Sequence record: NC_101837.1
DNA length: 64,000 bases
Origin: a phage
Direction: 5' to 3' (one strand)
Shown: piece by piece, positions 1 to 64,000 of the stretch
Position numbering within the stretch: position 1 is the first letter of the stretch
How the letters are laid out: the number at the start of each line of letters is the position of its first letter
The notes under the pieces: generated by a model
The model's database searches: none
The model's input: only the letters and a program-made list of their open reading frames with translations
Told to the model about the DNA's origin: nothing
Made by a program: the position numbers and the translations under genes

Positions 1-302
1 GTATAACTATACCCATGACTGATTGCCATGTCAACATATTCCTGCACATGTTTTTCTTTTGTAAACGTATTACTTACCACGATACGGTCGTATCCCATAC
101 GCATCATATCTTCTACGTTATCTTTGCACCATTTTGCTGCGAGTGTTACTTTACTTGCATCCCAGTTGTAATTGCCGTCATCGTCATACCAGAACATGTC
201 GTTCTCAAAATGTGGATACAGACCCTCTAAAGATAGCGCATTTGCCAGTGTTGATTTGCCAGACCCTGGTAGACCACGCACGATATATAGCATTTTAGAC
301 AT
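1..302 (-). CDS. P-loop kinase, polynucleotide kinase-like N-terminal part (gene runs off window start)
   Basis: Reverse frame from ATG at 300-302 is open to position 1: MSKMLYIVRGLPGSGKSTLANAL...; Walker A GLPGSGKST resembles T4 Pnk kinase P-loop; GGAGGG upstream. Confidence 0.5.
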   Translation of the reverse strand, partial: MSKMLYIVRGLPGSGKSTLANALSLEGLYPHFENDMFWYDDDGNYNWDASKVTLAAKWCKDNVEDMMRMGYDRIVVSNTFTKEKHVQEYVDMAISHGYSY

Positions 303-402
303 AGTGACCCTCCGTTTTAATTTCAACGGTAGTATACCTAACTGTTTTGTTAATTTCAAGTGTTGACACTAGGTTATTTGTGTGGCAGGATAGACTGACA
401 AA

Positions 403-1338
403 ATGACAAATGAGGAACATATAATGAAGTATTTTAATGCAGACGACCTAGTTGACAAAGGTCTTGTAACCAGTAGGTATTACCCAGATCTCGGGTTAAA
501 GATCTATAAATATGCTAGAAAAGTATTTTACAACAATTTATGGCATTTGTCCCCTCGTTTACTGGAGTGCCGAGGCATTGTTGTAGGTAATGAAGGAAAT
601 GTTGTGGCATGGCCCTTCACAAAAGTGTTTAACTTGGGAGAAAACTCCACCAACCTGCCTGACAATAAGCTTGTGACTGCGGTAGAGAAAAAGAACGGAT
701 TCCTTGGTGTGGTATCATCTCATAAAGGTGACCTATTGTTCTCAACAACCGGGTCTCTTGATTCTCCATATTGTAACCTTGCAAAGGAAACCATCCAAGA
801 GCAATGTGGTAATTTAGATCTTATCAAGAAGGTTATGGGCAATGAAAACATGACATTCATGTTTGAAATTTGTCACCCTTCAGATCCGCATATTGTTCAA
901 GAAGACCATGGCGCATATTTGATAGGTTGCAGATATAATGATTCTGGAATAATGCTACCAGAAGCAGCTTTAGATGGGATTGCCAAATACCTTGGTGCAA
1001 AACGTCCTCACACTGTGCGTGAAATCCCGTTCAGCTATGCAAAAGAATTAGCCGCAGAAACAAGGGGCGAAGGGTATATGATCCGTAAGCCTTACTACCC
1101 TTATGACCTGCAGCTGAAGATCAAGTCTCCATACTACCTGGCACGGAAGGCCGTAATGAGGGGTAAAGCTTGGAAGATTTGGGATGATGATATCTTTAAA
1201 CGTGTTGACGAAGAGTTTTACGGCATGGTAAACTTCATTCGTAACAATTACACAGAAGATGTGTGGAACTGCCTCCTGGAGCAGGAACGCCGTGAGATAC
1301 TTGACTGCTATTTCCACAACGAGGACTATATGCAATGA
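403..1338 (+). CDS. RNA ligase-like nucleotidyltransferase (Rnl2-like)
   Basis: Ligase-family motifs in order: KKNG (I-like), EGYMIRKP (IV), LKIKSP (V); divergent from Pnk-like gene. Confidence 0.5.
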   Translation: MTNEEHIMKYFNADDLVDKGLVTSRYYPDLGLKIYKYARKVFYNNLWHLSPRLLECRGIVVGNEGNVVAWPFTKVFNLGENSTNLPDNKLVTAVEKKNGFLGVVSSHKGDLLFSTTGSLDSPYCNLAKETIQEQCGNLDLIKKVMGNENMTFMFEICHPSDPHIVQEDHGAYLIGCRYNDSGIMLPEAALDGIAKYLGAKRPHTVREIPFSYAKELAAETRGEGYMIRKPYYPYDLQLKIKSPYYLARKAVMRGKAWKIWDDDIFKRVDEEFYGMVNFIRNNYTEDVWNCLLEQERREILDCYFHNEDYMQ

Positions 1339-1685
1339 AGAAGTTGATTGTGTGGCTGGATGACTTGAGAGATCCGTCAAATTACGGGCTCCAAGACGCT
1401 GTTTGGCTAAAGAATTCCTCCGAGTTTATAGATTTTATTAACGATAATAGAAAGCTCTACAGACGCGTTTCTGAGTGGCATATGGACAACGACCTTGGAG
1501 AGGTATTCGAAGGGTACGATTGCCTATCTATGTTGGAGGAAAAGTTTGTATTTGGTAAGCCTCCTGTAGTTGACAACGTGAAGATTTTCGTGCATACTTC
1601 TAACCCATCAGCGGCTCGTAAATTCATGCTTGCGGCTGACTCGTTTAAAAAGTTTGGAATAGAGATTAAACAAAACATCTACTGA
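1335..1685 (+). CDS. hypothetical protein (116 aa)
   Basis: ATGA overlap with upstream stop; tiled ORF. Confidence 0.45.
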   Translation: MKKLIVWLDDLRDPSNYGLQDAVWLKNSSEFIDFINDNRKLYRRVSEWHMDNDLGEVFEGYDCLSMLEEKFVFGKPPVVDNVKIFVHTSNPSAARKFMLAADSFKKFGIEIKQNIY

Positions 1686-1693
1686 GGACACTT

Positions 1694-2455
1694 ATGCGAC
1701 GACTGATTGTTATCTCCGGTGCTGGTTTGAGTGCTGAATCTGGTATTCCCACTTTCCGATCTGGTAGCACTGCAATGTGGGAGAATTTCAGCATCGATGA
1801 GGTGTGCAACATCCACACCTTTGCCAAGAACTACTATAAGGTGCATGACTTTTACAATGCACGTCGTGTAGCTTTAGGCAGTGTTGAGCCTAACCTTGCA
1901 CATCTTCGGATCGCTGAGTGGTATTCCCGCTGGTCTGGTCGTGTGATCAACCTTACCACCAATGTAGATGATTTGCTGGAGCGTGCTGGTGTAAAACATG
2001 AAGATATTTTACATGTCCACGGGTATTTGCCAGAAATAGTCTATGAGGACGATGAAGGAAGTGACGTCATTAAGGACATTGGATACTCTGAGGTAGACGC
2101 AGGAAAGTATACCTGGGTTAAGCCTAATGTGGTGTTCTTCGGAGAAGTAGCTCCGAAGTATACAGACATGTATGACCTGTTGACTTCTCTTACGAGCAAT
2201 GATATGGTTATCCTTGTAGGGTGCTCCAACACAGTTATCAATTTTAACTGGGAGCTATTCCCTGCCTGCAATAAGGGAACAAAACTGCTGATCGTTAACA
2301 AATACGACTCACAGCAGCTAGGGGAGAATGGCATTTCACGTAGTGATATTTACCAATATGAGGATCGCGGCATCCCAGTTTGGTTTAACGGGGCGGTTGA
2401 TGCTTTCTCTGATAAAACATTCATTGAGACCGTAGAAAACTTTATGGAATTTTAA
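1694..2455 (+). CDS. Sir2-family NAD-dependent deacylase (CobB-like)
   Basis: GAGLSAESGIPTFR Rossmann motif, FYNARR, TTNVDDLLERAG, catalytic HVHG; zinc-ribbon cysteines not evident. Confidence 0.8.
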   Translation: MRRLIVISGAGLSAESGIPTFRSGSTAMWENFSIDEVCNIHTFAKNYYKVHDFYNARRVALGSVEPNLAHLRIAEWYSRWSGRVINLTTNVDDLLERAGVKHEDILHVHGYLPEIVYEDDEGSDVIKDIGYSEVDAGKYTWVKPNVVFFGEVAPKYTDMYDLLTSLTSNDMVILVGCSNTVINFNWELFPACNKGTKLLIVNKYDSQQLGENGISRSDIYQYEDRGIPVWFNGAVDAFSDKTFIETVENFMEF

Positions 2456-2468
2456 AAGGAGACCTTTA

Positions 2469-3182
2469 ATGCTGAATACCAAATTAATTGACAACCTGGA
2501 AAAACTGTCCCAACCTGAAAACTACCTTTGGTCTGCCAACTGGGTGGAGAACTGGAACCGTGTGGCAGCTAAAGTGAAAAAATCATACACACCGTTCGAA
2601 TTACAGCTTAGCTTCATTGAGGAAGAGTTCAATGAAGTTTTGGAAGAGCTGGAGAAAGGTGATGGTGGAGATCACCTGCTAAAAGAGGCCTGCGATCTTC
2701 ACGTTGTCACAAGTTATGCCACTTATCTTGTTAATGACAATCACGAAAAGTGGTCAAGCCTGTTTGATAATCCACAGGGTCTTAAGTTCAAGATCGGTGA
2801 GTTCTATGATACCCTGATCGCTGCGAAAAACACACCTAAGCAAAGAGCGTCAGCTTACCGCTTAGCGGAGTTGTCAACAGCTTTGCTGTTCCAGCTTCGC
2901 GGCGATGTGTGCGGGATGATGCGTAAGGTTCTCAAATCGAATGACAGTAAGTTTGCACGGGTCAACCATCTACGGTATTCACACGGTGCCGGTGCAGATA
3001 TGCCTGCTGAACAACTCATCGAGTTGGAGATTAAAGATCTTGAGCGACGCTTTGATGGTAGATATGAAGGTTTTGTTGCTAAGGAAGAGTTCTACAACGG
3101 TAATAAAGTTATCATATTCCTTGACAGTAAAGGTAAGATCATGAAGCCTTCGAGCTTCAAGGATGTAACAGAGTATATTTAA
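2469..3182 (+). CDS. hypothetical protein, possibly MazG-like NTP pyrophosphohydrolase
   Basis: Acidic EEEFNEVLEELEKGDGGDHLLKEA segment resembles MazG metal-binding helix; weak. Confidence 0.4.
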   Translation: MLNTKLIDNLEKLSQPENYLWSANWVENWNRVAAKVKKSYTPFELQLSFIEEEFNEVLEELEKGDGGDHLLKEACDLHVVTSYATYLVNDNHEKWSSLFDNPQGLKFKIGEFYDTLIAAKNTPKQRASAYRLAELSTALLFQLRGDVCGMMRKVLKSNDSKFARVNHLRYSHGAGADMPAEQLIELEIKDLERRFDGRYEGFVAKEEFYNGNKVIIFLDSKGKIMKPSSFKDVTEYI

Positions 3183-3188
3183 CAACAT

Positions 3189-3212
3189 AGCCGGGATTAC
3201 CCGGCTTTACTT
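3189..3212 (+). terminator. putative intrinsic terminator
   Basis: Stem AGCCGGG/CCCGGCT with ATTA loop followed by T-rich run, just after stop at 3182. Confidence 0.55.
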
Positions 3213-3224
3213 GTTGTGGAAAGT

Positions 3225-3554
3225 ATGCAAGTGAGGCAGATAGTTATGTACAAGCACTCTAGAGATCTTGAAAACGATGCTGTGTTTGGGGATCAGATGA
3301 AAGAGTTGGTTAAACTCATAGGCAGGATAGAGGATAAGTTTGACACTAAGATCTACATCGACAGCAAAGTCTTCAACCACAAAATATGGACAAATCTGTG
3401 TGTTGGACTACATGGAGATAAAGATGTGGTAAATTTAGTTGTAATTAAGTTCATAGTGTGGCAGAATAAAACTATAAATTATTACGATCCACACCTGCTT
3501 GTTTACCCGATAAAAGACCTATTAGATAAGGAGGACTGCAATGCCGTTATTTAA
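3225..3554 (+). CDS. hypothetical protein
   Basis: Track ORF 3216..3554; first ATG at 3225 after terminator. Confidence 0.4.
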   Translation: MQVRQIVMYKHSRDLENDAVFGDQMKELVKLIGRIEDKFDTKIYIDSKVFNHKIWTNLCVGLHGDKDVVNLVVIKFIVWQNKTINYYDPHLLVYPIKDLLDKEDCNAVI

Positions 3555-3810
3555 TCTTGCTAAACCTGTAGAAGCACACCAGTTTGACGGAAGCTCTTCA
3601 TCAGTATCTGATCTGCAACGGTGGATTGATACAGGTGTGTTTACATCGTCACCTGTTCGGACCAGAGATCTTCGTCGCATGTGTGAGCTTGTAGAGCCGT
3701 TTGGTAACCTAGTCTTGTACCAGGGAGATTGGTTAGTTGACTTTATGGGAGACTGGTTGGTAATGAGTAAAGAAGAGATGTTTAAAATTTTTAAGGAAGA
3801 GGCCGAGTAA
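3541..3810 (+). CDS. hypothetical protein (89 aa)
   Basis: Tiled ORF, start overlaps upstream end. Confidence 0.4.
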   Translation: MPLFNLAKPVEAHQFDGSSSSVSDLQRWIDTGVFTSSPVRTRDLRRMCELVEPFGNLVLYQGDWLVDFMGDWLVMSKEEMFKIFKEEAE

Positions 3811-5093
3811 TGCATCAAATCAAAACAACACTGTACGCACTGAATAAAGATGGCAGCTACCAACAGTGGAAAGTATTCACGGATGGTGATAAGGTTATCG
3901 TAGAGTTTGGCAAGCTTGATGGTAAACTGCAATACAAAGAGACGATCTGCACACCTAAGAACGTTGGTCGCGCCAATGAAACTACAGCTGAGCAACAGGC
4001 CGAGCTGGAAGCGATCAGTAAGTGGGAAAAACAGGTCCGACTTGGGTACGTGGAGAGTATGGAAGATTGTGAGCAAGGTGTTGATCTTCTACCCATGTTG
4101 GTGCATGACTACCTGAAGCGTGGCAAGGCACTTAAATTACCTTGCTGGATCTTGCGTAAGTTAGATGGCCTTCGTCTACTTGTTGTTTTCCAGAATGGTG
4201 AGCCTAAATTTATTTCCCGTGGTAATAAGTCCTACCCTATTCAAGGAAAGCTTCTGGAGCAACTTCGCTCTTTCCACCTAACCACCGGGATTAAACAGCT
4301 CGACGGAGAGCTCTATATTCATGGTCTTCCTCTGCAGAAAATAGTGTCTCTTGCTAAACGGTGGCGCACACAGGAAGAAATTCAGGCCGAGATCGATAAA
4401 GACTACAAGGCAGATAAAAAACGCCGTCAGGCTGCGATTAAGGCAGGTTTAGCAACATACAAAAACTTCAACAAGATGGACATTCCTGTTGATGTTGAGC
4501 CTGTTCGTGATGATTTGCGTTACGGAGGGTACTGCAGCTACGACTTGGAGTATCATATTTTCGATATTCCTAGCGATAAGGTGTGGTGGGATCCTGAAAC
4601 AGAGTCTGGACGCTGTAAGGATCTTATGGAGGCAAATGGTGCTATTGCTTCTTTGATGCTTGATCATATTAAGGTTGTTGATGCAGAGCTTGCATACACA
4701 GTTGATCGGTGCGAAGAGTCTGTTGGTATATTTATGTCTGAGGGATATGAAGGTACCATTATGCGTAACTTCTGTGGTAAATATGAGTATGGTCAGCGAA
4801 CATCTGAAGCATTGAAATGGAAAAAGTTCAACGACGCAGAGGTGAAAGTTATTGACGTTGAGAAAGATAAGAATGATGAAGGTGTTCTTATCTGTGTTGA
4901 CAAGGAAGGTGTTGTTGTTAAAATGAAGATGAAAGGCACGCACGAGGAGCGTAGCTATGACAGGATGCAGGAAATGATCGGCAAGTTTGTCACCTTCAAA
5001 TATCAAGCAAGGACAGAAGACAACAACTACCAATTCCCTGTCGGTATCTGCGTCCGAAATGTTAACCCAGACACTTGGGAGGTGCTGGAATGA
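3810..5093 (+). CDS. ATP-dependent DNA ligase
   Basis: Motif I RKLDGLRLL (KxDG), motif IV EGYEGTIMR, motif V KWKKF; 427 aa. Confidence 0.8.
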   Translation: MHQIKTTLYALNKDGSYQQWKVFTDGDKVIVEFGKLDGKLQYKETICTPKNVGRANETTAEQQAELEAISKWEKQVRLGYVESMEDCEQGVDLLPMLVHDYLKRGKALKLPCWILRKLDGLRLLVVFQNGEPKFISRGNKSYPIQGKLLEQLRSFHLTTGIKQLDGELYIHGLPLQKIVSLAKRWRTQEEIQAEIDKDYKADKKRRQAAIKAGLATYKNFNKMDIPVDVEPVRDDLRYGGYCSYDLEYHIFDIPSDKVWWDPETESGRCKDLMEANGAIASLMLDHIKVVDAELAYTVDRCEESVGIFMSEGYEGTIMRNFCGKYEYGQRTSEALKWKKFNDAEVKVIDVEKDKNDEGVLICVDKEGVVVKMKMKGTHEERSYDRMQEMIGKFVTFKYQARTEDNNYQFPVGICVRNVNPDTWEVLE

Positions 5094-5217
5094 TGTAGGG
5101 AGGTTCAGTAGGTAACGGTAGCCAATTGAATGATGGTTTTTCAATTGGCACCTACATAACCACACTATGCAGTGTTGTTGATCGGGTTAGTTATGAGTAA
5201 ACTGGAGAGTATGAAAA

Positions 5218-5706
5218 ATGAAACTTGATAAAAATGTTCAACGAAAAGCTTTCTTGGATATGATCGCATATTCGGAAGGCACAGATAATGGTAGACAACC
5301 TACCAAGGATCGGGGGTACGATGTCATAGTCGGAGGCAAGCTGTTCAGCGATTACAGCAAGCATCCCGGTGTTTACGTTAAGCTAAATGCTAAGCTTACC
5401 TCCTCCGCTGCTGGGCGTTACCAGGTTTTGGAGAAGTTTGCTAAACACTACATGAAACAGTTAGGATTACCAGATTTTGGCCCTGACAGTCAGGACAAGA
5501 TTGCGTTGCAACTGATCCGTGAGTGCAAGGCTCTCGCCGACATTGATGAAGGGCGTATTCATCAGGCCATTTATAAATGCCGCAGCCGCTGGGCAAGCTT
5601 CCCACCACCGCCAGGGGCTGGAAAGCTGTACAATCAGCGAGCAGAAAGTATAGACAAGATGCTGGAGATCTTTAAGAAGGCAGGTGGAGTTGTTACAGAT
5701 GAGTAA
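5218..5706 (+). CDS. endolysin, lambda R-like lytic transglycosylase
   Basis: Near-collinear similarity to lambda R: QRKAFLDMIAYSEGTDNGRQ...GYDVIVGG...AGRYQ...RWASFP. Confidence 0.85.
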   Translation: MKLDKNVQRKAFLDMIAYSEGTDNGRQPTKDRGYDVIVGGKLFSDYSKHPGVYVKLNAKLTSSAAGRYQVLEKFAKHYMKQLGLPDFGPDSQDKIALQLIRECKALADIDEGRIHQAIYKCRSRWASFPPPPGAGKLYNQRAESIDKMLEIFKKAGGVVTDE

Positions 5707-6382
5707 CGGGATTGACTGGTGGAGTGTCTTTAGATACGATACAGGCACTGGAAGGTTGTTTTGGAAGTCCCCACCAAAAAACAAACCTCAACTGATGGGA
5801 AAGGAGGCTGGATGTACTAACATGGACGGGTACAGGGATATAATCTATCGCGGCGTGCATTACTACAGGCATAGATTGGTGTGGGAGATGCATTATGGAC
5901 CAATTCCAGAAGGGTACGAAGTTGATCACATAAAGCCACTTTTCTATTCCGATGGTGTTGCTGATGACAGGATAGAAAACCTACAACTGTTAACACCAGA
6001 AGAAAACGCAAAAAAGGCGGCAGATGACGGATGCCTGGCACGCAAGATACCTAAATCTAACACTGGACACTTGGGTGTATATTTTCATGCTAGAACTGGA
6101 AGGTATGCTGCTTTTGGTAAGGTAGGTCATTACTATAAGAAAGACCTAGGAGAATACGATACCTTAGAAGAGGCCCTTGCTGCTCAAAAGTCTTTTGAAA
6201 GTGGCACGTTTGTCAGGGAATATCGTGGACAGCCTTTAGGGAGGGATAAATCTAGAGGTGTCAGATTTGAAGCAGATAGGGGCAAATGGAAAGTAACTTT
6301 CAGAGGAAAAACGCTAGGCAGGTTTGACACCAAAGAGTCTGCTGAAGCGTGTTACGCAAAGGCTCTTGCTGAAAGATTGTAA
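5699..6382 (+). CDS. HNH homing endonuclease with AP2 DNA-binding repeats
   Basis: GYEVDHIKPLF...NLQLLTPEENAKKA HNH core; two AP2-like repeats (GVYFHARTGRYAAFGKV; GVRFEADRGKWKVTFRG); track start GTG 5684, ATG at 5699. Confidence 0.75.
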   Translation: MSNGIDWWSVFRYDTGTGRLFWKSPPKNKPQLMGKEAGCTNMDGYRDIIYRGVHYYRHRLVWEMHYGPIPEGYEVDHIKPLFYSDGVADDRIENLQLLTPEENAKKAADDGCLARKIPKSNTGHLGVYFHARTGRYAAFGKVGHYYKKDLGEYDTLEEALAAQKSFESGTFVREYRGQPLGRDKSRGVRFEADRGKWKVTFRGKTLGRFDTKESAEACYAKALAERL

Positions 6383-6390
6383 CAGTATCA

Positions 6391-6419
6391 TTGACATGAC
6401 CACACGGACGTGGTATTGT
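6391..6419 (+). promoter_or_regulatory. sigma70-like promoter
   Basis: TTGACA, 17-bp spacer, TATTGT; AGGGAGGG RBS precedes ATG 6451. Confidence 0.5.
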
Positions 6420-6450
6420 TACCTCATACAATGTTAGGGAGGGTTTAACC

Positions 6451-6657
6451 ATGAAAGATTTTCTGTTGGCAATTTTGTTCATGGCAGCATGTCTGGCCTG
6501 TGGTGTCGTGTTTGCAGGTGAAACAGCGTATCTTGTCGATGTATATCGGGACAATGGTAAACGTATTTGCCTTTATGAGACAAGCCAAGGTGAGCTCTAC
6601 GAGCTTGTGAAACAAGGCGAGGCAGGTTCCTGCCCTCGCACCCATTTCTTTGAATAA
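6451..6657 (+). CDS. small putative lipoprotein (68 aa)
   Basis: N-terminal hydrophobic signal with lipobox-like MAAC/LAC; strong RBS. Confidence 0.45.
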   Translation: MKDFLLAILFMAACLACGVVFAGETAYLVDVYRDNGKRICLYETSQGELYELVKQGEAGSCPRTHFFE

Positions 6658-6666
6658 GGGGGATAC

Positions 6667-7131
6667 GTGGAAGACGGACGTTTAATGAAGTCTGAACGCA
6701 GGCTTATTGTGCAACTGATCCCAGAAACAGCTTGGTATAATAACCTCCGAAACGCTGTAAAGAAGAGTGAGTGGGATAAGATCCGCAAGAAGTGCTATAG
6801 AGAAGCCAACTACACCTGTGAGGTGTGCGGCGGTAAAGGCAGCAAACACCCAGTGGAGTGTCATGAACTTTACACTTTCGAAGAGGGAGTGATCCGGCTT
6901 GTCGGACTGATAGCGTTGTGCCCAGATTGTCACACATCTGTGCATCCTGGGTTAGCAAATATCCGTGGAAAGTATGCTCAGGCAGTTAGTCAGTTGGCTA
7001 AGGTGAATAAGATCACCAAGGGTATGGCAGAGGCGTATTACCGAGACTGCTTTGCAGAGTGGCGTGAGCTTAGTAAAGTTCCAGAATGGAAGACTGACTT
7101 TTCGTGGATAGAGGGTTACCTTGATGGCTAA
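6667..7131 (+). CDS. hypothetical zinc-binding protein
   Basis: CEVCGG...CPDCH cysteine/histidine pairs; GTG start per track. Confidence 0.45.
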   Translation: MEDGRLMKSERRLIVQLIPETAWYNNLRNAVKKSEWDKIRKKCYREANYTCEVCGGKGSKHPVECHELYTFEEGVIRLVGLIALCPDCHTSVHPGLANIRGKYAQAVSQLAKVNKITKGMAEAYYRDCFAEWRELSKVPEWKTDFSWIEGYLDG

Positions 7132-7414
7132 GAAACCTTTAAAAGAGAAATTTGATAAGACAGCTTTTGTATTCGATACACCTCTGGACGACATCATCAG
7201 AGGTATGCAATCCTTGTATCGGAAGGCTGAATCTGAGCAGTTGTCTGAATCAGAACTTTACTGGCTTGGTTGGTGGGAGTTAAACCTGCCTAAAGCTGAA
7301 AGTTCTTGTCTGAGAACTGTTAAAACGTGCGCCCAAGAAAACGCTGCACTTGGAATCTACCACAAAAGGAAAAGATCAACAAAAAGCTCTCCAAGAAAGA
7401 CCAAAAAGTCTTGA
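7124..7414 (+). CDS. hypothetical protein, basic C-terminus
   Basis: ATG 7124 overlaps upstream stop. Confidence 0.4.
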   Translation: MAKKPLKEKFDKTAFVFDTPLDDIIRGMQSLYRKAESEQLSESELYWLGWWELNLPKAESSCLRTVKTCAQENAALGIYHKRKRSTKSSPRKTKKS

Positions 7415-7440
7415 CAAAAGTGTTATTAATCTGATATTAT
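7411..7440 (+). promoter_or_regulatory. sigma70-like promoter
   Basis: TTGACA 7411-7416, then TATTAT about 18 bp downstream. Confidence 0.55.
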
Positions 7441-7473
7441 CGGTCAGATATCTATAAACTAGGAGAACTAGAT

Positions 7474-7782
7474 ATGCTTAAAATTTTTATTGTTGAAGAT
7501 AAAGATATTGTCCAGTTGTATGCAAACGAGAATCATAAAGGTATGATTCTGAAGAAGGCAAGCAACCTTCATGAAAACACAATTCAACCTGGCGATGTAA
7601 TTAAGATCTGTGGTTATATGATATCAGACTCCTTGATGAAAATAACCCACCACTGGGGGTCTAATCCGTTCCTTTTTGAAAAGTATTGGGATGTTGAGTC
7701 ACTTATTGCAGAGAGTGATGATGCATTCCATTACAGCATCCAACCATCTTGCAGAATAACTAACAGGAGGGTCTTTGAGTAG
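7474..7782 (+). CDS. hypothetical protein (102 aa)
   Basis: ORF after promoter with AGGAG RBS. Confidence 0.45.
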   Translation: MLKIFIVEDKDIVQLYANENHKGMILKKASNLHENTIQPGDVIKICGYMISDSLMKITHHWGSNPFLFEKYWDVESLIAESDDAFHYSIQPSCRITNRRVFE

Positions 7783-8914
7783 AGAATATCCACTTATTGA
7801 GTCCATAGATTGTCTGGCTGATCTTCTTGAACCTGACGCTATAGTTTATTATGACTTCGATCAGGTTGCATATCAAGCTGCAGCAAGTTGTGAAAAAAGG
7901 ACAATTGAGGTAACACACAAAGCCTCCGGACGTAAGAAGATGTTTAAAACACGAACAGAGTTCTGGGGGCGGCAGAAGAACACCGTTGGTGGTTGGTTAA
8001 AAGCTGAGAATACCAACCGTGAAGCTGCATGTAAAAAGGCTGGCAAGGAGTTTATTCCGTGGACACGAGAAGATTTCGATGTCTTGGATATCCAAACCCC
8101 TGATCCTGTAGAGAACTGCTTGCACACAATTAAGTGTAAAGCTAATGCAGTCCTTAATTATCTCGGTATTCCGGAAGATCGGTGCGTGGGGGTACTTGGA
8201 GGCACAGGTAATTTCAGACTAGATCTTCCCATGCCGGAAAGATATAAAGCCAACCGTAACAATACTCTTCGACCACTGCTGCTTGGAGATGCAAGACAGT
8301 ATCTCCAAAAGCAGTATAATGCTCAAGTGATCAACGGTATCGAGGCTGACGACTGGTTAGCTATCCAGCAATTTGAAGGTTGGAACCACTACCAAAAAAC
8401 AGGTAAGTTCAACAAGTTTATTATCTCTATTGATAAGGACCAAAGAACACTACCGGGGCTTGTGTTCGATCCCATGCGAAACGATAAGGGAGATTTTGTA
8501 AGAGAAACCCCTATGCTGATCGATAACGGTATGGGGAACATCTTCATGAAGCCTAATGGAGAGGTTGGTGGTTACGGAATGCTGTTCTTCGGATACCAAA
8601 TGCTGTGTGGTGACTCTGCTGACAACATTAAGCCGTATCAAGGACTTATCGGTAAGGGTAAGTTCGGAGATGCCTCAGCATTCTACCTACTGTCTCAGTG
8701 CAGCACTCCAAAGGAGATGTGGGTGGCTATTATTGATCAGTACAAGAAGTGGTTCCCAAAAGGTGTTGTTAAGTATACTGACTTCAATGGTATTGATCGT
8801 AGAATTTCCGTAGGTCAGTGGATGAGTATAATTTTTGACTGTTTGTATATGAAGCGAACATTCAATGATCAAACAAAACTTGTTAACGTTCTTAGAAATG
8901 TTGGAGCAATTTGA
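7775..8914 (+). CDS. 5'-3' exonuclease / flap endonuclease
   Basis: GIEADDWLA motif typical of FEN/5' nuclease family; TTG start after AGGAGGG. Confidence 0.7.
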   Translation: MSREYPLIESIDCLADLLEPDAIVYYDFDQVAYQAAASCEKRTIEVTHKASGRKKMFKTRTEFWGRQKNTVGGWLKAENTNREAACKKAGKEFIPWTREDFDVLDIQTPDPVENCLHTIKCKANAVLNYLGIPEDRCVGVLGGTGNFRLDLPMPERYKANRNNTLRPLLLGDARQYLQKQYNAQVINGIEADDWLAIQQFEGWNHYQKTGKFNKFIISIDKDQRTLPGLVFDPMRNDKGDFVRETPMLIDNGMGNIFMKPNGEVGGYGMLFFGYQMLCGDSADNIKPYQGLIGKGKFGDASAFYLLSQCSTPKEMWVAIIDQYKKWFPKGVVKYTDFNGIDRRISVGQWMSIIFDCLYMKRTFNDQTKLVNVLRNVGAI

Positions 8915-9246
8915 TGACTAAAAATTCTGTAGATAACGCAATTATGGAAGCTGTTTTTGAGGATGATCACACAACAGGGGCACTTAAAACAAAAAATACA
9001 TTCGTTGTTGCCACAGGTATGTGGCGGTTGTATGAAGATGACACCATTTCATACATCCTGTACACGGATGATTACGCAGATGACCGTGTATGGTCTGCTG
9101 TTTTAAAAGAGGATTGTGAGCTGATTGAGGGCGAGCGGTTATGCATGTTCACCAGTGTGGAAACAGATGTTAAGCTTTGCTCTCTCGTCTTGTTCAAAGA
9201 TAAGGCTTATGCTCCTGATGAAGGAGAGGAGGACGAGGAAGCATGA
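8911..9246 (+). CDS. hypothetical protein (111 aa, acidic C-terminus)
   Basis: Tiled ORF, ATGA overlap. Confidence 0.45.
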   Translation: MMTKNSVDNAIMEAVFEDDHTTGALKTKNTFVVATGMWRLYEDDTISYILYTDDYADDRVWSAVLKEDCELIEGERLCMFTSVETDVKLCSLVLFKDKAYAPDEGEEDEEA

Positions 9247-9872
9247 GAGAGCGTCTATTATCCATAGACCAGTCGTTGACACACACAGCTTGCGTTGTAT
9301 GGGACGATGGAAAGCCTGTTCATAAGGTTGTGTTACGAACTCAAAGCTCATCTGCAAAAGAGAAGAAACCAGGGACGGTTTCTTTTGCAACAGCTGCTGA
9401 GCGTATTGACTGGATCTGCAAACAGGTCAGGTATTATATCCACACGTACGGCGTTGACACCGTAGTTATGGAAGGGCTTTCCTTTGGATCACGCGGAGAT
9501 GCCACACGTGAACTGGCTGGGTTGTTTTACGGTCTTGAAGTTATGCTTTGGGATGCTTTAGCTGATTGTGAAAATGACGGCCTGTTTAAGGTCCACACAG
9601 TGACACCAACAACTGCCAAAAAGTTTGCTCGTAGTCATCTTCCTGAGGAACTTGCTTTCGAGGAGAAGAAAAAGCTTGACAAAAAGACAGGTAAAGAGCA
9701 TACTGTGAAGAAACCTGTTACGATGGATAAAAAGTTGATGGTTAAGGCCTGCGAAGTATCTGAACCTGGGTTCCTAGATGGGATCAATTTGGTACAAGGT
9801 AAGGCCGATCTCGCAGATGCTTATTGGATAGGCAGGGCGCATCTGGAGGGATTATCGCAAAGCGTAAAATAA
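9243..9872 (+). CDS. RuvC-like Holliday junction resolvase (putative)
   Basis: SIDQSLTHTACVV N-terminal strand, VVMEG, DLADAYWIG pattern of RuvC/YqgF fold; weak. Confidence 0.5.
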   Translation: MRERLLSIDQSLTHTACVVWDDGKPVHKVVLRTQSSSAKEKKPGTVSFATAAERIDWICKQVRYYIHTYGVDTVVMEGLSFGSRGDATRELAGLFYGLEVMLWDALADCENDGLFKVHTVTPTTAKKFARSHLPEELAFEEKKKLDKKTGKEHTVKKPVTMDKKLMVKACEVSEPGFLDGINLVQGKADLADAYWIGRAHLEGLSQSVK

Positions 9873-10429
9873 GAAAGAGAGCTGTCAAAGCCCCCGTTCA
9901 TAACGGGTGGTTAAAAGATTCTAAGGACATAGCCAACTTTCGAAAAGAATTGTCAGAGGAGCAGGATGGTCTTGATCCGATCTTGTGCGAGCCACTTCGT
10001 AAGCCTTGTTTGGATCATGACCATCTGACTGGTCGTTGCAGGGGTGTTTTGTCACAATGCACTAATACCTTTGAGGGGTATGTGCTTAAATACTGGATGA
10101 AATACTGTAACGAGTATACAGATTGCAGTTTATCAGAGGCGTTGCGCCGGATGGCTGACTATTTGGAGAAAGACTACAGCGACTTCCCGCTCCACAAAAA
10201 CTACAGAGATGATATGACAAAGTTCTTGAGGAGATGCTCTAAAGCTACGATCATTGCACGAGCAGAATCAGATCTCAATCTTGTCATTAATCCAGAGTGC
10301 ACCAAGCATGAGGCTATTGAGTTCTACATGCAAGAGTTTATAAAGAAAACTGAGGAGAGAGATTTCTATGGGGATGAAAAAGGTATTCAATCCTTGCGAC
10401 TCAGTCCTGATCAGGATGAAATACCGTAA
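9824..10429 (+). CDS. endonuclease VII-like recombination endonuclease
   Basis: CLDHDHLTGRCRGVLSQCTNTFEG matches T4 endo VII zinc/HNH motif; no in-frame ATG before motif, overlaps upstream gene by ~50 nt. Confidence 0.65.
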   Translation: MDRQGASGGIIAKRKIRKRAVKAPVHNGWLKDSKDIANFRKELSEEQDGLDPILCEPLRKPCLDHDHLTGRCRGVLSQCTNTFEGYVLKYWMKYCNEYTDCSLSEALRRMADYLEKDYSDFPLHKNYRDDMTKFLRRCSKATIIARAESDLNLVINPECTKHEAIEFYMQEFIKKTEERDFYGDEKGIQSLRLSPDQDEIP

Positions 10430-10589
10430 CTGGAAAGGTGTTGTTGCAGATCGCTGCGTTACTGAGCCTAATTTATGGTTTGGCTCTACAGAGTATCATA
10501 AAGAAGAGCAGTGGTTGATGCGTGCCTTCGATGTAGACAAGGGCGAATATCGTGACTTCGCTTTAAAAGACATTCTTCAGTTTTACTAA
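10368..10589 (+). CDS. hypothetical protein (73 aa)
   Basis: ORF overlapping 3' end of previous gene in another frame. Confidence 0.35.
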   Translation: MGMKKVFNPCDSVLIRMKYRNWKGVVADRCVTEPNLWFGSTEYHKEEQWLMRAFDVDKGEYRDFALKDILQFY

Positions 10590-10601
10590 GGAATCTTAAC
10601 G

Positions 10602-11585
10602 ATGATGACAAAGTTAACTCTTGAGCAAATTTTAACACTAAAGCAACAGGGATACACTAATAGACAAATTGCTCGTGAATTTTTAGGCCGTGAGTCACGT
10701 GAGAGCTGGATCCGACTACAGCTTAAACGTGCACAGGAGAATATGTCAGAGATTGTAGGAGAAGCAACGGAGCGCTTCCTTGAAGAGCACAAAGGTGCTA
10801 AAGTTTGGGTGTATGATACAGAGACATCTCCAACAAACGGCTGGTTCTTTGGGCACTATAAGACCAACATTCAAACCTGCGGTATTGAAATTATGCCCTA
10901 CATGCTAACTTTCGCAGGTAAGTGGTTAGACAGTCCTAGTGTGGTTGACTGCGCTCTTCCCGATTACAAAATGTGGGATGAGGATATTCACAATGATCTC
11001 GAATTGATTCAGGATTTGTGGTATTATCTAGATAAATGTGATGTCGCAGTAGCCCACAATTCAGGTTTTGACTGTGGGTGGGCCAACCAACGATTTGCAT
11101 TTCACGGGTTGCCTCCAACAAGCCCCTACAAAGAGGTTGACACCCTTAAAATGATCAAGAAGGCATTCCGTTTGAATGCAAACACTTTGGAGTATGCATG
11201 CAAATACTTCCAACTGGCCCGACAGAAACTGATTGATCACACATTTGAAATGTGGATCAAGTGTGTCCATGGTGATCTTGAGGCATTTAAACAGATGCGG
11301 GAGTATAATGTTGGTGATATCCTGTCTCTGGAAGGACTGTATTTGCTGGCTCGCCCGTTTGCTAAGCAGCACCCAAACATGTCATTGTACTATCAAGACG
11401 AGGAGCCAAAAGTTCGTTGTCCACGCTGTGGTGGAGAACACCTTCACGAGGAAGAAGCTTTGGCGTATACTCAACTGAGTGCATTTAAAACATACCGCTG
11501 CGAAGGTTGTGGATCTGTTGTTCGTGACCGTAACAACATCCGCACCAGAGAAGAAATGAAAAACACCCTGATTCAGATAATCTAA
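10602..11585 (+). CDS. DEDD-family 3'-5' exonuclease with C-terminal zinc ribbon
   Basis: VYDTETS (Exo I), VAHNSGFD (Exo II), CPRCGG...CEGCG ribbon. Confidence 0.6.
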   Translation: MMTKLTLEQILTLKQQGYTNRQIAREFLGRESRESWIRLQLKRAQENMSEIVGEATERFLEEHKGAKVWVYDTETSPTNGWFFGHYKTNIQTCGIEIMPYMLTFAGKWLDSPSVVDCALPDYKMWDEDIHNDLELIQDLWYYLDKCDVAVAHNSGFDCGWANQRFAFHGLPPTSPYKEVDTLKMIKKAFRLNANTLEYACKYFQLARQKLIDHTFEMWIKCVHGDLEAFKQMREYNVGDILSLEGLYLLARPFAKQHPNMSLYYQDEEPKVRCPRCGGEHLHEEEALAYTQLSAFKTYRCEGCGSVVRDRNNIRTREEMKNTLIQII

Positions 11586-11593
11586 CAATTATA

Positions 11594-11616
11594 GGGAGGC
11601 TTGCGCCTCCCTTTTC
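11594..11616 (+). terminator. intrinsic terminator
   Basis: GGGAGGC/GCCTCCC stem, TTGC loop, then TTTTCC. Confidence 0.65.
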
Positions 11617-11630
11617 CTCTTGGAGGCACT

Positions 11631-12449
11631 TTGAGCAAGAAAGAGTCCAACGACAAATACTACACAAACCCTGAGTATGCAGAATATCTTGTTGGTAAAG
11701 TAAAAGATAAGTATGGGAATTGTGCATACGTTGAGCCTTCTGCTGGAAGGGGTTCTTTTTCAAAACTATTTTCAGAGATACTGTCGTACGATTTAGTACC
11801 AGATCCTGAATTTGAAGGACCAACACCGTGCATTCAGGCAAACTTCTTGGAGGTGCATCCCAAGGCAGATGTCTTCATAGGTAACCCACCATTTGGCAAG
11901 AATTCATCCTTAGCTTGCAAATTCTTTAACCATTGTGCATCATTGCTAGAGCTTGGAGGGGCTATAGCCTTCATCTTGCCACGGACATTTGAAAAAATAT
12001 TTTTTGCAAACAAACTGGACATGTCGATGCACCTTGTCTACAGCGAAAGGTGCCCTAAGAATTCGTTTTTACTTAATGGCAAACCTTATGACGTGCCATG
12101 TGTTTTCCAAATTTGGGAGAAAAAGGCGTGCAATAGGGATCCTGTAGAGATTGGAGAGAATAAGTTATTTTCTTTTAGCACACCAGATGACTACGACTTC
12201 TGTGTAAGACGTGTTGGGTATAATGCTGGAAAAGTATTGGGGGATGATGACCCAAAATCTGAAGAATCAACATATTTCATAAAATCTTTAGTTGACGGTG
12301 TTGACAGAGTGTTTGCTGAATGCTATTCTTCTTTTCAAGAAGAAGCAGGTAAGACTGCTGGAATGAAGAGTATAGGTAAGAAAGAACTACAATACATTTT
12401 GGAGACCAGGTATGATCAAAAGCATAGACTTGACCAAAGAACTTACTGA
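11631..12449 (+). CDS. DNA N6-adenine methyltransferase (putative)
   Basis: VEPSAGRGSF (AdoMet motif I-like) and FIGNPPFG (motif IV); TTG at 11631 after GGAGG; track start 11601 lies inside terminator. Confidence 0.6.
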   Translation: MSKKESNDKYYTNPEYAEYLVGKVKDKYGNCAYVEPSAGRGSFSKLFSEILSYDLVPDPEFEGPTPCIQANFLEVHPKADVFIGNPPFGKNSSLACKFFNHCASLLELGGAIAFILPRTFEKIFFANKLDMSMHLVYSERCPKNSFLLNGKPYDVPCVFQIWEKKACNRDPVEIGENKLFSFSTPDDYDFCVRRVGYNAGKVLGDDDPKSEESTYFIKSLVDGVDRVFAECYSSFQEEAGKTAGMKSIGKKELQYILETRYDQKHRLDQRTY

Positions 12450-12870
12450 TGCAAAAGCTTTTGGTGAGACAGCGGTACAAAGAGGACAGGCGATGGGACT
12501 GGCACTACCTTTCGTCTTAAAAGAGCACTTTACAGATTTTCAACTTATCAAAGGTGATAAGGGAATGCTTATCCTGGAGCATAAGTTGAGTAAGAAACGC
12601 TATAAAGTCGTTTTTAATTCTAAAGCTCCAACAAAACTGGGATTCAGAACTTACAATCTTAACCCATCCTACACTAAGGGTGTTGGAAGGGTAGAACAAC
12701 AGCATTTCAGTGCCAGAGCTTCTTTAGCCCCTTTGATGCTAAATTTCTCAGGGGTGGCTTTAGGATACCTTGATAAGAAAAGGGTTCTTCATGTTCGTTT
12801 CACAGACTTTGTAACGCTTTTAGCTAACAACGAGGTTGATGAGAAGGGACGTGTAAAAACAAACTTCTAA
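12412..12870 (+). CDS. hypothetical protein (152 aa)
   Basis: Tiled ORF. Confidence 0.45.
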   Translation: MIKSIDLTKELTDAKAFGETAVQRGQAMGLALPFVLKEHFTDFQLIKGDKGMLILEHKLSKKRYKVVFNSKAPTKLGFRTYNLNPSYTKGVGRVEQQHFSARASLAPLMLNFSGVALGYLDKKRVLHVRFTDFVTLLANNEVDEKGRVKTNF

Positions 12871-12897
12871 TAACGCATAGTATGATTGGAGACCGAA

Positions 12898-13089
12898 ATG
12901 ACACTAGAGTTAACAATTCCAGACAGCTTTTCAGAAAACTTTATCCCAGAAATGATGAGTAAGATGCGATCATTGCTTGATCAGATTGAGGAGGCTGTTT
13001 GGGAAGACGATGCTGTAGTGGCTAACGAGCTGGTAGATAAGTGTAAAAGTATTATTGATGCAGTTGAAGAATACCACGGAGGTTTTTAA
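12898..13089 (+). CDS. hypothetical acidic protein
   Basis: ATG 12898 preceded by GGAG; track start TTG 12886. Confidence 0.4.
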   Translation: MTLELTIPDSFSENFIPEMMSKMRSLLDQIEEAVWEDDAVVANELVDKCKSIIDAVEEYHGGF

Positions 13090-13703
13090 TGGATATTATT
13101 GTTCTTAACGCCCCACCCAGCAGTGGTAAGGATCACATTGCAGATCTCTTGTTGGAAGCTATTCCTAACTCACACCACCGTGAGGTTAAGGAAATGCTCT
13201 TCAGTGTGGCAATTAAGGCAGCTGGTGTAACTCCTCAACTCTGGAATGCACTTTATGACCGCCACTACAAAGAAGAGCCTTGCCCTTTCTTAATGATAGA
13301 CGGCAAGCATGTTTCTCCGCGAGAATGGATGATCCATTGTAGTGAAGATCTGATTAAACCTATCTTTGGTGAAGATGCTTTCGGTAAAGCCGCAGTCGCA
13401 TCTTTGAAGAAAGATTTTCCTGAAAGTAAAGGGGTTATTGTTTACTCCGATGGTGGATTTAAAGAGGAGCTGGCATGCCTTAGCGAGTACGCATACAGCA
13501 CAGGTGGAGATCTGTTGTTGTTCCGTATTCACCGTGTAGGATATGACTGGGGAAATGATTCCAGAACCTATCTAAGTCTGGAAAAGAACGGAATAAAAGG
13601 GGTTGAGTTTGATGTTGTAAACCCTGAAGGTGCACCTTGGGAGTGTGCATCGGAGATTGTGTGCAAGTATATTGATGCTAAAGAGGCCCAAGAAGAATGT
13701 TAA
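13089..13703 (+). CDS. deoxynucleoside monophosphate kinase (T4 gp1-like)
   Basis: P-loop NAPPSSGKDHIADLL resembles T4 dNMP kinase SGKD motif. Confidence 0.6.
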   Translation: MDIIVLNAPPSSGKDHIADLLLEAIPNSHHREVKEMLFSVAIKAAGVTPQLWNALYDRHYKEEPCPFLMIDGKHVSPREWMIHCSEDLIKPIFGEDAFGKAAVASLKKDFPESKGVIVYSDGGFKEELACLSEYAYSTGGDLLLFRIHRVGYDWGNDSRTYLSLEKNGIKGVEFDVVNPEGAPWECASEIVCKYIDAKEAQEEC

Positions 13704-14290
13704 TCGGAATTGATGTAGATTTGACACTGGTAGATTCAGGAACAGCATGGTGGGAGTGGTTGGAGCGTTTGTATGGTCCAGCCAGTAAGACAGTCGCTAA
13801 ACCTTCTAACGGACTGATGTATTACGATCTGTCAAAGTATTGGCCTGATCGCCCCAAAGAAAACATCATAGGGCCTTTTGATTTCTGGAGTGACCCGTTC
13901 CTTTACGACTTTCTTAAGCCTGAAGAGGGGGCTATTGAGGTTATGAAAGATTTGGTGGCTCGTGGTCACAAGCTTGCGTTTATCTCGGTATGCAAGAAAG
14001 GTCACCTTGCATCTAAATCAAGGTTCTTAAAGCGTTGGACCAGTGATTTTATGGATCTGGACGATCACACCCAGGGCCACGGATTCTACGCCACACATTT
14101 CAAAGGGAATGTGGCTGTAGATGTTATAATTGACGACAGGCATGAATACCTGAACCAATTCGCTTCACGACCTGAAGTTATTAAAATCCTAAAAGATACG
14201 CCTTATGAGCAATTCGAGGAGTTAAAGGTCAGTATTGACTATGCCGCTAATAGCTGGTATAAAATAGGAAAGTTTTTAGAAGGTATTTGA
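13697..14290 (+). CDS. HAD-superfamily phosphatase / 5'-nucleotidase
   Basis: N-terminal DxDxT motif (GIDVDLTLVDSG), C-terminal IIDDR. Confidence 0.6.
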   Translation: MLIGIDVDLTLVDSGTAWWEWLERLYGPASKTVAKPSNGLMYYDLSKYWPDRPKENIIGPFDFWSDPFLYDFLKPEEGAIEVMKDLVARGHKLAFISVCKKGHLASKSRFLKRWTSDFMDLDDHTQGHGFYATHFKGNVAVDVIIDDRHEYLNQFASRPEVIKILKDTPYEQFEELKVSIDYAANSWYKIGKFLEGI

Positions 14291-14291
14291 A

Positions 14292-14492
14292 ATGGGCAGA
14301 TGTTCTAAAGGTGGCGATCCTGTAGTCAGATACGGAGACTGGCTAGAGGTATATAATCTGGAGGGAAAGCTAGTGTATGCTTCCAGGATCACCCAGGATA
14401 TGTGCTCTGATATGTTTAACAGGTACCTTGCATTTAAGGCCAACATAAACCCAGACGAAATTTCCAAAATTAAAACAAGGAGAGCTAAATAA
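14292..14492 (+). CDS. hypothetical protein (66 aa)
   Basis: Tiled small ORF. Confidence 0.4.
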   Translation: MGRCSKGGDPVVRYGDWLEVYNLEGKLVYASRITQDMCSDMFNRYLAFKANINPDEISKIKTRRAK

Positions 14493-15475
14493 TGCTAAAA
14501 CTGTGCACTGCAAAGATTATTGCTGACAGCATTTCCGAGAAAGGTAAGCGTATAACCACTTTTGAGCTAGAGTATCCTAGAATCATTCACTCTGAACTCA
14601 TGACACACCGAGTTTTCAGCAGAAACGCCATGTCCTCTCGTGCAGTACCTGTTAACAAAATGCTGCAGCAGGTTGTGGAAAATCCTGCAATGCCAGTTCG
14701 TTTTGGTGTAAACCAGCGAGGTATGGAGGATGGTGGCGATCACGATCAGAAGATCCGTGTAGAGTATACTGATCTTGAGTTCTCTCCTGAAGAGTTCTGG
14801 AAAGAAGCTGCCAAAAATGCAGCCTGGCATGCAGAGAAGTTCGCACTTGCTGGTTACCATAAGCAAGTATGTAACCGCTTAGTGGAGCCTTTTCAGCGCA
14901 TGAAAACAGTTGTAACAAGCACCGAGTGGAATAATTTTTTCCACCTCCGTTGCTGGCACGATGCGGATCCTACGATTCAGATGTTGGCTAATTGTATGTG
15001 GGAGGCTCTTGGGAATAGCACTCCTGAAATCCTTAAACCGGGTCAATGGCACACCCCATATGTAGAGCACGTTTATTTGGACGGAGAGTTTAACTACGCT
15101 GTGCGTGACACAGAAGGAAAGCTCTGCATTCTCGATACTAAAGAAGCTCTGTCTATCAGTGCTAGTTGCTGTGCACAAGTATCTTATCGAAATATTGACA
15201 GCACGTTTGAAAAGGCAGACAGCGTGGCTAAAAAATTGATTGGTGGGGATCGTATTCATGCAAGCCCTTACGAGCACCAGGCAACACCCATGGATCACGA
15301 TAACGCAATGGAACGTTTAAACTACTACCTGTCTTCATGTGAAATCACACAAGACATCAGTACTTGGCAGGAAGGTGTAACCCATCAAGACCGTGATGGT
15401 AAATTCTGGTCTGCCAACTTTTGTGGGTGGGTTCAGCACAGACAACTGCTTAATAACCACTTCGTGAAAGGTTAA
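14492..15475 (+). CDS. thyX: flavin-dependent thymidylate synthase ThyX
   Basis: ThyX signature (T/R)HR-x7-S: THRVFSRNAMSSR; size consistent. Confidence 0.6.
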   Translation: MLKLCTAKIIADSISEKGKRITTFELEYPRIIHSELMTHRVFSRNAMSSRAVPVNKMLQQVVENPAMPVRFGVNQRGMEDGGDHDQKIRVEYTDLEFSPEEFWKEAAKNAAWHAEKFALAGYHKQVCNRLVEPFQRMKTVVTSTEWNNFFHLRCWHDADPTIQMLANCMWEALGNSTPEILKPGQWHTPYVEHVYLDGEFNYAVRDTEGKLCILDTKEALSISASCCAQVSYRNIDSTFEKADSVAKKLIGGDRIHASPYEHQATPMDHDNAMERLNYYLSSCEITQDISTWQEGVTHQDRDGKFWSANFCGWVQHRQLLNNHFVKG

Positions 15476-15504
15476 TCCTATCACAGCGATAGGTAACTTT
15501 TGTG

Positions 15505-15533
15505 TTGACTAATAGTATTAGATAATCTATAAT
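15505..15533 (+). promoter_or_regulatory. sigma70-like promoter
   Basis: TTGACT, 17-bp spacer, TATAAT. Confidence 0.65.
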
Positions 15534-15573
15534 AATGGCTCACTTTGTTAGTGAGCCAGAAATGGAGACAGAT

Positions 15574-16035
15574 ATGAGTAATGTTATGATTCCTAAAAAG
15601 ACATTTATTTCAGTTACTTTGGATTTCCTATCTACCGTTCCCGGGTTTAACGTTCGCACACGAAACGGTCTCCGAGCTGCACTCTTTGCCGTAGGGTTTG
15701 ATTTAAAAAGTATTGATGTTCTTCGTGGAAAAAACGTTCGATGCAAAAATAAGCCAACACATTATCGAAAGGCAGATGTATTTGCTGGTGTCATGCGTGC
15801 AGACTTTAGATACCCGCAAATGTATAACGGTGTAGATATTTTAGACGTAGATAAAGCACCCGGTGAGGCAATGCTTGTGCAAGATCTTCCGTATGATATC
15901 CCTGTAGAGGATCGTGTTAATGTAAGAAAGTATACAAAACAATCTGAAAAGGCTGAAGATATTCATATTGTTGATGAACCTTTCAATTTTGAAGATCTGC
16001 ATCGCCTGGAAAAATTATTCGGTATTGAAAGCTAA
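15574..16035 (+). CDS. hypothetical protein
   Basis: Track ORF 15535..16035; ATG 15574 has GGAG RBS and clears the -10 element. Confidence 0.45.
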   Translation: MSNVMIPKKTFISVTLDFLSTVPGFNVRTRNGLRAALFAVGFDLKSIDVLRGKNVRCKNKPTHYRKADVFAGVMRADFRYPQMYNGVDILDVDKAPGEAMLVQDLPYDIPVEDRVNVRKYTKQSEKAEDIHIVDEPFNFEDLHRLEKLFGIES

Positions 16036-16045
16036 GGTGGTGAAG

Positions 16046-16276
16046 ATGAGTCATAACTCCAAGTGGAAGGATCTTGGTTTTGCAAGTCGGGCAGAGTATG
16101 TTGGTTGGCTTTGGTTCAATGGCCTGACAAACGATATTAAAATGTATGATGATGTCTATTATGACGAGTATACAGGTAAAATTATAAATATCTCTGTAGA
16201 AGAGGATACTTTTATCCAGCAAGATACTGATACCTGCCTTGATAAATACGTTAGTGAAGTGGAGGAAGCAAATTGA
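16046..16276 (+). CDS. hypothetical protein (76 aa)
   Basis: ATG after GGTGGTGAAG; internal start in track ORF 15968..16276. Confidence 0.4.
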   Translation: MSHNSKWKDLGFASRAEYVGWLWFNGLTNDIKMYDDVYYDEYTGKIINISVEEDTFIQQDTDTCLDKYVSEVEEAN

Positions 16277-18588
16277 TCACCAAGGTAATTAAAAGCAACG
16301 GATGTGAAGTGGCATTCGATCCAGAACGTTTAAATAAGGCAGCTATTTTCGGTGACGACGGTAACGGCAATTGGTCACATATTGCACTGGATGCCTACAA
16401 GCGGTTGTATGATGGATGTACAACCAAAGAAGTTAACCAAGCTATTATAGACTCTTGTGTTAGCCGTAAAGACGAAGCACATTCCCGTATGGCTGGTCGT
16501 GTTCTTATTGGTCAGATTTATAAAGAGGCTTTTGGAGGGTTTACAAAGATCCCTTCCTTACCATCATTTTACAATACCATGGTTGAGAAAGGGTATTGGG
16601 AGGATATGGGCTATAGCTTTACCGAGCTAAACACTTTAGACGCTGTTATTGACCACAGTAAAGATCTCGGTTATGGCTATGCAGTCCTTAAACAGTTTCG
16701 CGACAAATACGGGATCAAGGATACTCTTAAAGACACCCTGTTTGAATCTCCCCAGATGATGTTTATGGGGATAGCAATGGCTGTCATGAAGAATATGCCG
16801 AAAGAACGTCGTATCAACGATGTTGTAAAATTATACACTTATCTGTCCGACTTAAAGATCAATGCCCCGACACCGTACTTAAACGGGCTGCGCACAGGTA
16901 AGACAGGGTATGCATCTTGTTGTGTAATAAAAGCTGACGATACAGCAAAATCTATTGGTGTGGCACGTGAAGTTGCGTACACAATGACGGTTAACCAAGC
17001 AGGTATCGGCTACTACTTATCCTCAAGATCTGCAGGCGATGGTGTTCGTGGTAACACTATTAAACATATGGGTAAGATTCCATATTATCGAGGTATTGAT
17101 GCTGGTGTTAAGGAGAACAGACAACAATCACGTGGCGGTTCTGCAACAGTATCATTCCTTGCACTGGACCCGCAGATTGATGAGCTAATCCGTTTGAGAA
17201 ACCCTATGACTGTTGCTTCAAAAAGAATCAACACCATGGACTACTCCATCGGTATTAATAGGTCGTTTATCAACCGTGTGGCTAAGAATTTAGATTGGAT
17301 GCTTGTTTCTTATAAGCACGCTCCTCAACTGCATGAGGGTATCTTCACCATGTCTATGGAGGAGTTCGATGCAGAGGTTGAGCGTATTGCTAAAGATGAC
17401 AGTATTCCTAAAACATGGATCCGAGCCAGAGATCTTGCTGTTGAACTGATCACGCAGCGTACTGAGGTGGGAAGGCTGTATGTATACTGGACAGATGAGA
17501 TGAATAGACATACACCTTTTAAAGATGTGATCTATTCAAGTAACCTGTGTGCAGAAATAGCCCTCCCGACAAAAGGCTATTCAGATATGCGTAATATCTT
17601 CAAGTACGATGCTGATGATGGAGAGGTTGCATTGTGCTTCCTGTCATCTCTTGTAGCTGGAAGGGTTACTCCAGAGGAGTATGAGGATGTTGCATACTAC
17701 ACGGTGCTTATGATTGACAATGTTATGGAAATCATGACATATCCGTATGAAAATATGGAAAGCACAGTTAAAAAACGCAGATCCATCGGGGTTGGCCTTA
17801 CCAATGTTGCACATTTTATTGCCAGCCACAAGGTTACTTACGGGTCTCCTGAAAGTAAACAGCTCGTTCACGATCTTGCAGAACTTCACAGCTACAGCTT
17901 GCATAAGGCAAGTTTACGGTTGGCAAAAGAGCGTGGTGTCTGCGAGTGGATGCATAAAACAAAATATCCAGAAGGTTGGTTACCAATCGACACCTATAAC
18001 AAAGAGGTCGATAGCGTGGTGAAAGATCCTTCTCTTAAACAGGATTGGGAAGGGTTACGTAAAGAAATCATTGAGAATGGTGGGCTACGTAATAGCGTTC
18101 TTGAAGCATATATGCCTAATGAAAGCTCTTCGCTGGCAACAAACACCACTAACGGGGTTTATCCTGTCCGTGAGCACATTATCTTTAAAAAGTCGCCACA
18201 AGGGCAGGTGCTGTTTATCGTTCCTGACTATGATGAGTTGAAAGAGTATTACACCTCGGCTTGGGACGTTGATACTAACGACATGATCGATATGTATGCC
18301 GTGATTCAAAAATTCACAGGTCAGGCAATCAGCGCGGATTTATACATAGACTACACCAAGTTGAAAGATGGTAAAATTTCAATGAAGGAGCAGTTAGGGT
18401 ACCTTATCCGTGCCACTAAATTCGGGATGAAGACATGGTATTATTTAAACTCTAGGGTTGGTGCTGGTGACTCCTTGGCAGAGGAACTTCATGCCAAGAA
18501 ACAGGCTGAAGATGAAACCAGAAAGAACTATCCTTTGATTGCAGATAGTTCAGTTGAAGATCCGTATTGCGAAAGCTGTGCACTATAA
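16273..18588 (+). CDS. nrdA: ribonucleotide reductase class Ia large subunit
   Basis: 771 aa, N-terminal ATP cone, NLCAEIALP active-site region, C-terminal CESCAL. Confidence 0.9.
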   Translation: MITKVIKSNGCEVAFDPERLNKAAIFGDDGNGNWSHIALDAYKRLYDGCTTKEVNQAIIDSCVSRKDEAHSRMAGRVLIGQIYKEAFGGFTKIPSLPSFYNTMVEKGYWEDMGYSFTELNTLDAVIDHSKDLGYGYAVLKQFRDKYGIKDTLKDTLFESPQMMFMGIAMAVMKNMPKERRINDVVKLYTYLSDLKINAPTPYLNGLRTGKTGYASCCVIKADDTAKSIGVAREVAYTMTVNQAGIGYYLSSRSAGDGVRGNTIKHMGKIPYYRGIDAGVKENRQQSRGGSATVSFLALDPQIDELIRLRNPMTVASKRINTMDYSIGINRSFINRVAKNLDWMLVSYKHAPQLHEGIFTMSMEEFDAEVERIAKDDSIPKTWIRARDLAVELITQRTEVGRLYVYWTDEMNRHTPFKDVIYSSNLCAEIALPTKGYSDMRNIFKYDADDGEVALCFLSSLVAGRVTPEEYEDVAYYTVLMIDNVMEIMTYPYENMESTVKKRRSIGVGLTNVAHFIASHKVTYGSPESKQLVHDLAELHSYSLHKASLRLAKERGVCEWMHKTKYPEGWLPIDTYNKEVDSVVKDPSLKQDWEGLRKEIIENGGLRNSVLEAYMPNESSSLATNTTNGVYPVREHIIFKKSPQGQVLFIVPDYDELKEYYTSAWDVDTNDMIDMYAVIQKFTGQAISADLYIDYTKLKDGKISMKEQLGYLIRATKFGMKTWYYLNSRVGAGDSLAEELHAKKQAEDETRKNYPLIADSSVEDPYCESCAL

Positions 18589-18593
18589 TTTTA

Positions 18594-18614
18594 AAGGGGC
18601 TTCGGCCCCATTTT
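18594..18614 (+). terminator. putative intrinsic terminator
   Basis: GGGGC-TTCG-GCCCC hairpin followed by ATTTT. Confidence 0.6.
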
Positions 18615-18626
18615 AGAGGTAGAATA

Positions 18627-19715
18627 ATGGCTGTATTTAATGCTGAGAACACCGCTCATAAAACTGGTGACTATCCGCTGTTTCTGGGACAGCAAATGGG
18701 TATGTACGACTCTATCAACAAAAAATATCCACAACTGTTTGAACTATACAAAAAACAAAAAGAGCAAGATTGGGCAGAGGATGAAGTGGATTTGTCGCAA
18801 TCTATTTCAGATTTTGTAACATGCTCAAAGTCAACTTATGACGTGATGGTGCAGACCTTGATGTGGCAATGGGAGGCTGATAGCGTTGCGGCAAGATCGA
18901 TCATCTGCCTCTTTTCACCATTCATCACTAATAGTGAGCTTTTCACTCTATTGATGAAACAGTCAGAGATTGAAGTTCTTCACGCACTAACTTACTCAGA
19001 GATTGTTAGACAATGCCTCCCTAATGCCCGTGAGATTATAGAAGAGATTCAGGAAAACCAAAACGTTCTGAGCAGATCCGGAGTTATTGTCAAATACATG
19101 CAAGAGCTTGAGGTTATTGGTGCAAAATACCGACTGGATCCTTCTAGTGTTGAAGAAGATGTTGTGCGGAAATGCATTCTTAGAGCGCTTTTTGCACTTT
19201 TAGCTCTGGAAAGTATTGAGTTTATTGCAAGTTTTGCATGCACTTTCGCAGTAGCTGAACAGGGTATCTTTGTTCAGGTGGCGCAGCTTGTTCAAAAAAT
19301 CATGCTTGACGAAATGCTACATTCGAAAGGTGATTTTGCCATCATTGATATCTTGCTTAATGATCCCGCATGGGAGAAAAGCTTCCTTGAGATAAAGGGG
19401 GAGTTAAAAGAGATTCTTGATGAAGTACGAACCAAAGAGTACGGTTGGAGTGACTATATTTTCAGCGAAGGAAGAGCGATTATAGGTCTTAACTCACCGT
19501 TGCTTAAAGAGTGGGTTGACTATAACTGCTCACCGATTTATGATTACTACGACATCGACAAAGACTTTGTGCCGCCAACAAAGGACCCGCTACCGTTTAT
19601 GCAGGTGTGGATGAAACCTTCATTGCAACAGACGGCGAACCAAGAAATGTCGAACACTGACTACCGCGTCAACACAACTGTTAACGACGCTGAAGAAGAA
19701 ATTTGGGAGTTTTAA
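18627..19715 (+). CDS. nrdB: ribonucleotide reductase class Ia small subunit
   Basis: MAVFNAENTAHKTGDYPLFLGQ... NrdB-like; ATG 18627 after terminator (track start 18567 is inside hairpin). Confidence 0.9.
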   Translation: MAVFNAENTAHKTGDYPLFLGQQMGMYDSINKKYPQLFELYKKQKEQDWAEDEVDLSQSISDFVTCSKSTYDVMVQTLMWQWEADSVAARSIICLFSPFITNSELFTLLMKQSEIEVLHALTYSEIVRQCLPNAREIIEEIQENQNVLSRSGVIVKYMQELEVIGAKYRLDPSSVEEDVVRKCILRALFALLALESIEFIASFACTFAVAEQGIFVQVAQLVQKIMLDEMLHSKGDFAIIDILLNDPAWEKSFLEIKGELKEILDEVRTKEYGWSDYIFSEGRAIIGLNSPLLKEWVDYNCSPIYDYYDIDKDFVPPTKDPLPFMQVWMKPSLQQTANQEMSNTDYRVNTTVNDAEEEIWEF

Positions 19716-19718
19716 TAT

Positions 19719-19997
19719 ATGAGCTGCGAAAAATCTTTTTTCATCATCATTTACGGTAAGGATAACTGCCCACATTGTGTCAGAGCAAAAGAATTTGCAA
19801 TCAGCAAAGGTCTGCCTTTTGTATATAAGACACTTGGCGAGGGCTACACAAAAGAAGAGCTTATTGAGAAGTGTAGTCCAATCGTCCCCAGAACGTTGCC
19901 GCAGATCTTCTTAGAAAGCGATCTTGACAGTGTCCATATAGGCGGTGCAGACGATTTCATCTCTTTTGTTAAGAATGGTTTTGGAGAGAAAAAGTGA
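19719..19997 (+). CDS. glutaredoxin / NrdH-like redoxin
   Basis: CPHC active site near N-terminus, 92 aa, between nrdB and nrdD. Confidence 0.7.
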   Translation: MSCEKSFFIIIYGKDNCPHCVRAKEFAISKGLPFVYKTLGEGYTKEELIEKCSPIVPRTLPQIFLESDLDSVHIGGADDFISFVKNGFGEKK

Positions 19998-20854
19998 AAG
20001 TTGTAAAACGGGACGGTAGAGAAGAGTTTTATAACGGAATTAAGGTGATCAAGGCGGCAGAGTCCGCCTTACTTGAGTCTGGACATACTGAAGAAGAAGC
20101 TTACCGGATAGCTTGTGCAGTTAATGAAGTTGTTGCTAACAATCTACCAACCGACCAGTGCACGATCTCTGTAAAAAATATCCATATCCTTGTTGAAGAT
20201 GCTCTTATGGATATGGGTTTAAAATGTGCAGCCAGAGAATACATCCAGTATAGACAGACAAGAGATAATAACAGAGAGGCAGGTGGAAAACTGCTTGCAG
20301 ATATTAGTGGCTTCTTGGATCGAACTTGTGATGAATTTACAAAAGAAAACGCAAATAAGCCTACTAATCATGTACACACTCATCGCGACCTGCTTGCAGG
20401 CATCCTTAGCAAACACCTTGCATCAACACAGATCCTGCCAGACCGTGTTTCAGAAGAGCACAATAAAGGCTTCATCCATGTGCATGATCTTGACTACTTG
20501 ATCAGTCCGTTAACAAACTGTTGTTTGGTAAATTATCCAGATATGTTGGAAAACGGATTCAACATTGGCAACGCCCATGTCAGTAAGCCGAAGTCAATAG
20601 GGGTTGCAACAACAATCCTTAGTCAAATCTCTAGCGCGGTAGCTAGTGCTCAATATGGTGGTCAGACTATGAGCCATATTGATCATTATCTGGCACAGTA
20701 TGCTGAAGCAACCTATGAGAAGAACCTTAAATTTTGCCAGGAACATTGGTTGCCGGATGCTGAAACTGTTGCAATGCAAATGACAGATAAAGACGTGTTT
20801 GACAGCATGCAGACGTTGCTTTATCAGATCAACACACTAACCTCGGTAAACGGT
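19994..20854 (+). CDS. nrdD: anaerobic ribonucleotide reductase NrdD, exon 1
   Basis: N-terminal ATP cone (VVKRDGREEFYNGIKV); frame ends at TAA 20855-20857 inside putative intron. Confidence 0.75.
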
Positions 20855-21105
20855 TAACAAACTGGCCGTTTTAAAACTCTGCTAACCTCAGTATGAGGGG
20901 TCAGCTGATCGCTGGCTAACGGGGAACGCTAAGGCGAAAGCTATGCCAATCCCGTGACTAGCTTCACAAGGAGTGAGGCGGTTGTAACGACTAACCTTTT
21001 GGTGTAGGGATTATGGAAGATTCCGAAACGCAGGGGTCTGATTAAGAATCACACGGTGTGATTTCAGGCAAGAGATAGTCTGGCCTTGTGGAAACATAAG
21101 GGTGG
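20855..21105 (+). ncRNA. putative ORF-less group I intron interrupting nrdD
   Basis: About 250 nt between nrdD frames; GTGACTAGC (P7 5' strand-like) and AAGAGATAGTCTGG (P7 3' strand-like); boundaries inferred from U before 5' splice site and G before exon 2, +/- a few nt. Confidence 0.55.
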
Positions 21106-22374
21106 GGACCGCAAACCCCTTTTATCACATTAAGTTTAGGTTTGGACACTTCGGTCTTTGGTAGAATGATTACCAAAAATTACTTGAAAGTCCACAAAAT
21201 GGGTCTTGGTGAAGAACGTATCACACCTGTGTTCCCTAAAGTGCTGTTCTTCCTGGAAGAGGGTGTCAACATGAACCCTGGGGATCCTAACTATGATTTG
21301 AAACGATTAGCTCTGGAATGCTGTGCAGAACGTATCTATCCTGACTTCGTATCTGTACCACTAAATAGAAAAGTGACAGGCTCGACAGATGGCAAAGTAA
21401 CTAGCATGGGTTGCAGGAGTTTTCTTAGCAAATACAATGACTTGGAAACAGGCGAGGAGAAATACCTTGGCAGATTTAACTTAGGCGTTGTTAGCCTTAA
21501 CCTGCCAATGATTGCGGCAAAAGCTAAGACGGAAGGTGTTGATTTCTTTGCAGTTCTTGACGAATACTTGGATCTTGCATATGAGGCTCACCTTGTAAGG
21601 GTTAACCGTCTAAAAGGAACAAAGGCAGGGCAGAACCCCATCATGTGGTGTGAAGGCGCTCTTGCTCGCCTGGATCCTGAAGAGAGTATTGATAAACTCT
21701 TCTATGACGGGTACGCTTCCATCAGTATTGGGTATATTGGTGTGTATGAAACCTGTCAGATTTTGGGCAGAGAGGGTGACAAGGCTTTAGCTCTTGGAAT
21801 CCTTCAGCACATGAGAGATGCTTGTGAGCGATACAAGAAGGAAAGTAGACTAGCATTTAGCTTGTACGGCACTCCTTCTGAGAGTCTATGCTATAAAGCT
21901 GCAACCTGTCTGGATCGTGAATATCCGGAAGTGTTGAAGCACGAGCATGAATATCTCACCAACAGTTTCCATCAGCCAGTGTGGATAAATAGCTCTCCTT
22001 TTGATAAGTGGGAGTATGAGGAAGGTTTTGCTATGATCTCCTCTGGTGGCAACATTGGATACGTAGAGACACCTAACCTGAAAAACAACCTGGATGCTTT
22101 AGAGGCTCTTGTTGACTTCGGGTATAAACATATTATGTATTTTGGTATTAACCAACCTGTGGATAAATGTCTCAAGTGTGGTTTCTCTGGTGAGTTCAGT
22201 GCAACAGCTAAAGGGTTCTGCTGCCCTGCGTGCGGATGCCACGATGAACAATATATCTCAGTGATCCGAAGAGTGTCTGGATATCTTTCCAGTCCTAACT
22301 CCCGTCCTTACAATAAAGGTAAGCAAGCGGAAGTTATCGAGCGAGTTAAGCACTACGGAAGTTGTGGTTGCTGA
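21106..22374 (+). CDS. nrdD: anaerobic ribonucleotide reductase NrdD, exon 2
   Basis: Exon-2 frame opens at 21100 (GWGPQTPF...) upstream of track start 21142; C-terminal glycyl-radical motif RVSGYL. Confidence 0.7.
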   Translation, partial: GPQTPFITLSLGLDTSVFGRMITKNYLKVHKMGLGEERITPVFPKVLFFLEEGVNMNPGDPNYDLKRLALECCAERIYPDFVSVPLNRKVTGSTDGKVTSMGCRSFLSKYNDLETGEEKYLGRFNLGVVSLNLPMIAAKAKTEGVDFFAVLDEYLDLAYEAHLVRVNRLKGTKAGQNPIMWCEGALARLDPEESIDKLFYDGYASISIGYIGVYETCQILGREGDKALALGILQHMRDACERYKKESRLAFSLYGTPSESLCYKAATCLDREYPEVLKHEHEYLTNSFHQPVWINSSPFDKWEYEEGFAMISSGGNIGYVETPNLKNNLDALEALVDFGYKHIMYFGINQPVDKCLKCGFSGEFSATAKGFCCPACGCHDEQYISVIRRVSGYLSSPNSRPYNKGKQAEVIERVKHYGSCGC

Positions 22375-22411
22375 TACTTGACAAAAGCCACAAGGATGTG
22401 GCACTATACAG

Positions 22412-23404
22412 ATGTTTAGGGAAGTTAGGAAACAAGAAATGGCTAAATTATCAACAGAAGAGTTTATAGAGAAGGCGAAAATCATTCACGGTTATAAATA
22501 CGATTACACGAAAACAGTGTACGTGGATTGCTATGCGAAGGTTTGCATTACCTGCCAAATCCATGGGGATTTTATGCAAGCACCTTGTAAACACTTGCAA
22601 GGTCGTGGTTGTCCTTTTTGTGCAAAACTTTCTCGTGCTGCAAAGTGTAATAAAGGTCTTAAATTTGTAGAAAGGGCCAAAGAAATCCATGGAGATAAAT
22701 ATGACTACTCTCTCGTATACTACAAGACTTGCAAAGACAGGGTAGAAATAATCTGCAACACTTGTGGAAATCACTTTACACAGACACCTGATAACCATAT
22801 AAATTTGAAAAGAGGTTGTCCAGTTTGCAAGGGGTCAAGAATCTCACAAAGTAAAACATCACCACACGAAAAGTGGGTTGAGTCCATAAGAAGTAGAAAT
22901 CCTTATGTTGAGATATTGGAAGAAATTATTGGGTGGGATAAGAAAGTCCTGTGCTGCTGTAAAGGTTGTAGCCACACATGGTTAACCGTACCAAGCAGTC
23001 TTAAGCAGGGACATGCTTGCCCTAGATGCGCTAAAACAGGATTTTTATCACACGATAACGGAAAACTCTACATTATGGTTGATGATCCAGAAGTACCTAC
23101 ATTTATGAAAATAGGGGTCAGTCATAATGAAAGTAAGCGAAGAGACCAGATACTTAAAAGTGCACAAAGATCTAGAGCTGGTATCCGCGATCTTCACATA
23201 GTGAAAACGTTGGAAGGATCAACTGAAAACATGCTGGCTGTAGAAAAATCTATGCACAAAGCCTTCAGTAAATATAAAATAAACTTCCCTGTAAAATTTG
23301 ATGGTAGTACCGAATTCTTTAACTACAGACCTGAAGTGTTCAGTATGGTAGAATCAGCGCACAGAGAGATTTGTTGTAAACATAGGACAGGTAATAACCT
23401 GTAG
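22412..23404 (+). CDS. homing-endonuclease-like protein: three zinc fingers plus T5orf172 (GIY-YIG-like) domain
   Basis: Three CxxC...H...C..C repeats, then KLYIMVDDPEVPTFMKIGVS ... GSTEFF typical of T5orf172. Confidence 0.6.
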   Translation: MFREVRKQEMAKLSTEEFIEKAKIIHGYKYDYTKTVYVDCYAKVCITCQIHGDFMQAPCKHLQGRGCPFCAKLSRAAKCNKGLKFVERAKEIHGDKYDYSLVYYKTCKDRVEIICNTCGNHFTQTPDNHINLKRGCPVCKGSRISQSKTSPHEKWVESIRSRNPYVEILEEIIGWDKKVLCCCKGCSHTWLTVPSSLKQGHACPRCAKTGFLSHDNGKLYIMVDDPEVPTFMKIGVSHNESKRRDQILKSAQRSRAGIRDLHIVKTLEGSTENMLAVEKSMHKAFSKYKINFPVKFDGSTEFFNYRPEVFSMVESAHREICCKHRTGNNL

Positions 23405-23452
23405 AGCCATATATCAACCTTTAAACATGTTATAAACTAAAGGAGGTGCAGC

Positions 23453-23569
23453 ATGTCATCAGGCATTTATAAAATTTGCAAGTGTGGTTGTCGTTGCAAT
23501 CTTCGTTGGTGCAAGGCACTGGACGATTTTATTTGGCATTGCCCTGAATGTGATACGGAGTATCTATGA
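23453..23569 (+). CDS. small Cys-rich zinc-ribbon protein (38 aa)
   Basis: AAGGAGG RBS then MSSGIYKICKCGCRCN...CPECDTEYL; ATGA overlap with nrdG start. Confidence 0.45.
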   Translation: MSSGIYKICKCGCRCNLRWCKALDDFIWHCPECDTEYL

Positions 23570-24039
23570 ACATTGTCGGATACACAGAAGTATCTTACAC
23601 AGAAGGGCCAGGTATTAGAACTGCCTTGTGGGTATCTGGGTGCCCACACGCTTGCCCTGGTTGCTTTAATCAGGCATTTTGGTCAAAAGATAAGGGGAGG
23701 GAGTTCACTGAAGAAGATTTGCAAAAAATCTTGTCAGATCTGGATAACCCGTCTGTGTGCGGTATCTCTCTGCTGGGTGGAGAACCCTTAGCATACTATA
23801 ATGAGCCAGGTATTATTAGCCTGATGGAGAAAATTAAGGAAAAATTTGGTGACAAGAAAACTATTCTTGTATATACTGGGTTCACATTTGACCATATCTC
23901 TAGTGATGTTCTTAAACTGGCTGATATCATCATTGACGGTAAGTATGTAAAAGATTTACCAACCAAGAAACCGTTCCGAGGCAGTGATAACCAAAGAATG
24001 TTTAAAAAAGTATCAGGCGGTTGGGTTCAGGTAGACTAG
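23566..24039 (+). CDS. nrdG: anaerobic RNR activating protein (radical SAM)
   Basis: CPHACPGCFN cysteine cluster and GISLLGGEPL motif. Confidence 0.8.
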   Translation: MNIVGYTEVSYTEGPGIRTALWVSGCPHACPGCFNQAFWSKDKGREFTEEDLQKILSDLDNPSVCGISLLGGEPLAYYNEPGIISLMEKIKEKFGDKKTILVYTGFTFDHISSDVLKLADIIIDGKYVKDLPTKKPFRGSDNQRMFKKVSGGWVQVD

Positions 24040-24042
24040 TTG

Positions 24043-24072
24043 TTGACAAAGCTTTGTTTAGATAGGTATAAT
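24043..24072 (+). promoter_or_regulatory. sigma70-like promoter with palindrome at -35
   Basis: TTGACA, 18-bp spacer, TATAAT; 12-bp palindrome ACAAAGCTTTGT overlaps -35. Confidence 0.65.
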
Positions 24073-24103
24073 TATCGTAAAATGAAAGCAGAGGAGGTGC
24101 CAA

Positions 24104-24217
24104 ATGGCTAAAAAAGCCTTGAAGAAGGCGTACAAGAAAGAGATTGCGCTTGAGCTTAAGAAAAAACACAAGCGTGAAAAGAAACATCATGAAGATGAAG
24201 AGGGGGTGCAACAGTGA
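24104..24217 (+). CDS. small lysine-rich peptide (37 aa)
   Basis: GAGGAGG RBS, MAKKALKKAYKKEIALELKKKHKREKKHHEDEEGVQQ. Confidence 0.4.
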   Translation: MAKKALKKAYKKEIALELKKKHKREKKHHEDEEGVQQ

Positions 24218-24564
24218 CACAAGAACGTATCGATTTGGCTAATAAGTTTGTAGACCTCATTTTGCCACGGTTAGTTACTCAACATGCAGATGCTATTTCT
24301 ACTAATCTTGATGGCTTACGCCTAATGCTGAATCGCACAGATGACCCTCGTATTCGGGCTGATTTAGAAGCCTCTGCCAACAAACTGGAAAAGTTCTTGC
24401 AAGTAGACACGCAAGAAGCCTTGCACAAGATTATGGTGGAAGGTTTCTCTAAAGAATTTACCATTAAAGAGCTTAAGGAGCTGATCCACCAAGAAGAGAT
24501 GAATATCCGAGTTCAGGCTGTTGCAAGCAGCATGGAAGCGGCTATTGAAAAACTGTTGCAGTAA
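24214..24564 (+). CDS. hypothetical protein (116 aa)
   Basis: GTG start overlapping upstream stop. Confidence 0.45.
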   Translation: MTQERIDLANKFVDLILPRLVTQHADAISTNLDGLRLMLNRTDDPRIRADLEASANKLEKFLQVDTQEALHKIMVEGFSKEFTIKELKELIHQEEMNIRVQAVASSMEAAIEKLLQ

Positions 24565-24602
24565 AAGTACTTGGCACATCTCAATCTGAAAGGAGTCCCA
24601 AC

Positions 24603-25391
24603 ATGGGTCGAGCTAAAGAAACAAAACGCATGCGTGATGAAGCTAGAGAGGCTCGCAAATCTGATCGCCTGCGTAAGGCTGCTGAGAAATTTGCTGACGA
24701 AAGAGAGCACACCGCTCCAGCTCTCCGACCAATGAATAAGAAGCAGCAAAAGTATCTTGATTATCTAGGGTCACGTAAGATTATTATTGTAAACGGCGTG
24801 TTTGGATCCGGTAAGACATTTATGGCATCTGCATATGCAGGTGATCTTCTGCGTAAGAACGAGATTGATAAGATCATTGTTGCACGTCCTTACGTCCAGA
24901 CAGGAAAGACTTCAGGATTTAAACCCGGAAATGCAATGCAGAAACTGTGGCCCTATCTTCGAAGCATGATGGACACGATTTGTCGTCGTGTTGGCAAAGG
25001 TGCTTTTGCCGCAATGCTGGGAGACGGTCAGAACAGTCGTATCGAGATTTGTGAAGTTGAAAGCATTCGTGGTCGTAGTTTCGATGAGCGATGCTTTGTC
25101 CTGATTGACGAGGCACAGCAAACTAACCCTGAAGAAATGTTGTCAATTATCACAAGGATCTCTGATCAAGCCACCCTTGTAATTATGGGTGATAATAGCC
25201 AACGTGACATCCCTGGTAAATCTGGCCTTGCATGGGTGACGGATTTCTTTACTCGTCATCCAGATCCTGAGGTTGGAATGATCAGCTTTGATAGTCCAGA
25301 CGATGTCGTTCGTTCCGGGTTGGGTCGTCAAATCGCACTCAATCTTATTGAGGATCGTGCAAATCATATTTGGACCCCTGTTTCCGAGTAA
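24603..25391 (+). CDS. phoH: PhoH-like ATPase
   Basis: Walker A VNGVFGSGKTFMA, Walker B FVLIDEAQ. Confidence 0.8.
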   Translation: MGRAKETKRMRDEAREARKSDRLRKAAEKFADEREHTAPALRPMNKKQQKYLDYLGSRKIIIVNGVFGSGKTFMASAYAGDLLRKNEIDKIIVARPYVQTGKTSGFKPGNAMQKLWPYLRSMMDTICRRVGKGAFAAMLGDGQNSRIEICEVESIRGRSFDERCFVLIDEAQQTNPEEMLSIITRISDQATLVIMGDNSQRDIPGKSGLAWVTDFFTRHPDPEVGMISFDSPDDVVRSGLGRQIALNLIEDRANHIWTPVSE

Positions 25392-25396
25392 TACAG

Positions 25397-25420
25397 AAGG
25401 GTGGTTATTCCACCCTTAAA
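25397..25420 (+). terminator. putative terminator hairpin
   Basis: GGGTGG/CCACCC stem with TTATT loop after phoH stop. Confidence 0.5.
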
Positions 25421-25435
25421 TATCTAAAACAGTTG

Positions 25436-25464
25436 TTGACAAACAGGTAAGCTTTAGATATTAT
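25436..25464 (+). promoter_or_regulatory. sigma70-like promoter
   Basis: TTGACA, 17 bp, TATTAT. Confidence 0.6.
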
Positions 25465-25494
25465 TATCGGACAAGACAAGGAGAAGGAGATAGT

Positions 25495-25806
25495 ATGGCT
25501 ACAATACAAGAGAGACTGAATAAAATATACTGCCTGTTTGTCTATAACGGCGAGACAATTTTGGCAAATAAAGGATCCAAGAATGTGTGGATCAAGGACA
25601 GCGGTGGTAATATAATCAACTTAGCGTTGCTACGTGAGCGCCGACACAGATTCTTTATCGAGTCTCGAATTATTGAAAGCAGCACTTGCTACAGAACAGG
25701 CGATAAAGTAATTGTTGACAATGATACGTGGTATGTGGTAGATTGGCAATCATTGAGTTGTGATGCTTCTGACAATCGTAAGTACTCCATAGTGATTGCT
25801 AAATAA
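25495..25806 (+). CDS. hypothetical protein (103 aa)
   Basis: ORF after promoter with GGAGAAGGAGA RBS. Confidence 0.45.
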   Translation: MATIQERLNKIYCLFVYNGETILANKGSKNVWIKDSGGNIINLALLRERRHRFFIESRIIESSTCYRTGDKVIVDNDTWYVVDWQSLSCDASDNRKYSIVIAK

Positions 25807-25866
25807 AGGTAAATGTGAATCAGGTTTAAATAAATAGCTTTCAACTTCCAATATTAAGGATTTCTC

Positions 25867-26916
25867 ATGAATTTAACACCTCGCAGCACCATGGTACACG
25901 GCATGAAAGAAAAACAGAACGGTTTCGAACCTATGAGTAATAAAATGTTTGGTATGCCGGGCGGTATCATGGAAACATACAGCTACCCAACACCTGTTGT
26001 TGACCACGTTCTTTATATCGACGATTTGGAGGACCTGCAGGATCATATGTCTCGTCTGCAGACGATCCGTATGGCTCAGCCGGAAGAAAGCATTCGTGTG
26101 ATCATCAATAGCCCTGGTGGTTGCGTGCACATTGCAATGGCCTATCTGCAGGCATTCCGCGAGTCTCAGGCAAGCGTTGTTGCACATGCTGAAGGGATGT
26201 GCTGCTCTGCTGGAACAATCTTATGGCTTGGTTGCAAAGAACGTACTGTGGCTCCGGACACAGAATTTATGTTCCACTACTATCAAGGTGGCACTTATGG
26301 TAACGGTGTTAACATGAATACTCAGGTCAGCTACTGGAAAAAACGTTTTGAACACCTGATCGAAAAATACTACGGTGGGGTGCTGACAGAAGATGAGATC
26401 GCATCCATCACAGCTGGTGGCGAAGTGTGGTTGGACGGAGAAGAGTTGGCAGCACGCACTGGAGCTATTATTCTGGATGAAGGCAACATACAACGCATCC
26501 AGAACGGACAAAAACCGAAAAAGCTTCTGGCAAAAGGTGATGAAGAAGGCGTGTTAGGTGAAGCAGGTCTTCCGGAGATTCATCAGTGCACATCTTTAGA
26601 TGAGTTAGTTCATGCTGTTGAATCTGCAAAAGCGGGTGGTTCGAAAGGTGATGTTCACACTGTGTTCCTGAATCTGCAGATGGAAAGTGGCGAGACCGTC
26701 CGAATTGCCCTGGGTGAGATTACTTCAGAAGATCTGCAGAGATTCTCTGTCGTTGAACTTCAGGATATTCTGTCTCAATTGAAGACTACTCTGAACGGCG
26801 GTGAAGAGGTTAAGGTGAAAGATAAGACTCGCAAGCGTCTTGTGGACAATATTATTAAAACAGCAAAAGAGCTCAATGAAAAAATCCTTGGTGCAGGAAT
26901 TGTCGAAGAAGCTTAA
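25867..26916 (+). CDS. ClpP-family serine peptidase with C-terminal extension
   Basis: INSPGG, catalytic-Ser region AEGMCCSAGTILWLG, His region MFHYYQGGTYG; about 150-aa acidic extension. Confidence 0.65.
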   Translation: MNLTPRSTMVHGMKEKQNGFEPMSNKMFGMPGGIMETYSYPTPVVDHVLYIDDLEDLQDHMSRLQTIRMAQPEESIRVIINSPGGCVHIAMAYLQAFRESQASVVAHAEGMCCSAGTILWLGCKERTVAPDTEFMFHYYQGGTYGNGVNMNTQVSYWKKRFEHLIEKYYGGVLTEDEIASITAGGEVWLDGEELAARTGAIILDEGNIQRIQNGQKPKKLLAKGDEEGVLGEAGLPEIHQCTSLDELVHAVESAKAGGSKGDVHTVFLNLQMESGETVRIALGEITSEDLQRFSVVELQDILSQLKTTLNGGEEVKVKDKTRKRLVDNIIKTAKELNEKILGAGIVEEA

Positions 26917-26927
26917 ACATTAATTCT

Positions 26928-26952
26928 AAAGCCCTCTTCGGAGGGCTTTTAT
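26928..26952 (+). terminator. intrinsic terminator
   Basis: AAAGCCCTC-TTCG-GAGGGCTTT then T run. Confidence 0.6.
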
Positions 26953-26967
26953 GATCTGGAGATTTGC

Positions 26968-27501
26968 ATGACTTGTGCTAGAAAACCTGATGAACAACGT
27001 AACGCCTACGATGAGTATGTGACACCGGAATGGTGTGCAGAAGGGCTGTATGACCTTATTCCGTTCCCAGAAGACTGGACCTACTTAGAGCCTTGCAGGA
27101 ATAGTGCCTCAGGTGTGTTCTACTCCCGTATGCCGTTAGGATCTGCATGGGGAGAAATCCAAGAAGGTGTTGACTATCTGAATACAGAATACAACCATGT
27201 TGACTGTATTATCACCAACCCGCCGTACAGCCTGGCTCGTGAGTTTGTGAACAAGGCGTTGAAAGATGCCGACGTAGTTATTATGCTTTTGCGTCTTAAT
27301 TTTCTGGAAAGCAAAGCCAGATTTGAATGGTGGCTTGATAATGCACCTACTACTGTGATCACAATATCTAAGCGTCCATCATTTCAATCAAACGGCAGAA
27401 CTGACGGGCAAGCATATGCATATTTTGTGTGGGATAAGAAAAACCGTTTAGACTTGCCGCCGTTTATGTGGTTGGCACCCCCAGAGGTAGACCTGAAATG
27501 A
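26968..27501 (+). CDS. small DNA N6-adenine methyltransferase (phage Dam-like)
   Basis: IITNPPYS motif; 177 aa. Confidence 0.5.
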   Translation: MTCARKPDEQRNAYDEYVTPEWCAEGLYDLIPFPEDWTYLEPCRNSASGVFYSRMPLGSAWGEIQEGVDYLNTEYNHVDCIITNPPYSLAREFVNKALKDADVVIMLLRLNFLESKARFEWWLDNAPTTVITISKRPSFQSNGRTDGQAYAYFVWDKKNRLDLPPFMWLAPPEVDLK

Positions 27502-27782
27502 AAATGAGTGCTAAGGACAAATTACACCAGCTAGCGCTAAAACGCCCTGTAACGCTCCCTGACGAGCTTAACTCCATTTATGATGCGATTGTAGGGGAGA
27601 TACAAAATAAAGCGTTAGCAGGCTTTCTGGGGTGCGGATTTTCGATAAATCTACCCTCGCATCTCTCAGATTACTTCCCGCACATTGTTGGAGATTTAAG
27701 GGCAGGAGGTCTGCAGGTAGATGTTGTTGGCATCTCCCCAGAGAAAAATAATACGGTTGCCTACTTGACAGTAACCTGGTAG
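27498..27782 (+). CDS. hypothetical protein
   Basis: Internal ATG of track ORF 27468..27782. Confidence 0.4.
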   Translation: MKMSAKDKLHQLALKRPVTLPDELNSIYDAIVGEIQNKALAGFLGCGFSINLPSHLSDYFPHIVGDLRAGGLQVDVVGISPEKNNTVAYLTVTW

Positions 27783-27818
27783 TTGTGTATTGTTGTTTTC
27801 AACAAGAGGGGGTCATTT

Positions 27819-28058
27819 ATGTACAAGTCATTTTCAATCTACTCAAGACAGGCGAAACACTACACAGAGATCCTGATCACTCAGAAAAAATCTGTGGAAG
27901 GTGAGTGGGAATATCACCATAAAATGTTGCGTCCAGACTGGGTTTTTGATAGACTTATTGCTATGATCCCTCTCGGAGAAGTATACCCTCTGACAGCCCA
28001 TCGCGATGCTTGGGATTTAATTGATTACATAGATTCATTTAAGGAGCCTAGATTATGA
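27819..28058 (+). CDS. hypothetical protein
   Basis: ATG after GAGGGGG RBS. Confidence 0.4.
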   Translation: MYKSFSIYSRQAKHYTEILITQKKSVEGEWEYHHKMLRPDWVFDRLIAMIPLGEVYPLTAHRDAWDLIDYIDSFKEPRL

Positions 28059-28453
28059 AGATTGAGATTACTAAAGAAGGTAAGAAAGTGTCCGGCAACT
28101 ATGCAACAGTAATTCGGGATTTAATGTTTGAAGCCACCAAGATCGGTACATCTAAAGTTGGTCAAACTGTTAGTGTGAAAAGTAATATCTCCACAGGAGA
28201 GAAGGTATTCATTGTGGTCAAAGGGCAGGATCCCGTGGAAGGAACAGTGGGCCGAGGTGGCTACCTGTGCATTTCTGAAGAGCCGCGTATGTTAGTGGCT
28301 GACGCTACTATGGGTGGGAAACGTGTGTGCGAGGCGGATGAGGTAATGATTATCCAACCTGTTGATCCAGATGACCCAGCAACTTGGGTGGTAGGAAATG
28401 AAATCTTCTCTTTAGAAGAGTTATCCTTCCCAGCACCGCGCTCTGTTCAGTAA
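28055..28453 (+). CDS. hypothetical protein (132 aa)
   Basis: Tiled ORF. Confidence 0.45.
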   Translation: MKIEITKEGKKVSGNYATVIRDLMFEATKIGTSKVGQTVSVKSNISTGEKVFIVVKGQDPVEGTVGRGGYLCISEEPRMLVADATMGGKRVCEADEVMIIQPVDPDDPATWVVGNEIFSLEELSFPAPRSVQ

Positions 28454-28490
28454 TAATTTATCTTACCAGGGACGGTAGGTAGGAGGTAGC

Positions 28491-28724
28491 ATGAAAGTTA
28501 AATTTCTTACAGATTTAGGGTACCCTTCCTTGGTTGACTGTGTTGGTAAAATTGTGGAAGCAAAACGGCTATCTGCAAACGAGAATGTTGTCCTGGTTAA
28601 AGGGAAGGATTTACTAGCTGCAGGTGCAGAGTCTGGCAGGATCTCTCCTGATTATATGTATTACCTATCTTTAAGTAATCTGCCAGAGCGAGGCGGTAAA
28701 GGCCTTGAAGTTGTGGAGGAGTGA
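28491..28724 (+). CDS. small acidic protein, MKVK...VVEE family
   Basis: MKVKFL start, VKGKDLLAAGAESG motif, ends EVVEE; paralogous to 32053, 32267, 34139. Confidence 0.5.
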   Translation: MKVKFLTDLGYPSLVDCVGKIVEAKRLSANENVVLVKGKDLLAAGAESGRISPDYMYYLSLSNLPERGGKGLEVVEE

Positions 28725-28729
28725 CAGGT

Positions 28730-29254
28730 ATGCTTCTGATTAACTGGGAAGACCTCTATGGGGACAAAGACCCTGTTGCGTTTGTTGATCGTAGGTGGAG
28801 ATACACTGAAGAACAACTGGCGGCAAAAAATCTAACTGCAAAACGCAGAAAGATCATCCAGTGCAAGTACAAATACGCACAGTTTGCTGCAAAAGTGTCT
28901 CCACAAATCGAGAGCTTTGTGCTTAAATTGTATGACGAGTACCTCAAATCCAAATTGGATTTTGTGCAGGTGTACCGTGCACAGGTACGACCAGATACCA
29001 ACATGTGTAGATGGAAGGTTGTTTGTGAAGGTAAAGATTTGCCGCTCAGCTTGACAATTGAGTGGCGTTATGGGTATCATGAGTGTGGTCTGTATGATAT
29101 TTGGGATGTCATTGTAGATCCTGCTAAGCATCTGAACACAGAGGAGCTGGAATATATCAATAAGGTTATTCTCGATATGTTTTTCAGCTACACACATGAA
29201 AACTCTGAGAAAGAACGGGATAATTTTCTTGACACCCTCAGCGACCATTTGTAG
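28730..29254 (+). CDS. hypothetical protein
   Basis: ATG 28730 downstream of GGAGG; track start GTG 28721. Confidence 0.45.
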   Translation: MLLINWEDLYGDKDPVAFVDRRWRYTEEQLAAKNLTAKRRKIIQCKYKYAQFAAKVSPQIESFVLKLYDEYLKSKLDFVQVYRAQVRPDTNMCRWKVVCEGKDLPLSLTIEWRYGYHECGLYDIWDVIVDPAKHLNTEELEYINKVILDMFFSYTHENSEKERDNFLDTLSDHL

Positions 29255-29284
29255 TATACAATTTAACCTACAAAGGGAGGACCA

Positions 29285-29512
29285 ATGAGTATAAATGTTG
29301 TGCTAATAGGTTACCTGGTAATGTCCGTTATAACAGCGGTATTCTTGACAGGTGTATGCATCGTGTCCAGACGAAGGGTGAAGTTTGATGATTTTATCAC
29401 CATCATCACTGCTGCACCTTTTTGGCCTGTTGTTATCTTCATCGTAATAATGTGCCTAGTTGATTACTACAAGAATATCAGGAAGGAGAGTAGGGATGGA
29501 GACCGCACCTAA
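29285..29512 (+). CDS. small membrane protein (2 predicted TM helices)
   Basis: Two hydrophobic segments, basic loop. Confidence 0.45.
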   Translation: MSINVVLIGYLVMSVITAVFLTGVCIVSRRRVKFDDFITIITAAPFWPVVIFIVIMCLVDYYKNIRKESRDGDRT

Positions 29513-29648
29513 AACTATCTATACTGTTCTTAAAGAGATTGCGTTCTACGCAGATCTTAGCCAGGCACCTTTATGGGAAAAGAGCATGTATTTAAAATGG
29601 TGCGTTAATTTAGGGAGACCTTCCAGTGTTTCAAGCCATGTTTATTGA
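29496..29648 (+). CDS. hypothetical protein
   Basis: ATG after AGGAAGGAG. Confidence 0.35.
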   Translation: METAPKTIYTVLKEIAFYADLSQAPLWEKSMYLKWCVNLGRPSSVSSHVY

Positions 29649-29731
29649 GATGCTATCTGGGATATTGTTACTGGTAGCCATCTTAGGTGGTGCAGTTCTG
29701 ATGTATAACTATCTTGAAAAAGGAGACAGCA

Positions 29732-29917
29732 ATGGTAAAAAATAAATCTTTAGAGCAGGCTGAAAACCTTCTCCACGAGCTGGTAAAGGAGTGGAAAGTT
29801 GAATACTCAGATTTTAATGCACGAGAGGGTGAAGATTATTGGCCTACGGAGCGCTCAGAGGGCGAATGGTATCAAGATTTTATAGAGTGGTTATATCAGA
29901 CGTGCGATGAGGGGTGA
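29732..29917 (+). CDS. hypothetical protein
   Basis: Internal ATG of track ORF 29714..29917. Confidence 0.4.
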   Translation: MVKNKSLEQAENLLHELVKEWKVEYSDFNAREGEDYWPTERSEGEWYQDFIEWLYQTCDEG

Positions 29918-30384
29918 CGATGTTTGTTAAATATGTAAAAACGTGCCTCAACAGTCTTGGCAGAGAGCATTGGTACACCTTGCTTGAAAAAGGGGAAATT
30001 TTAACAAAATCTGGAAAGATAACTTTGATACCTCTTGATAGTAAAGGTAAAGACCCGTCACGACTTGTTATAGATGATTACGTTACAGGTGTGACGTTCG
30101 AGGTCTCTGTGGAGAGGTTAATACGCAGAGCTGGCGGCCCTTATGACCGAAGAGAGTATGTTTTCGATTCCGTTACAGAGATGGGGGAGCATCCGTCTTT
30201 AATGTTCAGGATGGTAATCAGAGATATGAGGTCATCTATAGATAGGATCGTAAAGGACATTAAGGAACCTTTTAGAGTAAAAGTTAAGAAGTTTTTCGAT
30301 TCTAAGATTAACATACTCGCCGTTGCACTAGGTGTAGTTCAACTTCTGTTAATTTTGCACTATTTTGAACTACTATTTAAGTAG
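29914..30384 (+). CDS. hypothetical protein (C-terminal hydrophobic helix)
   Basis: ATGA coupling. Confidence 0.45.
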   Translation: MTMFVKYVKTCLNSLGREHWYTLLEKGEILTKSGKITLIPLDSKGKDPSRLVIDDYVTGVTFEVSVERLIRRAGGPYDRREYVFDSVTEMGEHPSLMFRMVIRDMRSSIDRIVKDIKEPFRVKVKKFFDSKINILAVALGVVQLLLILHYFELLFK

Positions 30385-30446
30385 TAGTTGAGATATGGCA
30401 CAAAGGATGTGCCATAGTGAAATAAACTAAGAAAGAGGTAGAGAGA

Positions 30447-30794
30447 ATGCCAAAGATTAAAACGTTATTACTGTGGGTAGCTGTTTTAGCTTTTATAGGG
30501 TACTGGACTTGGGAAACTGAATTAAAAGATATCGGATATACCAGTCTTGAGAGCAAGGCGTGCATTGGCATAACCGATGCGTTCAGGCAAAATGCTATGG
30601 ATCATGAATGTGTTGATGCAGATATAGATGAGAAACTGTCTAAGGACAAAGATTTTTACCATGGGCATGCTTTACTTGATAGTGGTGACACTGTAGAGTT
30701 CTGGTCGTGGTTTCGTGAAGATGGAACAATAAAAACAGCAGTAAAGATCTCTAACAAAGAGTTAATGCTGTTGCAGCAAAAGGAGGCTCAATGA
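30447..30794 (+). CDS. hypothetical protein with N-terminal TM/signal
   Basis: LLWVAVLAFIGYW hydrophobic N-terminus. Confidence 0.45.
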   Translation: MPKIKTLLLWVAVLAFIGYWTWETELKDIGYTSLESKACIGITDAFRQNAMDHECVDADIDEKLSKDKDFYHGHALLDSGDTVEFWSWFREDGTIKTAVKISNKELMLLQQKEAQ

Positions 30795-31078
30795 TCTGGA
30801 TATCCTATGCTGATGGTACCATGCTGTATACTGCAGGTACCAGATATGAAGTTCAGGAGAACGATAAAAAATTTATCGTAAAAACATTTGACAAGGACGA
30901 CAACCTTTTGCTAGAATTGACTTACAAAGTTGGAGAGGTATCCAATATCCAGTTGGATTGTGGTCATAAAGATAATCCACTCAAAAAACCTGGAGTAGGT
31001 AAGGCTTCAGAAGAACGTCTGTCTCGTATTGCAGAAAGCGTTTCTCCCCAAAAATCTAAGAAGAGGACTAGAAAATGA
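30791..31078 (+). CDS. hypothetical protein
   Basis: Tiled ORF, ATGA overlap. Confidence 0.4.
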   Translation: MIWISYADGTMLYTAGTRYEVQENDKKFIVKTFDKDDNLLLELTYKVGEVSNIQLDCGHKDNPLKKPGVGKASEERLSRIAESVSPQKSKKRTRK

Positions 31079-31269
31079 AAAACTTACGTTTTAACACTTA
31101 TTACTACAACACATTGAATGATTTGTATTATATTGTTCGAAGTAAAAGTCCTGAAACAGTCCTATTCTGCCGCGAACCTTTCAAAGGGGAGGAAGTAGAG
31201 TCTGAGATGAATGTTAGCCAGATCACCTCTTTGTTGCTCTCAGGCGCAATGGAAGAAGCAATATTCTAA
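31075..31269 (+). CDS. hypothetical protein
   Basis: Tiled ORF. Confidence 0.4.
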   Translation: MKNLRFNTYYYNTLNDLYYIVRSKSPETVLFCREPFKGEEVESEMNVSQITSLLLSGAMEEAIF

Positions 31270-31287
31270 ACCAGGCAGGAGGGTTTT

Positions 31288-31476
31288 ATGAAGCACTATT
31301 GCCTGTCTGGTAGAATGGGTGCAGATTGTGATTGGGTTTTCTTAAAACTTGTCAGCATTCGAGAGTTCATCCCAGAGGAAGAGCAAGAAAGCGAGCTGAT
31401 GTCATGGATCAACCATTACGGTAACACTTTTCGGCATGTTAAGGTAGAAGAGTTGCCAAGCGAGGCTGAATTATGA
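31288..31476 (+). CDS. hypothetical protein
   Basis: RBS GGAGGG upstream. Confidence 0.4.
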   Translation: MKHYCLSGRMGADCDWVFLKLVSIREFIPEEEQESELMSWINHYGNTFRHVKVEELPSEAEL

Positions 31477-31769
31477 AACTTTTTGAGTGGTTTAAAAAGT
31501 TTAAATATAAAGCTGTAGCCATCGTGCCGTGGTCCATTCAGTGGGTTGATGAAGGTGGTCTACCGATACCTGGTGACAAAGATACTGGGTACTGGATTAT
31601 GATGGAGAACGGGTTTGGAAAGCGAAAGTATACGTGCACAAACTCTACTCGATCTGCACTTAATAGAGTGCCTGGTTACAAACTTATGGTTGTGTGGAAA
31701 ATGTCAGGCGTGCCTCCAGCCAATGCTCAATTTCTTACTGACAATCCGACCACGGTAGAGGGAGATTGA
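31473..31769 (+). CDS. hypothetical protein
   Basis: Tiled ORF. Confidence 0.4.
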   Translation: MKLFEWFKKFKYKAVAIVPWSIQWVDEGGLPIPGDKDTGYWIMMENGFGKRKYTCTNSTRSALNRVPGYKLMVVWKMSGVPPANAQFLTDNPTTVEGD

Positions 31770-31771
31770 TA

Positions 31772-32053
31772 ATGAAAAAGATTAACAGTAGTGAAGTAGA
31801 GTTTAAACTTGTCGGAAAAGGCACTTACTGGGAAGTTCGTCAAAAGGTATATTTGTTCGGTCTTATTCCCTACTGGTCTAAATTCTACTGGGGAGCTAAC
31901 GAGTTGGGAAGATACGCCACCAAATCAATGGCACTTATTGGTATAGCAGAGTACATTGCAGCCCGAGACAGGGTTGGAACCACTTATTACTACACTGCTG
32001 ACGATATTCGTAACAGTGTTTACGTCCCACAACCACCTGATGGAGACCGTTGA
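31772..32053 (+). CDS. hypothetical protein
   Basis: Tiled ORF. Confidence 0.4.
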   Translation: MKKINSSEVEFKLVGKGTYWEVRQKVYLFGLIPYWSKFYWGANELGRYATKSMALIGIAEYIAARDRVGTTYYYTADDIRNSVYVPQPPDGDR

Positions 32054-32277
32054 TGAAAGTTAAAGTTTTAGATTCAAGCTTCTATATTGGTCAGGAGCCT
32101 TTAGTAGGAAAAGTGTTTACTGCTGTCCCTAACGAAGATTACCCTGACCTTTTAAAAATAAAAGGAGCAGATCTTATTGCCGCTGGTGCATCTCAGGAAT
32201 GCTTTGACAGTCAGTGGACCTATAACTTTGCCCTAGGTGAGGATGTAGAGGTAGTGGAGGACGATCATGAAGGTTAA
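32053..32277 (+). CDS. small acidic protein, MKVK...VVEE family
   Basis: MKVKVLDSSFYIGQ, IKGADLIAAGASQE, ends VEVVEDD. Confidence 0.5.
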   Translation: MKVKVLDSSFYIGQEPLVGKVFTAVPNEDYPDLLKIKGADLIAAGASQECFDSQWTYNFALGEDVEVVEDDHEG

Positions 32278-32521
32278 AATTCTTGATTCTAACGTCTACT
32301 TGGGACAATCCTTCCTGAATGGAAAGGTCGTTCCTGCGGTATACTTTGAAGGGTTGCCGTGGGATGATCCTGTGCGGCAACATCACAGTTATGTAGGCCA
32401 CAACGTGGTGTTTATCTTGGGATCAGACCTGATCACCGCTGGTGCACCTGAATATTATTTCGGGGAAGAGTCCTACTATGCCTTTGGGGTAGGGTCAGAT
32501 GCAGATATTGTAGAGCTGTGA
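32267..32521 (+). CDS. small acidic protein, MKVK...VVEE family
   Basis: MKVKILDSNVYLGQ, GSDLITAGAPE, ends DIVEL; tandem with 32053. Confidence 0.5.
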   Translation: MKVKILDSNVYLGQSFLNGKVVPAVYFEGLPWDDPVRQHHSYVGHNVVFILGSDLITAGAPEYYFGEESYYAFGVGSDADIVEL

Positions 32522-32533
32522 TGGGTAACCGTT

Positions 32534-32932
32534 GTGAAAAATAAACTGTTTAAAGTTACAATGAAAATTCGCGGGGCTTGGAGCGTAAAGCAAGGGCGTA
32601 TCCCAGAATTTGAGAAAGACTTCTACGTAGTCTCCACCTCGGAGGAGGCTGCATGCTGGCAGGCTGGCTATGCATATGCAAGAACCTGGTACGAAGGATA
32701 CCAGACTGGTGGCTATGACGGAGAAATTATCAGCAAGGGTGTAGAAGAAATTAATGTGTTGACAAGTGAAAAAGTTTTTGTTATAGTGCATCCAGATTCC
32801 AGAGTGAAGCATTACTGGAATGCCAGAACAAAAACTTGGACACCGTTTGCAGATTCTGCTACACCACTTTTAAACCAGAAAGCTCTTGACTCTGTCCCGA
32901 GCTATGGGGTTGTTGAAGAAAAGCTAAACTGA
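32534..32932 (+). CDS. hypothetical protein, paralog of 34739..35134
   Basis: Shares HP(D/H)S..K.YYWN...K.WTP motif with 34739 gene. Confidence 0.45.
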   Translation: MKNKLFKVTMKIRGAWSVKQGRIPEFEKDFYVVSTSEEAACWQAGYAYARTWYEGYQTGGYDGEIISKGVEEINVLTSEKVFVIVHPDSRVKHYWNARTKTWTPFADSATPLLNQKALDSVPSYGVVEEKLN

Positions 32933-32949
32933 AACGGTGAGGTACTAAC

Positions 32950-33240
32950 ATGATGGATTTAGTTCTAGACACTGATAACACCGGAGCGTTTAAAAAGGAT
33001 GGTGTAACAAGCGTTGACCAATCATTCCCTGCCAAGATTGACTCAAAATGGACCTACAAGTTTGATGGAGAGATCTTCGCAAATGATGAGAAGGTTGTAG
33101 ATGCTGCAGCCATTTTGAACGCTCTAGGGTACGACCCTGTGAATTCTTTGATCAAGGATCCTGTTGAGTTTGCAGAGTATGTTCGAAAAATGGCAGATCT
33201 TGCTGTGGATATTTTAAAAACTATCGACAACAATCTGTAA
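32950..33240 (+). CDS. hypothetical protein
   Basis: Tiled ORF. Confidence 0.45.
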   Translation: MMDLVLDTDNTGAFKKDGVTSVDQSFPAKIDSKWTYKFDGEIFANDEKVVDAAAILNALGYDPVNSLIKDPVEFAEYVRKMADLAVDILKTIDNNL

Positions 33241-33246
33241 AAACTG

Positions 33247-33275
33247 TTGACACAACGCTTCAGATTTAGTATCAT
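33247..33275 (+). promoter_or_regulatory. sigma70-like promoter followed by leader hairpin
   Basis: TTGACA, 17 bp, TATCAT; hairpin AGAGGG/CCCTCT at about 33285-33303. Confidence 0.55.
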
Positions 33276-33322
33276 TGTTTTCAAAGAGGGTTTGGTTCCC
33301 TCTTCTTTAAAAGGAACACGTT

Positions 33323-33640
33323 ATGCAAATTGAAATCACTGGCAACGTAGAAATCACTGAAGGTATGGTGTCTTTCATTTCCCACAAAATGTCTAAGCTG
33401 GAGCGTTTGCATCCCTCTGCCAACTATGCACGTGTGAGTGTAAAAGTTGAAAATGATCACCAGGAAGTTATGGCGTTCATTTTTGACAATTCTGGAAAAG
33501 AAGTTATTGCCAAAGCTAAAGGCAGTGATGCTTACGAGGCAACTGACCGTATGGTAGATGTTGCAGCACGTCAACTGGCTAAATGCGGTGGAAAGAGAGG
33601 TAAGGGGAAAGGCAAAGTAAAGATTGACTTTAGAGAATGA
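33323..33640 (+). CDS. ribosome hibernation promoting factor / RaiA (YfiA) homolog
   Basis: MQIEITGNVEITEGM...KLERL...VSVKVEN...AKAKGSDAYEATDRMVDVAARQL is collinear with bacterial HPF/RaiA. Confidence 0.7.
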   Translation: MQIEITGNVEITEGMVSFISHKMSKLERLHPSANYARVSVKVENDHQEVMAFIFDNSGKEVIAKAKGSDAYEATDRMVDVAARQLAKCGGKRGKGKGKVKIDFRE

Positions 33641-33649
33641 GGTGCTACA

Positions 33650-33751
33650 ATGGGTGTGATCAAGAAATTAGTCCCAAATGTAGAGATTGCATGCTTTGAA
33701 ATTATGTTTGCAATCGCAGTTGTAGTTAATGTGTTAGGTTACGGCTATTAA
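33650..33751 (+). CDS. small hydrophobic peptide (33 aa)
   Basis: GAGGTG RBS, MGVIKKLVPNVEIACFEIMFAIAVVVNVLGYGY. Confidence 0.3.
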   Translation: MGVIKKLVPNVEIACFEIMFAIAVVVNVLGYGY

Positions 33752-33777
33752 TATCAAATAATTGAGGAGACCTCTAA

Positions 33778-34047
33778 ATGAAAATTAAATTATTCAAAAC
33801 TGAGCTGGCAGACAAAAACTGTGGACTGGTTGAAGGTATGATTGTCGAAGCACAACCAGTTGACTATATGAAGGTGGTTCGTGATGCCCTGGGTGAAGGT
33901 TTTGATCTGATGGAGCCAGCTCTGCGAGAAGATGTTATCGAGATGGCTAAAAAGCACACACCTGAAGGCATGGTGGTGTTTGTTGCACCGGGTAACGGAG
34001 AAGAGTTGATTGTAACTCCGGATGTGTATGAGATTGTAGAGGAATAA
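33778..34047 (+). CDS. small acidic protein, MK(I/V)K family
   Basis: MKIKLFK start, ends YEIVEE. Confidence 0.45.
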   Translation: MKIKLFKTELADKNCGLVEGMIVEAQPVDYMKVVRDALGEGFDLMEPALREDVIEMAKKHTPEGMVVFVAPGNGEELIVTPDVYEIVEE

Positions 34048-34138
34048 TCCTGCTTGGATTAGCATACTTCCTCGATAAGGAAGGTTTGTAATTATTTGTG
34101 GGAAAGGAATCCCAATCTCTTACCAGAGGTGATACTAT

Positions 34139-34402
34139 ATGATTGTTTATTTTAAAACTTCAGGTGGATACCCTGATTCTCAAAGCTTGATCGGAAAAAC
34201 GTGCACAGCATACTCACCTCTTGATGAGGAGGTAGGCGATATTCTACGAAATATGTATCGGATTGATCCTCAAGAAGCTTTTGATCAAAACCTTGTATTT
34301 GTCAAGGGCTCAGACATGAAGTCTTTGGGAGCATTCCCTGAAGCAGATGATGATGCCGTTTATTCGTTCATGACCCCTTTTGAAGCTATGGTTGTTGGGT
34401 GA
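34139..34402 (+). CDS. small acidic protein (family-related)
   Basis: VKGSDMKSLGAFPE resembles KG.DL..AGA motif. Confidence 0.45.
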   Translation: MIVYFKTSGGYPDSQSLIGKTCTAYSPLDEEVGDILRNMYRIDPQEAFDQNLVFVKGSDMKSLGAFPEADDDAVYSFMTPFEAMVVG

Positions 34403-34406
34403 TAAT

Positions 34407-34739
34407 ATGAAAGTACGCTTTATTGGTGAAACAATTCCTGTGCATCTCCGGTCGCCTGAGGATTCTGCAGATCTTGCATCTCAAAAGGCGAGAGGTTATG
34501 ATAAGAAAGTAACCTCAACTGATGTAGTGCTTGAGGCTACTAGTCTACCTGACCCTGCTGCATTCTTTAATCATTATGGGTACTATTTCAGCAATCTGAT
34601 GAATATCGGTGAGCTTGTGTTTATTAGTGGTGGAGAAATTGTTAGCAAGCTTGGCGGCGATCCGGATATCTTTCATGAAACCTGTCCTTTTGCATTTGTA
34701 GTAGGTTCAGATGTGGAAGTTATTGAGGAGGTGCGGTAA
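34407..34739 (+). CDS. small acidic protein
   Basis: MKVRFIG start, ends VEVIEE. Confidence 0.45.
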   Translation: MKVRFIGETIPVHLRSPEDSADLASQKARGYDKKVTSTDVVLEATSLPDPAAFFNHYGYYFSNLMNIGELVFISGGEIVSKLGGDPDIFHETCPFAFVVGSDVEVIEEVR

Positions 34740-35134
34740 TGGTAAGCCTATACCGTGTTGAGTATAGCTCAGATACTGTATACAACGTAAGAAGCAAAGA
34801 TCGCAGCGACAGAGTGCAAGAAATGTATGTTCTTGCCGACAGTCCGTTATCTGCAGCGTTCAAGGCAGGGGCTCTTGCATCTCGTTGGAAATTTGAAGGT
34901 GGATCTTTCTATGAAGAAACCCTTGAAGATTCTGTTGTTATTTCTTCTGTAGAGGTTTCAGATGACTACGAAGGGAAAAAGTTCGTAATGCGGCACCCAC
35001 ACAGCAACATTGCGTACTACTGGGATGTTCTGAACAACGAGTGGACCCCAGATCTTCAGAAGGCTACTGTGCTAACACCGTTTTTGGCAGATAAGTTCCC
35101 ACCAGAAGGTAATTTATCCGCACTGTTTCAGTAA
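34739..35134 (+). CDS. hypothetical protein, paralog of 32534..32932
   Basis: RHPHSNIAYYWDVLNNEWTP motif shared with 32534 gene. Confidence 0.45.
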   Translation: MVSLYRVEYSSDTVYNVRSKDRSDRVQEMYVLADSPLSAAFKAGALASRWKFEGGSFYEETLEDSVVISSVEVSDDYEGKKFVMRHPHSNIAYYWDVLNNEWTPDLQKATVLTPFLADKFPPEGNLSALFQ

Positions 35135-35152
35135 TTTTCTTGCACACAGGTG

Positions 35153-35181
35153 TTGACAACGCCAACCCTGTGTGAAATAAT
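35153..35181 (+). promoter_or_regulatory. sigma70-like promoter with -35 inside inverted repeat
   Basis: TTGACA, 17 bp, AATAAT; 8-bp inverted repeat CACACAGG/CCTGTGTG flanks the -35. Confidence 0.5.
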
Positions 35182-35213
35182 ACCTTCATCTTAACAAGAC
35201 AGGGGACCGATTG

Positions 35214-35471
35214 ATGAAGATTAAATTGAAAAACCTTGAAACGGCAGAGATTCAGGACGGTGTTGATTTCCGTTCTAAAGATGGTGACATCTTAGAGGTA
35301 AATATTCCAACCTACGAGCTGATTAAAGGTTTTGGCAACGTTCCGGAAGAGGATATTACAGAAATTCTTATGATGTTGATTCTTGACGGAACTGTGTTTG
35401 TAGGTGAAGGTGAGAACGCTATTGCAATCCCAGGCCATTTTTATGAAGTAGTTGACGAAGAGGTGCTGTAA
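35214..35471 (+). CDS. small acidic protein
   Basis: MKIKLKNL start, ends VVDEEVL. Confidence 0.45.
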   Translation: MKIKLKNLETAEIQDGVDFRSKDGDILEVNIPTYELIKGFGNVPEEDITEILMMLILDGTVFVGEGENAIAIPGHFYEVVDEEVL

Positions 35472-35822
35472 ATGAAAGTAGAAATTACCGGTTTTGATGT
35501 GAATGTGGTTCCGGAAGATATTTTAGCTAAACTTCCAGAAGGTTTTGGTAACGGCGTTGTGGTGGATGCTGTTCCTCCTACTAAAGACATTCTGCTGCAG
35601 TATGGTGTAGCAGAGGAAGATGTCGATAAAGTTCTTACAATGATGGCAATCGATCGTGTTGTCGTTGTTAAAGGTCTCGATAATTTTGAGAGTGATCCAC
35701 TGATTATTCGTGGAGATGACTACAAAATCATCGATAATGAAGGCCAAGAGTTCTATGAGCCTTGTGCAGAAGATATTCTTAACTTATTACTGGAAGCAGG
35801 CACCGAAGAGGAGGACGAATAA
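35472..35822 (+). CDS. small acidic protein
   Basis: MKVEITG start, acidic C-terminus. Confidence 0.45.
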   Translation: MKVEITGFDVNVVPEDILAKLPEGFGNGVVVDAVPPTKDILLQYGVAEEDVDKVLTMMAIDRVVVVKGLDNFESDPLIIRGDDYKIIDNEGQEFYEPCAEDILNLLLEAGTEEEDE

Positions 35823-36151
35823 TGAAGATTGACCCGTTACTGAAGGCTCGTGCAGAAAAAGCGTACACCATTAAGTTGACCAACTTGGTTCCTACTTGTC
35901 ATCCGGATGTAGGTTGGCCCGAAGGTTTGGTGGAGGGAACTGTAACAGCTGCATACCTTCCTAACATCAAATACCTCATGGAAATCTTGGAGCTGGATGA
36001 GGAAACGGCAGAAGAGTTCCAGTTGGACATGAAACAAAGTGGGACTCTGGTTATTCACGGGTGGTACAATACTAAAGATGCAGAAGACCCTCTGGTAACT
36101 TCTAATCTGGCATATGAAATCTTAGGGCCTTTGAACCTGGAGGAAGACTAA
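35822..36151 (+). CDS. small acidic protein
   Basis: ATGA coupling, acidic. Confidence 0.45.
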   Translation: MKIDPLLKARAEKAYTIKLTNLVPTCHPDVGWPEGLVEGTVTAAYLPNIKYLMEILELDEETAEEFQLDMKQSGTLVIHGWYNTKDAEDPLVTSNLAYEILGPLNLEED

Positions 36152-36438
36152 TGAAAGATCTGGTTAAGATTAAGATTAAAGATACCAATGGAGAACTCAG
36201 CCATTTTGGAATTAATGATGGTGACGAGCTGATCGCACACCTGCCTACCAAGGAAGTTGTAAGCAAAGCAGTTGCCGGAGAAGAAGATGCAATGCAGGCT
36301 GCAGGTGTGGATGAAAACTATGTAGCTATGTGCATGTGCCGAGATCAGGTTGTTCTGTATAAAGCGTATCGACCAAACGGAGCCACGGAGTGGCTTGTAT
36401 TCCGACCAGAAGGATATGAAATCTTAGAGGCACTATGA
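36151..36438 (+). CDS. small acidic protein
   Basis: ATGA coupling. Confidence 0.45.
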   Translation: MKDLVKIKIKDTNGELSHFGINDGDELIAHLPTKEVVSKAVAGEEDAMQAAGVDENYVAMCMCRDQVVLYKAYRPNGATEWLVFRPEGYEILEAL

Positions 36439-36527
36439 TAAATCTTGCCAAGGTTGCAACGGCACTATTAATTATTTGCTGGTCAGTAACCTTAACACTG
36501 TGTCTTGTATTTCAGTAAGGTGCTTAT

Positions 36528-36791
36528 ATGAACATCCTGATGTGGGTTGTAGCAGTGGCGTTTGTTGCATGTTTTTGCTGCTGGGTTGCGGTGAGGATTT
36601 CTGTAGCTACCCTTCGGAAGTTGGGGTTCTCAGAGTGGGATATTAATATCCTTTCTTTTCGCAATGAAACAATCTCAGCCGCCCTACTCTGTAAGAAATT
36701 CAAGTGGGAACCTTGTGAGGTCATGAACTATCTAAGAACGGGTGATATACCTGAAAGATTTAAAAAAGTTCTTGACGGCAATGATAAATGA
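36528..36791 (+). CDS. small membrane-anchored protein
   Basis: N-terminal hydrophobic helix WVVAVAFVACFCCWVAV. Confidence 0.45.
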   Translation: MNILMWVVAVAFVACFCCWVAVRISVATLRKLGFSEWDINILSFRNETISAALLCKKFKWEPCEVMNYLRTGDIPERFKKVLDGNDK

Positions 36792-36946
36792 TAGTATAGT
36801 GACTAACAAGAGGTGAGGAATGACTGATTTTACTGAAGCTTTAATGATGGCCTTGTCTGTTTTAGCGCTATCGGTGTGTTTTGGGGCGTTATTCACATCT
36901 CTGGTTAAAGTTTTACATACAGTATTATTACCCAAGGAGCGCAGTA

Positions 36947-37198
36947 ATGACGAAGATTGACTTAAATGCTGGAGACCATGTTGTTGTCAAATGCATCGGA
37001 GATTATCTTGGATTCACAATCGGCAATACTTACGAGGCGGTAGTGGCGAAGGTTTACCATGATAAAGTCCTCAGTCTTGTATTTGACTGCGATGATGATG
37101 GGGATGACCGATACGTCTGTGAGGTGCTGGCACGAGACGATAGTGAAGACCAGAAATTCCTGGTTATTGAACTGAACGGTATTTTTGTAGAACGTTAA
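36947..37198 (+). CDS. hypothetical protein
   Basis: Internal ATG of track ORF 36881..37198 after AAGGAG. Confidence 0.4.
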   Translation: MTKIDLNAGDHVVVKCIGDYLGFTIGNTYEAVVAKVYHDKVLSLVFDCDDDGDDRYVCEVLARDDSEDQKFLVIELNGIFVER

Positions 37199-37226
37199 TT
37201 TAAAACAACATAAGGAGACTCTTACT

Positions 37227-37532
37227 ATGGCTAAATCTAAAGTTGAACTGTTCACCTCTCTTCCTTCTGACACTGCAGAGCGTGATCGCCTTCGCAAAAC
37301 AATCGAAGAACTGGTAGAACTCCAACTTCAGATTAAAGATCTGAAAGATGCCATTAAGGATATCATTCTCGTTGAGAAGCAGGATCACCTGTATTCTCCT
37401 AAATTCATCAAATCTCTGGTGGCTACCGAGTTCGATATTCGCTATGAGGCTGAAAAACGTCGCGCTAAAATCGAAGAAGAGGTTGAGCACATGTCTGAGG
37501 CAGACATTCTGTTCAAACGCTCTGTAGAATAA
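37227..37532 (+). CDS. hypothetical charged protein (101 aa)
   Basis: AAGGAG RBS. Confidence 0.45.
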   Translation: MAKSKVELFTSLPSDTAERDRLRKTIEELVELQLQIKDLKDAIKDIILVEKQDHLYSPKFIKSLVATEFDIRYEAEKRRAKIEEEVEHMSEADILFKRSVE

Positions 37533-37537
37533 TGACA

Positions 37538-37564
37538 AAGAGGGGGGCTTGGGCCCCTCTTTTT
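37538..37564 (+). terminator. intrinsic terminator
   Basis: GC-rich hairpin AGAGGGG...CCCCTCT then TTTTT. Confidence 0.65.
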
Positions 37565-37587
37565 ACTATCTATGAAGGAGATTTGAG

Positions 37588-37914
37588 ATGGGTATGCCGA
37601 TTACTGTAAAAGAGCTAAATGAACGTGATGCAGGTGGTCTATGGCCTGCACGAAAAATCCGCTGCGTCTATATGAAAGAGAATCTTGAACATCTTGATCA
37701 ACAGGTAAAGGTCGGCGATATTTTCGAGGTCTTCTATTCCAATCGGCGCAACTGGGAAACCATTCAGCCTTCTGGTTTTGTTCTTGCCAAACTTGACACT
37801 GGAGAAGTGATTATCCCTGGGTTGGATATTGTCTTCGAAATTATCCAAGAGTGGGATCCGGATAAGATTAGATACGAAGAATTATTCGGTAAAGGTATTA
37901 TCAAACCTGTGTGA
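37588..37914 (+). CDS. hypothetical protein (108 aa)
   Basis: AAGGAG RBS. Confidence 0.45.
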   Translation: MGMPITVKELNERDAGGLWPARKIRCVYMKENLEHLDQQVKVGDIFEVFYSNRRNWETIQPSGFVLAKLDTGEVIIPGLDIVFEIIQEWDPDKIRYEELFGKGIIKPV

Positions 37915-38222
37915 GGTGGATTATGTCTACAAAGGCGGCTAAATACTCCTATATGCCATCAACCTCTGCAGAGGTAGACTTTAGTTTCGATGTGTTTCCA
38001 CTGTTTGAGGTGATTCTGGCATACCCAACAATACTATCTACTCCTGAATCACTTGTACCTGTTAAGTTGCAGAACGCTATGCATTCTATGCACTACAACA
38101 ATAAATGTAGGCACAGATGGTGTCAGGACGAGGAAAAAGATTTGGATAGTTTGAGGGATTTTGACAGTCACCTTTTGACACCTTTCAGCTACTCCAACCT
38201 TGATAAGCCCTCATGGGTATAG
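37911..38222 (+). CDS. hypothetical protein (103 aa)
   Basis: ATGA coupling. Confidence 0.4.
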   Translation: MRWIMSTKAAKYSYMPSTSAEVDFSFDVFPLFEVILAYPTILSTPESLVPVKLQNAMHSMHYNNKCRHRWCQDEEKDLDSLRDFDSHLLTPFSYSNLDKPSWV

Positions 38223-38246
38223 CAAAATATCAAATTTAAGACACCT

Positions 38247-38276
38247 AGGACGCTCTGTGGCGTCCTTTTCTTTATC
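38247..38276 (+). terminator. intrinsic terminator
   Basis: AGGACGC-TCTGTG-GCGTCCT then TTTTCTTT. Confidence 0.65.
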
Positions 38277-38435
38277 TGGTGCACGATTGCATACCTTGGA
38301 CAGATAATCTCGTTACAGAGCGTTTAAGAGCTTTCTACAAACAAGTCTCTCTTTCGAGCGTAGCGAGAACGCACGTCCGTTTTGACCCAAATCACCATAC
38401 GCTCGGATTTTAACCAAACCCTCGCGGCGTTTCTG

Positions 38436-38464
38436 TTGACACATTACCGCTCTCGTGATAGTAT
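38436..38464 (+). promoter_or_regulatory. sigma70-like promoter
   Basis: TTGACA, 17 bp, TAGTAT. Confidence 0.55.
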
Positions 38465-38484
38465 CCACACATCGTTTGGAGAAT

Positions 38485-38586
38485 ATGGGATACACAATGA
38501 GAACATTGTCTGAAGTTTTAGTGGTGATCCTGATGATTATTACGTCCATAGCGGCTGTTGCCGGAATACTCACAGGTGGAACATGA
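38485..38586 (+). CDS. small hydrophobic peptide (33 aa)
   Basis: MGYTMRTLSEVLVVILMIITSIAAVAGILTGGT; stop overlaps next ATG (ATGA). Confidence 0.4.
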   Translation: MGYTMRTLSEVLVVILMIITSIAAVAGILTGGT

Positions 38587-38795
38587 TCAACACACATGCA
38601 TCTGAAGAGACATCCAAAGGAGTGACCATATGTCCATTGGCTGAGCCAGTGAAAGGGGAAAACTTCGATTCTGAAGATTCTCCATCTTCGCTCCAGGTAG
38701 ATCCTGAGGCTGATGACTTGACGTGGGGAGACATCGTAGATATCTGGTTCTCTATTATGCCTGAGCACGAAGAGTTCAGAGGTGGTAGACTATGA
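38583..38795 (+). CDS. hypothetical acidic protein (70 aa)
   Basis: Coupled to upstream peptide. Confidence 0.4.
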   Translation: MINTHASEETSKGVTICPLAEPVKGENFDSEDSPSSLQVDPEADDLTWGDIVDIWFSIMPEHEEFRGGRL

Positions 38796-38917
38796 AGCAC
38801 CGAGCCCACACAGGTTCCTCATGCTAAAGCATGGCCTGAAGAGGCAAACGTGCATAATTCCAGCGTATTGGAACGCATAAAACCCTGTTCACACTCTCAT
38901 TTTCCAGAGGAGATTTC

Positions 38918-39133
38918 ATGAAGATAGAAATATTTGGTGGGGCTGACAACACTCGTGGCCTGATTTACCTTGAATTCGATGAATCATACCTGCCAGAGGT
39001 GTTAAATATAGACTCTGTTGCTGAGGCTTTGGGAGTAAACCCTAAAGAACTCCACTCTTGTGCTGAGATCGATGGTTGGGAAGAGACCATGAACATTGAT
39101 TTCAGTGAAGTAGAGGATGAACCGCTGGACTGA
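38918..39133 (+). CDS. hypothetical acidic protein (71 aa)
   Basis: AGAGGAG RBS. Confidence 0.4.
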   Translation: MKIEIFGGADNTRGLIYLEFDESYLPEVLNIDSVAEALGVNPKELHSCAEIDGWEETMNIDFSEVEDEPLD

Positions 39134-39260
39134 CACACAATTAGCTGCCCGGCTAAAGTGCTGGAAGCACCTATAACACATCTTTCAACTAAATTTCCTA
39201 CCACCACAATCACTTACCTCCCACACATGACTGTTTGCTTGTTTAGTGAGCAGTCATGCC

Positions 39261-39288
39261 TTGACATTCTTGCCTATCTTGATAAAAT
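39261..39288 (+). promoter_or_regulatory. sigma70-like promoter with no ORF downstream
   Basis: TTGACA, 16 bp, TAAAAT; downstream 250 nt is purine-rich and non-coding. Confidence 0.45.
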
Positions 39289-40663
39289 TAAGTTCTTCTC
39301 TTTTCTTTTACCGAGTAATTCGGGTTTTCTGTTCTCTTCGGTTTGAAGGGGTATGGAGATACACCTGAGTGAACAGGGTGAACAACCGAACCTTTGGCTA
39401 TGGCATTAGCATGGCGAAGCGGACGGGTGACGAAAGAGGGGCCGGAGGACACCAGTCACTGCCATATGATATATGGGTGATAACCTGAAGAGTCTGAATA
39501 AGTGTTTAAGTACCAGTCAGAGGAAAAGGTGAATGGTAGCCGAAGGGGGATGGGGGGTTTCTTGTATCTTTAATTTGTATATTATGTATACACTTGTAAA
39601 CCAATCTCATCTGAATCTGTTTACCACACAAAGCGGATAGAGACAAATATCACCTATTAAACTTGAATTATTTATAGAAAATACCACAACACCAATTAAG
39701 TCTTTGATTTTAAACACAAATCCTACAGATATTCAACCTCCATATTTAACATACTCGTAACATATTCCATACTCTACCTGTCTGATCAATTTACCCAACT
39801 ACATCCCCATATTTTCCCTGTCTGTACTACCCCATCCCCGCCGGGAGTCCCGTCATATCTGGCTTTCCAGCAAATATCACACCCACAAATATCATTGCCT
39901 GAAGAGGGTTTCATCCCATAATACATGCCTTACATGAAGAGCGCTTCATACACCACGTAAATTTTTTAATTGACCTCCCCGCCGCCGGAGAGGTTGGCTT
40001 TTCCCCACACAGACCTGAAGAGTCAGCCAGAAATATCTGAACAGGTCCAGTTCTGCCTTGTCATGAGCCGTAGCGACTGGAGTGCTGCCAGGCGGACGGA
40101 ATGGGAATACTTCTCATTCTTATAATAATTCTCAAATATCGAGGCAGTGAGGCAAATTAATAGGTGAGGCCGTTCACACAGTGGCACAACATTTGCAATC
40201 TATTTTGTGGGGGTGAATGAGAATACCTATCATTGTGAGAACTGTTATCATTACGGGCAATTTAACATAATACCCATTATGCGCACCACTGGCGATCCAT
40301 ACAGGGATTGATAACATGAGTTACAGTTTACGCATATAACAATCATATTTCTTACTATTTGTGTGGGATATAGTTAGCAGCCGATAGATTAGATATTGAC
40401 CTGTGGACTTCCAACCGTCTAGACGTCTAAACGCCCACACAACAAGGATTATACATACATTACTGAATGTAAACAGGGCCGCAAAAATGCTACCATACCA
40501 GTTTGTAAATTTTTCATGCAGCACTTGACAAAGAGAGGAAAAACTTGTCTGACATGCTGGGCATACTTCACACCTTAAACATACTCAACACTGGATACAA
40601 TAACAATTGTTACTATTGCATGCCTCACTGTTCACGTATAGACTATTTGCTCAAAAATGATAA

Positions 40664-40955
40664 GCCATGCCATTCGTTTGCATGATAACAATAACGATCA
40701 ACAACAATAAAGACTGAAATGATAACGTTGTTGATTTGACTGACTAACAATTAACAGGCTAATAATCTATGACATAATATAAAAGCAGGGCAACTATTAG
40801 CAGATCTATAGTTGCCTTGCTTGTTATGTCATGATTAACTAAATACAAGGCAACTATGATCTGATTAATAGTTTGCAGACAAACTATCACGGGGGTGATG
40901 GTTACTGCTTTTATATTATGTCGCGACTCCGTCGCGCCATGCCATTCGTTTGCAT
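40664..40955. repeat. composite repeat: 20-bp direct repeats flanking 18-bp inverted repeats and iteron-like motifs
   Basis: GCCATGCCATTCGTTTGCAT at about 40664 and 40936; GACATAATATAAAAGCAG (40771) and its reverse complement (40905); AAGGCAACTAT-like motif in both orientations between them. Confidence 0.5.
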
Positions 40956-41616
40956 AGTTGCCTTATTGTTACAGATAAAATAATTGTATTGTTAATTATT
41001 TCTTATCTTTCTATTAGTCATCTAATGATTCCAGTTAGTATAGTAACGTACAGTAAACATTAGACGACTAAAGATTTCTCTGATTATGATAACTTGCCGT
41101 GACAATTTCAGACTGTTTACGAAAAATGTTGACACCTGAGCTGATTTATGTTATGCAATTTAAACGAATAATTATTTTATGCAGGTATTGACTATTCTGT
41201 TATCCTATGGTCGGAATAAATACTTAGCAGGCTATAGAATGGTGAGCGTACGTAAATTCTGAGATCTGTCGGCTATAGTTATACTCGATTTTTCACGTAG
41301 AACACGCTTTTTGGTTTGTGTAAGTGTATGACTTATAAAGATTTTTAGTTGTTGACAAGATATTGAAGATGTGCATCAGGTTAAATTTTGTGCAATAGCT
41401 GCATTACGTGCAATTTTGGAAGGAAAACGGGTAAAAATAGCACCGCTACCACACAATGAAAGGTTATGCAATAGTTATTTTACATGTATATTTGTACAGT
41501 GTGTGGGATTGATGGCTCGTCAATTATTCCACTTGCCAGGTAGGGCCGTTTATGGTAGGGAGGAAGAGCAGACAAAAAGAAAGGGACCTAAGCCCCTTGA
41601 TAATTCAGTTAAAAAA

Positions 41617-42036
41617 TTATAATGATTCGTATATTTCAAAAATCCGATTTGCCAGGTCGTTACGGTACCGGAATTTTTCATCACGTTTGATCATAAGATC
41701 TTTATAGCCGTACTCTTTAAGCACTTCATTAACTTTATGGCGGCACACCTTCATATTATCCTGAGCGTCACCAATAAACCTGTTGCTATGGTGCATGGCT
41801 TTAATTTCTTCTTCCAGGACCAGGGCAACTATGCGGACCGGATCAAGCTGATAGGCGGTAACATCCATGCGGCATTGTAAACGGCTTTTTACGTCTGCCA
41901 CCGGATATACTGCAACCTCTTCCCCGTCAACATTGACAATAATTAGTTTACCATCGATTTCGAATCCTTTCGCCGCCGGACCGTGACAAAAAGCGTTATC
42001 AAAGCTATATGCCGGATTATTAGATTTAATGTTCAT
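41617..42036 (-). CDS. hypothetical protein (139 aa)
   Basis: Last gene of leftward block. Confidence 0.45.
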   Translation of the reverse strand: MNIKSNNPAYSFDNAFCHGPAAKGFEIDGKLIIVNVDGEEVAVYPVADVKSRLQCRMDVTAYQLDPVRIVALVLEEEIKAMHHSNRFIGDAQDNMKVCRHKVNEVLKEYGYKDLMIKRDEKFRYRNDLANRIFEIYESL

Positions 42037-42179
42037 GGTGTTTTTACCTCTTAGTTAATTTTCTTACAACTTCCCTTCAAAAAAGAATATAGCAAAACTG
42101 CCGATCCCTGTCAACCAGGGATAGCATAATTTTTATGTGATCAAGGGGCTTTAAGCCCCTGACCGTGCACCTTGTTGTA

Positions 42180-42443
42180 TTATTTGTTGCTCATCCAGTT
42201 TTCCCAAGCTGCCTGATAATCTGCCTCACTACGGCGGATCTCTTCTTGCTCTTCAAGTCGGATCTCTTCTTCCAGGTACCCCAAGATGTCAGCCTTTTTG
42301 GTCTGGCGTAGCATCCAGTCATCTTTTTTGCGAGTGAAGATCTTATAAGCTTTCTCGCAAACCTCTTTTTTGCTACCTTTCTGGACTTCAAGAACACGAT
42401 AAGCCATATATTGAACTAATTTGAGCTGATCAAGGCGTTTCAT
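42180..42443 (-). CDS. hypothetical charged protein
   Basis: Tiled ORF. Confidence 0.45.
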   Translation of the reverse strand: MKRLDQLKLVQYMAYRVLEVQKGSKKEVCEKAYKIFTRKKDDWMLRQTKKADILGYLEEEIRLEEQEEIRRSEADYQAAWENWMSNK

Positions 42444-42505
42444 GATGTTTTTCCTCTTTATGTGGTTTTTGTTTAGTGGGCCTTTTGGCCCGTGTCATTA
42501 TCTTA

Positions 42506-42778
42506 TTACTTACGGCGGCAGAATTCAAGCGTTTTTAATTGATAATCTTCCTCAGCCTGGAGTACAACCGCCTCGATCATTTCGTTGGCATTGTTGAAGC
42601 CATATCCTTTAGCGAATTCATCCGCACCACCTTCGTGATCATGTTCTGCGTTCATCGCTTCCACGAAATGGAATTCAAGATTATTGAGATAAGGGCTTGA
42701 TGTTCCGTCCTCTTTTTCGATGAGATCCCAAATAGCATTGAAACGTGATTCAACTTCTTGGTTAATCCAGCTTAACAT
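42506..42778 (-). CDS. hypothetical acidic protein
   Basis: Internal ATG with GGAAGAGAGG RBS in track ORF 42506..42862. Confidence 0.45.
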   Translation of the reverse strand: MLSWINQEVESRFNAIWDLIEKEDGTSSPYLNNLEFHFVEAMNAEHDHEGGADEFAKGYGFNNANEMIEAVVLQAEEDYQLKTLEFCRRK

Positions 42779-42991
42779 GGCGTTTTCCTCTCTTCCGGTT
42801 GTTGTGTGGGCGCTTTTGCCCCCTTCGAGATAAATGCTACCCCACCACCTGGCAGATGTCAACGGTTTTTATAGTTTTTATATAGCAGGCACACCCGGTG
42901 ATTGTCTCCCCCCCGTCGCCAGGTGCCTGCCGTGAAACAAGTATAACAAAAAACAGGACCATTGCAAGCCCTGTTTTGTAGTTTATAAGGA

Positions 42992-43183
42992 TTATATTTT
43001 TTCGCCTATGTAGTCCGGTCGGTTTTTCTCTGTCATGCGCTTTAGCAATTCTTGCATGTTACTTATGGCTTGTAGTGTATCCCCTTCCAGGCTTGAATCG
43101 ACATAATCAGGATCGTCTATGACCTTTCTATGATTATGATAACGCAGTACCGCCAATACCTTTCTAACTTGTTCGATATTCAT
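42992..43183 (-). CDS. hypothetical protein (63 aa)
   Basis: Tiled ORF. Confidence 0.4.
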   Translation of the reverse strand: MNIEQVRKVLAVLRYHNHRKVIDDPDYVDSSLEGDTLQAISNMQELLKRMTEKNRPDYIGEKI

Positions 43184-43195
43184 TTTTACCGCTCT

Positions 43196-43330
43196 TTAAA
43201 ACAAGGTGCCAACCGTTTCCAATAGATCACTGACTACCAGGACAATACCGATCAGCACATACCTAACCATAAGGAGAAAGAGCGCCAGCGATCCCGCCAC
43301 AATCCCCAAGGTGATGATTATCTTTCTCAT
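43196..43330 (-). CDS. small hydrophobic peptide (44 aa)
   Basis: ATG 2 nt after upstream stop; MRKIIITLGIVAGSLALFLLMV... Confidence 0.3.
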   Translation of the reverse strand: MRKIIITLGIVAGSLALFLLMVRYVLIGIVLVVSDLLETVGTLF

Positions 43331-43332
43331 GG

Positions 43333-43617
43333 TTAACGGTTTACGTAAGTTTTCCCGTTTACGGTGATGGGCAGATCCTCCAGGTCTGGATCTTCCTTAA
43401 GGTCGCGAGCAAGTTCACCGCACCGGACACCCTCGAATCCGTAGTACTCTGTCGTGCCGTCCTTAAAAGTTTTAGCGGCAAGGCATAAGCGATAAGTAAC
43501 CCCGATTCGATTGACGGCATGAATATCCGTTAGATTAACCTCTTTTGCCAGCTCTTTAGCCATTACAGGCGCATTAAGTCCAACAACCAGGGCAACCACT
43601 GCGATCATCTTTTTCAT
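43333..43617 (-). CDS. secreted/periplasmic small protein
   Basis: Signal peptide MKKMIAVVALVVGLNAPVMA. Confidence 0.5.
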   Translation of the reverse strand: MKKMIAVVALVVGLNAPVMAKELAKEVNLTDIHAVNRIGVTYRLCLAAKTFKDGTTEYYGFEGVRCGELARDLKEDPDLEDLPITVNGKTYVNR

Positions 43618-43708
43618 TGTGTCTATCCTCTTTCTGCTACGTTTAAGGCGGCGGTAACCGCCTGTTTATGCTTTGTTGGTTAATTTTCGGGTATCGGTAT
43701 AAATTAAA

Positions 43709-43924
43709 CTATGCTGTACGCTCAACTATAACAACGGTTTGAGGGATCTCACCTTCCACCACTATCAAGGCCTTTTTCTGCGTGATGGATATCTTTACCC
43801 GTTGCAGCGTGGCGGTGAAGTCTTTCATTTCGTCACGTGGTGTTTTAGTGCAATACCAGATCTCAGGCTTGCCGATCTGTAAGTTGCGTAAAAATTCCGT
43901 TTTGCCTGTTTTGTTAGTGATCAT
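43709..43924 (-). CDS. hypothetical protein
   Basis: Tiled ORF. Confidence 0.4.
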   Translation of the reverse strand: MITNKTGKTEFLRNLQIGKPEIWYCTKTPRDEMKDFTATLQRVKISITQKKALIVVEGEIPQTVVIVERTA

Positions 43925-44379
43925 TTGCCAACCTCACCCGATACCGTTGGAAGACAAGATCACATTAGCCATGGTTGCAATCAGGCCAATACCCAGGGCA
44001 ATAACCAGGATCACCGCATCAATTAATTTCTGTTTCATTTTGTTTTCCTCTTCTTGTTCCAGGTGGCGGACCATTCCACCGCCTTATGTATTATGCTTTG
44101 TAAGATGGTTGTTTGTTTTCAAACTATTTTAACGATAATCATCGTACGCTTTATTAACCTGGCGAATATAACATTCAAAAGCCAGATCAATAGATTTATA
44201 TTCACGGATATACTCACCATAGGAAACCACATACATTTCTATAGCTTCCTCATATGCGAGGAGAATAGAATCCAAGCCTACGATCTCAGTCTTTGCAATA
44301 ATAGCCATGATTTTTATCCTCTTTGTGGTTGGTGGGGCTTGCCCCTTTGATTTATATACTACAGTCTTATATGGTCATG

Positions 44380-44613
44380 TCAACTATTTTCAAAAAATTT
44401 TTCTGCTGTGATATTTTTCCCGGTAGGGTTCGCTACTTTCAAAATTTTATCATGCACTGGACGCCCAAAAGAATAAGCGCCGTACACAGTACACCAATAA
44501 TCGCCGTCAGGCTGTACTATTACCGCCGCATAGGGTACGCCTTTTTCGTTTTTGCTGACAAAATAGATCACGTTGCCATTAATAGCCTCGGCGCGTTTAA
44601 TTTGTTCCATCAT
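44380..44613 (-). CDS. hypothetical protein (77 aa)
   Basis: Promoter/hairpin/RBS context. Confidence 0.45.
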   Translation of the reverse strand: MMEQIKRAEAINGNVIYFVSKNEKGVPYAAVIVQPDGDYWCTVYGAYSFGRPVHDKILKVANPTGKNITAEKFFENS

Positions 44614-44668
44614 GATGATTTGCCTCTCTTTATTTTCATAATTGGGGGCCTTTTCGGCCCCGCCAGGT

Positions 44669-44953
44669 TTATTTGTTGATAGCGTGCAGCGGGAAAGGTA
44701 CGCCAGGTTGATAGATAACTTTTACAACCTCATCAGGGCAAAAGAAATTACAAAATTCACCCTGATAAGCCTCATCCTCTTTTAATTCTTCATCAACATA
44801 CTGGAAAAAGTAGTCAATGCTTGGATAATCCTGACCGGGATTATATTCAACCATGGTTAATAACAATTCTTGATCATTCCGTATGATATGCATACCAGCT
44901 TTTAAGTATTTGGCTTCCATTTCTACTACATCGCCAACGGTAACAATAGCCAT
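44669..44953 (-). CDS. hypothetical acidic protein
   Basis: Tiled ORF. Confidence 0.45.
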   Translation of the reverse strand: MAIVTVGDVVEMEAKYLKAGMHIIRNDQELLLTMVEYNPGQDYPSIDYFFQYVDEELKEDEAYQGEFCNFFCPDEVVKVIYQPGVPFPLHAINK

Positions 44954-45160
44954 GGTTTTAACTCCTATCTATCCGGTTAATGATTGGAGGCCTCACCGCC
45001 CCCCCGACACCCTTTATTATCCATATTGTAGGACTTGATGCAAGTACTTCTTTAAAAATTTTTTAAGCGCCTTGGGGGCCGCTGTAACGCCAAAATAATA
45101 AAGGCTATGCAACCGCATAGCCTTTATGTGATTATATCGCTGCAGGCCCTGCCAGGGGCC

Positions 45161-45511
45161 TTATTTTGCATTCTTTCCTATATTGCCGCTACGGTACCAG
45201 CGTTTACGGTGAAAATGGTAATAATCACCATCGGCATTAAACATTAGATGATTTTCAATAACCAGCTTACGAAGGTGGGCCGGATCTTGTTCCATTCTTG
45301 CCAGATTCTGGCGGCTGTTACGTAAGCGGATAAATTCCATATTCAGGCCGTTGATTGCAGCATGGATGTCAAAGTAACCACCTTTGAGACGTTCACGCAT
45401 GGAGTTAAGCTCAACACAATATACAGATTTCTCACAAATCAAGGTATTAGCCAGGGCGCGGACCTGGGCAAGGGGGTTAAGCTCATTAAGGTAATATAGT
45501 TTTACTTTCAT
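45161..45511 (-). CDS. hypothetical protein (116 aa)
   Basis: Tiled ORF. Confidence 0.45.
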   Translation of the reverse strand: MKVKLYYLNELNPLAQVRALANTLICEKSVYCVELNSMRERLKGGYFDIHAAINGLNMEFIRLRNSRQNLARMEQDPAHLRKLVIENHLMFNADGDYYHFHRKRWYRSGNIGKNAK

Positions 45512-45528
45512 AAAATCACCTGCTGAAA

Positions 45529-45849
45529 TTAGTTTGAGAAAACATCGTTCACAATAGCGATCACAATGCCGCCCACCTTGTCACGGTCAACAATGCACAA
45601 ATCACCATAGATCATGTGGTAGTCTGGATGATCTTTCACGGAATAATCAATGAGTGTTTTCTTGTCATCCAGCTTACTAACTTCCATTCTCATAACGATA
45701 TGAGAATCATCAAAGGCATTATTCCGAAAAGTCATAACCTGACCGCCAGGGCACCCGGTGATTTCCACCTCCACGCCGTCTACGATCTGACCATCAAAGA
45801 AATAAAGATTATTAGCCTGGATAAACATGATCATTACTCCTTTTTGCAC
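45529..45849 (-). CDS. hypothetical protein
   Basis: GTG start, AGGAG RBS. Confidence 0.45.
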   Translation of the reverse strand: MQKGVMIMFIQANNLYFFDGQIVDGVEVEITGCPGGQVMTFRNNAFDDSHIVMRMEVSKLDDKKTLIDYSVKDHPDYHMIYGDLCIVDRDKVGGIVIAIVNDVFSN

Positions 45850-45872
45850 TGATTATTTTAACAGGGTTTAAA

Positions 45873-45916
45873 TTTACTTTATTGATGGCCCTGGAGTCAA
45901 GGCCATCTAAAAATAA
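45873..45916 (-). repeat. 44-bp repeated intergenic hairpin element, copy A
   Basis: TTTACTTTATTGATGGCCCTGGAGTCAAGGCCATCTAAAAATAA; GATGGCC/GGCCATC stem; 1 mismatch vs copies B and C. Confidence 0.6.
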
Positions 45917-45919
45917 ATT

Positions 45920-46120
45920 TTACAGGCCTACAATCTCTTTAATTCGTTTTACTGCTGCCTCAGCGCCTTGAGGGTAAAAATTATGGTAACCAATCACGCG
46001 AGTGATACTAATCGCCGTTTGATGATCTTCATAATCACCTTTAAAGATTTCTTGACCGTCAATCAGCACGGCAATTTTTTCTTCTTTTTTGAAGTTAATA
46101 ACGCGGATATTGTTGCTCAT
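45920..46120 (-). CDS. hypothetical protein (66 aa)
   Basis: Tiled ORF ending 4 nt before repeat element. Confidence 0.45.
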   Translation of the reverse strand: MSNNIRVINFKKEEKIAVLIDGQEIFKGDYEDHQTAISITRVIGYHNFYPQGAEAAVKRIKEIVGL

Positions 46121-46400
46121 TTTGTTTCTCCTTTTGGAACTTTGTCTATGCGGTGGGGAGTGTCTCCCCGTTGATTGTTATTATCCATATTCTGGATCGG
46201 ATTGCAACACTCAGGGAGAAAAAAATTTGAAAAGTTAGGCCCCAGGGATCGGGGCCGTTATCAATTACTTACAGCGATAAAATACATCCCTACGCCTAAC
46301 AATATTTCAAGGGCGATGATCTCAAGCCATACCATAACACGGCGCGCCTTATCGGTGCGGGGCTTATCCTTGGGTGTCATCGTCTCCCCCTTTCCTCCTG

Positions 46401-46622
46401 TTAGCAGTGACGTGGTTTGCAATGGCCCCCAGGAGTATTATCACCACGCACATTACAAGAAAAATTATCTCTGTCGTTGTTCGATCCATTGTTATAAAAT
46501 TCCTTAAGATCAGGCCTGAAAATAAAGCTTTCGTTATTGAATCCATCCCGCCAGGCGGCTGGCTTCAAATCTTCACTAAAGGGGTTAATTAACGTGGCAT
46601 TATTTAAACGGCTGGTCCACAT
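46401..46622 (-). CDS. hypothetical Cys-containing protein
   Basis: ATG 46622 with GAGAGGAA RBS; overlaps small hydrophobic ORFs in other frames. Confidence 0.35.
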   Translation of the reverse strand: MWTSRLNNATLINPFSEDLKPAAWRDGFNNESFIFRPDLKEFYNNGSNNDRDNFSCNVRGDNTPGGHCKPRHC

Positions 46623-46971
46623 ATTTTCTATTCCTCTCAAATAGGCGATCCGCCTCAGTTAAACAAATCTCATGGGCGTGATCTCTGGTTTTAGCTTCAT
46701 CGAAAACCTGTTGTGCAAGGCTGCAACGTAGGGAGACTGGAAGATCGCTGTAGTAGGCGTTGACAAATGTTTGAGCGTCGTACAGGTCTGAAAATACTTT
46801 ACCCTTTCTATTATTCCCCTTGTCAACAATTGCAAGGATAACAAGTACAATAGTTGCAACCACCCCCAGGAAAATAGATATAATAAACCATAAAAAAGCG
46901 GATCTACCCATCTTGCCAGCGATCCAGGCGTTGAACAAGGCAACTACTACAGCCAAAATAATAAATTCCAT
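46600..46971 (-). CDS. membrane protein (N-terminal TM helices)
   Basis: ATG 46971 with AAGAGG RBS inside track ORF 46600..47106. Confidence 0.45.
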   Translation of the reverse strand: MEFIILAVVVALFNAWIAGKMGRSAFLWFIISIFLGVVATIVLVILAIVDKGNNRKGKVFSDLYDAQTFVNAYYSDLPVSLRCSLAQQVFDEAKTRDHAHEICLTEADRLFERNRKYVDQPFK

Positions 46972-47035
46972 TCTATGTACCTCTTTTGCAGTTCTGTTTA
47001 ACAATAAGGCGGCAAATATGCCGCCTGTTACCTGA

Positions 47036-47416
47036 TTAAAAATTATCGCCGTAAATCTTTCCGCTTTCTGCCCACACCACCACGCGGGGCATGTTATCCC
47101 ATACATCTTGTTTCAGATTTAACGCGTGCAATTCTTCGGTGGTGCTCATACCGGGCACGGGCTGATTGTATACTGCAAAACGACCGCCTGCATAATCATA
47201 GGCCAGAGTTAAATCACACTGGATCATCTTTTTGATCATGGCGTTAAGCATAGCGTTAGCCGCGTACTGGTCACGTTTTAAAGGCAACTCTTTGATTAGT
47301 TTGCGATAGTTTTCGATATGGTCGCACACTGTTTCACGTGGAAGATCTTTCATATCTTCACGGAATGTAACCAGGTTAAACATAACGGTGTCAATAGCTT
47401 TAGTAGTGTTTTTCAT
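47036..47416 (-). CDS. hypothetical protein (126 aa)
   Basis: Tiled ORF. Confidence 0.45.
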   Translation of the reverse strand: MKNTTKAIDTVMFNLVTFREDMKDLPRETVCDHIENYRKLIKELPLKRDQYAANAMLNAMIKKMIQCDLTLAYDYAGGRFAVYNQPVPGMSTTEELHALNLKQDVWDNMPRVVVWAESGKIYGDNF

Positions 47417-47507
47417 GATGTTTTCCTCTTTGTTTTGTGGGGGGGCAAGTCATCTCGCCCCTTGAGTTTTTAATATAGCAGGTTTTTAGATTATTGCAAC
47501 ACTTTAT

Positions 47508-48131
47508 TTATGAAAAACTCATCTCCCCATATTCATCCACATCAAACCGCCAATCATTGGCTTCAATAAGGCCGATCAGGTTTTCGGTAGTAAACTGTTC
47601 AAGATAGGCCTCCTCCAGGTCTACGTAAACCTTGCGGGATAGCTCCCGTACCGTCTCGGTGATCAGCTCTTCCAGCTCTTCAACTTTGTCCTCTTGCTTG
47701 GTGGTCAGGTCTAGCCAATTAGTATCGATGCACCCTCCTATTGTGTTTTCGTGATGATAATGGCTAAACGGGATACGTTCAACACTGGCTGATAACTCGC
47801 CATCGTGCATTGTGCCGAACAAGTGACGAATTGATCGGAACTTGGTCAGGGCCTTTACTTTACGCAAGAATTTTTCTAAATCCACGTTTTCAGCACTGAT
47901 TGACGCGCCATCGCCTTGACACCAAAAGCCGGACCAACGTATTTCGGTATCTTCAAGGCCGTACTCTGGAAAGACATATTCTTTATAGTGTTCAATTACA
48001 CTTTCTGCAAAAAAATTATCCCCGCTGTGTTCTTCTCTTTCGCGGACCATTTCAATAGCTTTTTCTTTTTGTTCGTCGGTCAGCACGTCGAAAGATAAAT
48101 TGTAACCTGTGGTAATGTTAACGGTGGTCAT
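47508..48131 (-). CDS. hypothetical acidic protein (207 aa)
   Basis: AGGAG RBS; leader hairpin upstream. Confidence 0.5.
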   Translation of the reverse strand: MTTVNITTGYNLSFDVLTDEQKEKAIEMVREREEHSGDNFFAESVIEHYKEYVFPEYGLEDTEIRWSGFWCQGDGASISAENVDLEKFLRKVKALTKFRSIRHLFGTMHDGELSASVERIPFSHYHHENTIGGCIDTNWLDLTTKQEDKVEELEELITETVRELSRKVYVDLEEAYLEQFTTENLIGLIEANDWRFDVDEYGEMSFS

Positions 48132-48188
48132 GATATTTTCTCCTATTTTCTTTGTTAGTGGCGGGAAGTTTTCCCGCCTGTGTGTTTA

Positions 48189-48216
48189 AGTATACTTATC
48201 GAGATTTACTTGTCAA
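48189..48216 (-). promoter_or_regulatory. sigma70-like promoter (leftward)
   Basis: Reverse strand TTGACA, 16 bp, TATACT; followed by hairpin GGCGGGA/TCCCGCC (48160-48178), RBS and ATG 48131. Confidence 0.5.
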
Positions 48217-48466
48217 CACTATTTTTTAAATTATTGTGGCGTAAAATGTTCAAGATCTCTTCAACGTCATCAACACGGCGGCAATTTTTAAACGCTACCA
48301 GTTGCCCCAGTATTTTAATCACTGGACGGCCTTGCCAGTGCCCTTGGAGAAAGCGAGCTTTAACTTTATCGGTGGAACTATCACGCCACCAAATGGCCTT
48401 GTTGTTGCAGTAGTAAAAATTATTCAGGACAACATCAACTTTATCAAAATTTTTTAATTTACGCAT
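48206..48466 (-). CDS. hypothetical protein
   Basis: AAGGAG RBS. Confidence 0.45.
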   Translation of the reverse strand: MRKLKNFDKVDVVLNNFYYCNNKAIWWRDSSTDKVKARFLQGHWQGRPVIKILGQLVAFKNCRRVDDVEEILNILRHNNLKNSVDK

Positions 48467-48498
48467 GGCGTTTACTCCTTTCTCTCTTTGATGTGGTT

Positions 48499-48526
48499 AG
48501 TATAGCTAACCTGTTTAAGATGTCAA
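48499..48526 (-). promoter_or_regulatory. sigma70-like promoter (leftward)
   Basis: Reverse strand TTGACA, 16 bp, TATACT. Confidence 0.5.
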
Positions 48527-48707
48527 GCTTTAAATAAAATCACTGTCAATGATATTTTTAACGCCATAAAACGGCCCTAAGCGATGTTTTCAGGTTAAAG
48601 GGGGGCGATTGCATAGGTGGGGCCTTTTTGGCGCTTACAGGGCCAACCGGGGGCGCTATTCGTAGGATAGAAATAAAAAGCCCCGCACAATGGCGGGGCG
48701 TTGGTTG

Positions 48708-48905
48708 TTATTTGCCTTTGTGGCGGTATCGTTCCGCCTGTCGTTCACGTTCCAAAAGCAGGCCCGGTAATTTGCGATCATAATGATTCCGCCAGATCTT
48801 CCCAAATCTTTTTGGCTTATTCAGTTTATTGTTGCGCTGGCGGCGTTCCGGCAGCTCTTCGGAAGCATGAGATCGCTTTACAATTTTCTCGAAATTAATT
48901 TTCAT
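48708..48905 (-). CDS. small highly basic protein
   Basis: MKINFEKIVKRSHASEELPERRQRNNKLNKPKRFGKIWRNHYDRK...; ATGA overlap. Confidence 0.4.
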   Translation of the reverse strand: MKINFEKIVKRSHASEELPERRQRNNKLNKPKRFGKIWRNHYDRKLPGLLLERERQAERYRHKGK

Positions 48906-49248
48906 ATATTCCCCCCTTGCTAACTTCAATATTGGCCTGAATAGCCCGGATACGGCGCTTTATAACTTCCTGATCTGTGTGGTCGTATCCCCAAAAGTCT
49001 ACAATTTTTGCGCCCCCCGCCTCCAGGCGGTATAGTGTTTCCTGCATTTTGTAAGCCGGGATCGGTCGCGGTGTTACTTGGTCACCTTCTTTATTTTTAT
49101 ACTTTATAATATAATCTTCGTTATCGTTGAATGCCCAAAATGGATATTCTGCAAGGGCGGTACTTCCTCTTTCCTTTTTATCCTGGATCTTATTTACAAT
49201 TAAAGCCGTAGCAATAGCGCCAATAATAAAACTTGCCCCGCTGATCAT
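48895..49248 (-). CDS. membrane-anchored protein
   Basis: N-terminal TM MISGASFIIGAIATALIV. Confidence 0.45.
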   Translation of the reverse strand: MISGASFIIGAIATALIVNKIQDKKERGSTALAEYPFWAFNDNEDYIIKYKNKEGDQVTPRPIPAYKMQETLYRLEAGGAKIVDFWGYDHTDQEVIKRRIRAIQANIEVSKGGIYEN

Positions 49249-49322
49249 GTACTTTCTCCTTTCATGGTGTTAATAAATTATCTTTATAGATGGCCCTGCA
49301 ACCAGGACCACCGAAAAAATAA

Positions 49323-49568
49323 CTATTTCACAATGCCTACAAAACAGATCCCGCCTTCACCTATATAAGCAATATCGGTCACTTTATAACTTGTCAAGAT
49401 CTGCTTATTTAGTTCATTAATAAAATCGGTCATTGCGTTGGTGTAGTTGTCTTCCGTGTCTAAGGCATAATCCCAGGTGTACACCTTTTTACGTCCGAAG
49501 CCTTTTACCATGATACGGGCGCTTTTGGTGTTGGTAGGGGCATAATATTTGGTGATTAGTGCTGCCAT
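49323..49568 (-). CDS. hypothetical protein
   Basis: Tiled ORF. Confidence 0.45.
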   Translation of the reverse strand: MAALITKYYAPTNTKSARIMVKGFGRKKVYTWDYALDTEDNYTNAMTDFINELNKQILTSYKVTDIAYIGEGGICFVGIVK

Positions 49569-49611
49569 GGTTTTAACTCCTATGCATTAGTTCAGTGTTA
49601 ACAGTATAAAG

Positions 49612-49655
49612 TTTACTTTATTGATGGCCCTGGTGTCAAGGCCATCTAAAAATAA
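49612..49655 (-). repeat. 44-bp repeated intergenic hairpin element, copy B
   Basis: TTTACTTTATTGATGGCCCTGGTGTCAAGGCCATCTAAAAATAA, identical to copy C. Confidence 0.6.
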
Positions 49656-49657
49656 GC

Positions 49658-49999
49658 TTACTCGTTTTCTTCCAGCTCCGCAAGCTCTTCTTTTGCTTCT
49701 TCTAACTCTGTCTGTAATTCCTGGTATTCTTCATCGTCCTCAATATCCAGGCTGTCGATGTAGTCGCTAAATCCGCAGCGGTAAGCGATAGGATCTAGCT
49801 CCTTGAGGATACGCGACGGAAGAAAAGAAATGTTTCCGATCATAATTTCGCCGTAGATCTCGTCTAACCATTCATCATAGTTTTCGTCGTACTTGTCCTC
49901 GTCGATTTCAAAGTTATCGATCTTATTCTCAAGGTCTGCGATCTGTTTTTTCAGTTCAGCGATCTGCATAGCTTTTTCTGAGGCGGTCATAGTAGTCAT
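49658..49999 (-). CDS. hypothetical acidic coiled-coil protein
   Basis: AAGGAG RBS; leader hairpin. Confidence 0.45.
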   Translation of the reverse strand: MTTMTASEKAMQIAELKKQIADLENKIDNFEIDEDKYDENYDEWLDEIYGEIMIGNISFLPSRILKELDPIAYRCGFSDYIDSLDIEDDEEYQELQTELEEAKEELAELEENE

Positions 50000-50050
50000 G
50001 GTGTTTTTCTCCTTTTGTGTGTTCTGGGAAGTTTTCCCGTTTATGTGCTT

Positions 50051-50078
50051 ATTATATCGATTTAAGTTAGCTTGTCAA
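50051..50078 (-). promoter_or_regulatory. sigma70-like promoter (leftward)
   Basis: Reverse strand TTGACA, 16 bp, TATAAT; hairpin GGGAA-GTTT-TCCC downstream then RBS. Confidence 0.6.
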
Positions 50079-50198
50079 TTAAAAGTTTAAGAAAAATTTT
50101 GCGACACCGTTGGCGCTACCCATCAACATTTGCGCCAGGATGTACCCAATGATGCAAACGATGATGGTTACCTTTGTGTGCTGGCGTGTAGTGCTCAT
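50079..50198 (-). CDS. small hydrophobic peptide (39 aa)
   Basis: GGAGG RBS 7 nt before ATG; MSTTRQHTKVTIIVCIIGYILAQMLMGSANGVAKFFLNF. Confidence 0.4.
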   Translation of the reverse strand: MSTTRQHTKVTIIVCIIGYILAQMLMGSANGVAKFFLNF

Positions 50199-50232
50199 CT
50201 TTAAGCCTCCTTTTCCGCTCAACTGTGGTTAG

Positions 50233-50276
50233 TTTACTTTATTGATGGCCCTGGTGTCAAGGCCATCTAAAAATAA
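50233..50276 (-). repeat. 44-bp repeated intergenic hairpin element, copy C
   Basis: Identical 44-mer to copy B, 2 nt after stop of upstream gene. Confidence 0.6.
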
Positions 50277-50278
50277 AC

Positions 50279-50674
50279 TCAATAAGTTTTTAGTACTTTC
50301 CCGTCCAATCTGTCAAGCTGGATCTCGATAGCTGCAGAAAACCTATTGTAAACCACATCGCCCAGGGAGTCCAGCCAATCTATGACGTTATATACCTGCT
50401 CTTTATTCTTGCAAGTCCGGATCCGTTTCATTACGTAAGACGGATCAATATTAGCGCTCTCGTTGTTGTGGTCCTGCGCCTGGCCTGCTGCGCTAGTTAT
50501 AGATTTTACAACCACCTGAAAGGGCTTTAAGGTGCCTTTTGCGTTCATCTCACGCGCTTTTGCGGCGCGGTTGTTATATGTTACACAACGGCGGCAAATG
50601 TTGACCAAATGCATATCAATAATTTTTTCATCGTTTGCCAGTTCGTTCATGATGCGGCGTACGTTCTTATTCAT
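50279..50674 (-). CDS. hypothetical protein (131 aa)
   Basis: RBS AAGGAAA; leader hairpin GGCGGGAA/TTCCCGCC. Confidence 0.45.
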   Translation of the reverse strand: MNKNVRRIMNELANDEKIIDMHLVNICRRCVTYNNRAAKAREMNAKGTLKPFQVVVKSITSAAGQAQDHNNESANIDPSYVMKRIRTCKNKEQVYNVIDWLDSLGDVVYNRFSAAIEIQLDRLDGKVLKTY

Positions 50675-50722
50675 GATCTTTTTCCTTTGTGCTGGCGGGA
50701 AACATTCCCGCCTTTTGTGTCT

Positions 50723-50750
50723 AGTTTACTTAAATTTTGCAGCGTGTCAA
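50723..50750 (-). promoter_or_regulatory. sigma70-like promoter (leftward)
   Basis: Reverse strand TTGACA, 16 bp, TAAACT; then hairpin 50694-50712. Confidence 0.5.
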
Positions 50751-50756
50751 TGATTT

Positions 50757-51155
50757 TTATTCGTGGGCGCATGTTACAATGTGTTTTTTATAGCCCAGGT
50801 GGTCAGCAAGTGCCGACAAAAACTCTTCTTCGTAGATCCAGCCGTCGGCAGTGATCCCCATAGCATTTAATGCGCTCTCAAGTGCTGCGTTAGCTTTATC
50901 GTAACCGTGACCGCTCGCCTTGCCGCCAGTATAACCGTACTTATTGTTCTTGTTGTCGTGAATCCAAAACACGCAGTAGTGAGTGTTCCCGCTGGCGGCG
51001 GCATAATACCGGATCTCAGCTACTTCGTGCAAATTATTGTCATCGTCCAGGCCCACCAGATTATAAGCCTTGTAAAATCCACGATCACGGCGGCAGTTCT
51101 TGACATCAGAAAAAGAAAAGTCCGCATTATCAAAATTAAAGGTAGTGGTTTTCAT
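50757..51155 (-). CDS. hypothetical protein (132 aa)
   Basis: Tiled ORF. Confidence 0.45.
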   Translation of the reverse strand: MKTTTFNFDNADFSFSDVKNCRRDRGFYKAYNLVGLDDDNNLHEVAEIRYYAAASGNTHYCVFWIHDNKNNKYGYTGGKASGHGYDKANAALESALNAMGITADGWIYEEEFLSALADHLGYKKHIVTCAHE

Positions 51156-51219
51156 GATTTTATCCTCTTAGTGTCTTTTGTGCTTTTAGTGTATTTGGTG
51201 TCGGACTATATGTCAATAC

Positions 51220-51417
51220 TTATTTTTTATTAAACCAGTGGTTGATCTGTCCTTTTGTCAGGGCGCAACGATTAAGCTGTTGCCGGGTATAGCTCTGACC
51301 GCGACGGAATTTATAAAGGCCTTGCCCGTTGTTGATGGTTACGTCCACCTGGCAAACCATTTGATCGGTGACCACCTGGCGAGTGTTGCGACGTACTTTG
51401 ATCCCGTATGCGTTCAT
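51220..51417 (-). CDS. hypothetical basic protein
   Basis: Internal ATG with AAAGAGGA RBS in track ORF 51220..51495. Confidence 0.4.
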   Translation of the reverse strand: MNAYGIKVRRNTRQVVTDQMVCQVDVTINNGQGLYKFRRGQSYTRQQLNRCALTKGQINHWFNKK

Positions 51418-51498
51418 AAATTTATCCTCTTTACTGGTTAGTGCGGTGTTGTTCACCTTGTAGGGTAATAATACCATGATTAACCTTGTTGTCAACGA

Positions 51499-51639
51499 TT
51501 ATTTTAAATTATTTTTATGATAGAATCCACCTGCCGCCCCCGCCAGGTTAACCACCATTTTTTCGTACTCTTCTTTATGTTCCCGCGCTTCTGTATCATT
51601 AATCACTACATTTCCCAGGTGAGTAGCATTACCTTTCAT
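51499..51639 (-). CDS. small protein (46 aa)
   Basis: GAGGAGG RBS 7 nt before ATG; MKGNATHLGNVVINDTEAREHKEEYEKM... Confidence 0.35.
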   Translation of the reverse strand: MKGNATHLGNVVINDTEAREHKEEYEKMVVNLAGAAGGFYHKNNLK

Positions 51640-51895
51640 TTTTGTACCTCCTCTTCAATTGTTTACCCTACAGTATGGGCCTACCAGGTTTGCAAGATTT
51701 CACCCTCTCCCACCTGGTCAGTTAGGTCCTGCCAGGCTGGCCCCGCCAGGTTGCAGCGGTTAGCGCATCAGGTTAGAAAAATTTTTTGAAAAGTGTTGAC
51801 AGCGGCCCCGACAGGTGGCACAATATACCTATCGAAAGGACGGCAGGCACCGGTGACGGGGGAGACAACCACCAGGGATGGGCGCTGCATAAAAT

Positions 51896-51914
51896 GAGAA
51901 CGGTTATCATTATC
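51896..51914. promoter_or_regulatory. Fur-box-like sequence (site 1)
   Basis: GAGAACGGTTATCATTATC, about 16/19 to reverse complement of Fur consensus GATAATGATAATCATTATC. Confidence 0.3.
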
Positions 51915-52031
51915 ATTTAAAAATTTATGCAAAAAATCCTTGCTTTCTTTGTCCTGTGTGATACTATAATAACAAGCCGGGGCAACAGGGGCCGGGAGAC
52001 AATCACCGGGCCTGCCCGTTATTCTGCAAAC

Positions 52032-52050
52032 GAGAATGATTATCATTCAA
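52032..52050. promoter_or_regulatory. Fur-box-like palindrome (site 2)
   Basis: GAGAATGATTATCATTCAA; core AATGAT-T-ATCATT is a perfect 6-1-6 palindrome matching Fur-box core. Confidence 0.35.
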
Positions 52051-52161
52051 GATTCTAAATGAGAACTCCTCGCATTTAATAAATTTAATTAGCACGCTAA
52101 TTACCCTCCGTAACAATTTACTATAAAATAGTATCCACTAAAATATTCCCATATAGAAATT

Positions 52162-52340
52162 TTAAAAATCCATTTCTGAAAACGAAAAATCGATTTCGTC
52201 CCCAAAAATTTCAGGTTGAGAGCCGGAACGATTTCCAGAAAATCCGATTCAGAAAACGAAAAACAGGTCGAGTACTGAGAAATTTATCGAGAAAAATTTT
52301 CAGAAAATCCAAGCCCTGAAATGAAAAGTAGATCGAGTAC
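52162..52340. repeat. degenerate tandem repeats (about 65-bp period)
   Basis: CAGAAAATCC...AGAAAACGAAAAACAGGTCGAGTAC and CAGAAAATCC...TGAAATGAAAAGTAGATCGAGTAC plus a third degenerate unit; GAAAATCC motif recurs to about 52610. Confidence 0.45.
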
Positions 52341-52652
52341 CTGGAAAGCTGCACCGCAACTTCAAGATAGCGGTTAGATTGTTACCATAGAAGGTCAAGG
52401 GTAAGTGGAGGAAGTTCTAGTAGAGGGAGGTTAGCATGTGTGGGAAATCTATAATGGTGGCCTGGAATATGGTGCAAACGATAGGATGAGTTATTCAGCT
52501 TGTCGCGCCTACTCTGAAAAATCCATTTTAGTTTTCGATCCATTTTCTGATTTTCTAAGAATTTTAAAATATCCAGCCCGGTGAAATATCAAAAGGAGGA
52601 AATCCATTTTAGAAATCCCCCTTATACTTGATATGCCAGGAATTTTCAAGTA

Positions 52653-52982
52653 TCAGTTGTCTTTGTTTTTAGGTTTGTACATGCGCAGAGGTATGGTCTT
52701 TGTAACATTCCATTTCCTCAACCCTTCCCAGCTCCAGTTGTGGGCGTGGTATCCGGTTATGCATGCACTACTGGAGTGATCGTAAGCATAAGAGAACGCT
52801 AAGCGCACCAGGTGGGGCCAGTCCTTCCATGGTTGTGGACCGTAAGCTTTTCTCCAACACCGACACAAACTAAATGTCTCAAGAATAGGAAGGATAACAA
52901 ATCCATACACCGCCACCAGAATAGCCAGCGCAATGATTGTCAGGAATACATACCCTGCAGTTGAAATGATGATCTCTGTCAT
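52653..52982 (-). CDS. membrane protein
   Basis: N-terminal TM helices IISTAGYVFLTIIALAILVAVYGFVILPIL. Confidence 0.45.
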   Translation of the reverse strand: MTEIIISTAGYVFLTIIALAILVAVYGFVILPILETFSLCRCWRKAYGPQPWKDWPHLVRLAFSYAYDHSSSACITGYHAHNWSWEGLRKWNVTKTIPLRMYKPKNKDN

Positions 52983-53176
52983 TTGTCCTCCCCTTTCTTA
53001 CGAATATAGATGTGAGAGCCTGCCTGTATATAAATTTCTCGACCATCTTCTGCAAAGATATGAAATACACGATCACCTTCGTACTCGATACGAGATATTT
53101 TCATAATGGTCTTTCCACCTGGGATACGGATCTCGTCCCCCACAGCGATGTTCCATGCAGATTTAAGCTTAAACAT
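52979..53176 (-). CDS. hypothetical protein
   Basis: Internal ATG of track ORF 52979..53242; start uncertain. Confidence 0.35.
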   Translation of the reverse strand: MFKLKSAWNIAVGDEIRIPGGKTIMKISRIEYEGDRVFHIFAEDGREIYIQAGSHIYIRKKGEDK

Positions 53177-53414
53177 CTGCACCTTCCTTTGGGAGCTCGA
53201 ACTCTGGCATAGCCATATACGCCACAACAGGGTTGTAATCAAAGTAGAAATGACCGTTAATTATCCCAGTTTTGTGAGCATAGTCACCAGATCCTGCAAG
53301 AACAACCTCGCAAACTCCGAAATCAACCTTGCCATTCTCATCTGCCATGGCTACAATATACTTTCCTAGAGGCATGTTTTTAACGCCGTCTACAAATGTC
53401 CACCCTTTGTTCAT
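53169..53414 (-). CDS. hypothetical protein (81 aa)
   Basis: Tiled ORF. Confidence 0.4.
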   Translation of the reverse strand: MNKGWTFVDGVKNMPLGKYIVAMADENGKVDFGVCEVVLAGSGDYAHKTGIINGHFYFDYNPVVAYMAMPEFELPKEGADV

Positions 53415-53435
53415 AACTTTATCTCCTGGACTTTC

Positions 53436-53768
53436 TTAAGGTAACCAGTAAACAATTTCGCCTTTCAGTTCCATGTCGTTACCGACATAGATTTTCCAGC
53501 CATCCATTTTAGCCACTGCAGGAGTGAAGTCCGAAGAACCACTAACCTCTTTCCAAGTCCCGTAGTCAGGTTGCCAGATATAGAATCCACCTTCCTTGTC
53601 CCATGCTCCATATACCACATCGAGCAGGTTGCCCATTGCAACAATAGTAGGCCGTGGGAATAATACATCTACAGATGCACCACAATTTCGGGTAGATTTT
53701 AAATTACAATCCCAAAAGATGTCTGCCAGTGTGGCGGCAATAGCTTTACGTCTTTCCAATGTTACCAT
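53436..53768 (-). CDS. hypothetical protein (110 aa)
   Basis: Tiled ORF. Confidence 0.45.
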   Translation of the reverse strand: MVTLERRKAIAATLADIFWDCNLKSTRNCGASVDVLFPRPTIVAMGNLLDVVYGAWDKEGGFYIWQPDYGTWKEVSGSSDFTPAVAKMDGWKIYVGNDMELKGEIVYWLP

Positions 53769-53778
53769 GGCACGATAC

Positions 53779-53970
53779 TCACTTGTTGTTAAGAAGTTCT
53801 AAAACTTTCTGTTTTACTTTGTCAAGGTCTGTGGATTCAAAAACTGTACGATATCCCCAACTTTGCCCATAGGAGTGACTGCAATCCCCGTAGCACCATT
53901 GCTCAATTTGATAGTATTCAAGGAACGGGTGCTGTCTAACTATGATACCATCCCGGTTAAAAATTACCAT
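53779..53970 (-). CDS. hypothetical protein (63 aa)
   Basis: Tiled ORF. Confidence 0.4.
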   Translation of the reverse strand: MVIFNRDGIIVRQHPFLEYYQIEQWCYGDCSHSYGQSWGYRTVFESTDLDKVKQKVLELLNNK

Positions 53971-54033
53971 AATACATCACCCTCTGTTAGTTTATGCGTA
54001 TATTATACACTGCAGTTTTCAGATGTCAACCTC

Positions 54034-54285
54034 TTACAGATTGCTCCAGTACAATCGGCATTTACATTTTGGGCAATGAGGTTCTTTTATGTAGTAACCG
54101 TCAGTCTTTGGAACACTTTTTGGTGCAGTTTTAAGATTGTACCTGGTAAAACATCGGAAGCAGGTTACCTCTCCCACCTGTTGATCGTTGATCCACTCAC
54201 CGGAGTAAAGTTCTTTCTTGTTTCTCATAATTCTCTCCCAAATCCTCTGCAATCTTATACCAAAATCTCCAGCCAGAAAGCACAC
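54034..54285 (-). CDS. small zinc-ribbon protein
   Basis: CFRCFTRY...CPKCKC cysteine pairs. Confidence 0.4.
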   Translation of the reverse strand: MCFLAGDFGIRLQRIWERIMRNKKELYSGEWINDQQVGEVTCFRCFTRYNLKTAPKSVPKTDGYYIKEPHCPKCKCRLYWSNL

Positions 54286-54479
54286 GGGAACACTTTGAGG
54301 ATTGAATCTTTACTTGGCTAGGAAGTTCTTTTTCCGTATGGTAGGTAGAAATACCCTCCTGCAGATTCGAATATAGCTCCTTCGGTTGTATCTACCACAG
54401 CAAGAATTAAGATTTTAGTCTCCACAGTGCTCTCCTCTCTTAGTTGTCGTGGAAACTATATCACCTCAGAAGATGGTCG

Positions 54480-54938
54480 TCAACACTTTTTGTACTCCAC
54501 CACGACAATATCTATGTCGAAAGTGGCAAGGTTAATAACGTCCTCTACGTGTTCCCACTTCAAACCGCCTATGCCGCACCCGATCTTAGGGATGTAGAAT
54601 GGTAAAGTCGATCCGCTGAATACTTCATTGACTAGCTCAAAGCCTTTCAGGATTGAGAAATACTCAGCATTAGGTCCTGGGTAGAACTGGGTATATAGAT
54701 TGATTCCGTAGACAATACCTATCGGAGATAAGTGCTCCCATCGGGAGAACGCACCCAGTTTACTTAGGCAACCGTATCTAGTCTCTTTGTCGGCTGACAG
54801 TGCTTGAGGAAACTCACGGGCAATCTGTTTTGCTATACCCTTGCCCATTGTGTGGAAGCAGTTACAACCGTGGATCAGGTGACCAGCACCGCTCTTAAAA
54901 AGGGAGATTAAATCTCCCTCTACAGTATCAATAATCAC
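54480..54938 (-). CDS. macrodomain protein, TARG1/OARD1/DarG-like ADP-ribose hydrolase
   Basis: GDLISLF...HLIHGCNCFHTMGKGIAKQIAREFP and IPKIGCGIGGLKWEHVEDVI are collinear with TARG1 motifs (HCIS.DCRMGAGIA; PRIGCGLDRLQWENV); GTG 54938 with GAGGAG RBS. Confidence 0.6.
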   Translation of the reverse strand: MIIDTVEGDLISLFKSGAGHLIHGCNCFHTMGKGIAKQIAREFPQALSADKETRYGCLSKLGAFSRWEHLSPIGIVYGINLYTQFYPGPNAEYFSILKGFELVNEVFSGSTLPFYIPKIGCGIGGLKWEHVEDVINLATFDIDIVVVEYKKC

Positions 54939-55353
54939 GGTAAGCCAGCTCCTCTTCCGCAATTTCAAAAAACTCAGTCCAGCACTGTGGCATATTGGAG
55001 TTACCGAAGTGGCTTTCATAGTAAAGGTTCTTACCGCTAGGAAGGTAGAAATCTGTTACCTCATAAAATCCACAATCGTCGCACTCACCTTCTTCAAACT
55101 TGGCCTTAACCTTAATACCGAGGAAGGTGAAAAGTTTATGGACATCTTCAGTTTCGAACTCCCAGGGAATGTTGTTTTCCGCATCGGTGTAGAACTGGAT
55201 CAGCAGACCATTGTCCAGTTTACCAAAATACTCTGTGAAGTAACTTCCTTCCCAGAAATCTTTATGACAAATAATATCCATGCGTTTGCCCATAATAATG
55301 GTGTGAGCGTTTTGGGCATCGTCACGAATCAGTTTTGGCATTTCATAGATCAT
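54928..55353 (-). CDS. hypothetical protein (141 aa)
   Basis: Tiled ORF. Confidence 0.45.
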   Translation of the reverse strand: MIYEMPKLIRDDAQNAHTIIMGKRMDIICHKDFWEGSYFTEYFGKLDNGLLIQFYTDAENNIPWEFETEDVHKLFTFLGIKVKAKFEEGECDDCGFYEVTDFYLPSGKNLYYESHFGNSNMPQCWTEFFEIAEEELAYRDY

Positions 55354-55421
55354 CTTAGTTCTCCTGGTTCAACAGGTGGTGGCGCTACAGGAAGATCATA
55401 AAACATAGCTATCACAGTCTC

Positions 55422-55619
55422 TTACACAGGAATTGCTTCAAACAGGCCGTTATCTATACCGTCCTTCAGATAGAGATTATATTCTATGTCGGTATCTGTA
55501 TAAAGGGCAGCATCCAGCATTCTATCTGTGAGTCCATCCATTGGGTGGAGAAACCACCACCCACGCCAGTCAAAGTAACAGCCTGGTGCATCTTCTCTTA
55601 CACGGATTCGATAAATCAT
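55422..55619 (-). CDS. hypothetical protein (65 aa)
   Basis: Tiled ORF. Confidence 0.4.
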   Translation of the reverse strand: MIYRIRVREDAPGCYFDWRGWWFLHPMDGLTDRMLDAALYTDTDIEYNLYLKDGIDNGLFEAIPV

Positions 55620-55715
55620 GGGCAGTGGCCTCCTGTTAGTTATACATCCCAGTTTTCTTCGTTCATCGCGTCCTCCCGTTATATGAAGTTATAATTGCAC
55701 ACCTTTCAACCTGTG

Positions 55716-56132
55716 TCAACAGAAAACTTCAACAAATTCTTCCACAGTTTTAATGTCGTGGGAAAAAGGTTTACGGCTATAACGGGCAATAGCACTATCA
55801 ACCACCGCCCGGTACTCTAAATCTTCAGAATATTTCATGAAGCATTGTAGCGTCTCTGGACAGATAGCTAAATAGCTCCACCACCCCTCTTCAGATTGGT
55901 AGTCAAATCCCATACTCTCCAACCATGAAGCATATACGCCTGCACCCTCAAGCCAGTGAGTATTTTCATCCAGAAACTTGTTAATAGACATGTGAGCTTC
56001 TAAGCATTTATCCAGCTCTTTTCCGTTAACCAGCCACGCACTGACCGTGGCGCATCCAAGGTCTACAGATTGAGTTGACAGGTTGTATTGGTCATAGTTC
56101 TCAGGTTTAACAATGATATCTTCTAATGTCAT
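55716..56132 (-). CDS. hypothetical protein (138 aa)
   Basis: Tiled ORF. Confidence 0.45.
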   Translation of the reverse strand: MTLEDIIVKPENYDQYNLSTQSVDLGCATVSAWLVNGKELDKCLEAHMSINKFLDENTHWLEGAGVYASWLESMGFDYQSEEGWWSYLAICPETLQCFMKYSEDLEYRAVVDSAIARYSRKPFSHDIKTVEEFVEVFC

Positions 56133-56194
56133 TTTTCAGATCTCCTTATACAAAAATGCCCCACCCTTTCGGGCAGGGCTATGTTAGTTATGTG

Positions 56195-56773
56195 TTAAAA
56201 GTATTCGTATAAGTATCCATCTGGAGCTGGAATTTTTTCATGAATGTAGTAACCAATATATATTCCGGTTTCTCTGCTACAAGAGTTGTGAGATACCCAT
56301 TCTTTAAGAACGTTACCATTCATGTCCAACCTCCTTACATTTTTGCACCGTCTACCGCTGGTGCTTCTATGTAACAGAATATCCTCTGTCTGCTTGTCTT
56401 TATTTTCTCCCCAAGTCGTTAAACGGATATTATCAAAAGAGTACCCTTTGAAATCATCTATCCTGTCACAAGAAGGCTTTTTCCTTTTGTCGTATCCGCT
56501 GGCTACCCACTGATCATACAACTCTTTGTAACCGTTAAGGTATAGCCACTCCTTAAACTCTTTTTTGGTGTAAGTCGGAGGAGGGTGACCTCTTTGCTTG
56601 CTGTTGCACTTTTGAGCCTTGTACAACACACGTATTACACCTTTTTCTGAAGAGTCTTTAGCAAATTGGTCAGCCTCCCTGCTGGCCTTCTTGCAACACT
56701 CTTTGCACGTTGATTTGTTACTGGTGTAGAAGTCGGAGGCCTCCTTGTCCTCTCCACAACGTTTGCATTTCAT
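56195..56773 (-). CDS. HNH-like homing endonuclease (putative)
   Basis: N-terminal CKRCG...CKEC zinc finger; SCDRIDDFKGYSFDNIRLTTWGEN resembles HNH_3 core. Confidence 0.5.
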   Translation of the reverse strand: MKCKRCGEDKEASDFYTSNKSTCKECCKKASREADQFAKDSSEKGVIRVLYKAQKCNSKQRGHPPPTYTKKEFKEWLYLNGYKELYDQWVASGYDKRKKPSCDRIDDFKGYSFDNIRLTTWGENKDKQTEDILLHRSTSGRRCKNVRRLDMNGNVLKEWVSHNSCSRETGIYIGYYIHEKIPAPDGYLYEYF

Positions 56774-56781
56774 AACTGACC

Positions 56782-58008
56782 TCAGAAAGGGATCGAGTCA
56801 TCGAACTCATACTGCGCCGGATTCTGATCCATCGGGTCATCTTCCTCGTCATTTACAGGAGGAGCGTCTACAGTGTTTTGCTGTGGAGCTGCTTCCTGTT
56901 TGGCAGCTTGAGGTTCTTGATGGTCAGTGGACCCAGCACCGTTCTTGATCCAATCGTACAACGGCTCAGCCAGATTAGTCAAGACATCTTTCGCTTCTGC
57001 AGTAATTGCCACTGCAAAATCATCAACTTTCGTTTTCTTGTCAATACGGCGACAAGCGTTCAACACCGCATTACCGACACTGGCACCTACTTCATCTTCA
57101 GTTCGGTTGGTGGCTTGAGCATACTCTTTCTTAAGCTCAATGGTGACTACGTGCAGTGTTTTAGCCACGCCCAGTGGGTCGTCTACCTTAAACCCGCGAT
57201 CCAGGATGATCTGCAACGCATTGATGCTATGCCCCGTTTCCACACCGATAGGGTCGTAAGAGGATTTACGCTTGCCACCGGAGCCTTGAGTGCCGTTCTC
57301 TGCCTTAGGGGGATAGGCTTTGAAACCACTGATAATGTTTCCGGTGTCTTTGTCAACAATGGCTGCAACACGACCACCTACCACCAGGTCTTTAAGCTGC
57401 TCATCAGTTACAACCATAGCACCTTCGCCAATCTTGTGGTCATTAACAGTAACCACGTTGCCAACAATCTGAGTCACATCGCCATAGATGCGTAAAACGT
57501 CCTGATTGGCATTCTGCTGAGGTTTCTGCTTCTGGCCTTGTGATTGTGCACCTTGTTGCTGTTTTTGCTGCTGAGTCGCTGCTGGAGCCTCTCCTGCACC
57601 CAGCTTGACCATCTTAGCCAGTGAGCCTTTGTAATAGGTCTTACCGTTATGCTCGTTTGCCTTCAAAGGGATATTTACGATCCATCCCGGCGTTACGGTT
57701 TCCCACTTGTCATCAATTTTAACAGAGACAGAGTCTTGATGACCAGGTTTAAGCAGCTTATCACCCATGCTGATCCAGACTTCTTCACCACCTTGAAGCA
57801 GGTTATCAGAGGAATCCAGTTCAGAAATCAGTAAAGAGATGGTGTGGCTGGACTCAATTTTCTTACCTTGCCACACAGTGGTTTTAATACCTGTTGTAGG
57901 ATCAGCACCTTTGATAGGCTTGATGCTGACGCGTTTAATCATGCCGTGAGCCAGTAAAACAGTTTCACGCGGATTCATCGGGTTAGCGAATTGTTGAATA
58001 ACGCTCAT
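56782..58008 (-). CDS. putative ssDNA-binding protein with SSB-type acidic C-terminal tip
   Basis: Gln-rich linker and terminal EFDDSIPF resembling bacterial SSB DDDIPF tail; next to DNA polymerase block. Confidence 0.45.
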   Translation of the reverse strand: MSVIQQFANPMNPRETVLLAHGMIKRVSIKPIKGADPTTGIKTTVWQGKKIESSHTISLLISELDSSDNLLQGGEEVWISMGDKLLKPGHQDSVSVKIDDKWETVTPGWIVNIPLKANEHNGKTYYKGSLAKMVKLGAGEAPAATQQQKQQQGAQSQGQKQKPQQNANQDVLRIYGDVTQIVGNVVTVNDHKIGEGAMVVTDEQLKDLVVGGRVAAIVDKDTGNIISGFKAYPPKAENGTQGSGGKRKSSYDPIGVETGHSINALQIILDRGFKVDDPLGVAKTLHVVTIELKKEYAQATNRTEDEVGASVGNAVLNACRRIDKKTKVDDFAVAITAEAKDVLTNLAEPLYDWIKNGAGSTDHQEPQAAKQEAAPQQNTVDAPPVNDEEDDPMDQNPAQYEFDDSIPF

Positions 58009-58373
58009 TATTTGTCTCCTTGTTCTTCGTTAGTGTTTGCCGTGTGTGCAAACCCTGCTTGAATTAATTTGTCCTGAACTTGAGCCAACAGGCCCATTGC
58101 AAAACTTGTGGTCCCAGAGAGGGCCATCAGCATATCTCGTTGTTGAGCTACCCAACCTAAGGCATAGTCCAAACGACGATATTTTTCTTCTTCACGCAGA
58201 GCCTGAAATAATTGTTCAGCCTCCGGTTGTTGTGTGAGCTCCTGAAGTCTTCCCATGAAAGAAGAAAGCACTAGCAAAAGAGACACTTGATCTTTACTTA
58301 ACCCTAAGAAAAATTCTTGAGGTTGTTCTTGCTCGTTCATCGCAACCGACGCTTGATCGTTCATTTGTTCCAT
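58008..58373 (-). CDS. hypothetical protein (121 aa)
   Basis: ATGA coupling. Confidence 0.45.
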   Translation of the reverse strand: MEQMNDQASVAMNEQEQPQEFFLGLSKDQVSLLLVLSSFMGRLQELTQQPEAEQLFQALREEEKYRRLDYALGWVAQQRDMLMALSGTTSFAMGLLAQVQDKLIQAGFAHTANTNEEQGDK

Positions 58374-58456
58374 TATGGAATCTCCGATTTTATTTGAACA
58401 ACATAGAAGGAGACACTATTTTAGCATCCCCTTCTGCAAATTACAATAGGTATTTG

Positions 58457-58702
58457 TTAGCCAATCACTTCAAAAGTTCCCCAATTCCCGTCCAGCAGGC
58501 AGGTGATCGGATCCCCATCGTCGTCAAAGATTTCAAAGTTTTCAGCATCCAGGATGTGACCCTCGAACACGATACTTTCGTCGCCACCACCAGAAATAAC
58601 AGCGTATTCCTTACCTTGAGTCAAGTTTTGACACCCTTTGCCACCAAAACCTACTTCAACACAACGTACTTTCTGTCCTGCGCGAGCAACTGCTTCAGTC
58701 AT
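58457..58702 (-). CDS. hypothetical protein
   Basis: Tiled ORF. Confidence 0.4.
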   Translation of the reverse strand: MTEAVARAGQKVRCVEVGFGGKGCQNLTQGKEYAVISGGGDESIVFEGHILDAENFEIFDDDGDPITCLLDGNWGTFEVIG

Positions 58703-58719
58703 CTTAAGGTCTCCTGATA

Positions 58720-59040
58720 TTAATCGTCAAGTTCAAAATAGATTTTAACAGCTTCATCAAAGATTGGAATCCCGATGTTGTTGATAAGCTGCCAAACTAC
58801 CATATCTTTACCCGGATCTGGGAGAATGTCAACCTTTCTCCATGCGCTGTATATCCAGTTCGGACCACCTTCTGCACTAACTGGCAGATTTTCACCAGCC
58901 TCCTGCAGATACTTATACAGCAAAAGATATTCTGGATACTCTAGAACACTGTCCTCTGTAGTATATAGCAGTTCACGGTATACTTTTAAGAACCCTGCTG
59001 GGGTAATGTTTTCAGTCTTCATTTGCCGCTTCTCCTGCAT
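58720..59040 (-). CDS. hypothetical protein
   Basis: Tiled ORF. Confidence 0.4.
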   Translation of the reverse strand: MQEKRQMKTENITPAGFLKVYRELLYTTEDSVLEYPEYLLLYKYLQEAGENLPVSAEGGPNWIYSAWRKVDILPDPGKDMVVWQLINNIGIPIFDEAVKIYFELDD

Positions 59041-59404
59041 TCATCAGGTCTGCCATAGCGTCACCTACGAAGAGAACAACCACATCGTTGACAGCGTCAG
59101 CATCATCTTTGTTGACGTTGCTGAATTTAGGACACACAGCAATGATCATATAGACACCGTTACCAACCTGGACTGTCCGTGTGGTGCACATCATGGCGGT
59201 ATTTGTGCCTTCTTTGAAGGCGAAGCCTTGAAGACGCTCCTCTAAAGTGTTACCGGTAGATTTCAGAAGCGCCAGCTCGTCCAAGGCATAGATGATATCT
59301 CCGGAAGTTAGTGTTGCCTTGCCATCAGACACCATAATAACTCCATCAGCACCGTCAAGCTTAGAGGCTTCAAAGATATCAATATCCCAAATATTTTTCA
59401 TCAC
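59012..59404 (-). CDS. hypothetical protein
   Basis: Tiled ORF. Confidence 0.4.
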   Translation of the reverse strand: MMKNIWDIDIFEASKLDGADGVIMVSDGKATLTSGDIIYALDELALLKSTGNTLEERLQGFAFKEGTNTAMMCTTRTVQVGNGVYMIIAVCPKFSNVNKDDADAVNDVVVLFVGDAMADLMNAGEAANED

Positions 59405-59721
59405 GCTTCCTCTTCGTCTAAGGAGTTGAAGATTTCACCGAAGTATTCTAAGACTTCTAGCTCCCGTGTGGTGCAGAAAACACAGTCACCGTTGTCATCC
59501 TCGATAACTGCCTCTTTACCCAGCACATCTACTTCAAGTTTATCGTTCAACAGGACAGCTCCTGTGTAAACTTTGTCGGCTGTGCAGTCCCGAAAAGCAG
59601 AGTCCTTCTCCAGATAGTCTGGCTTAACCTTGGCTTTAATTCGTTGATATTGTTTGGTCATTGCTGTGGTCCCCTTTCGTTTTGATAGGGCCATTATATT
59701 AGGCCCCATCGCTATTGTCAA
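59401..59721 (-). CDS. hypothetical protein, paralog of 59725..59979
   Basis: Shares KP(D/E)..E.D.AF(R/K)DCT and D.V.CT motifs with neighbour. Confidence 0.45.
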   Translation of the reverse strand: MTIAMGPNIMALSKRKGTTAMTKQYQRIKAKVKPDYLEKDSAFRDCTADKVYTGAVLLNDKLEVDVLGKEAVIEDDNGDCVFCTTRELEVLEYFGEIFNSLDEEEA

Positions 59722-59724
59722 GTA

Positions 59725-59979
59725 TTAATGCTCAGGTTTTACAAAAACCACTTCATTAACAGTGCACCAGACAGAGTCTCCTTCATCATCTTTAAAGGTA
59801 AGGCACTGTGCTGAGTTTTCCAGCTCATCAATCTCTTCTTGTGATAAAGGAGCCCCTTCTTCCAGAAGGGCTTTTACCAGAGGGTTCTCACAAAACTCCG
59901 CTTCATAAATTGCACCGATTGTGCAATCTTTAAAAGCTCGGTCATTTTCAACGCATTCTGGCTTCAAAGTAATTTTCAT
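59725..59979 (-). CDS. hypothetical protein, paralog of 59401..59721
   Basis: Tandem duplicate. Confidence 0.45.
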   Translation of the reverse strand: MKITLKPECVENDRAFKDCTIGAIYEAEFCENPLVKALLEEGAPLSQEEIDELENSAQCLTFKDDEGDSVWCTVNEVVFVKPEH

Positions 59980-60055
59980 CTTAGCGGTTTCCTTAGTTAT
60001 TTAAAAATCAACGCTCTGTTTGTGTGAAGCATCTTATATCTAATCTTACTTCTTG

Positions 60056-60454
60056 TCAATGACTATTTTCAATCAGCCACACAGGGTCGAGGTAAATTTG
60101 TTGGCGTGTTGCCCAATGACAAACTTCATTGTACATCTGAACCTCTTTGTCTGTCAATTCACGAATAGGCTCATCTATACCCTCATTTTTGTGGTAATCC
60201 CAGTCGGCATCGATTTCCCACAGCCATGACTTGTTGTCACCACGCTTACGCACACAGAAGTCACCAGGACGGCCTGCCAGTGCATTTAAGAACTCGTTCT
60301 CTGCTCGCTCCTGAAGAATGCTAAGGAGCAAAACGTTGGAGCATGACCGTAAAATATGCTTCAGCTCGCAGTCATCAATCTCAACTTCAATACGTTGTTT
60401 GACTGTGTGGGTACCTTTTACTAACATTCTATCTCCTCTATACAAACTCTGCAA
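60056..60454 (-). CDS. hypothetical protein (132 aa)
   Basis: Tiled ORF. Confidence 0.45.
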   Translation of the reverse strand: MQSLYRGDRMLVKGTHTVKQRIEVEIDDCELKHILRSCSNVLLLSILQERAENEFLNALAGRPGDFCVRKRGDNKSWLWEIDADWDYHKNEGIDEPIRELTDKEVQMYNEVCHWATRQQIYLDPVWLIENSH

Positions 60455-60632
60455 GTGTTGTGTTGTTCACTGCACCGCAGTAAATGGAGTATCCCAGCCC
60501 ATTAGGGTGCAGAAACCACGGCGTGCCGAAATTATCTTTCACGTAGACATCGCCGTTGCTTGTAAAGGGCCAATATTCTTCACCAAGGGTGAAATACCTG
60601 CTCATACCCTCAGCCAGATACTTTACTTTCAT
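60438..60632 (-). CDS. hypothetical protein
   Basis: Tiled ORF. Confidence 0.4.
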   Translation of the reverse strand: MKVKYLAEGMSRYFTLGEEYWPFTSNGDVYVKDNFGTPWFLHPNGLGYSIYCGAVNNTTLAEFV

Positions 60633-60856
60633 AGGTCCTCTTCAACAGCTACAAACTTGGCAAGCAGGGTGGTTCCGTAGATATGATACTCACCGTTTGC
60701 CAGATGGGAGATAAACCAGGCAATCCCTTCCTCGTCTTTAATCATCTTGTTTGCACGAGCTTTATCGTAATAAACCTCGTAGGTCTTTCCTTCTTTAAAG
60801 AATGACAGGTCTGTCATCTTTTCTTCTACAAAAGTAGCTTTAACCAAAGTTGTCAT
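60629..60856 (-). CDS. hypothetical protein
   Basis: ATGA coupling. Confidence 0.4.
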   Translation of the reverse strand: MTTLVKATFVEEKMTDLSFFKEGKTYEVYYDKARANKMIKDEEGIAWFISHLANGEYHIYGTTLLAKFVAVEEDL

Positions 60857-61227
60857 TGATCGGTCTCCTTCTTGTTAAGTCTGAATACTGCAATAATAGC
60901 ATTCCCAAGGTGCAGTGTCAAATCATTTCCAAGATACCACAGCATTCCACGGTCATCTTTGATGAAAGGGTAGCAATCTGGTGCCTTCCAGACATTGTAC
61001 ACTTTCCCAACCTGAAAGAAATCAGGCCCTGTTGGGATTTTAGTGCCTGGCCACACTTGAGATACCTGAACACACTCCACCTGCATAATAACAGGGATAG
61101 TCATGGATGTAAATGTTTTTGTTGGTTCTACTACCATAAAAGTCTCCTCTTTGCTCAACAACACTTCCATGTGTTGATAGTTTACATTAGTGACAATCAC
61201 CCCAATTACGACCACACAGGTATTCAC
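60853..61227 (-). CDS. hypothetical protein
   Basis: Tiled ORF immediately downstream of polymerase. Confidence 0.4.
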   Translation of the reverse strand: MNTCVVVIGVIVTNVNYQHMEVLLSKEETFMVVEPTKTFTSMTIPVIMQVECVQVSQVWPGTKIPTGPDFFQVGKVYNVWKAPDCYPFIKDDRGMLWYLGNDLTLHLGNAIIAVFRLNKKETDQ

Positions 61228-63964
61228 CTGTGATCTGGAACGGGACGCCCATCATTTTAGAAGCTTGCCAGAAGCAATGCACCACCATTTCACCCACAGG
61301 GCTCCAGATAAGTTCAAGCTTTCCGTCATCGTTCAGGATAGGATCGTACACCGTGTTTCCGTCTCTGTCAACCACTTCGTTTCCGTCCTCATCCTTGCGT
61401 GCCTTTTTGTACTTATGACCGTCGAACACATGAAGTTTGGCCTCCTGCTCTGCCTTAAATGCTTCCAGTTCTTCGATTGTGTCGAAGGTGTACACAGTCT
61501 TATACTTCGGTGTGTCAGGGACTTGAAGCTGATATTCGTCATGGTAATAGATAATACGACGAACACCTTCATCGTACCACCCACGCTTCACCATTTGATG
61601 GTGCATGAGTATCCCAACTAAGTCACACAACGATGCGCCGCCATTTTGTTGGTATGCATTAAGTAAAGAGTGTTTAGATCGGGTCCAGATAGCATGACCA
61701 TCAAAAGAGTAGATAAACTTCTTACCCGTTGCTTCCCAGAATTTCTCCAGATCTTCTTTACGCCCCTTAAGACCAGGGTTGGCATCCCAGAGTGCATCGA
61801 TTACCCTTTGTCCCAACTCTGGAGAGATGTCCAGCATATCTGCAACTTTATCTTTTTGTGCCCCATACATAACCCCATACGTGATAGGTTTACCGTCGTT
61901 ACGAGACACCTCTCTACCTGCTACTTTTGTATATGCCTCAGCATTGTTTTGGTGTGCGTCCCCGTTACTTACAACATCGTAATACAGGCCGTTGTCGAAC
62001 TCAAAGGCACCCCAAGCCCCGATAAGCTGCTCTAAGTTGGACCCGTCAATACCGATCTCAAAGTATCCTGGAGGAACACCCCACAGACTACGCATCTCTT
62101 TACCCATAACCACTTTAGGAGATGGTTTAGGCATGTTTGCACAAATACTGTGTTTCTGTCGGGAAGTGTTTGTTAATCCAGAACTTTTAGCAGGAAGCTT
62201 ATGGTCAATCTTCAAACGTGGGTGATTAAGAAGACCAGTATCAACCTTATCCTCCTTGATTGGATCAAGGACCGATCTGCGGTTTCGCAATGATAACCAC
62301 AAGACGATATCTTTAGCCATCTCTCCGTTCAATTTTTCAAGATTCGGGCATAGGTGTCCAAACGTATCTTTCAGTTGCGGAGAAGTAATAAGTGCCCTAG
62401 CTTTTCTACGTATTTTCCCGAATACTTCCTTTTTAATCCTTTCGGAGTTAGGAAAGCTTCGGAACTTGTGCACGGTTGTCTGGAACTTAGCATCAGTTTT
62501 GTTCCAGAAGTTGATAATTAGGTCACAATACTCTGACTCTAAAAGCTCGTCCATATATGCATACACTCGTGCATCAACATCTGCATCAGGTAGAGCTTTC
62601 TTCTTGCTGTCTTTAGTTACATCCTTAGTTCTCCACATTGTCGGAAGCCAACCAGCACTGATCAGGTATCGCTTAATATCGTCCTGATTGCTGATTTTCA
62701 TAGGTATCTTGCAGTCAGGCATTCGCTTCTGCTGTAGATCACTTATTGCCTGATCCATTAGCTCTTTAGGTAAAGGTTGTGGTGTGGAGGTGCCCTTGAT
62801 ATAGCCCCTCAAGAAATCCGCCATCTTGTCAGGGTCTTTACAGCCCATCTCTTCACACCATTTTATCCCCATCTTACTGACATCTCCTGTGGAGGTAAAT
62901 GCTCGCTTAGGAGGAGCTTTGAATTCTAAAGCACTCATGTCCACAGGGTAGCCAAGCTTGTCTTTTAACCATTTCCAACCATTATTGGAGATTGTCCCAT
63001 CCTGGTTAAACGGCTTTTCAGGGAACTTAGGCCGCTGAGACATTGATAACTCTTTTAAAGGAAGTTGTGGTTCAACACGATCAGCGATCTCTTTCATCCA
63101 CGCATCGCAGCGGTCACGTAAAGCAATAGCCCCATCTATGTCGAAATACACACCCTGTCGAGCCTGCAGCTCCATCAGGAAATGCTGCAGCATGCCTCGG
63201 CGTAATGCATTCTTCCAGGTAATCTTCTTGAATCCTTTAGGCTTCTCTTTGGCAGGGTCATACATAAAGTTCTGCATGTCAGATTTGCCGTAGAATACAC
63301 CTTTTGATTCCGCTACCAACTCTTTCCAGAGCAACTCCTGGATGATAACGTCCTCGAACACACGATCCACATATTTCCACAGCGGAAGATCGCGCCAGTC
63401 ATCAATTTGAACTTTCTGGTTACCAAGGGCGTAGCCCCATGCCATAAGGCCGTGAGGACCAACAGGTTGCATTTTCTTAGTAACCGGGTTGAATACAGCG
63501 TCCGGACAACCTTTTGGTAAAGGGCGATCAGGCCACAAGATTCGGCTCATAGCCAACGTATCAAACAGGTTAACCTGGTGGTCGTTGATAGTCCCCATGC
63601 ATTTAGGATCACGGAACATATCAAAATGAATACCGGATAATCTTTCCATTAGCATAAAGTCATAACTGTAGCAGTTATGGCAGTTCAAAGCTGTTGGTGA
63701 CCAGTCAGAATTGCCTGTAAGCCAACCTTCCAACTCCGAAAAATCTGCTATGCGAACTTCAAAATCTTTATAAAGAGTTTTCTTTGCCAGAATGAAGTTC
63801 TTAGCCTTTTCTATATCCTCCTCGGAGTAGTGTGTGCGGTCATTTAGAGGAAGGAACAGCATAAAACGGTTCTTATTCAGCTCTTTAAACAGACCGCAGT
63901 GATAATAAAGATCTGGGTCTTCCAGCAAACCGGATGACTCAAAATCGAAAGACCACATACTCAT
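61187..63964 (-). CDS. family A DNA polymerase with N-terminal 3'-5' exonuclease domain
   Basis: Exo I FDFESSG; motif B KPITYGVMYGAQKDK; motif C YYHDEYQLQV; 925 aa. Confidence 0.85.
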   Translation of the reverse strand: MSMWSFDFESSGLLEDPDLYYHCGLFKELNKNRFMLFLPLNDRTHYSEEDIEKAKNFILAKKTLYKDFEVRIADFSELEGWLTGNSDWSPTALNCHNCYSYDFMLMERLSGIHFDMFRDPKCMGTINDHQVNLFDTLAMSRILWPDRPLPKGCPDAVFNPVTKKMQPVGPHGLMAWGYALGNQKVQIDDWRDLPLWKYVDRVFEDVIIQELLWKELVAESKGVFYGKSDMQNFMYDPAKEKPKGFKKITWKNALRRGMLQHFLMELQARQGVYFDIDGAIALRDRCDAWMKEIADRVEPQLPLKELSMSQRPKFPEKPFNQDGTISNNGWKWLKDKLGYPVDMSALEFKAPPKRAFTSTGDVSKMGIKWCEEMGCKDPDKMADFLRGYIKGTSTPQPLPKELMDQAISDLQQKRMPDCKIPMKISNQDDIKRYLISAGWLPTMWRTKDVTKDSKKKALPDADVDARVYAYMDELLESEYCDLIINFWNKTDAKFQTTVHKFRSFPNSERIKKEVFGKIRRKARALITSPQLKDTFGHLCPNLEKLNGEMAKDIVLWLSLRNRRSVLDPIKEDKVDTGLLNHPRLKIDHKLPAKSSGLTNTSRQKHSICANMPKPSPKVVMGKEMRSLWGVPPGYFEIGIDGSNLEQLIGAWGAFEFDNGLYYDVVSNGDAHQNNAEAYTKVAGREVSRNDGKPITYGVMYGAQKDKVADMLDISPELGQRVIDALWDANPGLKGRKEDLEKFWEATGKKFIYSFDGHAIWTRSKHSLLNAYQQNGGASLCDLVGILMHHQMVKRGWYDEGVRRIIYYHDEYQLQVPDTPKYKTVYTFDTIEELEAFKAEQEAKLHVFDGHKYKKARKDEDGNEVVDRDGNTVYDPILNDDGKLELIWSPVGEMVVHCFWQASKMMGVPFQITGEYLCGRNWGDCH

Positions 63965-64000
63965 ATACAGTTCTCCTTAAAGGGGAGGCGGTTGTACTAC

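Follow-up and report, generated by a model that had tools for sequence, protein, structure and literature searches.

In the window analysed here, a stretch of 64,000 nucleotides (sequence record NC_101837.1) from an rV5-like E. coli myophage of the genus Vequintavirus, the nrdD reading frame stops early and resumes in a different frame, and a gene with a T5orf172 domain lies just downstream. The locus raises the questions of what interrupts nrdD and whether the interruption and the downstream gene belong together. The best explanation, which is very probably correct, is a group I intron in nrdD accompanied by an independent free-standing homing endonuclease gene. Both are ordinary selfish elements, real but already known, having been described before in public records of sister phages and in the T4 literature. 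The principal features are:

19994..20854, + strand: nrdD exon 1 (287 codons; ATP-cone and Pfam NRDD profile positions 1-154)
20855..21111, + strand: predicted ORF-less group I (IA2) intron, a precise insert when compared with the empty alleles of phiWec189 and inoa
21112..22374, + strand: nrdD exon 2 (420 codons and stop; NRDD profile positions 156-562)
22404..23440, + strand: insertion/deletion block containing the endonuclease gene, from comparison with HeinrichReichert
22412..23404, + strand: putative free-standing homing endonuclease gene (330-aa ORF; Pfam and PHROG endonuclease family searches passed)
23566..24039, + strand: nrdG, the activating enzyme (Fer4_12/radical SAM), downstream limit of the endonuclease slot

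As originally predicted, the NrdD frame (from GTG 19994) stops at TAA 20855-20857, and a second frame is open from 21100, right after TAA 21097-21099, reading GGG TGG GGA CCG CAA ACC CCT TTT (GWGPQTPF). The intervening gap, first put at about 250 nt, is exactly 257 nt when measured against the intron-less nrdD of phiWec189, which joins window positions 20853/4 to 21111/2. Exon 1 terminates in GGT, whose T20854 supplies the U of the 5' splice site, and exon 2 bears the glycyl-radical motif RVSGYL and a C-terminal zinc ribbon (CxxC...CxxC); together with the Pfam ATP-cone, NRDD and Gly_radical matches and the similarity to T4 NrdD, these features mark the product as a class III NrdD. The insert separates the Gly codon from the Gln codon in the conserved NG|QTPF motif, and its excision restores an uninterrupted host gene colinear with the phiWec189 and inoa alleles: a 2124-nt coding sequence for a 707-aa NrdD, identical in length to that of the intron-less gene. 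The proposed alignment of the predicted spliced protein to the crystallised T4 NrdD (1H78) runs without a gap across the junction (E 2e-167). Codon differences from the intron-less allele number 84 synonymous and 15 non-synonymous, so that both exons are under purifying selection and the gene is in use.

The 257-nt insert has a G+C content of 49%, versus 42% in exon 1, and a minimum free energy z-score of -3.8. It ends in a terminal omega G (G21111) directly before the CAA that begins exon 2. The following elements can be assigned within it:

20848..20871, + strand: P1, 7 bp, exon AAACGGT (20848-20854) with internal guide GCCGTTT (20865-20871)
20877..20882, + strand: P3 5' strand CTCTGC, pairing with GCAGGG 21030-21035
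20886-20898 and 20899-20917, + strand: hairpins between P3 and J3/4, named P3.1 and P3.2 here
20919..20983, + strand: P4-P5-P6 domain (RF00028 alignment, helices checked base by base)
20919-24/20950-55, + strand: P4
20928-29/20945-46, + strand: P5
20933-35/20940-42, + strand: P5a, with GAAA loop
20956-59/20980-83, + strand: P6
20961-67/20973-79, + strand: P6a, with compensatory changes relative to the WalterGehring form
20987..20993, + strand: end of J6/7 and P7 5' strand, ACGACTA, invariant in 27/27 relatives
20994..21024, + strand: P7.1 (ACC/GGT), GTA linker and P7.2 (GGGATT/GATTCC), the IA2 signature
21030..21035, + strand: P3 3' strand GCAGGG (base-by-base check and family covariation test)
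21038..21067, + strand: P8 (CTGA/TCAG) and P8a (AATCACA/TGTGATT)
21070..21083, + strand: J8/7 and P7 3' strand, AAGAGATAGTCTGG
21084..21101, + strand: P9 hairpin (CCTTGTG GAAA CATAAGG)

All helices of the P3-P9 core, including the P3/P7 pseudoknot, are complementary when verified base by base, and the J8/7-P7 sequence AAGAGAUAGUC agrees with the consensus AAGAUAUAGUC in the RF00028 alignment. At the 5' splice site, P1 contains the wobble pair U20854·G20865; no convincing P10 pairing was found in the intron. Two complementary elements had been proposed as the strands of P7. One of them, AAGAGATAGTCTGG, indeed comprises J8/7 and the P7 3' strand, but the other, GTGACTAGC (20954-20962), combines the last part of the P4 3' strand with the P6 5' strand; the true P7 5' strand is ACGACTA, of which GACTA (20989-20993) pairs with TAGTC (21076-21080). 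The complementarity noticed at first was genuine though misplaced, because GACTA occurs in both GTGACTAGC and ACGACTA. Subgroup IA2 is distinguished by P7.1 and P7.2, two helices joined by G-U-A that separate P7 from the P3 3' strand (PMC3428280); in the window P7.1 (20994-21003), GUA (21004-21006) and P7.2 (21007-21024) occur in this order, and on this evidence the intron is assigned to IA2.

The structure was evaluated by a covariation test on 27 relatives, aligned with MAFFT without regard to structure, with 500 shuffles and slid controls. The whole structure was 71.7% paired versus 59.4% in shuffles, and the covariation score was 0.33 versus 0.14, a level reached in 0/500 shuffles; the slid controls lay much lower. 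For P3 the family test gave 68% paired versus 49.5% in shuffles (0/500 as high), with compensatory changes to CUCUCC/GGAGAG in WalterGehring and CUCUGC/GCAGAG in L007; P9 is likewise compensated in the WalterGehring form (CCCTGTG/CACAGGG), and P7.1 and P7.2, also with covariation, are paired in 87% and 83% of cells across the family. In P1, the ORF-less and ORF-containing intron forms differ at exon position -7 (A or C) and, covarying with it, in the guide (T or G), and position -1 is T in 7/7 intron-bearing alleles examined but G in 2/2 empty alleles. The prediction of a small ORF-less group I intron splitting nrdD is thus supported by the empty allele, the ribozyme core and covariation.

The covariance-model check that had been recommended gave a divided answer: RF00028 aligns over its full length (model 1-253) with 29.3 bits (E 2e-5 in 801 nt), short of the gathering score of 50, and an Rfam scan of the whole window at the gathering threshold returned no match. 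Among 15 related introns (14 IMG/VR loci), only one reaches this score. The low score is most likely a property of the model, not of the RNA, because Rfam takes the 3' arm of P3.2 for the P3 5' strand, a placement that covariation does not back. The shortfall probably stems from the additional hairpins P3.1 and P3.2, which lie between P3 and P4; the intron family that has them scores mostly under the Rfam cut-off. The absence of an Rfam hit at the curated threshold does not count as evidence against a group I intron in a phage.

From the anatomy, the exact empty allele, covariation and purifying selection, we infer that the intron is spliced. The transcript would fold into a P1-P9 ribozyme, in which an external guanosine would attack after U20854, held in P1 by the U·G wobble; the released exon would then attack after G21111, joining GGT to CAA to yield the mRNA for the 707-aa NrdD. 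In the Vequintavirinae phage CB7, HNH-containing introns have been found to splice by RT-PCR (PMC7344957). It is highly unlikely that the insert is instead retained and NrdD made as two assembling polypeptides. This arrangement has a precedent among ribonucleotide reductases in the NrdA of Aeromonas phage Aeh1, which is split by mobE (cited in PMC7344957), and several GenBank records carry a separate pair of nrdD coding sequences, but the insert is a complete group I ribozyme fold backed by covariation, and the interruption falls within NGQTPF, a conserved motif. Past the stop, translation could first restart in frame at TTG 21142, which has no apparent Shine-Dalgarno sequence and would lose the conserved QTPFITLSLG, and the U at -1 and the exon-covarying guide would serve nothing in an unspliced insert.

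The 330-aa ORF downstream has the three zinc fingers (CxxC...CxxC at aa 45-70, 115-139 and 183-206) and the T5orf172 domain (27.3 bits, Pfam cut-off 20) that had been read from its sequence, and also a Pfam match to DUF4379 (29.8 bits, cut-off 24.5). GIY-YIG-like motifs are present in the C-terminal T5orf172 domain (LYIM at aa 219, KIGVS at 233, KRR at 242-244, STEFF at 299). Translation probably begins at ATG 22439, since an AGGA Shine-Dalgarno sequence lies 8 nt upstream of it and homologues begin there. Its coordinates and those of nrdG confirm that the gene lies between nrdD and nrdG, outside the intron. The original prediction considered this free-standing position unusual, but it is ordinary, because T4 mobC occupies the nrdD-nrdG gap, a published survey (PMC10055350) placed T5orf172 zinc-finger homing endonuclease genes close to those for ribonucleotide reductase in 33% of neighbourhoods, and the slot holds at least six different endonuclease alleles among sister phages. 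The WalterGehring allele is 98.7% identical to that of the window; CM1, inoa, phiWec189, JEP1 and SophiaRose have other alleles with shuffled zinc-finger repeats, the CM1 copy being truncated ahead of STEFF; and in HeinrichReichert the insertion/deletion block is missing, with approximately 22 nt in its place.

Presence or absence at one exact locus in close relatives, with a decayed copy among them, is the mark of a homing gene, and the endonuclease gene appears to be an independent selfish element. By analogy with the T4 seg/mob genes and the T5orf172 genes of ICP1, the endonuclease would, during co-infection, most likely cut genomes that lack it close to the place where its own gene is inserted, in the nrdD 3' end or the nrdD-nrdG spacer, and its gene would then be copied in by repair. 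The nrdD 3' end in the window is of the HeinrichReichert type, not of the type found with the same endonuclease allele in WalterGehring; therefore no immunity polymorphism can be assigned to the window's allele. It is quite unlikely that the gene is a domesticated zinc-finger/T5orf172 protein, such as a nuclease directed at rival phages or at satellites, or a repressor, in parallel with ICP1 Odn or the satellite-encoded CapR. Domestication is documented for this pair of domains (PMC10055350), and the gene is intact with catalytic-type motifs retained, but the single intergenic slot, the presence/absence polymorphism, the shuffled-repeat alleles and the truncated CM1 copy are classic signatures of homing, and the gene adjoins a conserved operon of essential type.

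The window's intron has no endonuclease gene and so cannot home on its own. Within the genus its site exists in three states: empty, ORF-less, or with an I-HmuI-like HNH gene (177 aa) in the P8 loop. The intron is present in 41 of approximately 120 Vequintavirus records, 13 times ORF-less (at least 99% identity) and 28 times with an ORF. The site is empty in 15/24 records with a detectable related endonuclease in the slot versus 64 of approximately 96 records without one (the empty state of inoa and phiWec189 having been checked directly), and six records, including HeinrichReichert and AlexBoehm, have the ORF-less intron without a blastn-detectable slot endonuclease; SophiaRose was excluded from these six, its slot endonuclease gene being present but missed by blastn. 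Across sister genomes, the slot endonuclease and the intron are distributed independently.

These distributions bear on the possibility of collaborative homing, as described for F-CphI and the psbA intron of cyanophage S-PM2, in which the T5orf172 endonuclease would cut nrdD alleles without the intron where the intron inserts (~20854), while the ORF-less intron would shield its carrier and move in with the endonuclease gene and exon 2. The layout resembles published cases, with an ORF-less intron and an endonuclease beside one host gene (PMC3984707, PMC10055350), and the similarity to the compared sister phages shifts around both the intron and the endonuclease, which flank exon 2. The window's endonuclease allele is shared only with WalterGehring and Mangalyan, and all three genomes bear an intron at the site, but three out of three is a weak co-occurrence, and the three are related. 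Collaborative homing is nevertheless unlikely: at the family level the co-occurrence expected of a homing pair is absent, the ORF-less intron occurs alone in the six records noted above, the endonuclease gene is 1.5 kb from the insertion site, and the ORF-containing sister intron has an HNH enzyme of its own. The pairing of ORF-less intron and endonuclease allele seen in the window occurs in 0/120 phage records; WalterGehring has the same allele with the ORF-containing intron. There is likewise little likelihood that this particular allele recognises the empty NG|QTPF, with intron, exon 2 and endonuclease gene travelling as a 2.6-kb unit; if it did, this would be a T5orf172 instance of collaborative homing across 1.5 kb.

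The preferred reading, an intron and an independent endonuclease gene, leaves current understanding unchanged, and its significance is chiefly for annotation. In GenBank records of near-identical BASEL phages nrdD is annotated as a two-piece spliced join, but many records of these phages enter it as two or three separate genes, which the splice junction 20854|21112 would allow to be merged. One nrdD site with all three states of the homing cycle within a genus (empty, intron with endonuclease, intron without endonuclease), adjoining a slot in which endonuclease alleles are exchanged, is also a handy natural system for studying the turnover of selfish elements around ribonucleotide reductase genes.

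The closest counterparts are the 257-nt introns of Shigella phage CM1 and of BASEL phages HeinrichReichert, AlexBoehm and RudolfGeigy, which are 99.6-100% identical at the same site; the BASEL annotation of nrdD begins 213 nt later than that given here, omitting the first 71 codons and with them most of the ATP-cone (Pfam residues 1-91). The T4 nrdD (sunY) IA2 intron, with I-TevII, shares the host gene, the conserved region and the subgroup, and its core is very similar: both introns have AACGACUA, GAAAC ahead of the P3 3' strand, and A(U/G)AUAGUCUG in J8/7. The T4 intron differs in lying 32 nt (10-11 codons) upstream, within a Tyr codon, in being 1 kb long and encoding a GIY-YIG enzyme, and in lacking the two P3-P4 hairpins. 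T4 mobC is a free-standing homing endonuclease gene in the same gap as the window's gene, but it encodes an HNH protein rather than a T5orf172 protein. The T5orf172 genes of the ICP1 type (with CapR/DUF723/DUF4379 zinc-finger repeats) have the same architecture, repeat shuffling, presence/absence polymorphism and preference for ribonucleotide reductase, terminase and capsid loci, and in ICP1 itself a T5orf172 gene adjoins the intron-containing terL (PMC10055350). They belong to another phage lineage and another host gene; the window's endonuclease has only 30-50% sequence identity to its IMG/VR relatives. For F-CphI/psbA of S-PM2 and the DNA polymerase introns of T3/T7-like phages, cleavage by the enzyme has been demonstrated at the intron insertion site, whereas the co-occurrence data for the present endonuclease family argue against such a link between enzyme and intron.

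The region 19994-23569 of the window aligns at 90-98% identity with approximately 120 phage records. Almost all of these are rV5-like E. coli myophages of the genus Vequintavirus, and WalterGehring, HeinrichReichert and Shigella phage CM1 come closest. Its genes and their neighbours are ordered nrdA, nrdB, glutaredoxin, nrdD, an endonuclease-like gene, a small ORF, nrdG and phoH. The interruption of nrdD that had been predicted is borne out: the NrdD frame runs from GTG 19994 to a stop codon (TAA, 20855-20857) and reading resumes in a second open frame from 21100 (GWGPQTPF), the first piece covering positions 1-154 of the Pfam NRDD profile and the second 156-562, and intron-less alleles exist. 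The nrdD gene of phiWec189 is uninterrupted (2124 nt) and aligns with window 19994-20853, its next base resuming at window 21111 onward; that of inoa is intron-less in the same manner. Because both genes run on across the insert, it is exactly 257 nt long. Group I introns end in G and follow an exon that ends in U; this rule resolved the one-base ambiguity of the boundaries and places the intron at 20855-21111. The spliced coding sequence is 2124 nt, the length of the intron-less gene, and the predicted spliced protein (707 aa), for which the original prediction had proposed alignment to NrdD, matches T4 NrdD (PDB 1H78) with an E-value of 2e-167 and no gap at the junction (...TSVNG / QTPFIT...).

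Compared with the intron-less phiWec189 allele, the spliced coding sequence has 84 codons with synonymous and 15 with non-synonymous changes; compared with HeinrichReichert, it has 35 and 2, respectively. Codon comparison indicates that purifying selection acts on both nrdD exons, so that the insert would have to be removed. It is unlikely that NrdD is made as two polypeptides from an unspliced message, since the break falls within the conserved NGQTPF motif and in-frame initiation downstream of the stop could first occur at TTG 21142, with loss of conserved residues. Splicing of the insert as an intron is predicted to join GGT to CAA. At the other end of the gene, GTG 19994 overlaps the glutaredoxin stop codon, and residues 1-91 match the Pfam ATP-cone; the BASEL phage records start nrdD 213 nt later, which omits the first 71 codons and most of the ATP-cone (window 19994-20206).

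The insert is a genuine intron of group IA2, and the small ORF-less group I intron that had been postulated in nrdD is substantiated by exact empty alleles, verified helices and covariation. An Rfam scan of the entire window at the gathering threshold gave no match. The covariance-model search proposed for the locus, run on the local stretch with an E-value threshold, aligned the whole of RF00028 (model 1-253) to window 20845-21101 with a score of 29.3 bits (E 2e-5), which is below the curated cut-off of 50 bits. The intron stretch folds better than 200 of 200 shuffled sequences (z = -3.8). Every helix was checked base by base, as follows (5' strand / 3' strand, all on the strand presented):

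20848-54 / 20865-71: P1, with U20854·G20865
20877-82 / 21030-35: P3
20919-24 / 20950-55: P4
20928-29 / 20945-46: P5
20933-35 / 20940-42: P5a, with a GAAA loop
20956-59 / 20980-83: P6
20961-67 / 20973-79: P6a
20989-93 / 21076-80: P7
20994-21024: P7.1-GUA-P7.2
21038-41 / 21064-67: P8
21047-53 / 21057-63: P8a
21084-90 / 21095-101: P9
21111: terminal G

Linkage of P7.1 and P7.2 by GUA is the criterion for subgroup IA2 (PMC3428280). Of the two elements originally proposed as P7 strands, AAGAGATAGTCTGG (21070-21083) does comprise J8/7 and the P7 3' strand, but GTGACTAGC (20954-20962) instead combines the last part of P4' with the first part of P6; ACGACTA (20987-20993) forms the P7 5' strand, in agreement with the Rfam consensus, the T4 intron and 27 of 27 relatives. 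Compensatory changes with respect to the ORF-containing form of the intron in WalterGehring are found in P3 (CUCUGC/GCAGGG versus CUCUCC/GGAGAG), the second of two extra hairpins, P6a, P7.2 and P9. From one intron form to the other, the guide base (T or G) and the exon base at -7 (A or C) covary, and position -1 is T (Gly codon GGT) in all seven intron-bearing alleles examined, versus GGG in both empty alleles. No convincing P10 pairing of the guide loop with the beginning of exon 2 was found, and no other introns of this nrdD type were found within the window.

When IMG/VR was scanned for the P4 motif TAACGGGGAA...CAATCCCGTG, over 120 loci matched, and the window was aligned with 26 ORF-less relatives by MAFFT, without reference to structure. 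In this 27-sequence alignment the whole structure is 71.7% paired (59.4% in shuffles), with a covariation score of 0.33 (0.14 in shuffles) that none of 500 shuffles equalled and that lies far above every slid control; P4 and P7 are invariant. The P3 5' strand (20877-82) lies upstream of hairpins at 20886-20898 and 20899-20917 (P3.1 and P3.2), which part it from the J3/4 UAA and P4. This upstream strand is 68.3% paired versus 49.5% in shuffles, and its score of 0.51 versus 0.22 was reached by none of 500. The P3 5' strand chosen by Rfam, the mismatched 3' arm of the second hairpin, was rejected (41.4% paired versus 43.1% in shuffles, 378 of 500 scoring as high). In T4, the nrdD intron shares the AAAA-P3-UAA(AA)-P4 sequence but lacks the hairpins. 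A hairpin-separated P3 is present in the window intron and about 25 relatives (IMG/VR loci L007-L126). Since P3.1 is already listed as an optional group I pairing (PMC3873408), the extra hairpins are a known sort of peripheral element and not a novelty. They probably explain the low Rfam score; only one of 15 family introns (14 IMG/VR loci) attains 50 bits with RF00028, so that the family largely escapes standard Rfam annotation.

Among the approximately 120 records holding this nrdD, 41 Vequintavirus records contain the intron and the remainder are empty at the site. The 257-nt ORF-less form occurs in 13 records (at least 99% identity; 100% in CM1) and a 797-nt form in 28, the P8 loop of the latter bearing a 177-aa HNH_3/I-HmuI-NUMOD-like gene with its ATG and stop codon within the two P8 strands. 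Recent ORF deletion as the source of the ORF-less form is unsupported, the two forms being 87% identical over the first 141 nt and unalignable from P7.1 to P8. The intron is already annotated in public sister-phage records: GenBank entries for the BASEL phages give nrdD as a two-piece join, and several others enter the exons as separate genes. A literature search yielded no account of the nrdD intron in Vequintavirus; the introns reported in the rV5 paper are in terL only, and RT-PCR shows splicing of HNH-containing introns within RNR genes of the related genus Certrevirus (PMC7344957). Roughly 300 nt further downstream, nrdD has a second group I intron site, which is empty in the window (approximately 21412-21420) and filled in JEP1, whose intron bears an HNH gene, and in L007, a Vequintavirus relative from IMG/VR, where the intron scores 70.5 bits in Rfam; the retrieved intervals are 3468-4217 of L004 and 2246-2485 of L007. 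Nineteen "Campylobacter phage" records (GenBank MG0656xx, host C. jejuni) are 91-93% identical to the window region, and their host assignment looks doubtful.

The downstream ORF (22412-23404) encodes three fingers of the CxxC...CxxC type and, at the C terminus, a T5orf172 domain containing LYIM, KIGVS, KRR and STEFF motifs, and matches PHROG endonuclease families, confirming the homing-endonuclease-like gene that had been recognized there. It is a real T5orf172 homing-endonuclease gene, presumably encoding a cleaving enzyme, and belongs exactly to the class with CapR/DUF723/DUF4379 repeats described by Barth et al. (PMC10055350). ATG 22439 is the likelier start, with AGGA 8 nt upstream and homologues beginning there. 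The block 22404-23440 is missing from HeinrichReichert, 98.7% identical in WalterGehring and 91% identical in Mangalyan; elsewhere (CM1, inoa, phiWec189, JEP1, SophiaRose) the slot holds related genes with the same nuclease domain and other numbers and orders of zinc-finger repeats. The CM1 allele (locus L130, 3113-3922) is cut off at 269 aa, before STEFF, and looks like a decaying copy. Exact-protein look-ups found no more carriers of the window's allele, and IMG/VR yielded only relatives at 30-50% identity. Around the gene, promoter-like matches were at chance level and terminator-like matches slightly above it (6 versus 3.4 ± 1.8), none clearly marking the gene. A conserved 38-codon Cys-rich ORF follows at 23453-23569 (MSSGIYKICKCGCRCNLRWCKALDDFIWHCPECDTEYL), with a strong Shine-Dalgarno sequence (AAGGAGG) and a stop codon overlapping the first codon of nrdG (ATGA); sister-phage annotations call it a hypothetical protein, and its length is too small for it to appear in the ORF list.

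Collaborative homing of the endonuclease with the intron is very improbable. All three carriers of this exact endonuclease allele have an intron, too few to decide, but a relative of the endonuclease was detected in the slot of 24 Vequintavirus records, nine with the intron and 15 without, about the same proportion (38%) as in the other approximately 96 records (32 with the intron, 33%); these counts are approximate, as at least one divergent allele (SophiaRose) escapes the nucleotide search. In six records the ORF-less intron occurs and blastn detects no endonuclease. Across the endonuclease family, intron and endonuclease are independent.

No database record pairs the ORF-less intron with the window's endonuclease allele, and the window looks like a HeinrichReichert/CM1-type nrdD joined to a WalterGehring-type endonuclease block. 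Its similarity to CM1 and WalterGehring is mosaic, shifting in the vicinity of the intron and of the endonuclease gene: CM1 is identical from about 20800 to 22200 (the intron and most of exon 2) and different on either side, and WalterGehring is near-identical at 21200-22100 and across the endonuclease gene and 26% different at 22200-22300. Two dense patches of substitution lie at the 3' end of nrdD, surrounding the zinc ribbon and immediately following the glycyl-radical motif. At 22215-22275, GFCCPACGCHDEQY is recoded to GFVCPECGNHEEGT in WalterGehring, Mangalyan and phiWec189; at 22281-22320, the changes in CM1, inoa and JEP1 are nearly all synonymous. These patches, which do not simply track the endonuclease allele, could be target-site or immunity polymorphisms for neighbouring endonucleases.

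The free-standing arrangement of the endonuclease gene, originally thought unusual, is typical, because the HNH gene mobC occupies the same nrdD-nrdG gap in T4 and RNR genes are present in 33% of the neighbourhoods surveyed for this T5orf172 class (PMC10055350). The nrdD intron of T4, which carries I-TevII, is located 32 nt upstream of the window's insertion site. Both the intron and the T5orf172 gene are ordinary for phage RNR loci.

Follow-up and report, generated by a model that had tools for sequence, protein, structure and literature searches.

Small inner-membrane regulatory proteins of bacteria, of the AcrZ, MgrB, SgrT and MgtS type, are shorter than 50 aa and have one hydrophobic helix. 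Coliphages use small early proteins to take over the host, e.g., T7 Gp0.4, Gp2 and Gp5.7, λ Kil and the phage small proteins reviewed in PMC11323111; most of those characterized are soluble binders of FtsZ, RNAP and nucleoid proteins, not transmembrane (TM) peptides. In the rV5 genome paper, the region considered here is described as "88 mainly small ORFs" (PMC3606486), and rV5 proteomics covered virions only; a literature search for Vequintavirus ribosome profiling, transcriptomes and non-virion proteomes found none.

The window, i.e., the whole 64,000-nt stretch of phage DNA analyzed, belongs to an rV5-like E. coli myophage (Vequintavirus) and shares 95-98% nucleotide identity with published Vequintavirus genomes. 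An earlier note listed seven micro-ORFs in it, giving no strands; its coordinates proved exact, and every ORF begins with ATG (Table 1). Six lie within 23453-50198, the range the note had set for them all, and 51499-51639 falls outside. A known block of about 90 small genes flanks the ORF-free strand-switch region; the seven micro-ORFs belong to it and are probably real genes of the phage, each translated into a small protein.

Table 1. Micro-ORFs and promoters in the window, with their prior annotation and conservation. Additional micro-ORFs are those absent from the earlier note; E values are in brackets.
Feature	Position	Strand	Start and setting	PHROG	Annotated counterparts	Intact in relatives	pN/pS, relatives	pN/pS, divergent IMG/VR relative
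38-aa Cys-rich zinc-ribbon-like micro-protein gene	23453..23569	+	SD AAGGAGGT at 23440-23447; stop overlaps nrdG start (ATGA)	20137 (2e-30)		10/10	0.12	
Sigma-70 promoter, 12/12 consensus	24043..24072	+	directly upstream of Lys-rich ORF		rV5 promoter P118 (same site)			
37-aa Lys-rich micro-protein gene	24104..24217	+	SD AGGAGG; stop overlaps GTG start of 116-aa gene preceding phoH	7670 (2e-20)	rV5 ORF118, Murica gp173, FV3_00110, EPFV3 ORF148	10/10	0.04	
33-aa single-TM micro-protein gene	33650..33751	+	SD GAGGT; 9 nt downstream of phage HPF/RaiA homolog (33323-33640)	15151 (4e-26)	rV5 ORF145, Murica gp146, FV3_00137, EPFV3 ORF122	9/9		0.22
Additional 27-aa single-TM micro-ORF	36435..36518	+	ATGA overlap with upstream gene; SD GAGG			8/8 (84 nt)		
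Sigma-70-like promoter	38436..38464	+	TTGACA-17-TAGTAT with TG; past terminator 38247-38266					
29-aa single-TM micro-protein gene (probable start)	38497..38586	+	second ATG; stop overlaps ATG of 70-aa acidic protein gene	34195	Murica gp132, EPFV3 ORF108 (both 90 nt)		0.21 (close)	0.39
44-aa very hydrophobic micro-protein gene	43196..43330	-	no SD; start 2 nt past stop of upstream 94-aa gene (43333-43617)	16005 (7e-24)	rV5 ORF170, FV3_00157, bas51_0128	8/9	0.71 (close; C-terminus mosaic)	0.45
Additional 34-aa single-TM micro-ORF	43934..44038	-		14631 (2e-22)	bas51_0125, Murica gp121, FV3_00160			
Additional 39-aa single-TM micro-ORF	46261..46380	-		13629 (7e-32)	bas51_0119, Murica gp113, rV5 ORF181			
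39-aa single-TM micro-protein gene	50079..50198	-	SD AAGGAGG	16391 (2e-31)	rV5 ORF193, FV3_00177, bas51_0109	9/9	0.21	
46-aa hydrophilic micro-protein gene	51499..51639	-	SD GAGGAGGT	21957 (partial match)	FV3_00181, EPFV3 ORF78, bas51_0105 (all 177 nt)		0.45 (close)	0.32

Conservation and prior annotation

The seven ORFs exist, are conserved, evolve under purifying selection at the amino acid level and have been catalogued before. Each is intact in 6-10 relatives, in the same frame and at the same length, the exceptions being replacements in Murica and one frameshifted copy in the rV5 record. Orthologs in rV5, Murica, BASEL and other Vequintavirus genomes retain 80-100% amino acid identity, position, SD and coupling. 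The proposed frame is the only sense frame free of stops in all relatives, the other sense-strand frames carrying them, and variable sites, pooled over the ORFs, are distributed 43/32/81 among the three codon positions (position-3 excess, P = 1.3e-6). All seven are intact in a divergent 137-kb IMG/VR relative, at pN/pS of 0.05-0.45, each with its SD or coupling kept.

Individual ORFs vary around this pattern. In the Lys-rich ORF, 12 of the 15 variable sites are at codon position 3, and divergent contigs L012 and L016 encode a 41-aa Lys-rich homolog at the same position. The 50079 ORF is found by tblastn in 112 Vequintavirus records, while the 33650 ORF has just seven variable sites among close relatives, leaving little power. 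The 43196 product is identical to an annotated protein of phage JeffSchatz and has eight homologs, all in Vequintavirus; in the divergent relative, its length and hydrophobic profile are kept at only 47% identity. Compared with the annotated Vequintavirus hypothetical proteins, the window differs at 51499, where its copy is an in-frame 12-codon (36-nt) deletion variant, with no frameshift, of a 58-aa protein; the counterpart in the rV5 record is the frameshifted one. Other sequence takes the place of both 43196 and 51499 in Murica, and these are therefore dispensable accessory genes.

At 38485-38586, the true start is probably the second ATG (29 aa) and not the first (33 aa), because the GGAG of the first ATG is mutated in rV5, EPFV3 and FV3, the four N-terminal residues vary, and the most divergent relative lacks the first ATG and has GAGGAG before the second. 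In most relatives, GGAG or GAGGAG lies 6-8 nt from the second ATG; the PHROG alignment begins at residue 5, and Murica and EPFV3 annotate the shorter form.

The earlier note called the micro-ORFs unannotated, which is true only of that reader's 60-aa track: all seven match dedicated PHROG families (E 1e-16 to 1e-31), and for each there is at least one close relative whose record annotates it as a CDS, the counterparts including EPFV3 ORF150 and, in phage WalterGehring, bas51_0128, bas51_0109 and bas51_0105. Annotation is inconsistent among Vequintavirus records, several of which leave out single ORFs or annotate an overlapping frame instead. Three more single-TM micro-ORFs were found in the window, and one of them, 36435..36518, is the only truly unannotated candidate: it has no PHROG match and no annotation in Murica, rV5, FV3 or EPFV3, and rV5 calls other, overlapping ORFs at the site. 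Its variable sites fall 3/3/7 by codon position, and the IMG/VR relative has a diverged hydrophobic counterpart. The finding is thus largely an ordinary one, of real, conserved small genes that are nonetheless already hypothetical proteins in close relatives.

Composition bears out the peptide classes proposed earlier. Four peptides are single-TM, with a 19-residue hydrophobic stretch of Kyte-Doolittle score 2.1-3.0; one is Lys-rich (13 K/R in 37 aa), its N-terminal part basic and its tail acidic; one is zinc-ribbon-like, with 7 Cys in 38 aa; the 51499 product is soluble. Searches of Pfam, NCBIfam and PDB matched none of the seven to any characterized protein.

The Cys-rich gene upstream of nrdG

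The Cys-rich ORF occurs in 121 Vequintavirus records (tblastn) and has homologs in divergent and in podophage contigs; all 15 cluster representatives keep its seven Cys. Its pN/pS ranges from 0.07 to 0.55, with pS up to 0.9 at pN of about 0.07-0.1, and the identity of the peptide stays at about 81% where that of NrdG has fallen to 49-55% and that of PhoH to 49%. The AF2 model is β-rich (pLDDT 68-70); its best fold matches are zinc ribbons (TM 0.65-0.73, rmsd 1.2-1.6 Å over 33-34 residues), although at Foldseek E ≥ 0.5 these are not significant, and sequence-profile searches of PDB and Pfam returned no match.

The PHROG label of this family, "ribonucleotide reductase", would make the protein an accessory subunit of the anaerobic enzyme, maybe one that supplies metal or electrons to NrdG, the radical-SAM activase. 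In the window and in most Vequintavirus genomes, the ORF does lie between nrdD and nrdG, with translational coupling to the latter; the setting recurs in divergent 133-140 kb contigs in which NrdG is only 49-55% identical, and the W-x-C-P-x-C-D knuckle resembles rubredoxin-type metal sites. However, the label stems from GenBank product names rather than evidence, NrdD has a C-terminal Cys4 site of its own, and Pfam gives no rubredoxin match. Nor is the neighborhood constant: two other ORFs separate the Cys-rich ORF from nrdG in rV5, in the window a T5orf172 endonuclease-like gene lies between it and nrdD, and a distant phage nrdD-nrdG locus (L005) lacks it. SP6/K1E-like podophage contigs (44-45 kb) carry the family, at 61-82% identity, with a DUF3310 gene on one side and DNA ligase, to which it is coupled by 4 nt, on the other; the 10 kb covered there include no nrdD or nrdG. 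Its place beside DNA ligase marks a mobile gene rather than a reductase subunit, and we regard the subunit role as unlikely. The peptide is most likely a mobile metal-binding adaptor that would bind a conserved target.

Translation signals and coupling

Strong ribosome-binding sites had been claimed for all seven micro-ORFs. The claim stands for 23453, 24104, 33650, 50079 and 51499, in which AGGAGG or GAGGT precedes the start by 6-7 nt (a spacing counted by script), and fails for 43196, which has no SD, and for 38485, where GGAG is 3 nt from ATG. Each of the five SD-bearing candidates occupies a short sense-strand intergenic gap. This exceeds chance: four comparable ORFs occur on the antisense strand (about 62 kb; ATG start, 30-59 aa, SD of at least 5 nt). 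Stops, also described as coupled throughout, overlap the next gene in three of the seven: 23453 (ATGA, with nrdG), 24104 (GTGA) and 38485 (ATGA).

These signals suggest that five micro-ORFs each use a strong SD of their own for translation and that 43196 would be translated by termination-reinitiation, its ATG following the upstream stop (TAAccATG), an arrangement kept in relatives. At the three overlaps, ribosomes may be handed on from 23453 to nrdG, from 24104 to the 116-aa gene and from 38497 to the 70-aa gene.

Such handover could be the sole purpose of translation, the ORFs being coupling devices (upstream or leader ORFs) that feed or tune a downstream gene, with the peptides irrelevant. 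The 4-nt overlaps and the reinitiation at 43196 fit this idea, as do the end of the Cys-rich ORF (codons ACG GAG TAT CTA), which holds the GGAG of the nrdG SD, and the 4-nt coupling of its podophage homolog to a different gene, that of DNA ligase. We nevertheless consider it improbable, given purifying selection on the amino acids of the coupled ORFs (pN/pS 0.04-0.21), with synonymous divergence of the Cys-rich ORF near saturation. The seven Cys persist unchanged, TM hydrophobicity survives heavy divergence, and what follows 50079 and 51499 is in each case a promoter rather than a coupled gene.

Promoters and alternative frames

The reading of this block as an early region agrees with its many near-consensus sigma-70 promoters, in keeping with early genes transcribed by host RNAP: 46 sigma-70-like sites are observed at 41-53 kb vs. 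26.7 ± 5.2 expected, and sites with 10-12 of 12 consensus positions flank the micro-ORFs, which would be transcribed by the host sigma-70 enzyme. The 38436..38464 promoter starts a transcription unit in which the 38485/38497 micro-ORF comes first. On the minus strand, a promoter-like site (50260-50231) lies upstream of the 50079 ORF, and a 12/12 consensus promoter (50078-50051) begins immediately past its stop codon, the stop-then-TTGACA order being kept in the divergent relative; an 11/12 promoter (51495-51468) comes after the 51499 stop. Another promoter-like site (33624-33651) has its predicted transcription start within the 33650 ORF, part of which may double as a 5' leader. That site was counted against the coding-gene explanation.

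The strong promoters abutting 50079 and 51499 also suit a view of the ORFs as chance open frames in promoter or terminator spacers, conserved through constraint on DNA or RNA. The ORFs are very short, and frames of that size commonly arise by chance, with 323 of 30 aa or more in 30 kb; the 33650 substitutions among close relatives are too few to test, and the Murica annotation has a terminator, not a CDS, inside the Cys-rich ORF. Against this stand the third-position excess and low pN/pS, the lack of frameshifts and stops in 6-10 relatives (bar the Murica replacements and the rV5-record frameshift), the conserved SD motifs and the 36-nt indel that stays in frame; no Rfam family covers any of the seven ORFs, and the Murica "terminator" is a weak hairpin of seven pairs, three of them GC. 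Chance frames are accordingly very unlikely.

The least credible proposal is that, at two sites, an overlapping ORF in another frame is the real gene: the rV5 reference record does annotate ORF114 over the Cys-rich ORF and an N-terminally extended, 101-aa ORF162 over 38485-38586, and a 151-aa antisense frame (38313-38768) is open for 102-158 codons in 8/8 genomes, but several relatives, and the window too, have stops in the +1 frame over the Cys-rich ORF and in the upstream extension of the 70-aa gene, the substitution phase fits the micro-ORF frames, and the antisense ORF starts with GTG, lacks an SD, encodes an Arg/Cys-rich, non-protein-like sequence, is annotated in no relative and opposes the local GC skew and gene orientation.

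Predicted roles and comparison with known systems

As genuine small protein genes, the micro-ORFs would yield accessory host-takeover factors; because their products have no homology to functionally characterized proteins, T7 Gp0.4, Gp2 and Gp5.7 and λ Kil included, statements on function draw on composition and context. The 33650, 38497, 43196 and 50079 products are predicted single-pass inner-membrane micro-proteins, which most likely insert in the inner membrane and bind or perturb host envelope proteins. The 24104 product would be a helical peptide, basic and rich in Lys, that ends in an acidic tail, and the 51499 product a small soluble peptide.

The Cys-rich peptide resembles zinc-ribbon domains and stand-alone zinc-ribbon mini-proteins in its pair of Cys knuckles (CxC or CxxC, followed by CPxC) and in its predicted β sheet of three strands, its best structural matches being the Rpb9 zinc ribbon, ZifS TTHA0897, the NUDIX N-terminal ribbon 3cng and the Topo I C-terminal ribbons; unlike the four Cys of these ribbons, it has seven invariant ones, three of which are left unaccounted for. 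The earlier note put forward modulation of host membrane proteins, a mechanism of the AcrZ/MgrB/SgrT/MgtS type. The phage TM peptides are like these proteins in being shorter than 50 aa, in having just one hydrophobic helix and in coming from ORFs that stand alone or within operons and carry an SD of their own, yet there is no sequence similarity, and the resemblance is one of size and hydrophobicity only. With the coliphage takeover proteins, the micro-proteins have in common small, early, non-essential accessory genes that sit in a densely packed, promoter-rich region and are often mosaic and horizontally exchanged.

Conservation and Coding Potential

From comparative sequence evidence we conclude that the seven micro-ORFs, referred to here by their start coordinates, are real protein-coding genes; the claim of the earlier note that they are genuine small genes is borne out by their conservation and by an excess of changes at codon position 3. 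The regions compared come from rV5, Murica, FV3, EPFV3, PDX, phiWec189, WalterGehring, two unannotated rV5-like records and IMG/VR contigs (scanned with single proteins, two loci each), and conservation of the Lys-rich peptide was established by local tblastn on the fetched loci. The start, stop and length of every micro-ORF are kept in 6-10 genomes, with exceptions at 43196 and 51499: both are replaced by other sequence in Murica, and 51499, 58 aa long in relatives, has an in-frame 36-nt deletion in the window and is frameshifted in the rV5 record. Across all relatives, the proposed sense frame is the only one free of stops. Pooled variable sites number 43/32/81 at the three codon positions (P=1.3e-6), the position-3 excess being individually significant for 23453, 24104, 38485 and 50079. 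In genomic order, pN/pS is 0.12, 0.04, 0.51, 0.21, 0.71, 0.21 and 0.45 among close relatives, and 0.15, 0.05, 0.22, 0.39, 0.45, 0.30 and 0.32 against a divergent 137-kb IMG/VR relative, in which all seven ORFs are intact and retain a Shine-Dalgarno (SD) sequence or coupling. The 43196 product preserves its length and hydrophobic profile at just 47% identity. The case is strongest for 23453, 24104, 38497 (the second ATG of 38485) and 50079. Regulatory leader peptides or uORFs would have freely varying products, with translation alone mattering, and this alternative is disfavoured by the pN/pS of 0.04-0.45 and the invariance of Cys and transmembrane (TM) residues.

Translation Signals

All seven ORFs are present and start with ATG; the earlier note gave no strands, and four lie on the plus and three on the minus strand (Table). 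The good ribosome-binding sites ascribed to them are found at five (AGGAGG or GAGGT, 6-7 nt), not at 43196, which has none, or at 38485, where the site is poorly placed. The ATG of 43196 lies 2 nt past the stop of an upstream 94-aa gene (TAAccATG), and this stop-then-start arrangement is kept in a divergent relative as TAGatATG. At 38485, GGAG stands just 3 nt before the ATG, and rV5, EPFV3 and FV3 carry mutations in this motif; residues 1-4 differ among relatives (MGYT, MEYT, MECT, MKYA), and in the most divergent relative the first ATG is absent and GAGGAG lies upstream of the second. The 29-aa product of the second ATG is the one represented by Murica gp132, EPFV3 ORF108 and phrog_34195, and the gene most likely runs from 38497 to 38586. 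Coupled stops, also proposed, are present at 23453, 24104 and 38485 of the seven, as ATGA or GTGA overlaps with the next gene. As a chance baseline, the antisense strand (about 62 kb) holds 4 ATG ORFs of 30-59 aa with an SD of at least 5 nt; for all ORF lengths, SD-plus-ATG sites number 108 on the sense strand vs 12 on the antisense strand. The initial observation is essentially right, with three points to correct: 43196 lacks a ribosome-binding site, 38485 most likely starts at its second ATG, and no strands were given.

Features of the window and homologous loci
Feature	Coordinates	Strand	Remarks
Cys-rich micro-ORF	23453-23569	+	EPFV3 ORF150; hypothetical proteins in A51.2, LL12, Phage 206
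Lys-rich micro-ORF	24104-24217	+	rV5 ORF118, Murica gp173, FV3_00110
TM micro-ORF	33650-33751	+	rV5 ORF145, Murica gp146
TM micro-ORF	38485-38586	+	From 38497: Murica gp132
TM micro-ORF	43196-43330	-	rV5 ORF170, bas51_0128; identical protein in JeffSchatz
TM micro-ORF	50079-50198	-	rV5 ORF193, bas51_0109
Hydrophilic micro-ORF	51499-51639	-	FV3_00181, bas51_0105
Further micro-ORF	29496-29648	+
Further micro-ORF	36820-36960	+
Further micro-ORF	43934-44038	-
Further micro-ORF	46261-46380	-
27-aa hydrophobic TM ORF, MINLAKVATALLIICWSVTLTLCLVFQ	36435-36518	+	ATGA overlap with upstream gene's stop
12/12 sigma-70-like site	24043-24072		Just upstream of Lys-rich ORF
11/12 promoter	33247-33275		Ahead of HPF/RaiA homologue gene
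TG-extended sigma-70-like site	38436-38464		After terminator, before 38497 ORF
10/12 sigma-70-like site	50260-50231		Upstream of 50079
12/12 site	50078-50051	-	0-3 nt past stop of 50079
11/12 site with TG	51495-51468	-	0-3 nt past stop of 51499
HPF/RaiA homologue	33323-33640	+	Ribosomal_S30AE
nrdD ORFs	19994-20857; 21142-22374		Contiguous nrdD in Murica
nrdD insertion	20854-21110	+	257 nt
330-aa ORF	22412-23404	+	T5orf172 and treble-clef zinc-finger domains
Antisense 151-aa ORF	38313-38768	-	Judged spurious
Strand-switch region	~39300-41400		Repeats clustered at 40660-40970
Cys-rich homologues, L017-L019	5001-5111		Vectrevirus-like podophage, by DNA ligase
Cys-rich homologue, L012	4001-4165		Divergent rV5-like, between nrdD and nrdG
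Cys-rich homologue, L016	4001-4126		Divergent rV5-like, between nrdD and nrdG

Annotation Status and Genomic Setting

The micro-ORFs had been described as unannotated, which does not hold: they are already known as hypothetical proteins. In HMM profile searches each peptide matches its own PHROG family (20137, 7670, 15151, 34195, 16005, 16391, 21957; E 1e-16 to 2e-31). The matches are full length for six ORFs, with 38485 aligned from residue 5; that of 51499 is partial because of its deletion. All seven are annotated as "hypothetical protein" in at least one relative, and the Cys-rich ORF is labelled "ribonucleotide reductase" in V18. Public records disagree, with a terminator called within the Cys-rich ORF in Murica and overlapping ORFs in other frames called in rV5 (ORF114 and an extended ORF162); the latter are rejected, as these frames contain stops in other genomes. 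The antisense ORF overlapping 38485 is open for 102-158 codons in 8/8 genomes compared; it is judged spurious on its missing SD, GTG start and odd, non-protein-like composition, and it is annotated in no record compared.

More than 100 published genomes of E. coli myophages of the Vequintavirus group, including phiWec189, WalterGehring, JohannBauhin, Murica and rV5, match the window at 95-98% nucleotide identity (three 10-kb pieces searched). The seven micro-ORFs fall in an already known block of small genes: the flanks of the Vequintavirus small-ORF block (rV5 genes about 124-204) are collinear with the window at 95-98% identity, and the same neighbours surround each micro-ORF in rV5, Murica, FV3, EPFV3 and WalterGehring, i.e., the positions are orthologous. 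Some 20 UNVERIFIED public records (MG0656xx, 'Campylobacter phage' A140, C15 and others) are 96% identical to the window phage and classified as Vequintavirus; their host labels are probably wrong.

Genes of the window point along the plus strand to ~39.3 kb and along the minus strand from ~41.4 kb, and the GC skew flips in the ORF-free stretch between the two blocks. This strand-switch region has clustered direct and inverted repeats, among them an exact 20-nt repeat whose copies are 272 nt apart and inverted arms that match perfectly over 18 nt, and it contains no tRNA or Rfam match. Several GenBank records have been linearised within it, and its role could be that of an origin or of a packaging/termini region.

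Between 41 and 53 kb, 46 sigma-70-like promoters are observed vs 26.7+/-5.2 expected; such sites precede individual micro-ORFs or, at 50079 and 51499, begin just past the stop codon, and this stop-then-TTGACA arrangement is kept in a divergent relative. Judged by consensus matches, the promoter pattern fits the early genes assumed in the earlier note, which would be transcribed by the host RNAP. A homologue of the ribosome hibernation factor HPF/RaiA is encoded directly upstream of the 33-aa TM micro-ORF at 33650.

Peptide Classes

The proposed classes (single-TM, Lys-rich, zinc-ribbon-like) agree with hydropathy analysis, which gives four TM-like peptides, one Lys-rich (13 K/R in 37 aa) and one with seven Cys; the 51499 peptide is hydrophilic. 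Maximum 19-residue Kyte-Doolittle values are 2.27 (33650), 2.95 (38485), 2.79 (43196) and 2.08 (50079), and each of these four has, as a small single-pass protein does, one hydrophobic helix of ~19 or more residues in fewer than 50 aa. Searches of Pfam, NCBIfam and PDB sequences return no significant match for any of the seven; sub-threshold matches to LPAM_1, YqzM, DUF7396, zf-LITAF and holin_phiLC3 fall far under the curated cut-offs and are rejected, and no Rfam family overlaps any micro-ORF.

A Mobile Cys-rich Micro-protein

Exhaustive and profile searches recover Cys-rich homologues, 36-54 aa long, in which seven Cys are invariant and a W-x-C-P-x-C knuckle is present; some from divergent rV5-like contigs have a Lys/Glu-rich N-terminal extension (54 aa). 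In contigs of 133-140 kb the gene again lies between nrdD and nrdG; its core is 80-82% identical (pS up to 0.9, pN about 0.07-0.1), whereas NrdG, PhoH and a 116-aa neighbour are only 49-55%, 49% and 32% identical. In contigs of 44-45 kb, which are 86-93% identical to SP6/K1E-like Vectrevirus coliphages, the family is flanked by a DUF3310 gene on one side and DNA ligase on the other, with 4-nt coupling to the ligase; none of the cultured Vectrevirus in the phage collection has it. Among E. coli phages the family has moved between myophages (rV5-like) and podophages (SP6/K1E-like), in every case coupled to a gene of nucleotide or DNA metabolism (nrdG or DNA ligase). Three long repeat proteins from a representative search (P0009, P0012, P0014) match by composition and are rejected as homologues.

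Its position beside nrdD and nrdG would suit an accessory component of the anaerobic ribonucleotide reductase (RNR), but obligate co-occurrence fails: the podophage loci L017-L019 have neither nrdD nor nrdG in the 10 kb shown, and the distant nrdD-nrdG locus L005 lacks the family. Because it also lies by DNA ligase in podophage contigs and is strongly conserved, the Cys-rich gene is a mobile, strongly constrained micro-gene and does not encode an obligate subunit of the RNR; the "ribonucleotide reductase" label in PHROG lacks support. The idea that the gene is a fragment detached from NrdD is also rejected, since both a Cys4 site and a glycyl-radical motif are present in NrdD itself.

A zinc ribbon combines a pair of knuckles (CxxC or CPxC), spaced by about 15-25 residues, with a three-stranded antiparallel sheet, and would bind Zn (or Fe) through four Cys. 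The Cys-rich peptide has two knuckles of metal-binding type: C9-x-C11, with the CxC form in Vequintavirus and the CxxC form in homologues from L012 and L016, and C30-P-x-C33, invariant in 15 cluster representatives; three more invariant Cys lie at 13, 15 and 20. AF2 models are beta-rich (pLDDT 68-70; strands 14-20, 25-30 and 35-37), and the best PDB fold matches are zinc ribbons (Rpb9, ZifS, the NUDIX N-terminal ribbon) with TM scores of 0.65-0.73, but at a non-significant E>=0.5. A rubredoxin is defined by a profile match, a CxxCG...CPxCG spacing of about 30 residues and a domain of about 50 aa; Pfam gives no match to Rubredoxin (PF00301) at E<=1, the resemblance is confined to the W-x-C-P-x-C-[D] knuckle, and no NrdG-rubredoxin link was found in the literature. 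One speculative proposal, which we consider rather unlikely, is that its family, phrog_20137, represents an uncharacterised group of phage micro-proteins that bind metal, spread horizontally and act on a specific molecular target; the peptide could then serve nucleotide- or DNA-metabolism enzymes as a redox or metal partner, or else inhibit a conserved host factor.

Further Micro-ORFs and Nearby Insertions

Four conserved micro-ORFs (29496, 36820, 43934 and 46261) were absent from the initial list; each has its own PHROG and is a CDS in relatives, and two of them encode peptides (34 and 39 aa) with a single TM segment. The 27-aa ORF at 36435 is kept intact by 8/8 relatives; it matches no PHROG, and the four annotated relatives covering it (Murica, rV5, FV3 and EPFV3) give it no CDS. 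No other micro-ORF candidate found is truly without annotation.

In both rV5 and the window, one flank of the Cys-rich gene carries inserted genes. In the window, the 330-aa ORF between nrdD and the Cys-rich gene is absent from Murica, FV3 and EPFV3, with homology resuming at window position 23441, and resembles an inserted free-standing gene of homing-endonuclease-like type; in rV5 the inserted genes are two other ORFs, located between the Cys-rich gene and nrdG. The nrdD gene itself is interrupted by a precise 257-nt insertion, with T as the last base of the exon before it and G as its own last base. A 471-nt search gives a sub-threshold match to the group I intron family Rfam RF00028 (29.3 bits vs a gathering score of 50, E 1.2e-5), and the insertion is probably a group I intron that contains no ORF.

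Implications

The interpretation in the earlier note holds in part: the small genes are real and of the classes it named, yet known already. The scientific gain is modest, as the genes are already catalogued as hypothetical proteins; still, confirmed protein-level selection justifies keeping the micro-ORFs in annotations, and the results correct inconsistent public records (the rV5 alternative frames, the Murica terminator over a CDS). Just two leads emerge, both modest: the unannotated 27-aa ORF and the Cys-rich micro-protein. The latter is the one worth experiment, being unusually well conserved and having been transferred between coliphage families that are unrelated.

Phage small proteins are systematically under-annotated, and several are potent, specific inhibitors of host machinery. 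The TM peptides have no homology to known small membrane regulators, whose hallmark is specific binding and modulation of a larger membrane protein; a literature search found no Vequintavirus transcriptome, ribosome profiling or other expression study. The suggestion that the membrane peptides may modulate host membrane proteins is a plausible analogy, drawn from bacterial small membrane regulators and phage early proteins.

Follow-up and report, generated by a model that had tools for sequence, protein, structure and literature searches.

Dyad symmetry that overlaps a −35 element is the classical operator layout. In the lambda OR/OL operators, the LexA boxes and the P22 Mnt and Arc operators, the dyad lies over the −35 element or the spacer of a σ70 promoter, as it does at the two sites described here. 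Another arrangement, the promoter-early stem-loop (PeSL), is known from the T4-type phages RB49, phi1, nt-1 and PST (Arbiol et al. 2010, PMC2839356; Comeau et al. 2014, PMC4122927) and joins a near-consensus σ70 early promoter to a stable stem-loop within a short intergenic gap of a small-gene region. The classical PeSL is a repeated motif whose stem-loop stands upstream of an AT-rich block, and PeSL boundaries mark gene replacement between close relatives (PMC2839356). For coliphage rV5, 33 σ70-type promoters have been predicted (Kropinski et al. 2013, PMC3606486).

The stretch analysed here, 64,000 nt of record NC_101837.1 (the window), belongs to an rV5-like coliphage genome of the genus Vequintavirus and shows 95–99% identity to Vequintavirus genomes. 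At both loci of interest, the DNA is 90–96% identical to that of rV5 (NC_011041), with shared promoter hexamers and flanking genes (nrdG/ORF118 and ORF149/ORF150). Both promoters are known sites that the rV5 annotation names P118 and P150; the rV5 promoters are orthologous to those in the window, differ from them in nothing essential, and are likewise predictions rather than mapped start sites. Neither the rV5 paper (PMC3606486) nor record NC_011041 mentions dyad symmetry at P118 or P150. Because the searched literature holds no Vequintavirus transcript or 5′-end data, we infer both the start sites of these promoters and any role of their RNA.

P118 (24043..24072, plus strand), annotated at the orthologous position in NC_011041, matches the σ70 consensus at 12 of 12 hexamer positions, with TTGACA at 24043–24048, an 18-nt spacer and TATAAT at 24067–24072. 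It begins 4 nt past the nrdG stop codon (24037–24039), in an intergenic region that extends to an ATG at 24104. The first gene served by P118 would be a 37-aa ORF (24104..24217, plus strand), recognised by AGGAGG and ATG in the sequence and homologous to rV5 ORF118; the rV5 and WalterGehring records both list its orthologous CDS, and a 116-aa ORF comes next, ahead of phoH. The perfect 12-bp palindrome that the earlier note saw overlapping this −35 element is exact: ACAAAGCTTTGT, with a HindIII site inside it, was read from the sequence at 24046..24057, where it takes in 9 nt of the spacer along with the final 3 nt of the −35 hexamer. The window contains 21 perfect palindromes that reach 12 bp or more, this one included, against 15.6 expected, and such palindromes are expected to overlap by chance 0.17 of the 29 promoter −35 hexamers and 0.39 of the whole promoter cores. 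Folding detected no single-strand structure at the P118 palindrome (z = +0.34). Among 14 relatives with identity down to 85%, the −35 and −10 hexamers of P118 are invariant, while the spacer and flanks vary. The palindrome is changed to ACAAAGTCTTGT in FV3 and WM and to ACAAATCCCTGT in a metagenomic relative (IMG/VR locus L002), in neither case with a compensating change, so that in all three it is broken although both hexamers are unchanged. Given the expected density of palindromes, the loss in these relatives and the absence of a fold, the P118 palindrome looks like a chance feature in a freely drifting spacer.

P150 (35153..35181, plus strand), annotated in NC_011041, matches the consensus at 11 of 12 positions, with TTGACA at 35153–35158, a 17-nt spacer and AATAAT at 35176–35181, and carries a TGn extended −10 element (TG at 35173–35174). 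The gene 149 stop codon (35132–35134) and the gene 150 ATG (35214) are separated by a 79-nt gap, in which the promoter lies, in a region crowded with small hypothetical genes. Its hexamers are invariant in 17 relatives and, like those of P118, show purifying selection. Its first served gene in the ORF list is the 85-aa gene 150 homologue (35214..35471, plus strand), for which Pfam returned no match and whose homologues were found only inside the genus, with 52–100% amino-acid identity. The 8-bp inverted repeat previously noticed around TTGACA also proved exact, its outer arms CACACAGG (35143–35150) and CCTGTGTG (35167–35174) enclosing the −35 hexamer within a hairpin at 35143..35174 (plus strand). 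An inner stem, in which GTTG (35152–35155) pairs with CAAC (35163–35166), brings the total to 12 bp and leaves a loop of 7 nt. Since the hairpin starts 8 nt past the gene 149 stop codon in a gap of only 79 nt, it must share bases with P150: the TTG of the −35 hexamer lies in the inner stem and the TGTG of the extended −10 element in the 3′ arm. The predicted fold has an energy of −17.6 kcal/mol and a z of −4.05, which places it within the best 0.4% when set against random 45-nt windows. There are 48 inverted repeats in the window with arms of at least 8 nt and loops of at most 20 nt, and about 0.09 of the 29 hexamers would be expected by chance to lie inside such a loop. As an exact repeat, the P150 element is marginal; as a fold, it is clearly unusual.

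The P150 hairpin is present in all 17 relatives. Across nine distinct relatives, 9 of the 12 stem pairs never vary, two change from C-G to U-G and one is broken; none of the 12 covaries, and the arm changes in FV3, phiWec189 and the relative L015 are one-sided. Variation is high in the 5 nt that immediately precede the left arm, while the arm itself, which does not look like an UP element, is nearly fixed. Conservation of the P150 hairpin is not above that of several dyad-free promoter spacers. From its fold and its presence in every relative, we take the P150 element to be a genuine stem-loop kept across the genus; with no compensatory change, selection for pairing is unproven.

P150 resembles a PeSL in combining a near-consensus σ70 early promoter with a stable stem-loop in a short gap of a small-gene region. 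It differs in that its stem-loop, like those at P164 and in the D1 repeat family described below, is nested over the −35 element (at P150 it runs from −10 to +21, counted from the first base of the −35 element), whereas the classical PeSL stem-loop lies upstream of the AT-rich block. P150 is also single-copy and unique in sequence, although the D1 family does repeat, and it lies in a phage of the Vequintavirinae rather than the T4-type group. A GC-containing stem-loop closely downstream of a stop codon further recalls an intrinsic terminator. However, P150, P164 and D1 all lack a U-tract after the stem, whichever strand is read; the P150 stem is flanked 3′ by AAATAATACC on the plus strand and CAAGAAAATT on the minus strand. 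True terminators with a U-tract occur elsewhere in the window (for example, 26928–26949 and 37537–37562). P150 was rejected as a canonical intrinsic terminator, having no U-tract and not being reported in the terminator scan.

Taking these observations together, we consider it on balance probable that P118 and P150 are ordinary strong σ70 promoters and that the P150 hairpin is an intergenic stem-loop in a PeSL-type cassette, neither an operator nor a device controlling access to the −35 element. Unmodified host RNA polymerase would recognise both promoters, with the extended −10 TG offsetting the imperfect −10 hexamer in the TTGACA-N17-TGnAATAAT arrangement of P150, and each promoter would drive a series of small genes whose functions are unknown. 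The P150 stem-loop would most likely be one of many intergenic stem-loops in this phage that work on RNA reading through from promoters further upstream, whether as a 3′-end or processing hairpin or as a weak attenuator, and hairpin and promoter together would make up a compact cassette like a PeSL. Counted against this explanation are the missing U-tract, the lack of compensatory change and the unique sequence at P150.

Stable stem-loops also accompany other promoters in the window. Over the −35 element (42109–42114) of the promoter annotated as P164 in rV5 lies the hairpin ATCCCTG-gttga-CAGGGAT (42104..42122, minus strand; −16.8 kcal/mol, z = −3.65), in which one pair covaries among 10 genomes (U-A in six, C-G in three and another combination in one). 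PeSL-like adjacent layouts occur as well: near P164, a GGGGC...GCCCC stem-loop is followed by an AT-rich block and then the promoter, and the promoters at 25436 and 39261 are immediately preceded by hairpins. The 44-bp hairpin elements invoked in the earlier note exist as the D1 repeat family, whose four 49-nt copies all lie on the minus strand and which numbers about three copies per genome in 120 records. The copy at 45871..45919, recognised from the repeat family and its orthologues, consists of a T-rich flank, the hairpin GATGGCCTTGACTCCAGGGCCATC and then AATAAAGTAAATT. Those at 49610..49658 (−21.1 kcal/mol, z = −5.9) and 50231..50279 both read TTGACA-N18-TAAACT with the −35 element at the hairpin apex, and in the copy at 49276..49324 CTGGTT replaces the −35 element and the stem forms through G-U pairs (−17.8 kcal/mol). 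D1 stems are invariant, and D1 loops are variable. Finally, the hairpin GATGGGGCC-taatataat-GGCCCTATC (59684..59710, minus strand) encloses the −10 TATAAT of a promoter whose −35 element starts at 59721, with a fold of −17.3 kcal/mol that falls within the best 1.2% when ranked against random windows.

Comparing the 29 promoter cores in the window with random windows, we found that the cores as a group are not more structured (Mann-Whitney p = 0.89). Strong hairpins nonetheless overlie cores more often than random windows would predict, 4 of the 29 cores falling in the best 1%. In 23 of the 29 promoters, the −35 element is free of inverted repeats whose arms reach 6 nt, and the register of the strong stem-loops differs by promoter, being upstream, over the −35 element, in the spacer, over the −10 element, or downstream in the 5′UTR. 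Of the 26 promoter cores in the distant relative CR3 (Certrevirus), 8 are overlapped by a GC-rich hairpin that ranks within the best 5% of random windows; these hairpins occupy the spacer or surround the −10 element and never lie over the −35 element. Hairpins with an energy like that of P150 turn up roughly every 800 nt in the same region, some of them inside genes. The null group test, the occupation of all registers, the CR3 positions and the D1 copy at 49276 without a −35 element together argue against a −35-specific design. Of the recurring design proposed earlier, in which the −35 element lies within dyad symmetry, what stands is the hairpin top at P150, P164 and D1; the chance-like palindrome at 24043, the group comparison and the variable register do not bear it out. 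Vequintavirinae appear to nest stable stem-loops in or over early promoters in variable register, a pattern that fits intergenic stem-loops squeezed onto promoters and not control through a dyad-embedded −35 element.

Operator binding, one of the two functions first suggested for the dyads, would have a dimeric regulator, of phage or host origin, bind them and switch the promoters off by occluding the −35 element. The classical placement of the dyad, the conservation of the P150 arms within the genus and a protein in the neighbourhood annotated as a transcriptional regulator in rV5 speak for it. However, Pfam assigned a family to none of the seven neighbouring proteins, and the homologue of the rV5 regulator, one of the seven, has no recognisable DNA-binding domain there. 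The P118 palindrome is not conserved among relatives that retain the promoter, ACAAAGCTTTGT is unique in the sequence even at two mismatches, and CACACAGG forms an inverted repeat at P150 only and takes no fixed place in other promoters. This missing recurrence counts against an operator because a shared operator would need a recurring motif, and the four hairpin-over-core promoters are unrelated in sequence. Moreover, the P150 half-sites lie 16 bp apart (24 bp centre to centre), and the changes in FV3 and L015 alter one arm only. In contrast to the classical operators, the dyads in the window do not recur at co-regulated promoters, the P118 palindrome is unconserved, the P150 half-sites are separated by 16 bp and the Pfam search brought up no cognate binding protein. 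We regard operator function as very improbable. The other suggestion, structure-dependent control, holds that extrusion of a hairpin or cruciform decides whether the −35 or −10 element is hidden or accessible, as a deliberate design in a subset of Vequintavirinae early promoters; the settings imagined for it are supercoiled, freshly injected DNA or the passage of upstream transcription. In its favour, very stable hairpins over promoter cores are in excess in two genera, the hairpin over the P164 −35 element contains its covarying pair, and D1 stems are invariant while the loops vary. Against this, the register is fixed to no position from upstream to 5′UTR, most promoters have no such hairpin, and the D1 stem at 49276 forms only through sense-strand G-U pairs with no −35 element, which points to a role in RNA rather than in DNA or the promoter. 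Loops of 16 and 10 nt also make poor cruciforms. We regard this account as highly doubtful. We likewise give very little credence to the broader proposal that some Vequintavirinae early promoters lie deliberately inside GC-rich hairpins whose structure gates σ70 access or couples upstream transcription to firing. Among rV5-like phages, the gating structure would cover the −35 element; in Certrevirus, it would occupy the spacer or surround the −10 element. It would act through DNA extrusion or nascent read-through RNA and, if true, would constitute an early-gene control layer not described for phage σ70 promoters.

Another, though unlikely, possibility is pure coincidence at both sites, the P150 repeat being functionless and persisting through a conserved promoter. 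An extended −35 element (TGTTGACA) and a TRTGn extended −10 element would supply partly self-complementary bases. Such coincidence would agree with the lack of covariation at P150, with three natural changes that are all one-sided transitions without consistent strand bias, with equal conservation of dyad-free promoter spacers such as that at 32759, with the frequency of similar hairpins even within genes, and with a chance count of 0.09–0.6 per 29 promoters, which is not negligible. It sits poorly with a P150 fold about four standard deviations below expectation, with a left arm nearly fixed beside 5 highly variable nt, and with comparably strong hairpins on three other independent cores, one with a covarying pair, and on many cores in CR3. 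The four independent hairpin-over-core promoters are an excess over random windows, and a function tied to the promoter is conceivable.

As first described, the two sites are of little consequence: their promoters were known, and the idea of the palindrome as an operator fails the comparison with relatives. The nested stem-loops look like compact PeSL cassettes, the elements credited with modular gene shuffling among T4-like phages; if confirmed, they would aid the annotation of therapy-relevant phages and the engineering of gene cassettes into them. They might also account for the positions of gene-replacement boundaries. As at PeSL boundaries, such a replacement is seen at P150 in phiWec189, in which gene 150 has been swapped for an allele of 50–64% identity with its left boundary just 3′ of the P150 −10 element.

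Direct reading of the two sites confirmed exactly what the earlier note had described, a palindrome at P118 and an inverted repeat at P150. P118, a predicted sigma70-type promoter of rV5, reads on the + strand as TTGACA (24043-24048), an 18-nt spacer and TATAAT (24067-24072), and P150, flanked by genes 149 and 150, reads on the same strand as TTGACA (35153-35158) and AATAAT (35176-35181), with a TG preceding the -10. After coordinate mapping, the orthologous positions in the rV5 reference record carry the 'Sigma70-type promoter' annotations P118 and P150, so neither promoter is new; the rV5 paper counts 33 predicted promoters of the sigma70 type, with dyads unmentioned (PMC3606486). As the -35 and -10 hexamers never vary in 14-17 relatives whereas the flanks do, the prediction of both as sigma70 promoters is well supported by sequence, and host sigma70 holoenzyme would fire them early in infection. 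Two further sequence readings of P150 were rejected: inspection of the sequence showed no -35 at a suitable distance for an antisense promoter via the - strand TATTAT at 35176-35181, and no second half-site for a CRP-type site (TGTGA).

The perfect palindrome at P118, ACAAAGCTTTGT (24046-24057), is a chance occurrence. The window has 21 perfect palindromes of 12 bp or more against 15.6 expected, and at the observed density chance would place 0.17 on the -35 hexamers, and 0.39 on the cores, of 29 curated intergenic sigma70-like promoters that we surveyed. The segment forms no single-strand structure (z = +0.34), and no similar sequence occurs elsewhere within the window. In the relatives FV3 and VB-EcoM-WM the palindrome is replaced by ACAAAGTCTTGT, and in an 85% identical IMG/VR relative (L002) by ACAAATCCCTGT, in each case uncompensated and with the -35 and -10 intact.

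At P150, the inverted repeat CACACAGG (35143-35150) / CCTGTGTG (35167-35174) around the -35 extends to a 12-bp stem comprising eight outer pairs, a bulged U and GTTG/CAAC, closed by a 7-nt loop, with a predicted fold of -17.6 kcal/mol (z = -4.05) that ranks in the best 0.4% among random 45-nt windows. Promoter signals lie inside the repeat itself: the TTG of the -35 falls within the inner stem, and the TGTG at the 3' end of the right arm constitutes a TRTGn extended -10, which suits the imperfect AATAAT. The hairpin is found in 17/17 relatives; deeper comparison of the region was ruled out because proteins 149 and 150 are confined to 118 Vequintavirus records, and scans of IMG/VR and metagenomes contributed just a few extra loci. 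Across nine distinct sequences, nine of the 12 pairs are invariant, two carry one-sided C-to-T changes (FV3 and L015; G-U on the + strand) and one is broken (phiWec189), with covariation at none of the 12. The G-U-compatible changes are uninformative as to the strand of action, two favouring the + strand and one the - strand. Constraint is favoured by a contrast at the left arm: the 5 nt directly 5' of it vary strongly, and the arm itself, which bears no resemblance to an UP element, is nearly fixed. Conservation of the spacer was rejected as a sign of function, since dyad-free promoters, e.g., that at 32759, are conserved equally. The P150 repeat is one of 48 exact repeats in the window whose arms reach 8 nt or more, for which chance would place 0.09 of the 29 -35 hexamers inside such a loop. 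The hairpin is thus real, while selection for pairing is not established. An intrinsic terminator was rejected for want of a U-tract, and a search of Rfam matched no known RNA family anywhere in the window.

Beyond the two sites, the earlier note had proposed a recurring design in which the -35 lies within dyad symmetry, and this part of its interpretation did not hold, as the group test was null and the registers vary; the interpretation is thus supported only in part. As a group, the 29 core windows (-15 to +30) showed no excess of structure over random windows (Mann-Whitney p = 0.89) or over non-promoter TTGACA sites. Extreme folds occurred at four of the 29, namely P150, the equivalent of rV5 promoter P164 and two copies of the repeat D1, and 12 promoters had no strong stem-loop. 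Where strong stem-loops occur near promoters, every register is occupied (upstream, -35, -10 and 5'UTR). The P164-equivalent hairpin, ATCCCTG-gttga-CAGGGAT (42104-42122), has one covarying pair (U-A in six genomes, C-G in three and another in one). Stem-loops lie directly upstream of the promoters at 25436 (25397-25417) and 39261 (39226-39258), and a GGGGC...GCCCC stem (42144-42160), with an AT-rich block after it, precedes P164 (42114), all three resembling the adjacent layout of the promoter-early stem-loop (PeSL) of T4-type phages. On the - strand, a 9-bp hairpin GATGGGGCC...GGCCCTATC (59684-59710; -17.3 kcal/mol) holds the -10 TATAAT of a perfect-consensus promoter in its loop, the -35 starting at 59721. 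Several early promoters on that strand carry 5'UTR hairpins at ~+5 to +30 (48160-48178 and 50694-50712, also 50014-50051 and 44330-44345), with the sequence GGCGGGAA-nnn-TTCCCGCC (repeat family D4) or GGGGCAAGCCCC, which may serve as mRNA 5' stabilisers. The - strand promoter at 48216 has its -10 (TATACT) at the centre of a perfect 12-bp palindrome, TAAGTATACTTA (48187-48198).

D1 is a Vequintavirus-restricted 49-nt repeat, present about three times per genome across 120 records and four times in the window, all on the - strand (45871-45919, 49276-49324, 49610-49658 and 50231-50279). Three copies resemble TTGAC(A/T)-N18-TAAAYT promoters and the fourth is a hairpin only; in two promoter copies the hairpin reads GATGGCC-ttgacaccag-GGCCATC. 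The flanks consist of a T-run and AATAAAG, able to pair as a lower stem, with no U-tract. Because the stem GATGGCC...GGCCATC is invariant around variable loops, the sixth base of the '-35' varies among relatives, and the copy at 49276 lacks a -35 and maintains its stem by sense-strand G-U pairs, the conserved object is the hairpin rather than the promoter, and it probably acts as RNA.

As an independent-genus test, we assembled Cronobacter phage CR3 (Certrevirus), a distant relative, from three loci. None of its 27 sigma70-like sites had a hairpin over the -35 within the best 1% of random windows. Of the 26 whole cores that could be tested, eight carried a hairpin in the top 5% of random windows, where 1.3 would be expected, and 12 one in the top 10%, although these counts are not independent because several are paralogous copies. 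The CR3 hairpins lie inside the 17-18-bp spacer (TTGACAccGGGGCCgataGGCCCCATAAT; GGGGCCGAAAGGCCCC) or around the -10 (ATGGGGCCtgTATTATGGCCCCAT), the latter the layout also seen at 59684-59710, and belong to - strand promoters at L029:41578-41606, L029:41959-41987, L029:33282-33311, L029:17142-17170 and L027:42314-42342; one spacer example places a GC-rich GGGGCC-GAAA-GGCCCC next to CATAAT. We found no description of this spacer/-10 layout in the literature searched. Together, the hairpin counts in CR3 and the window indicate that the subfamily tends to embed GC-rich stem-loops within its early promoters, without preference for the -35.

Three alternatives to an RNA-level role of the P150 hairpin were weighed. 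That its overlap with the promoter is a coincidence, as at P118, is doubtful but deserves real weight, given the lack of covariation and the frequency of local hairpins, about one per 800 nt and inside genes as well; the unusual stability of the fold and the near-fixed left arm stand on the other side. Control of initiation by the structure itself we regard as very unlikely, because the register of the stem-loop varies among promoters and one D1 copy has no -35. Regulator binding to the dyads as operators is highly improbable. The 8-mer CACACAGG is over-represented, with 10 copies on both strands (4367, 17544, 35143, 35167, 37906, 38807, 48177, 51953, 60078 and 61213) against ~2 expected and 0/100 shuffles reaching 10, and two copies lie directly downstream of a -10 (48184 and 51960, - strand); because the copies stand in varied surroundings, for the most part coding, this was rejected as an operator pattern. 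Recurrence, conservation and half-site spacing give no support to operators, and a Pfam search for a regulator among the neighbouring proteins gave no match.

The nested P150 stem-loop is, at most, a promoter/stem-loop cassette of a known kind. Beginning 8 nt past the gene 149 stop codon, it would most likely act on read-through RNA, as a 3'-end/processing hairpin or a weak attenuator, and it may overlap the promoter because the 32-nt hairpin, the 29-nt core and the 5'UTR share 79 nt. Among known systems the nearest is the PeSL composite of T4-type phages, which combines a sigma70 early promoter with a stem-loop, lies among small orphan genes and acts as a recombination boundary (PMC2839356, PMC4122927), but the P150 stem-loop is nested rather than adjacent, unique in sequence and without a U-tract. 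In phiWec189, gene 150 alone is swapped for an allele with 50-64% nucleotide and 52% amino-acid identity (35183-35450; L006:16944-17225), with sharp breakpoints just past the P150 -10 and at the gene end and flanks 96-100% identical. A boundary immediately 3' of the P150 -10 is consistent with PeSL-like recombination-boundary behaviour.

The segment 23000-36000 shares 95-99% identity with over 100 genomes of rV5-like coliphages (Vequintavirus), and phage Murica is 100% identical to the window across 34740-35480. Eighteen or 19 GenBank records (MG0656xx; e.g., L016, L017, L019 and L020) titled 'UNVERIFIED: Campylobacter phage' are 95-100% identical here to E. coli Vequintavirus genomes, which makes their host label doubtful. 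From ~23 to 40 kb, + strand genes comprise nrdD, nrdG, phoH, clpP and a methyltransferase (nucleotide metabolism), then dozens of small hypothetical genes, and small genes occupy the - strand between ~42 and 62 kb. A seemingly non-coding segment at 52165-52350 contains three imperfect direct repeats of 47 nt (AAAATCCATTTCTGAAAACGAAAAATCGATTTCG...) at a spacing of 65-74 nt. Upstream of nrdG, a 330-aa ORF (22412-23404) is the counterpart of a 'putative homing endonuclease' in phage WalterGehring, and insertions of the homing-endonuclease type around nrdD/nrdG vary between relatives, many records aligning only from query position 357 on.
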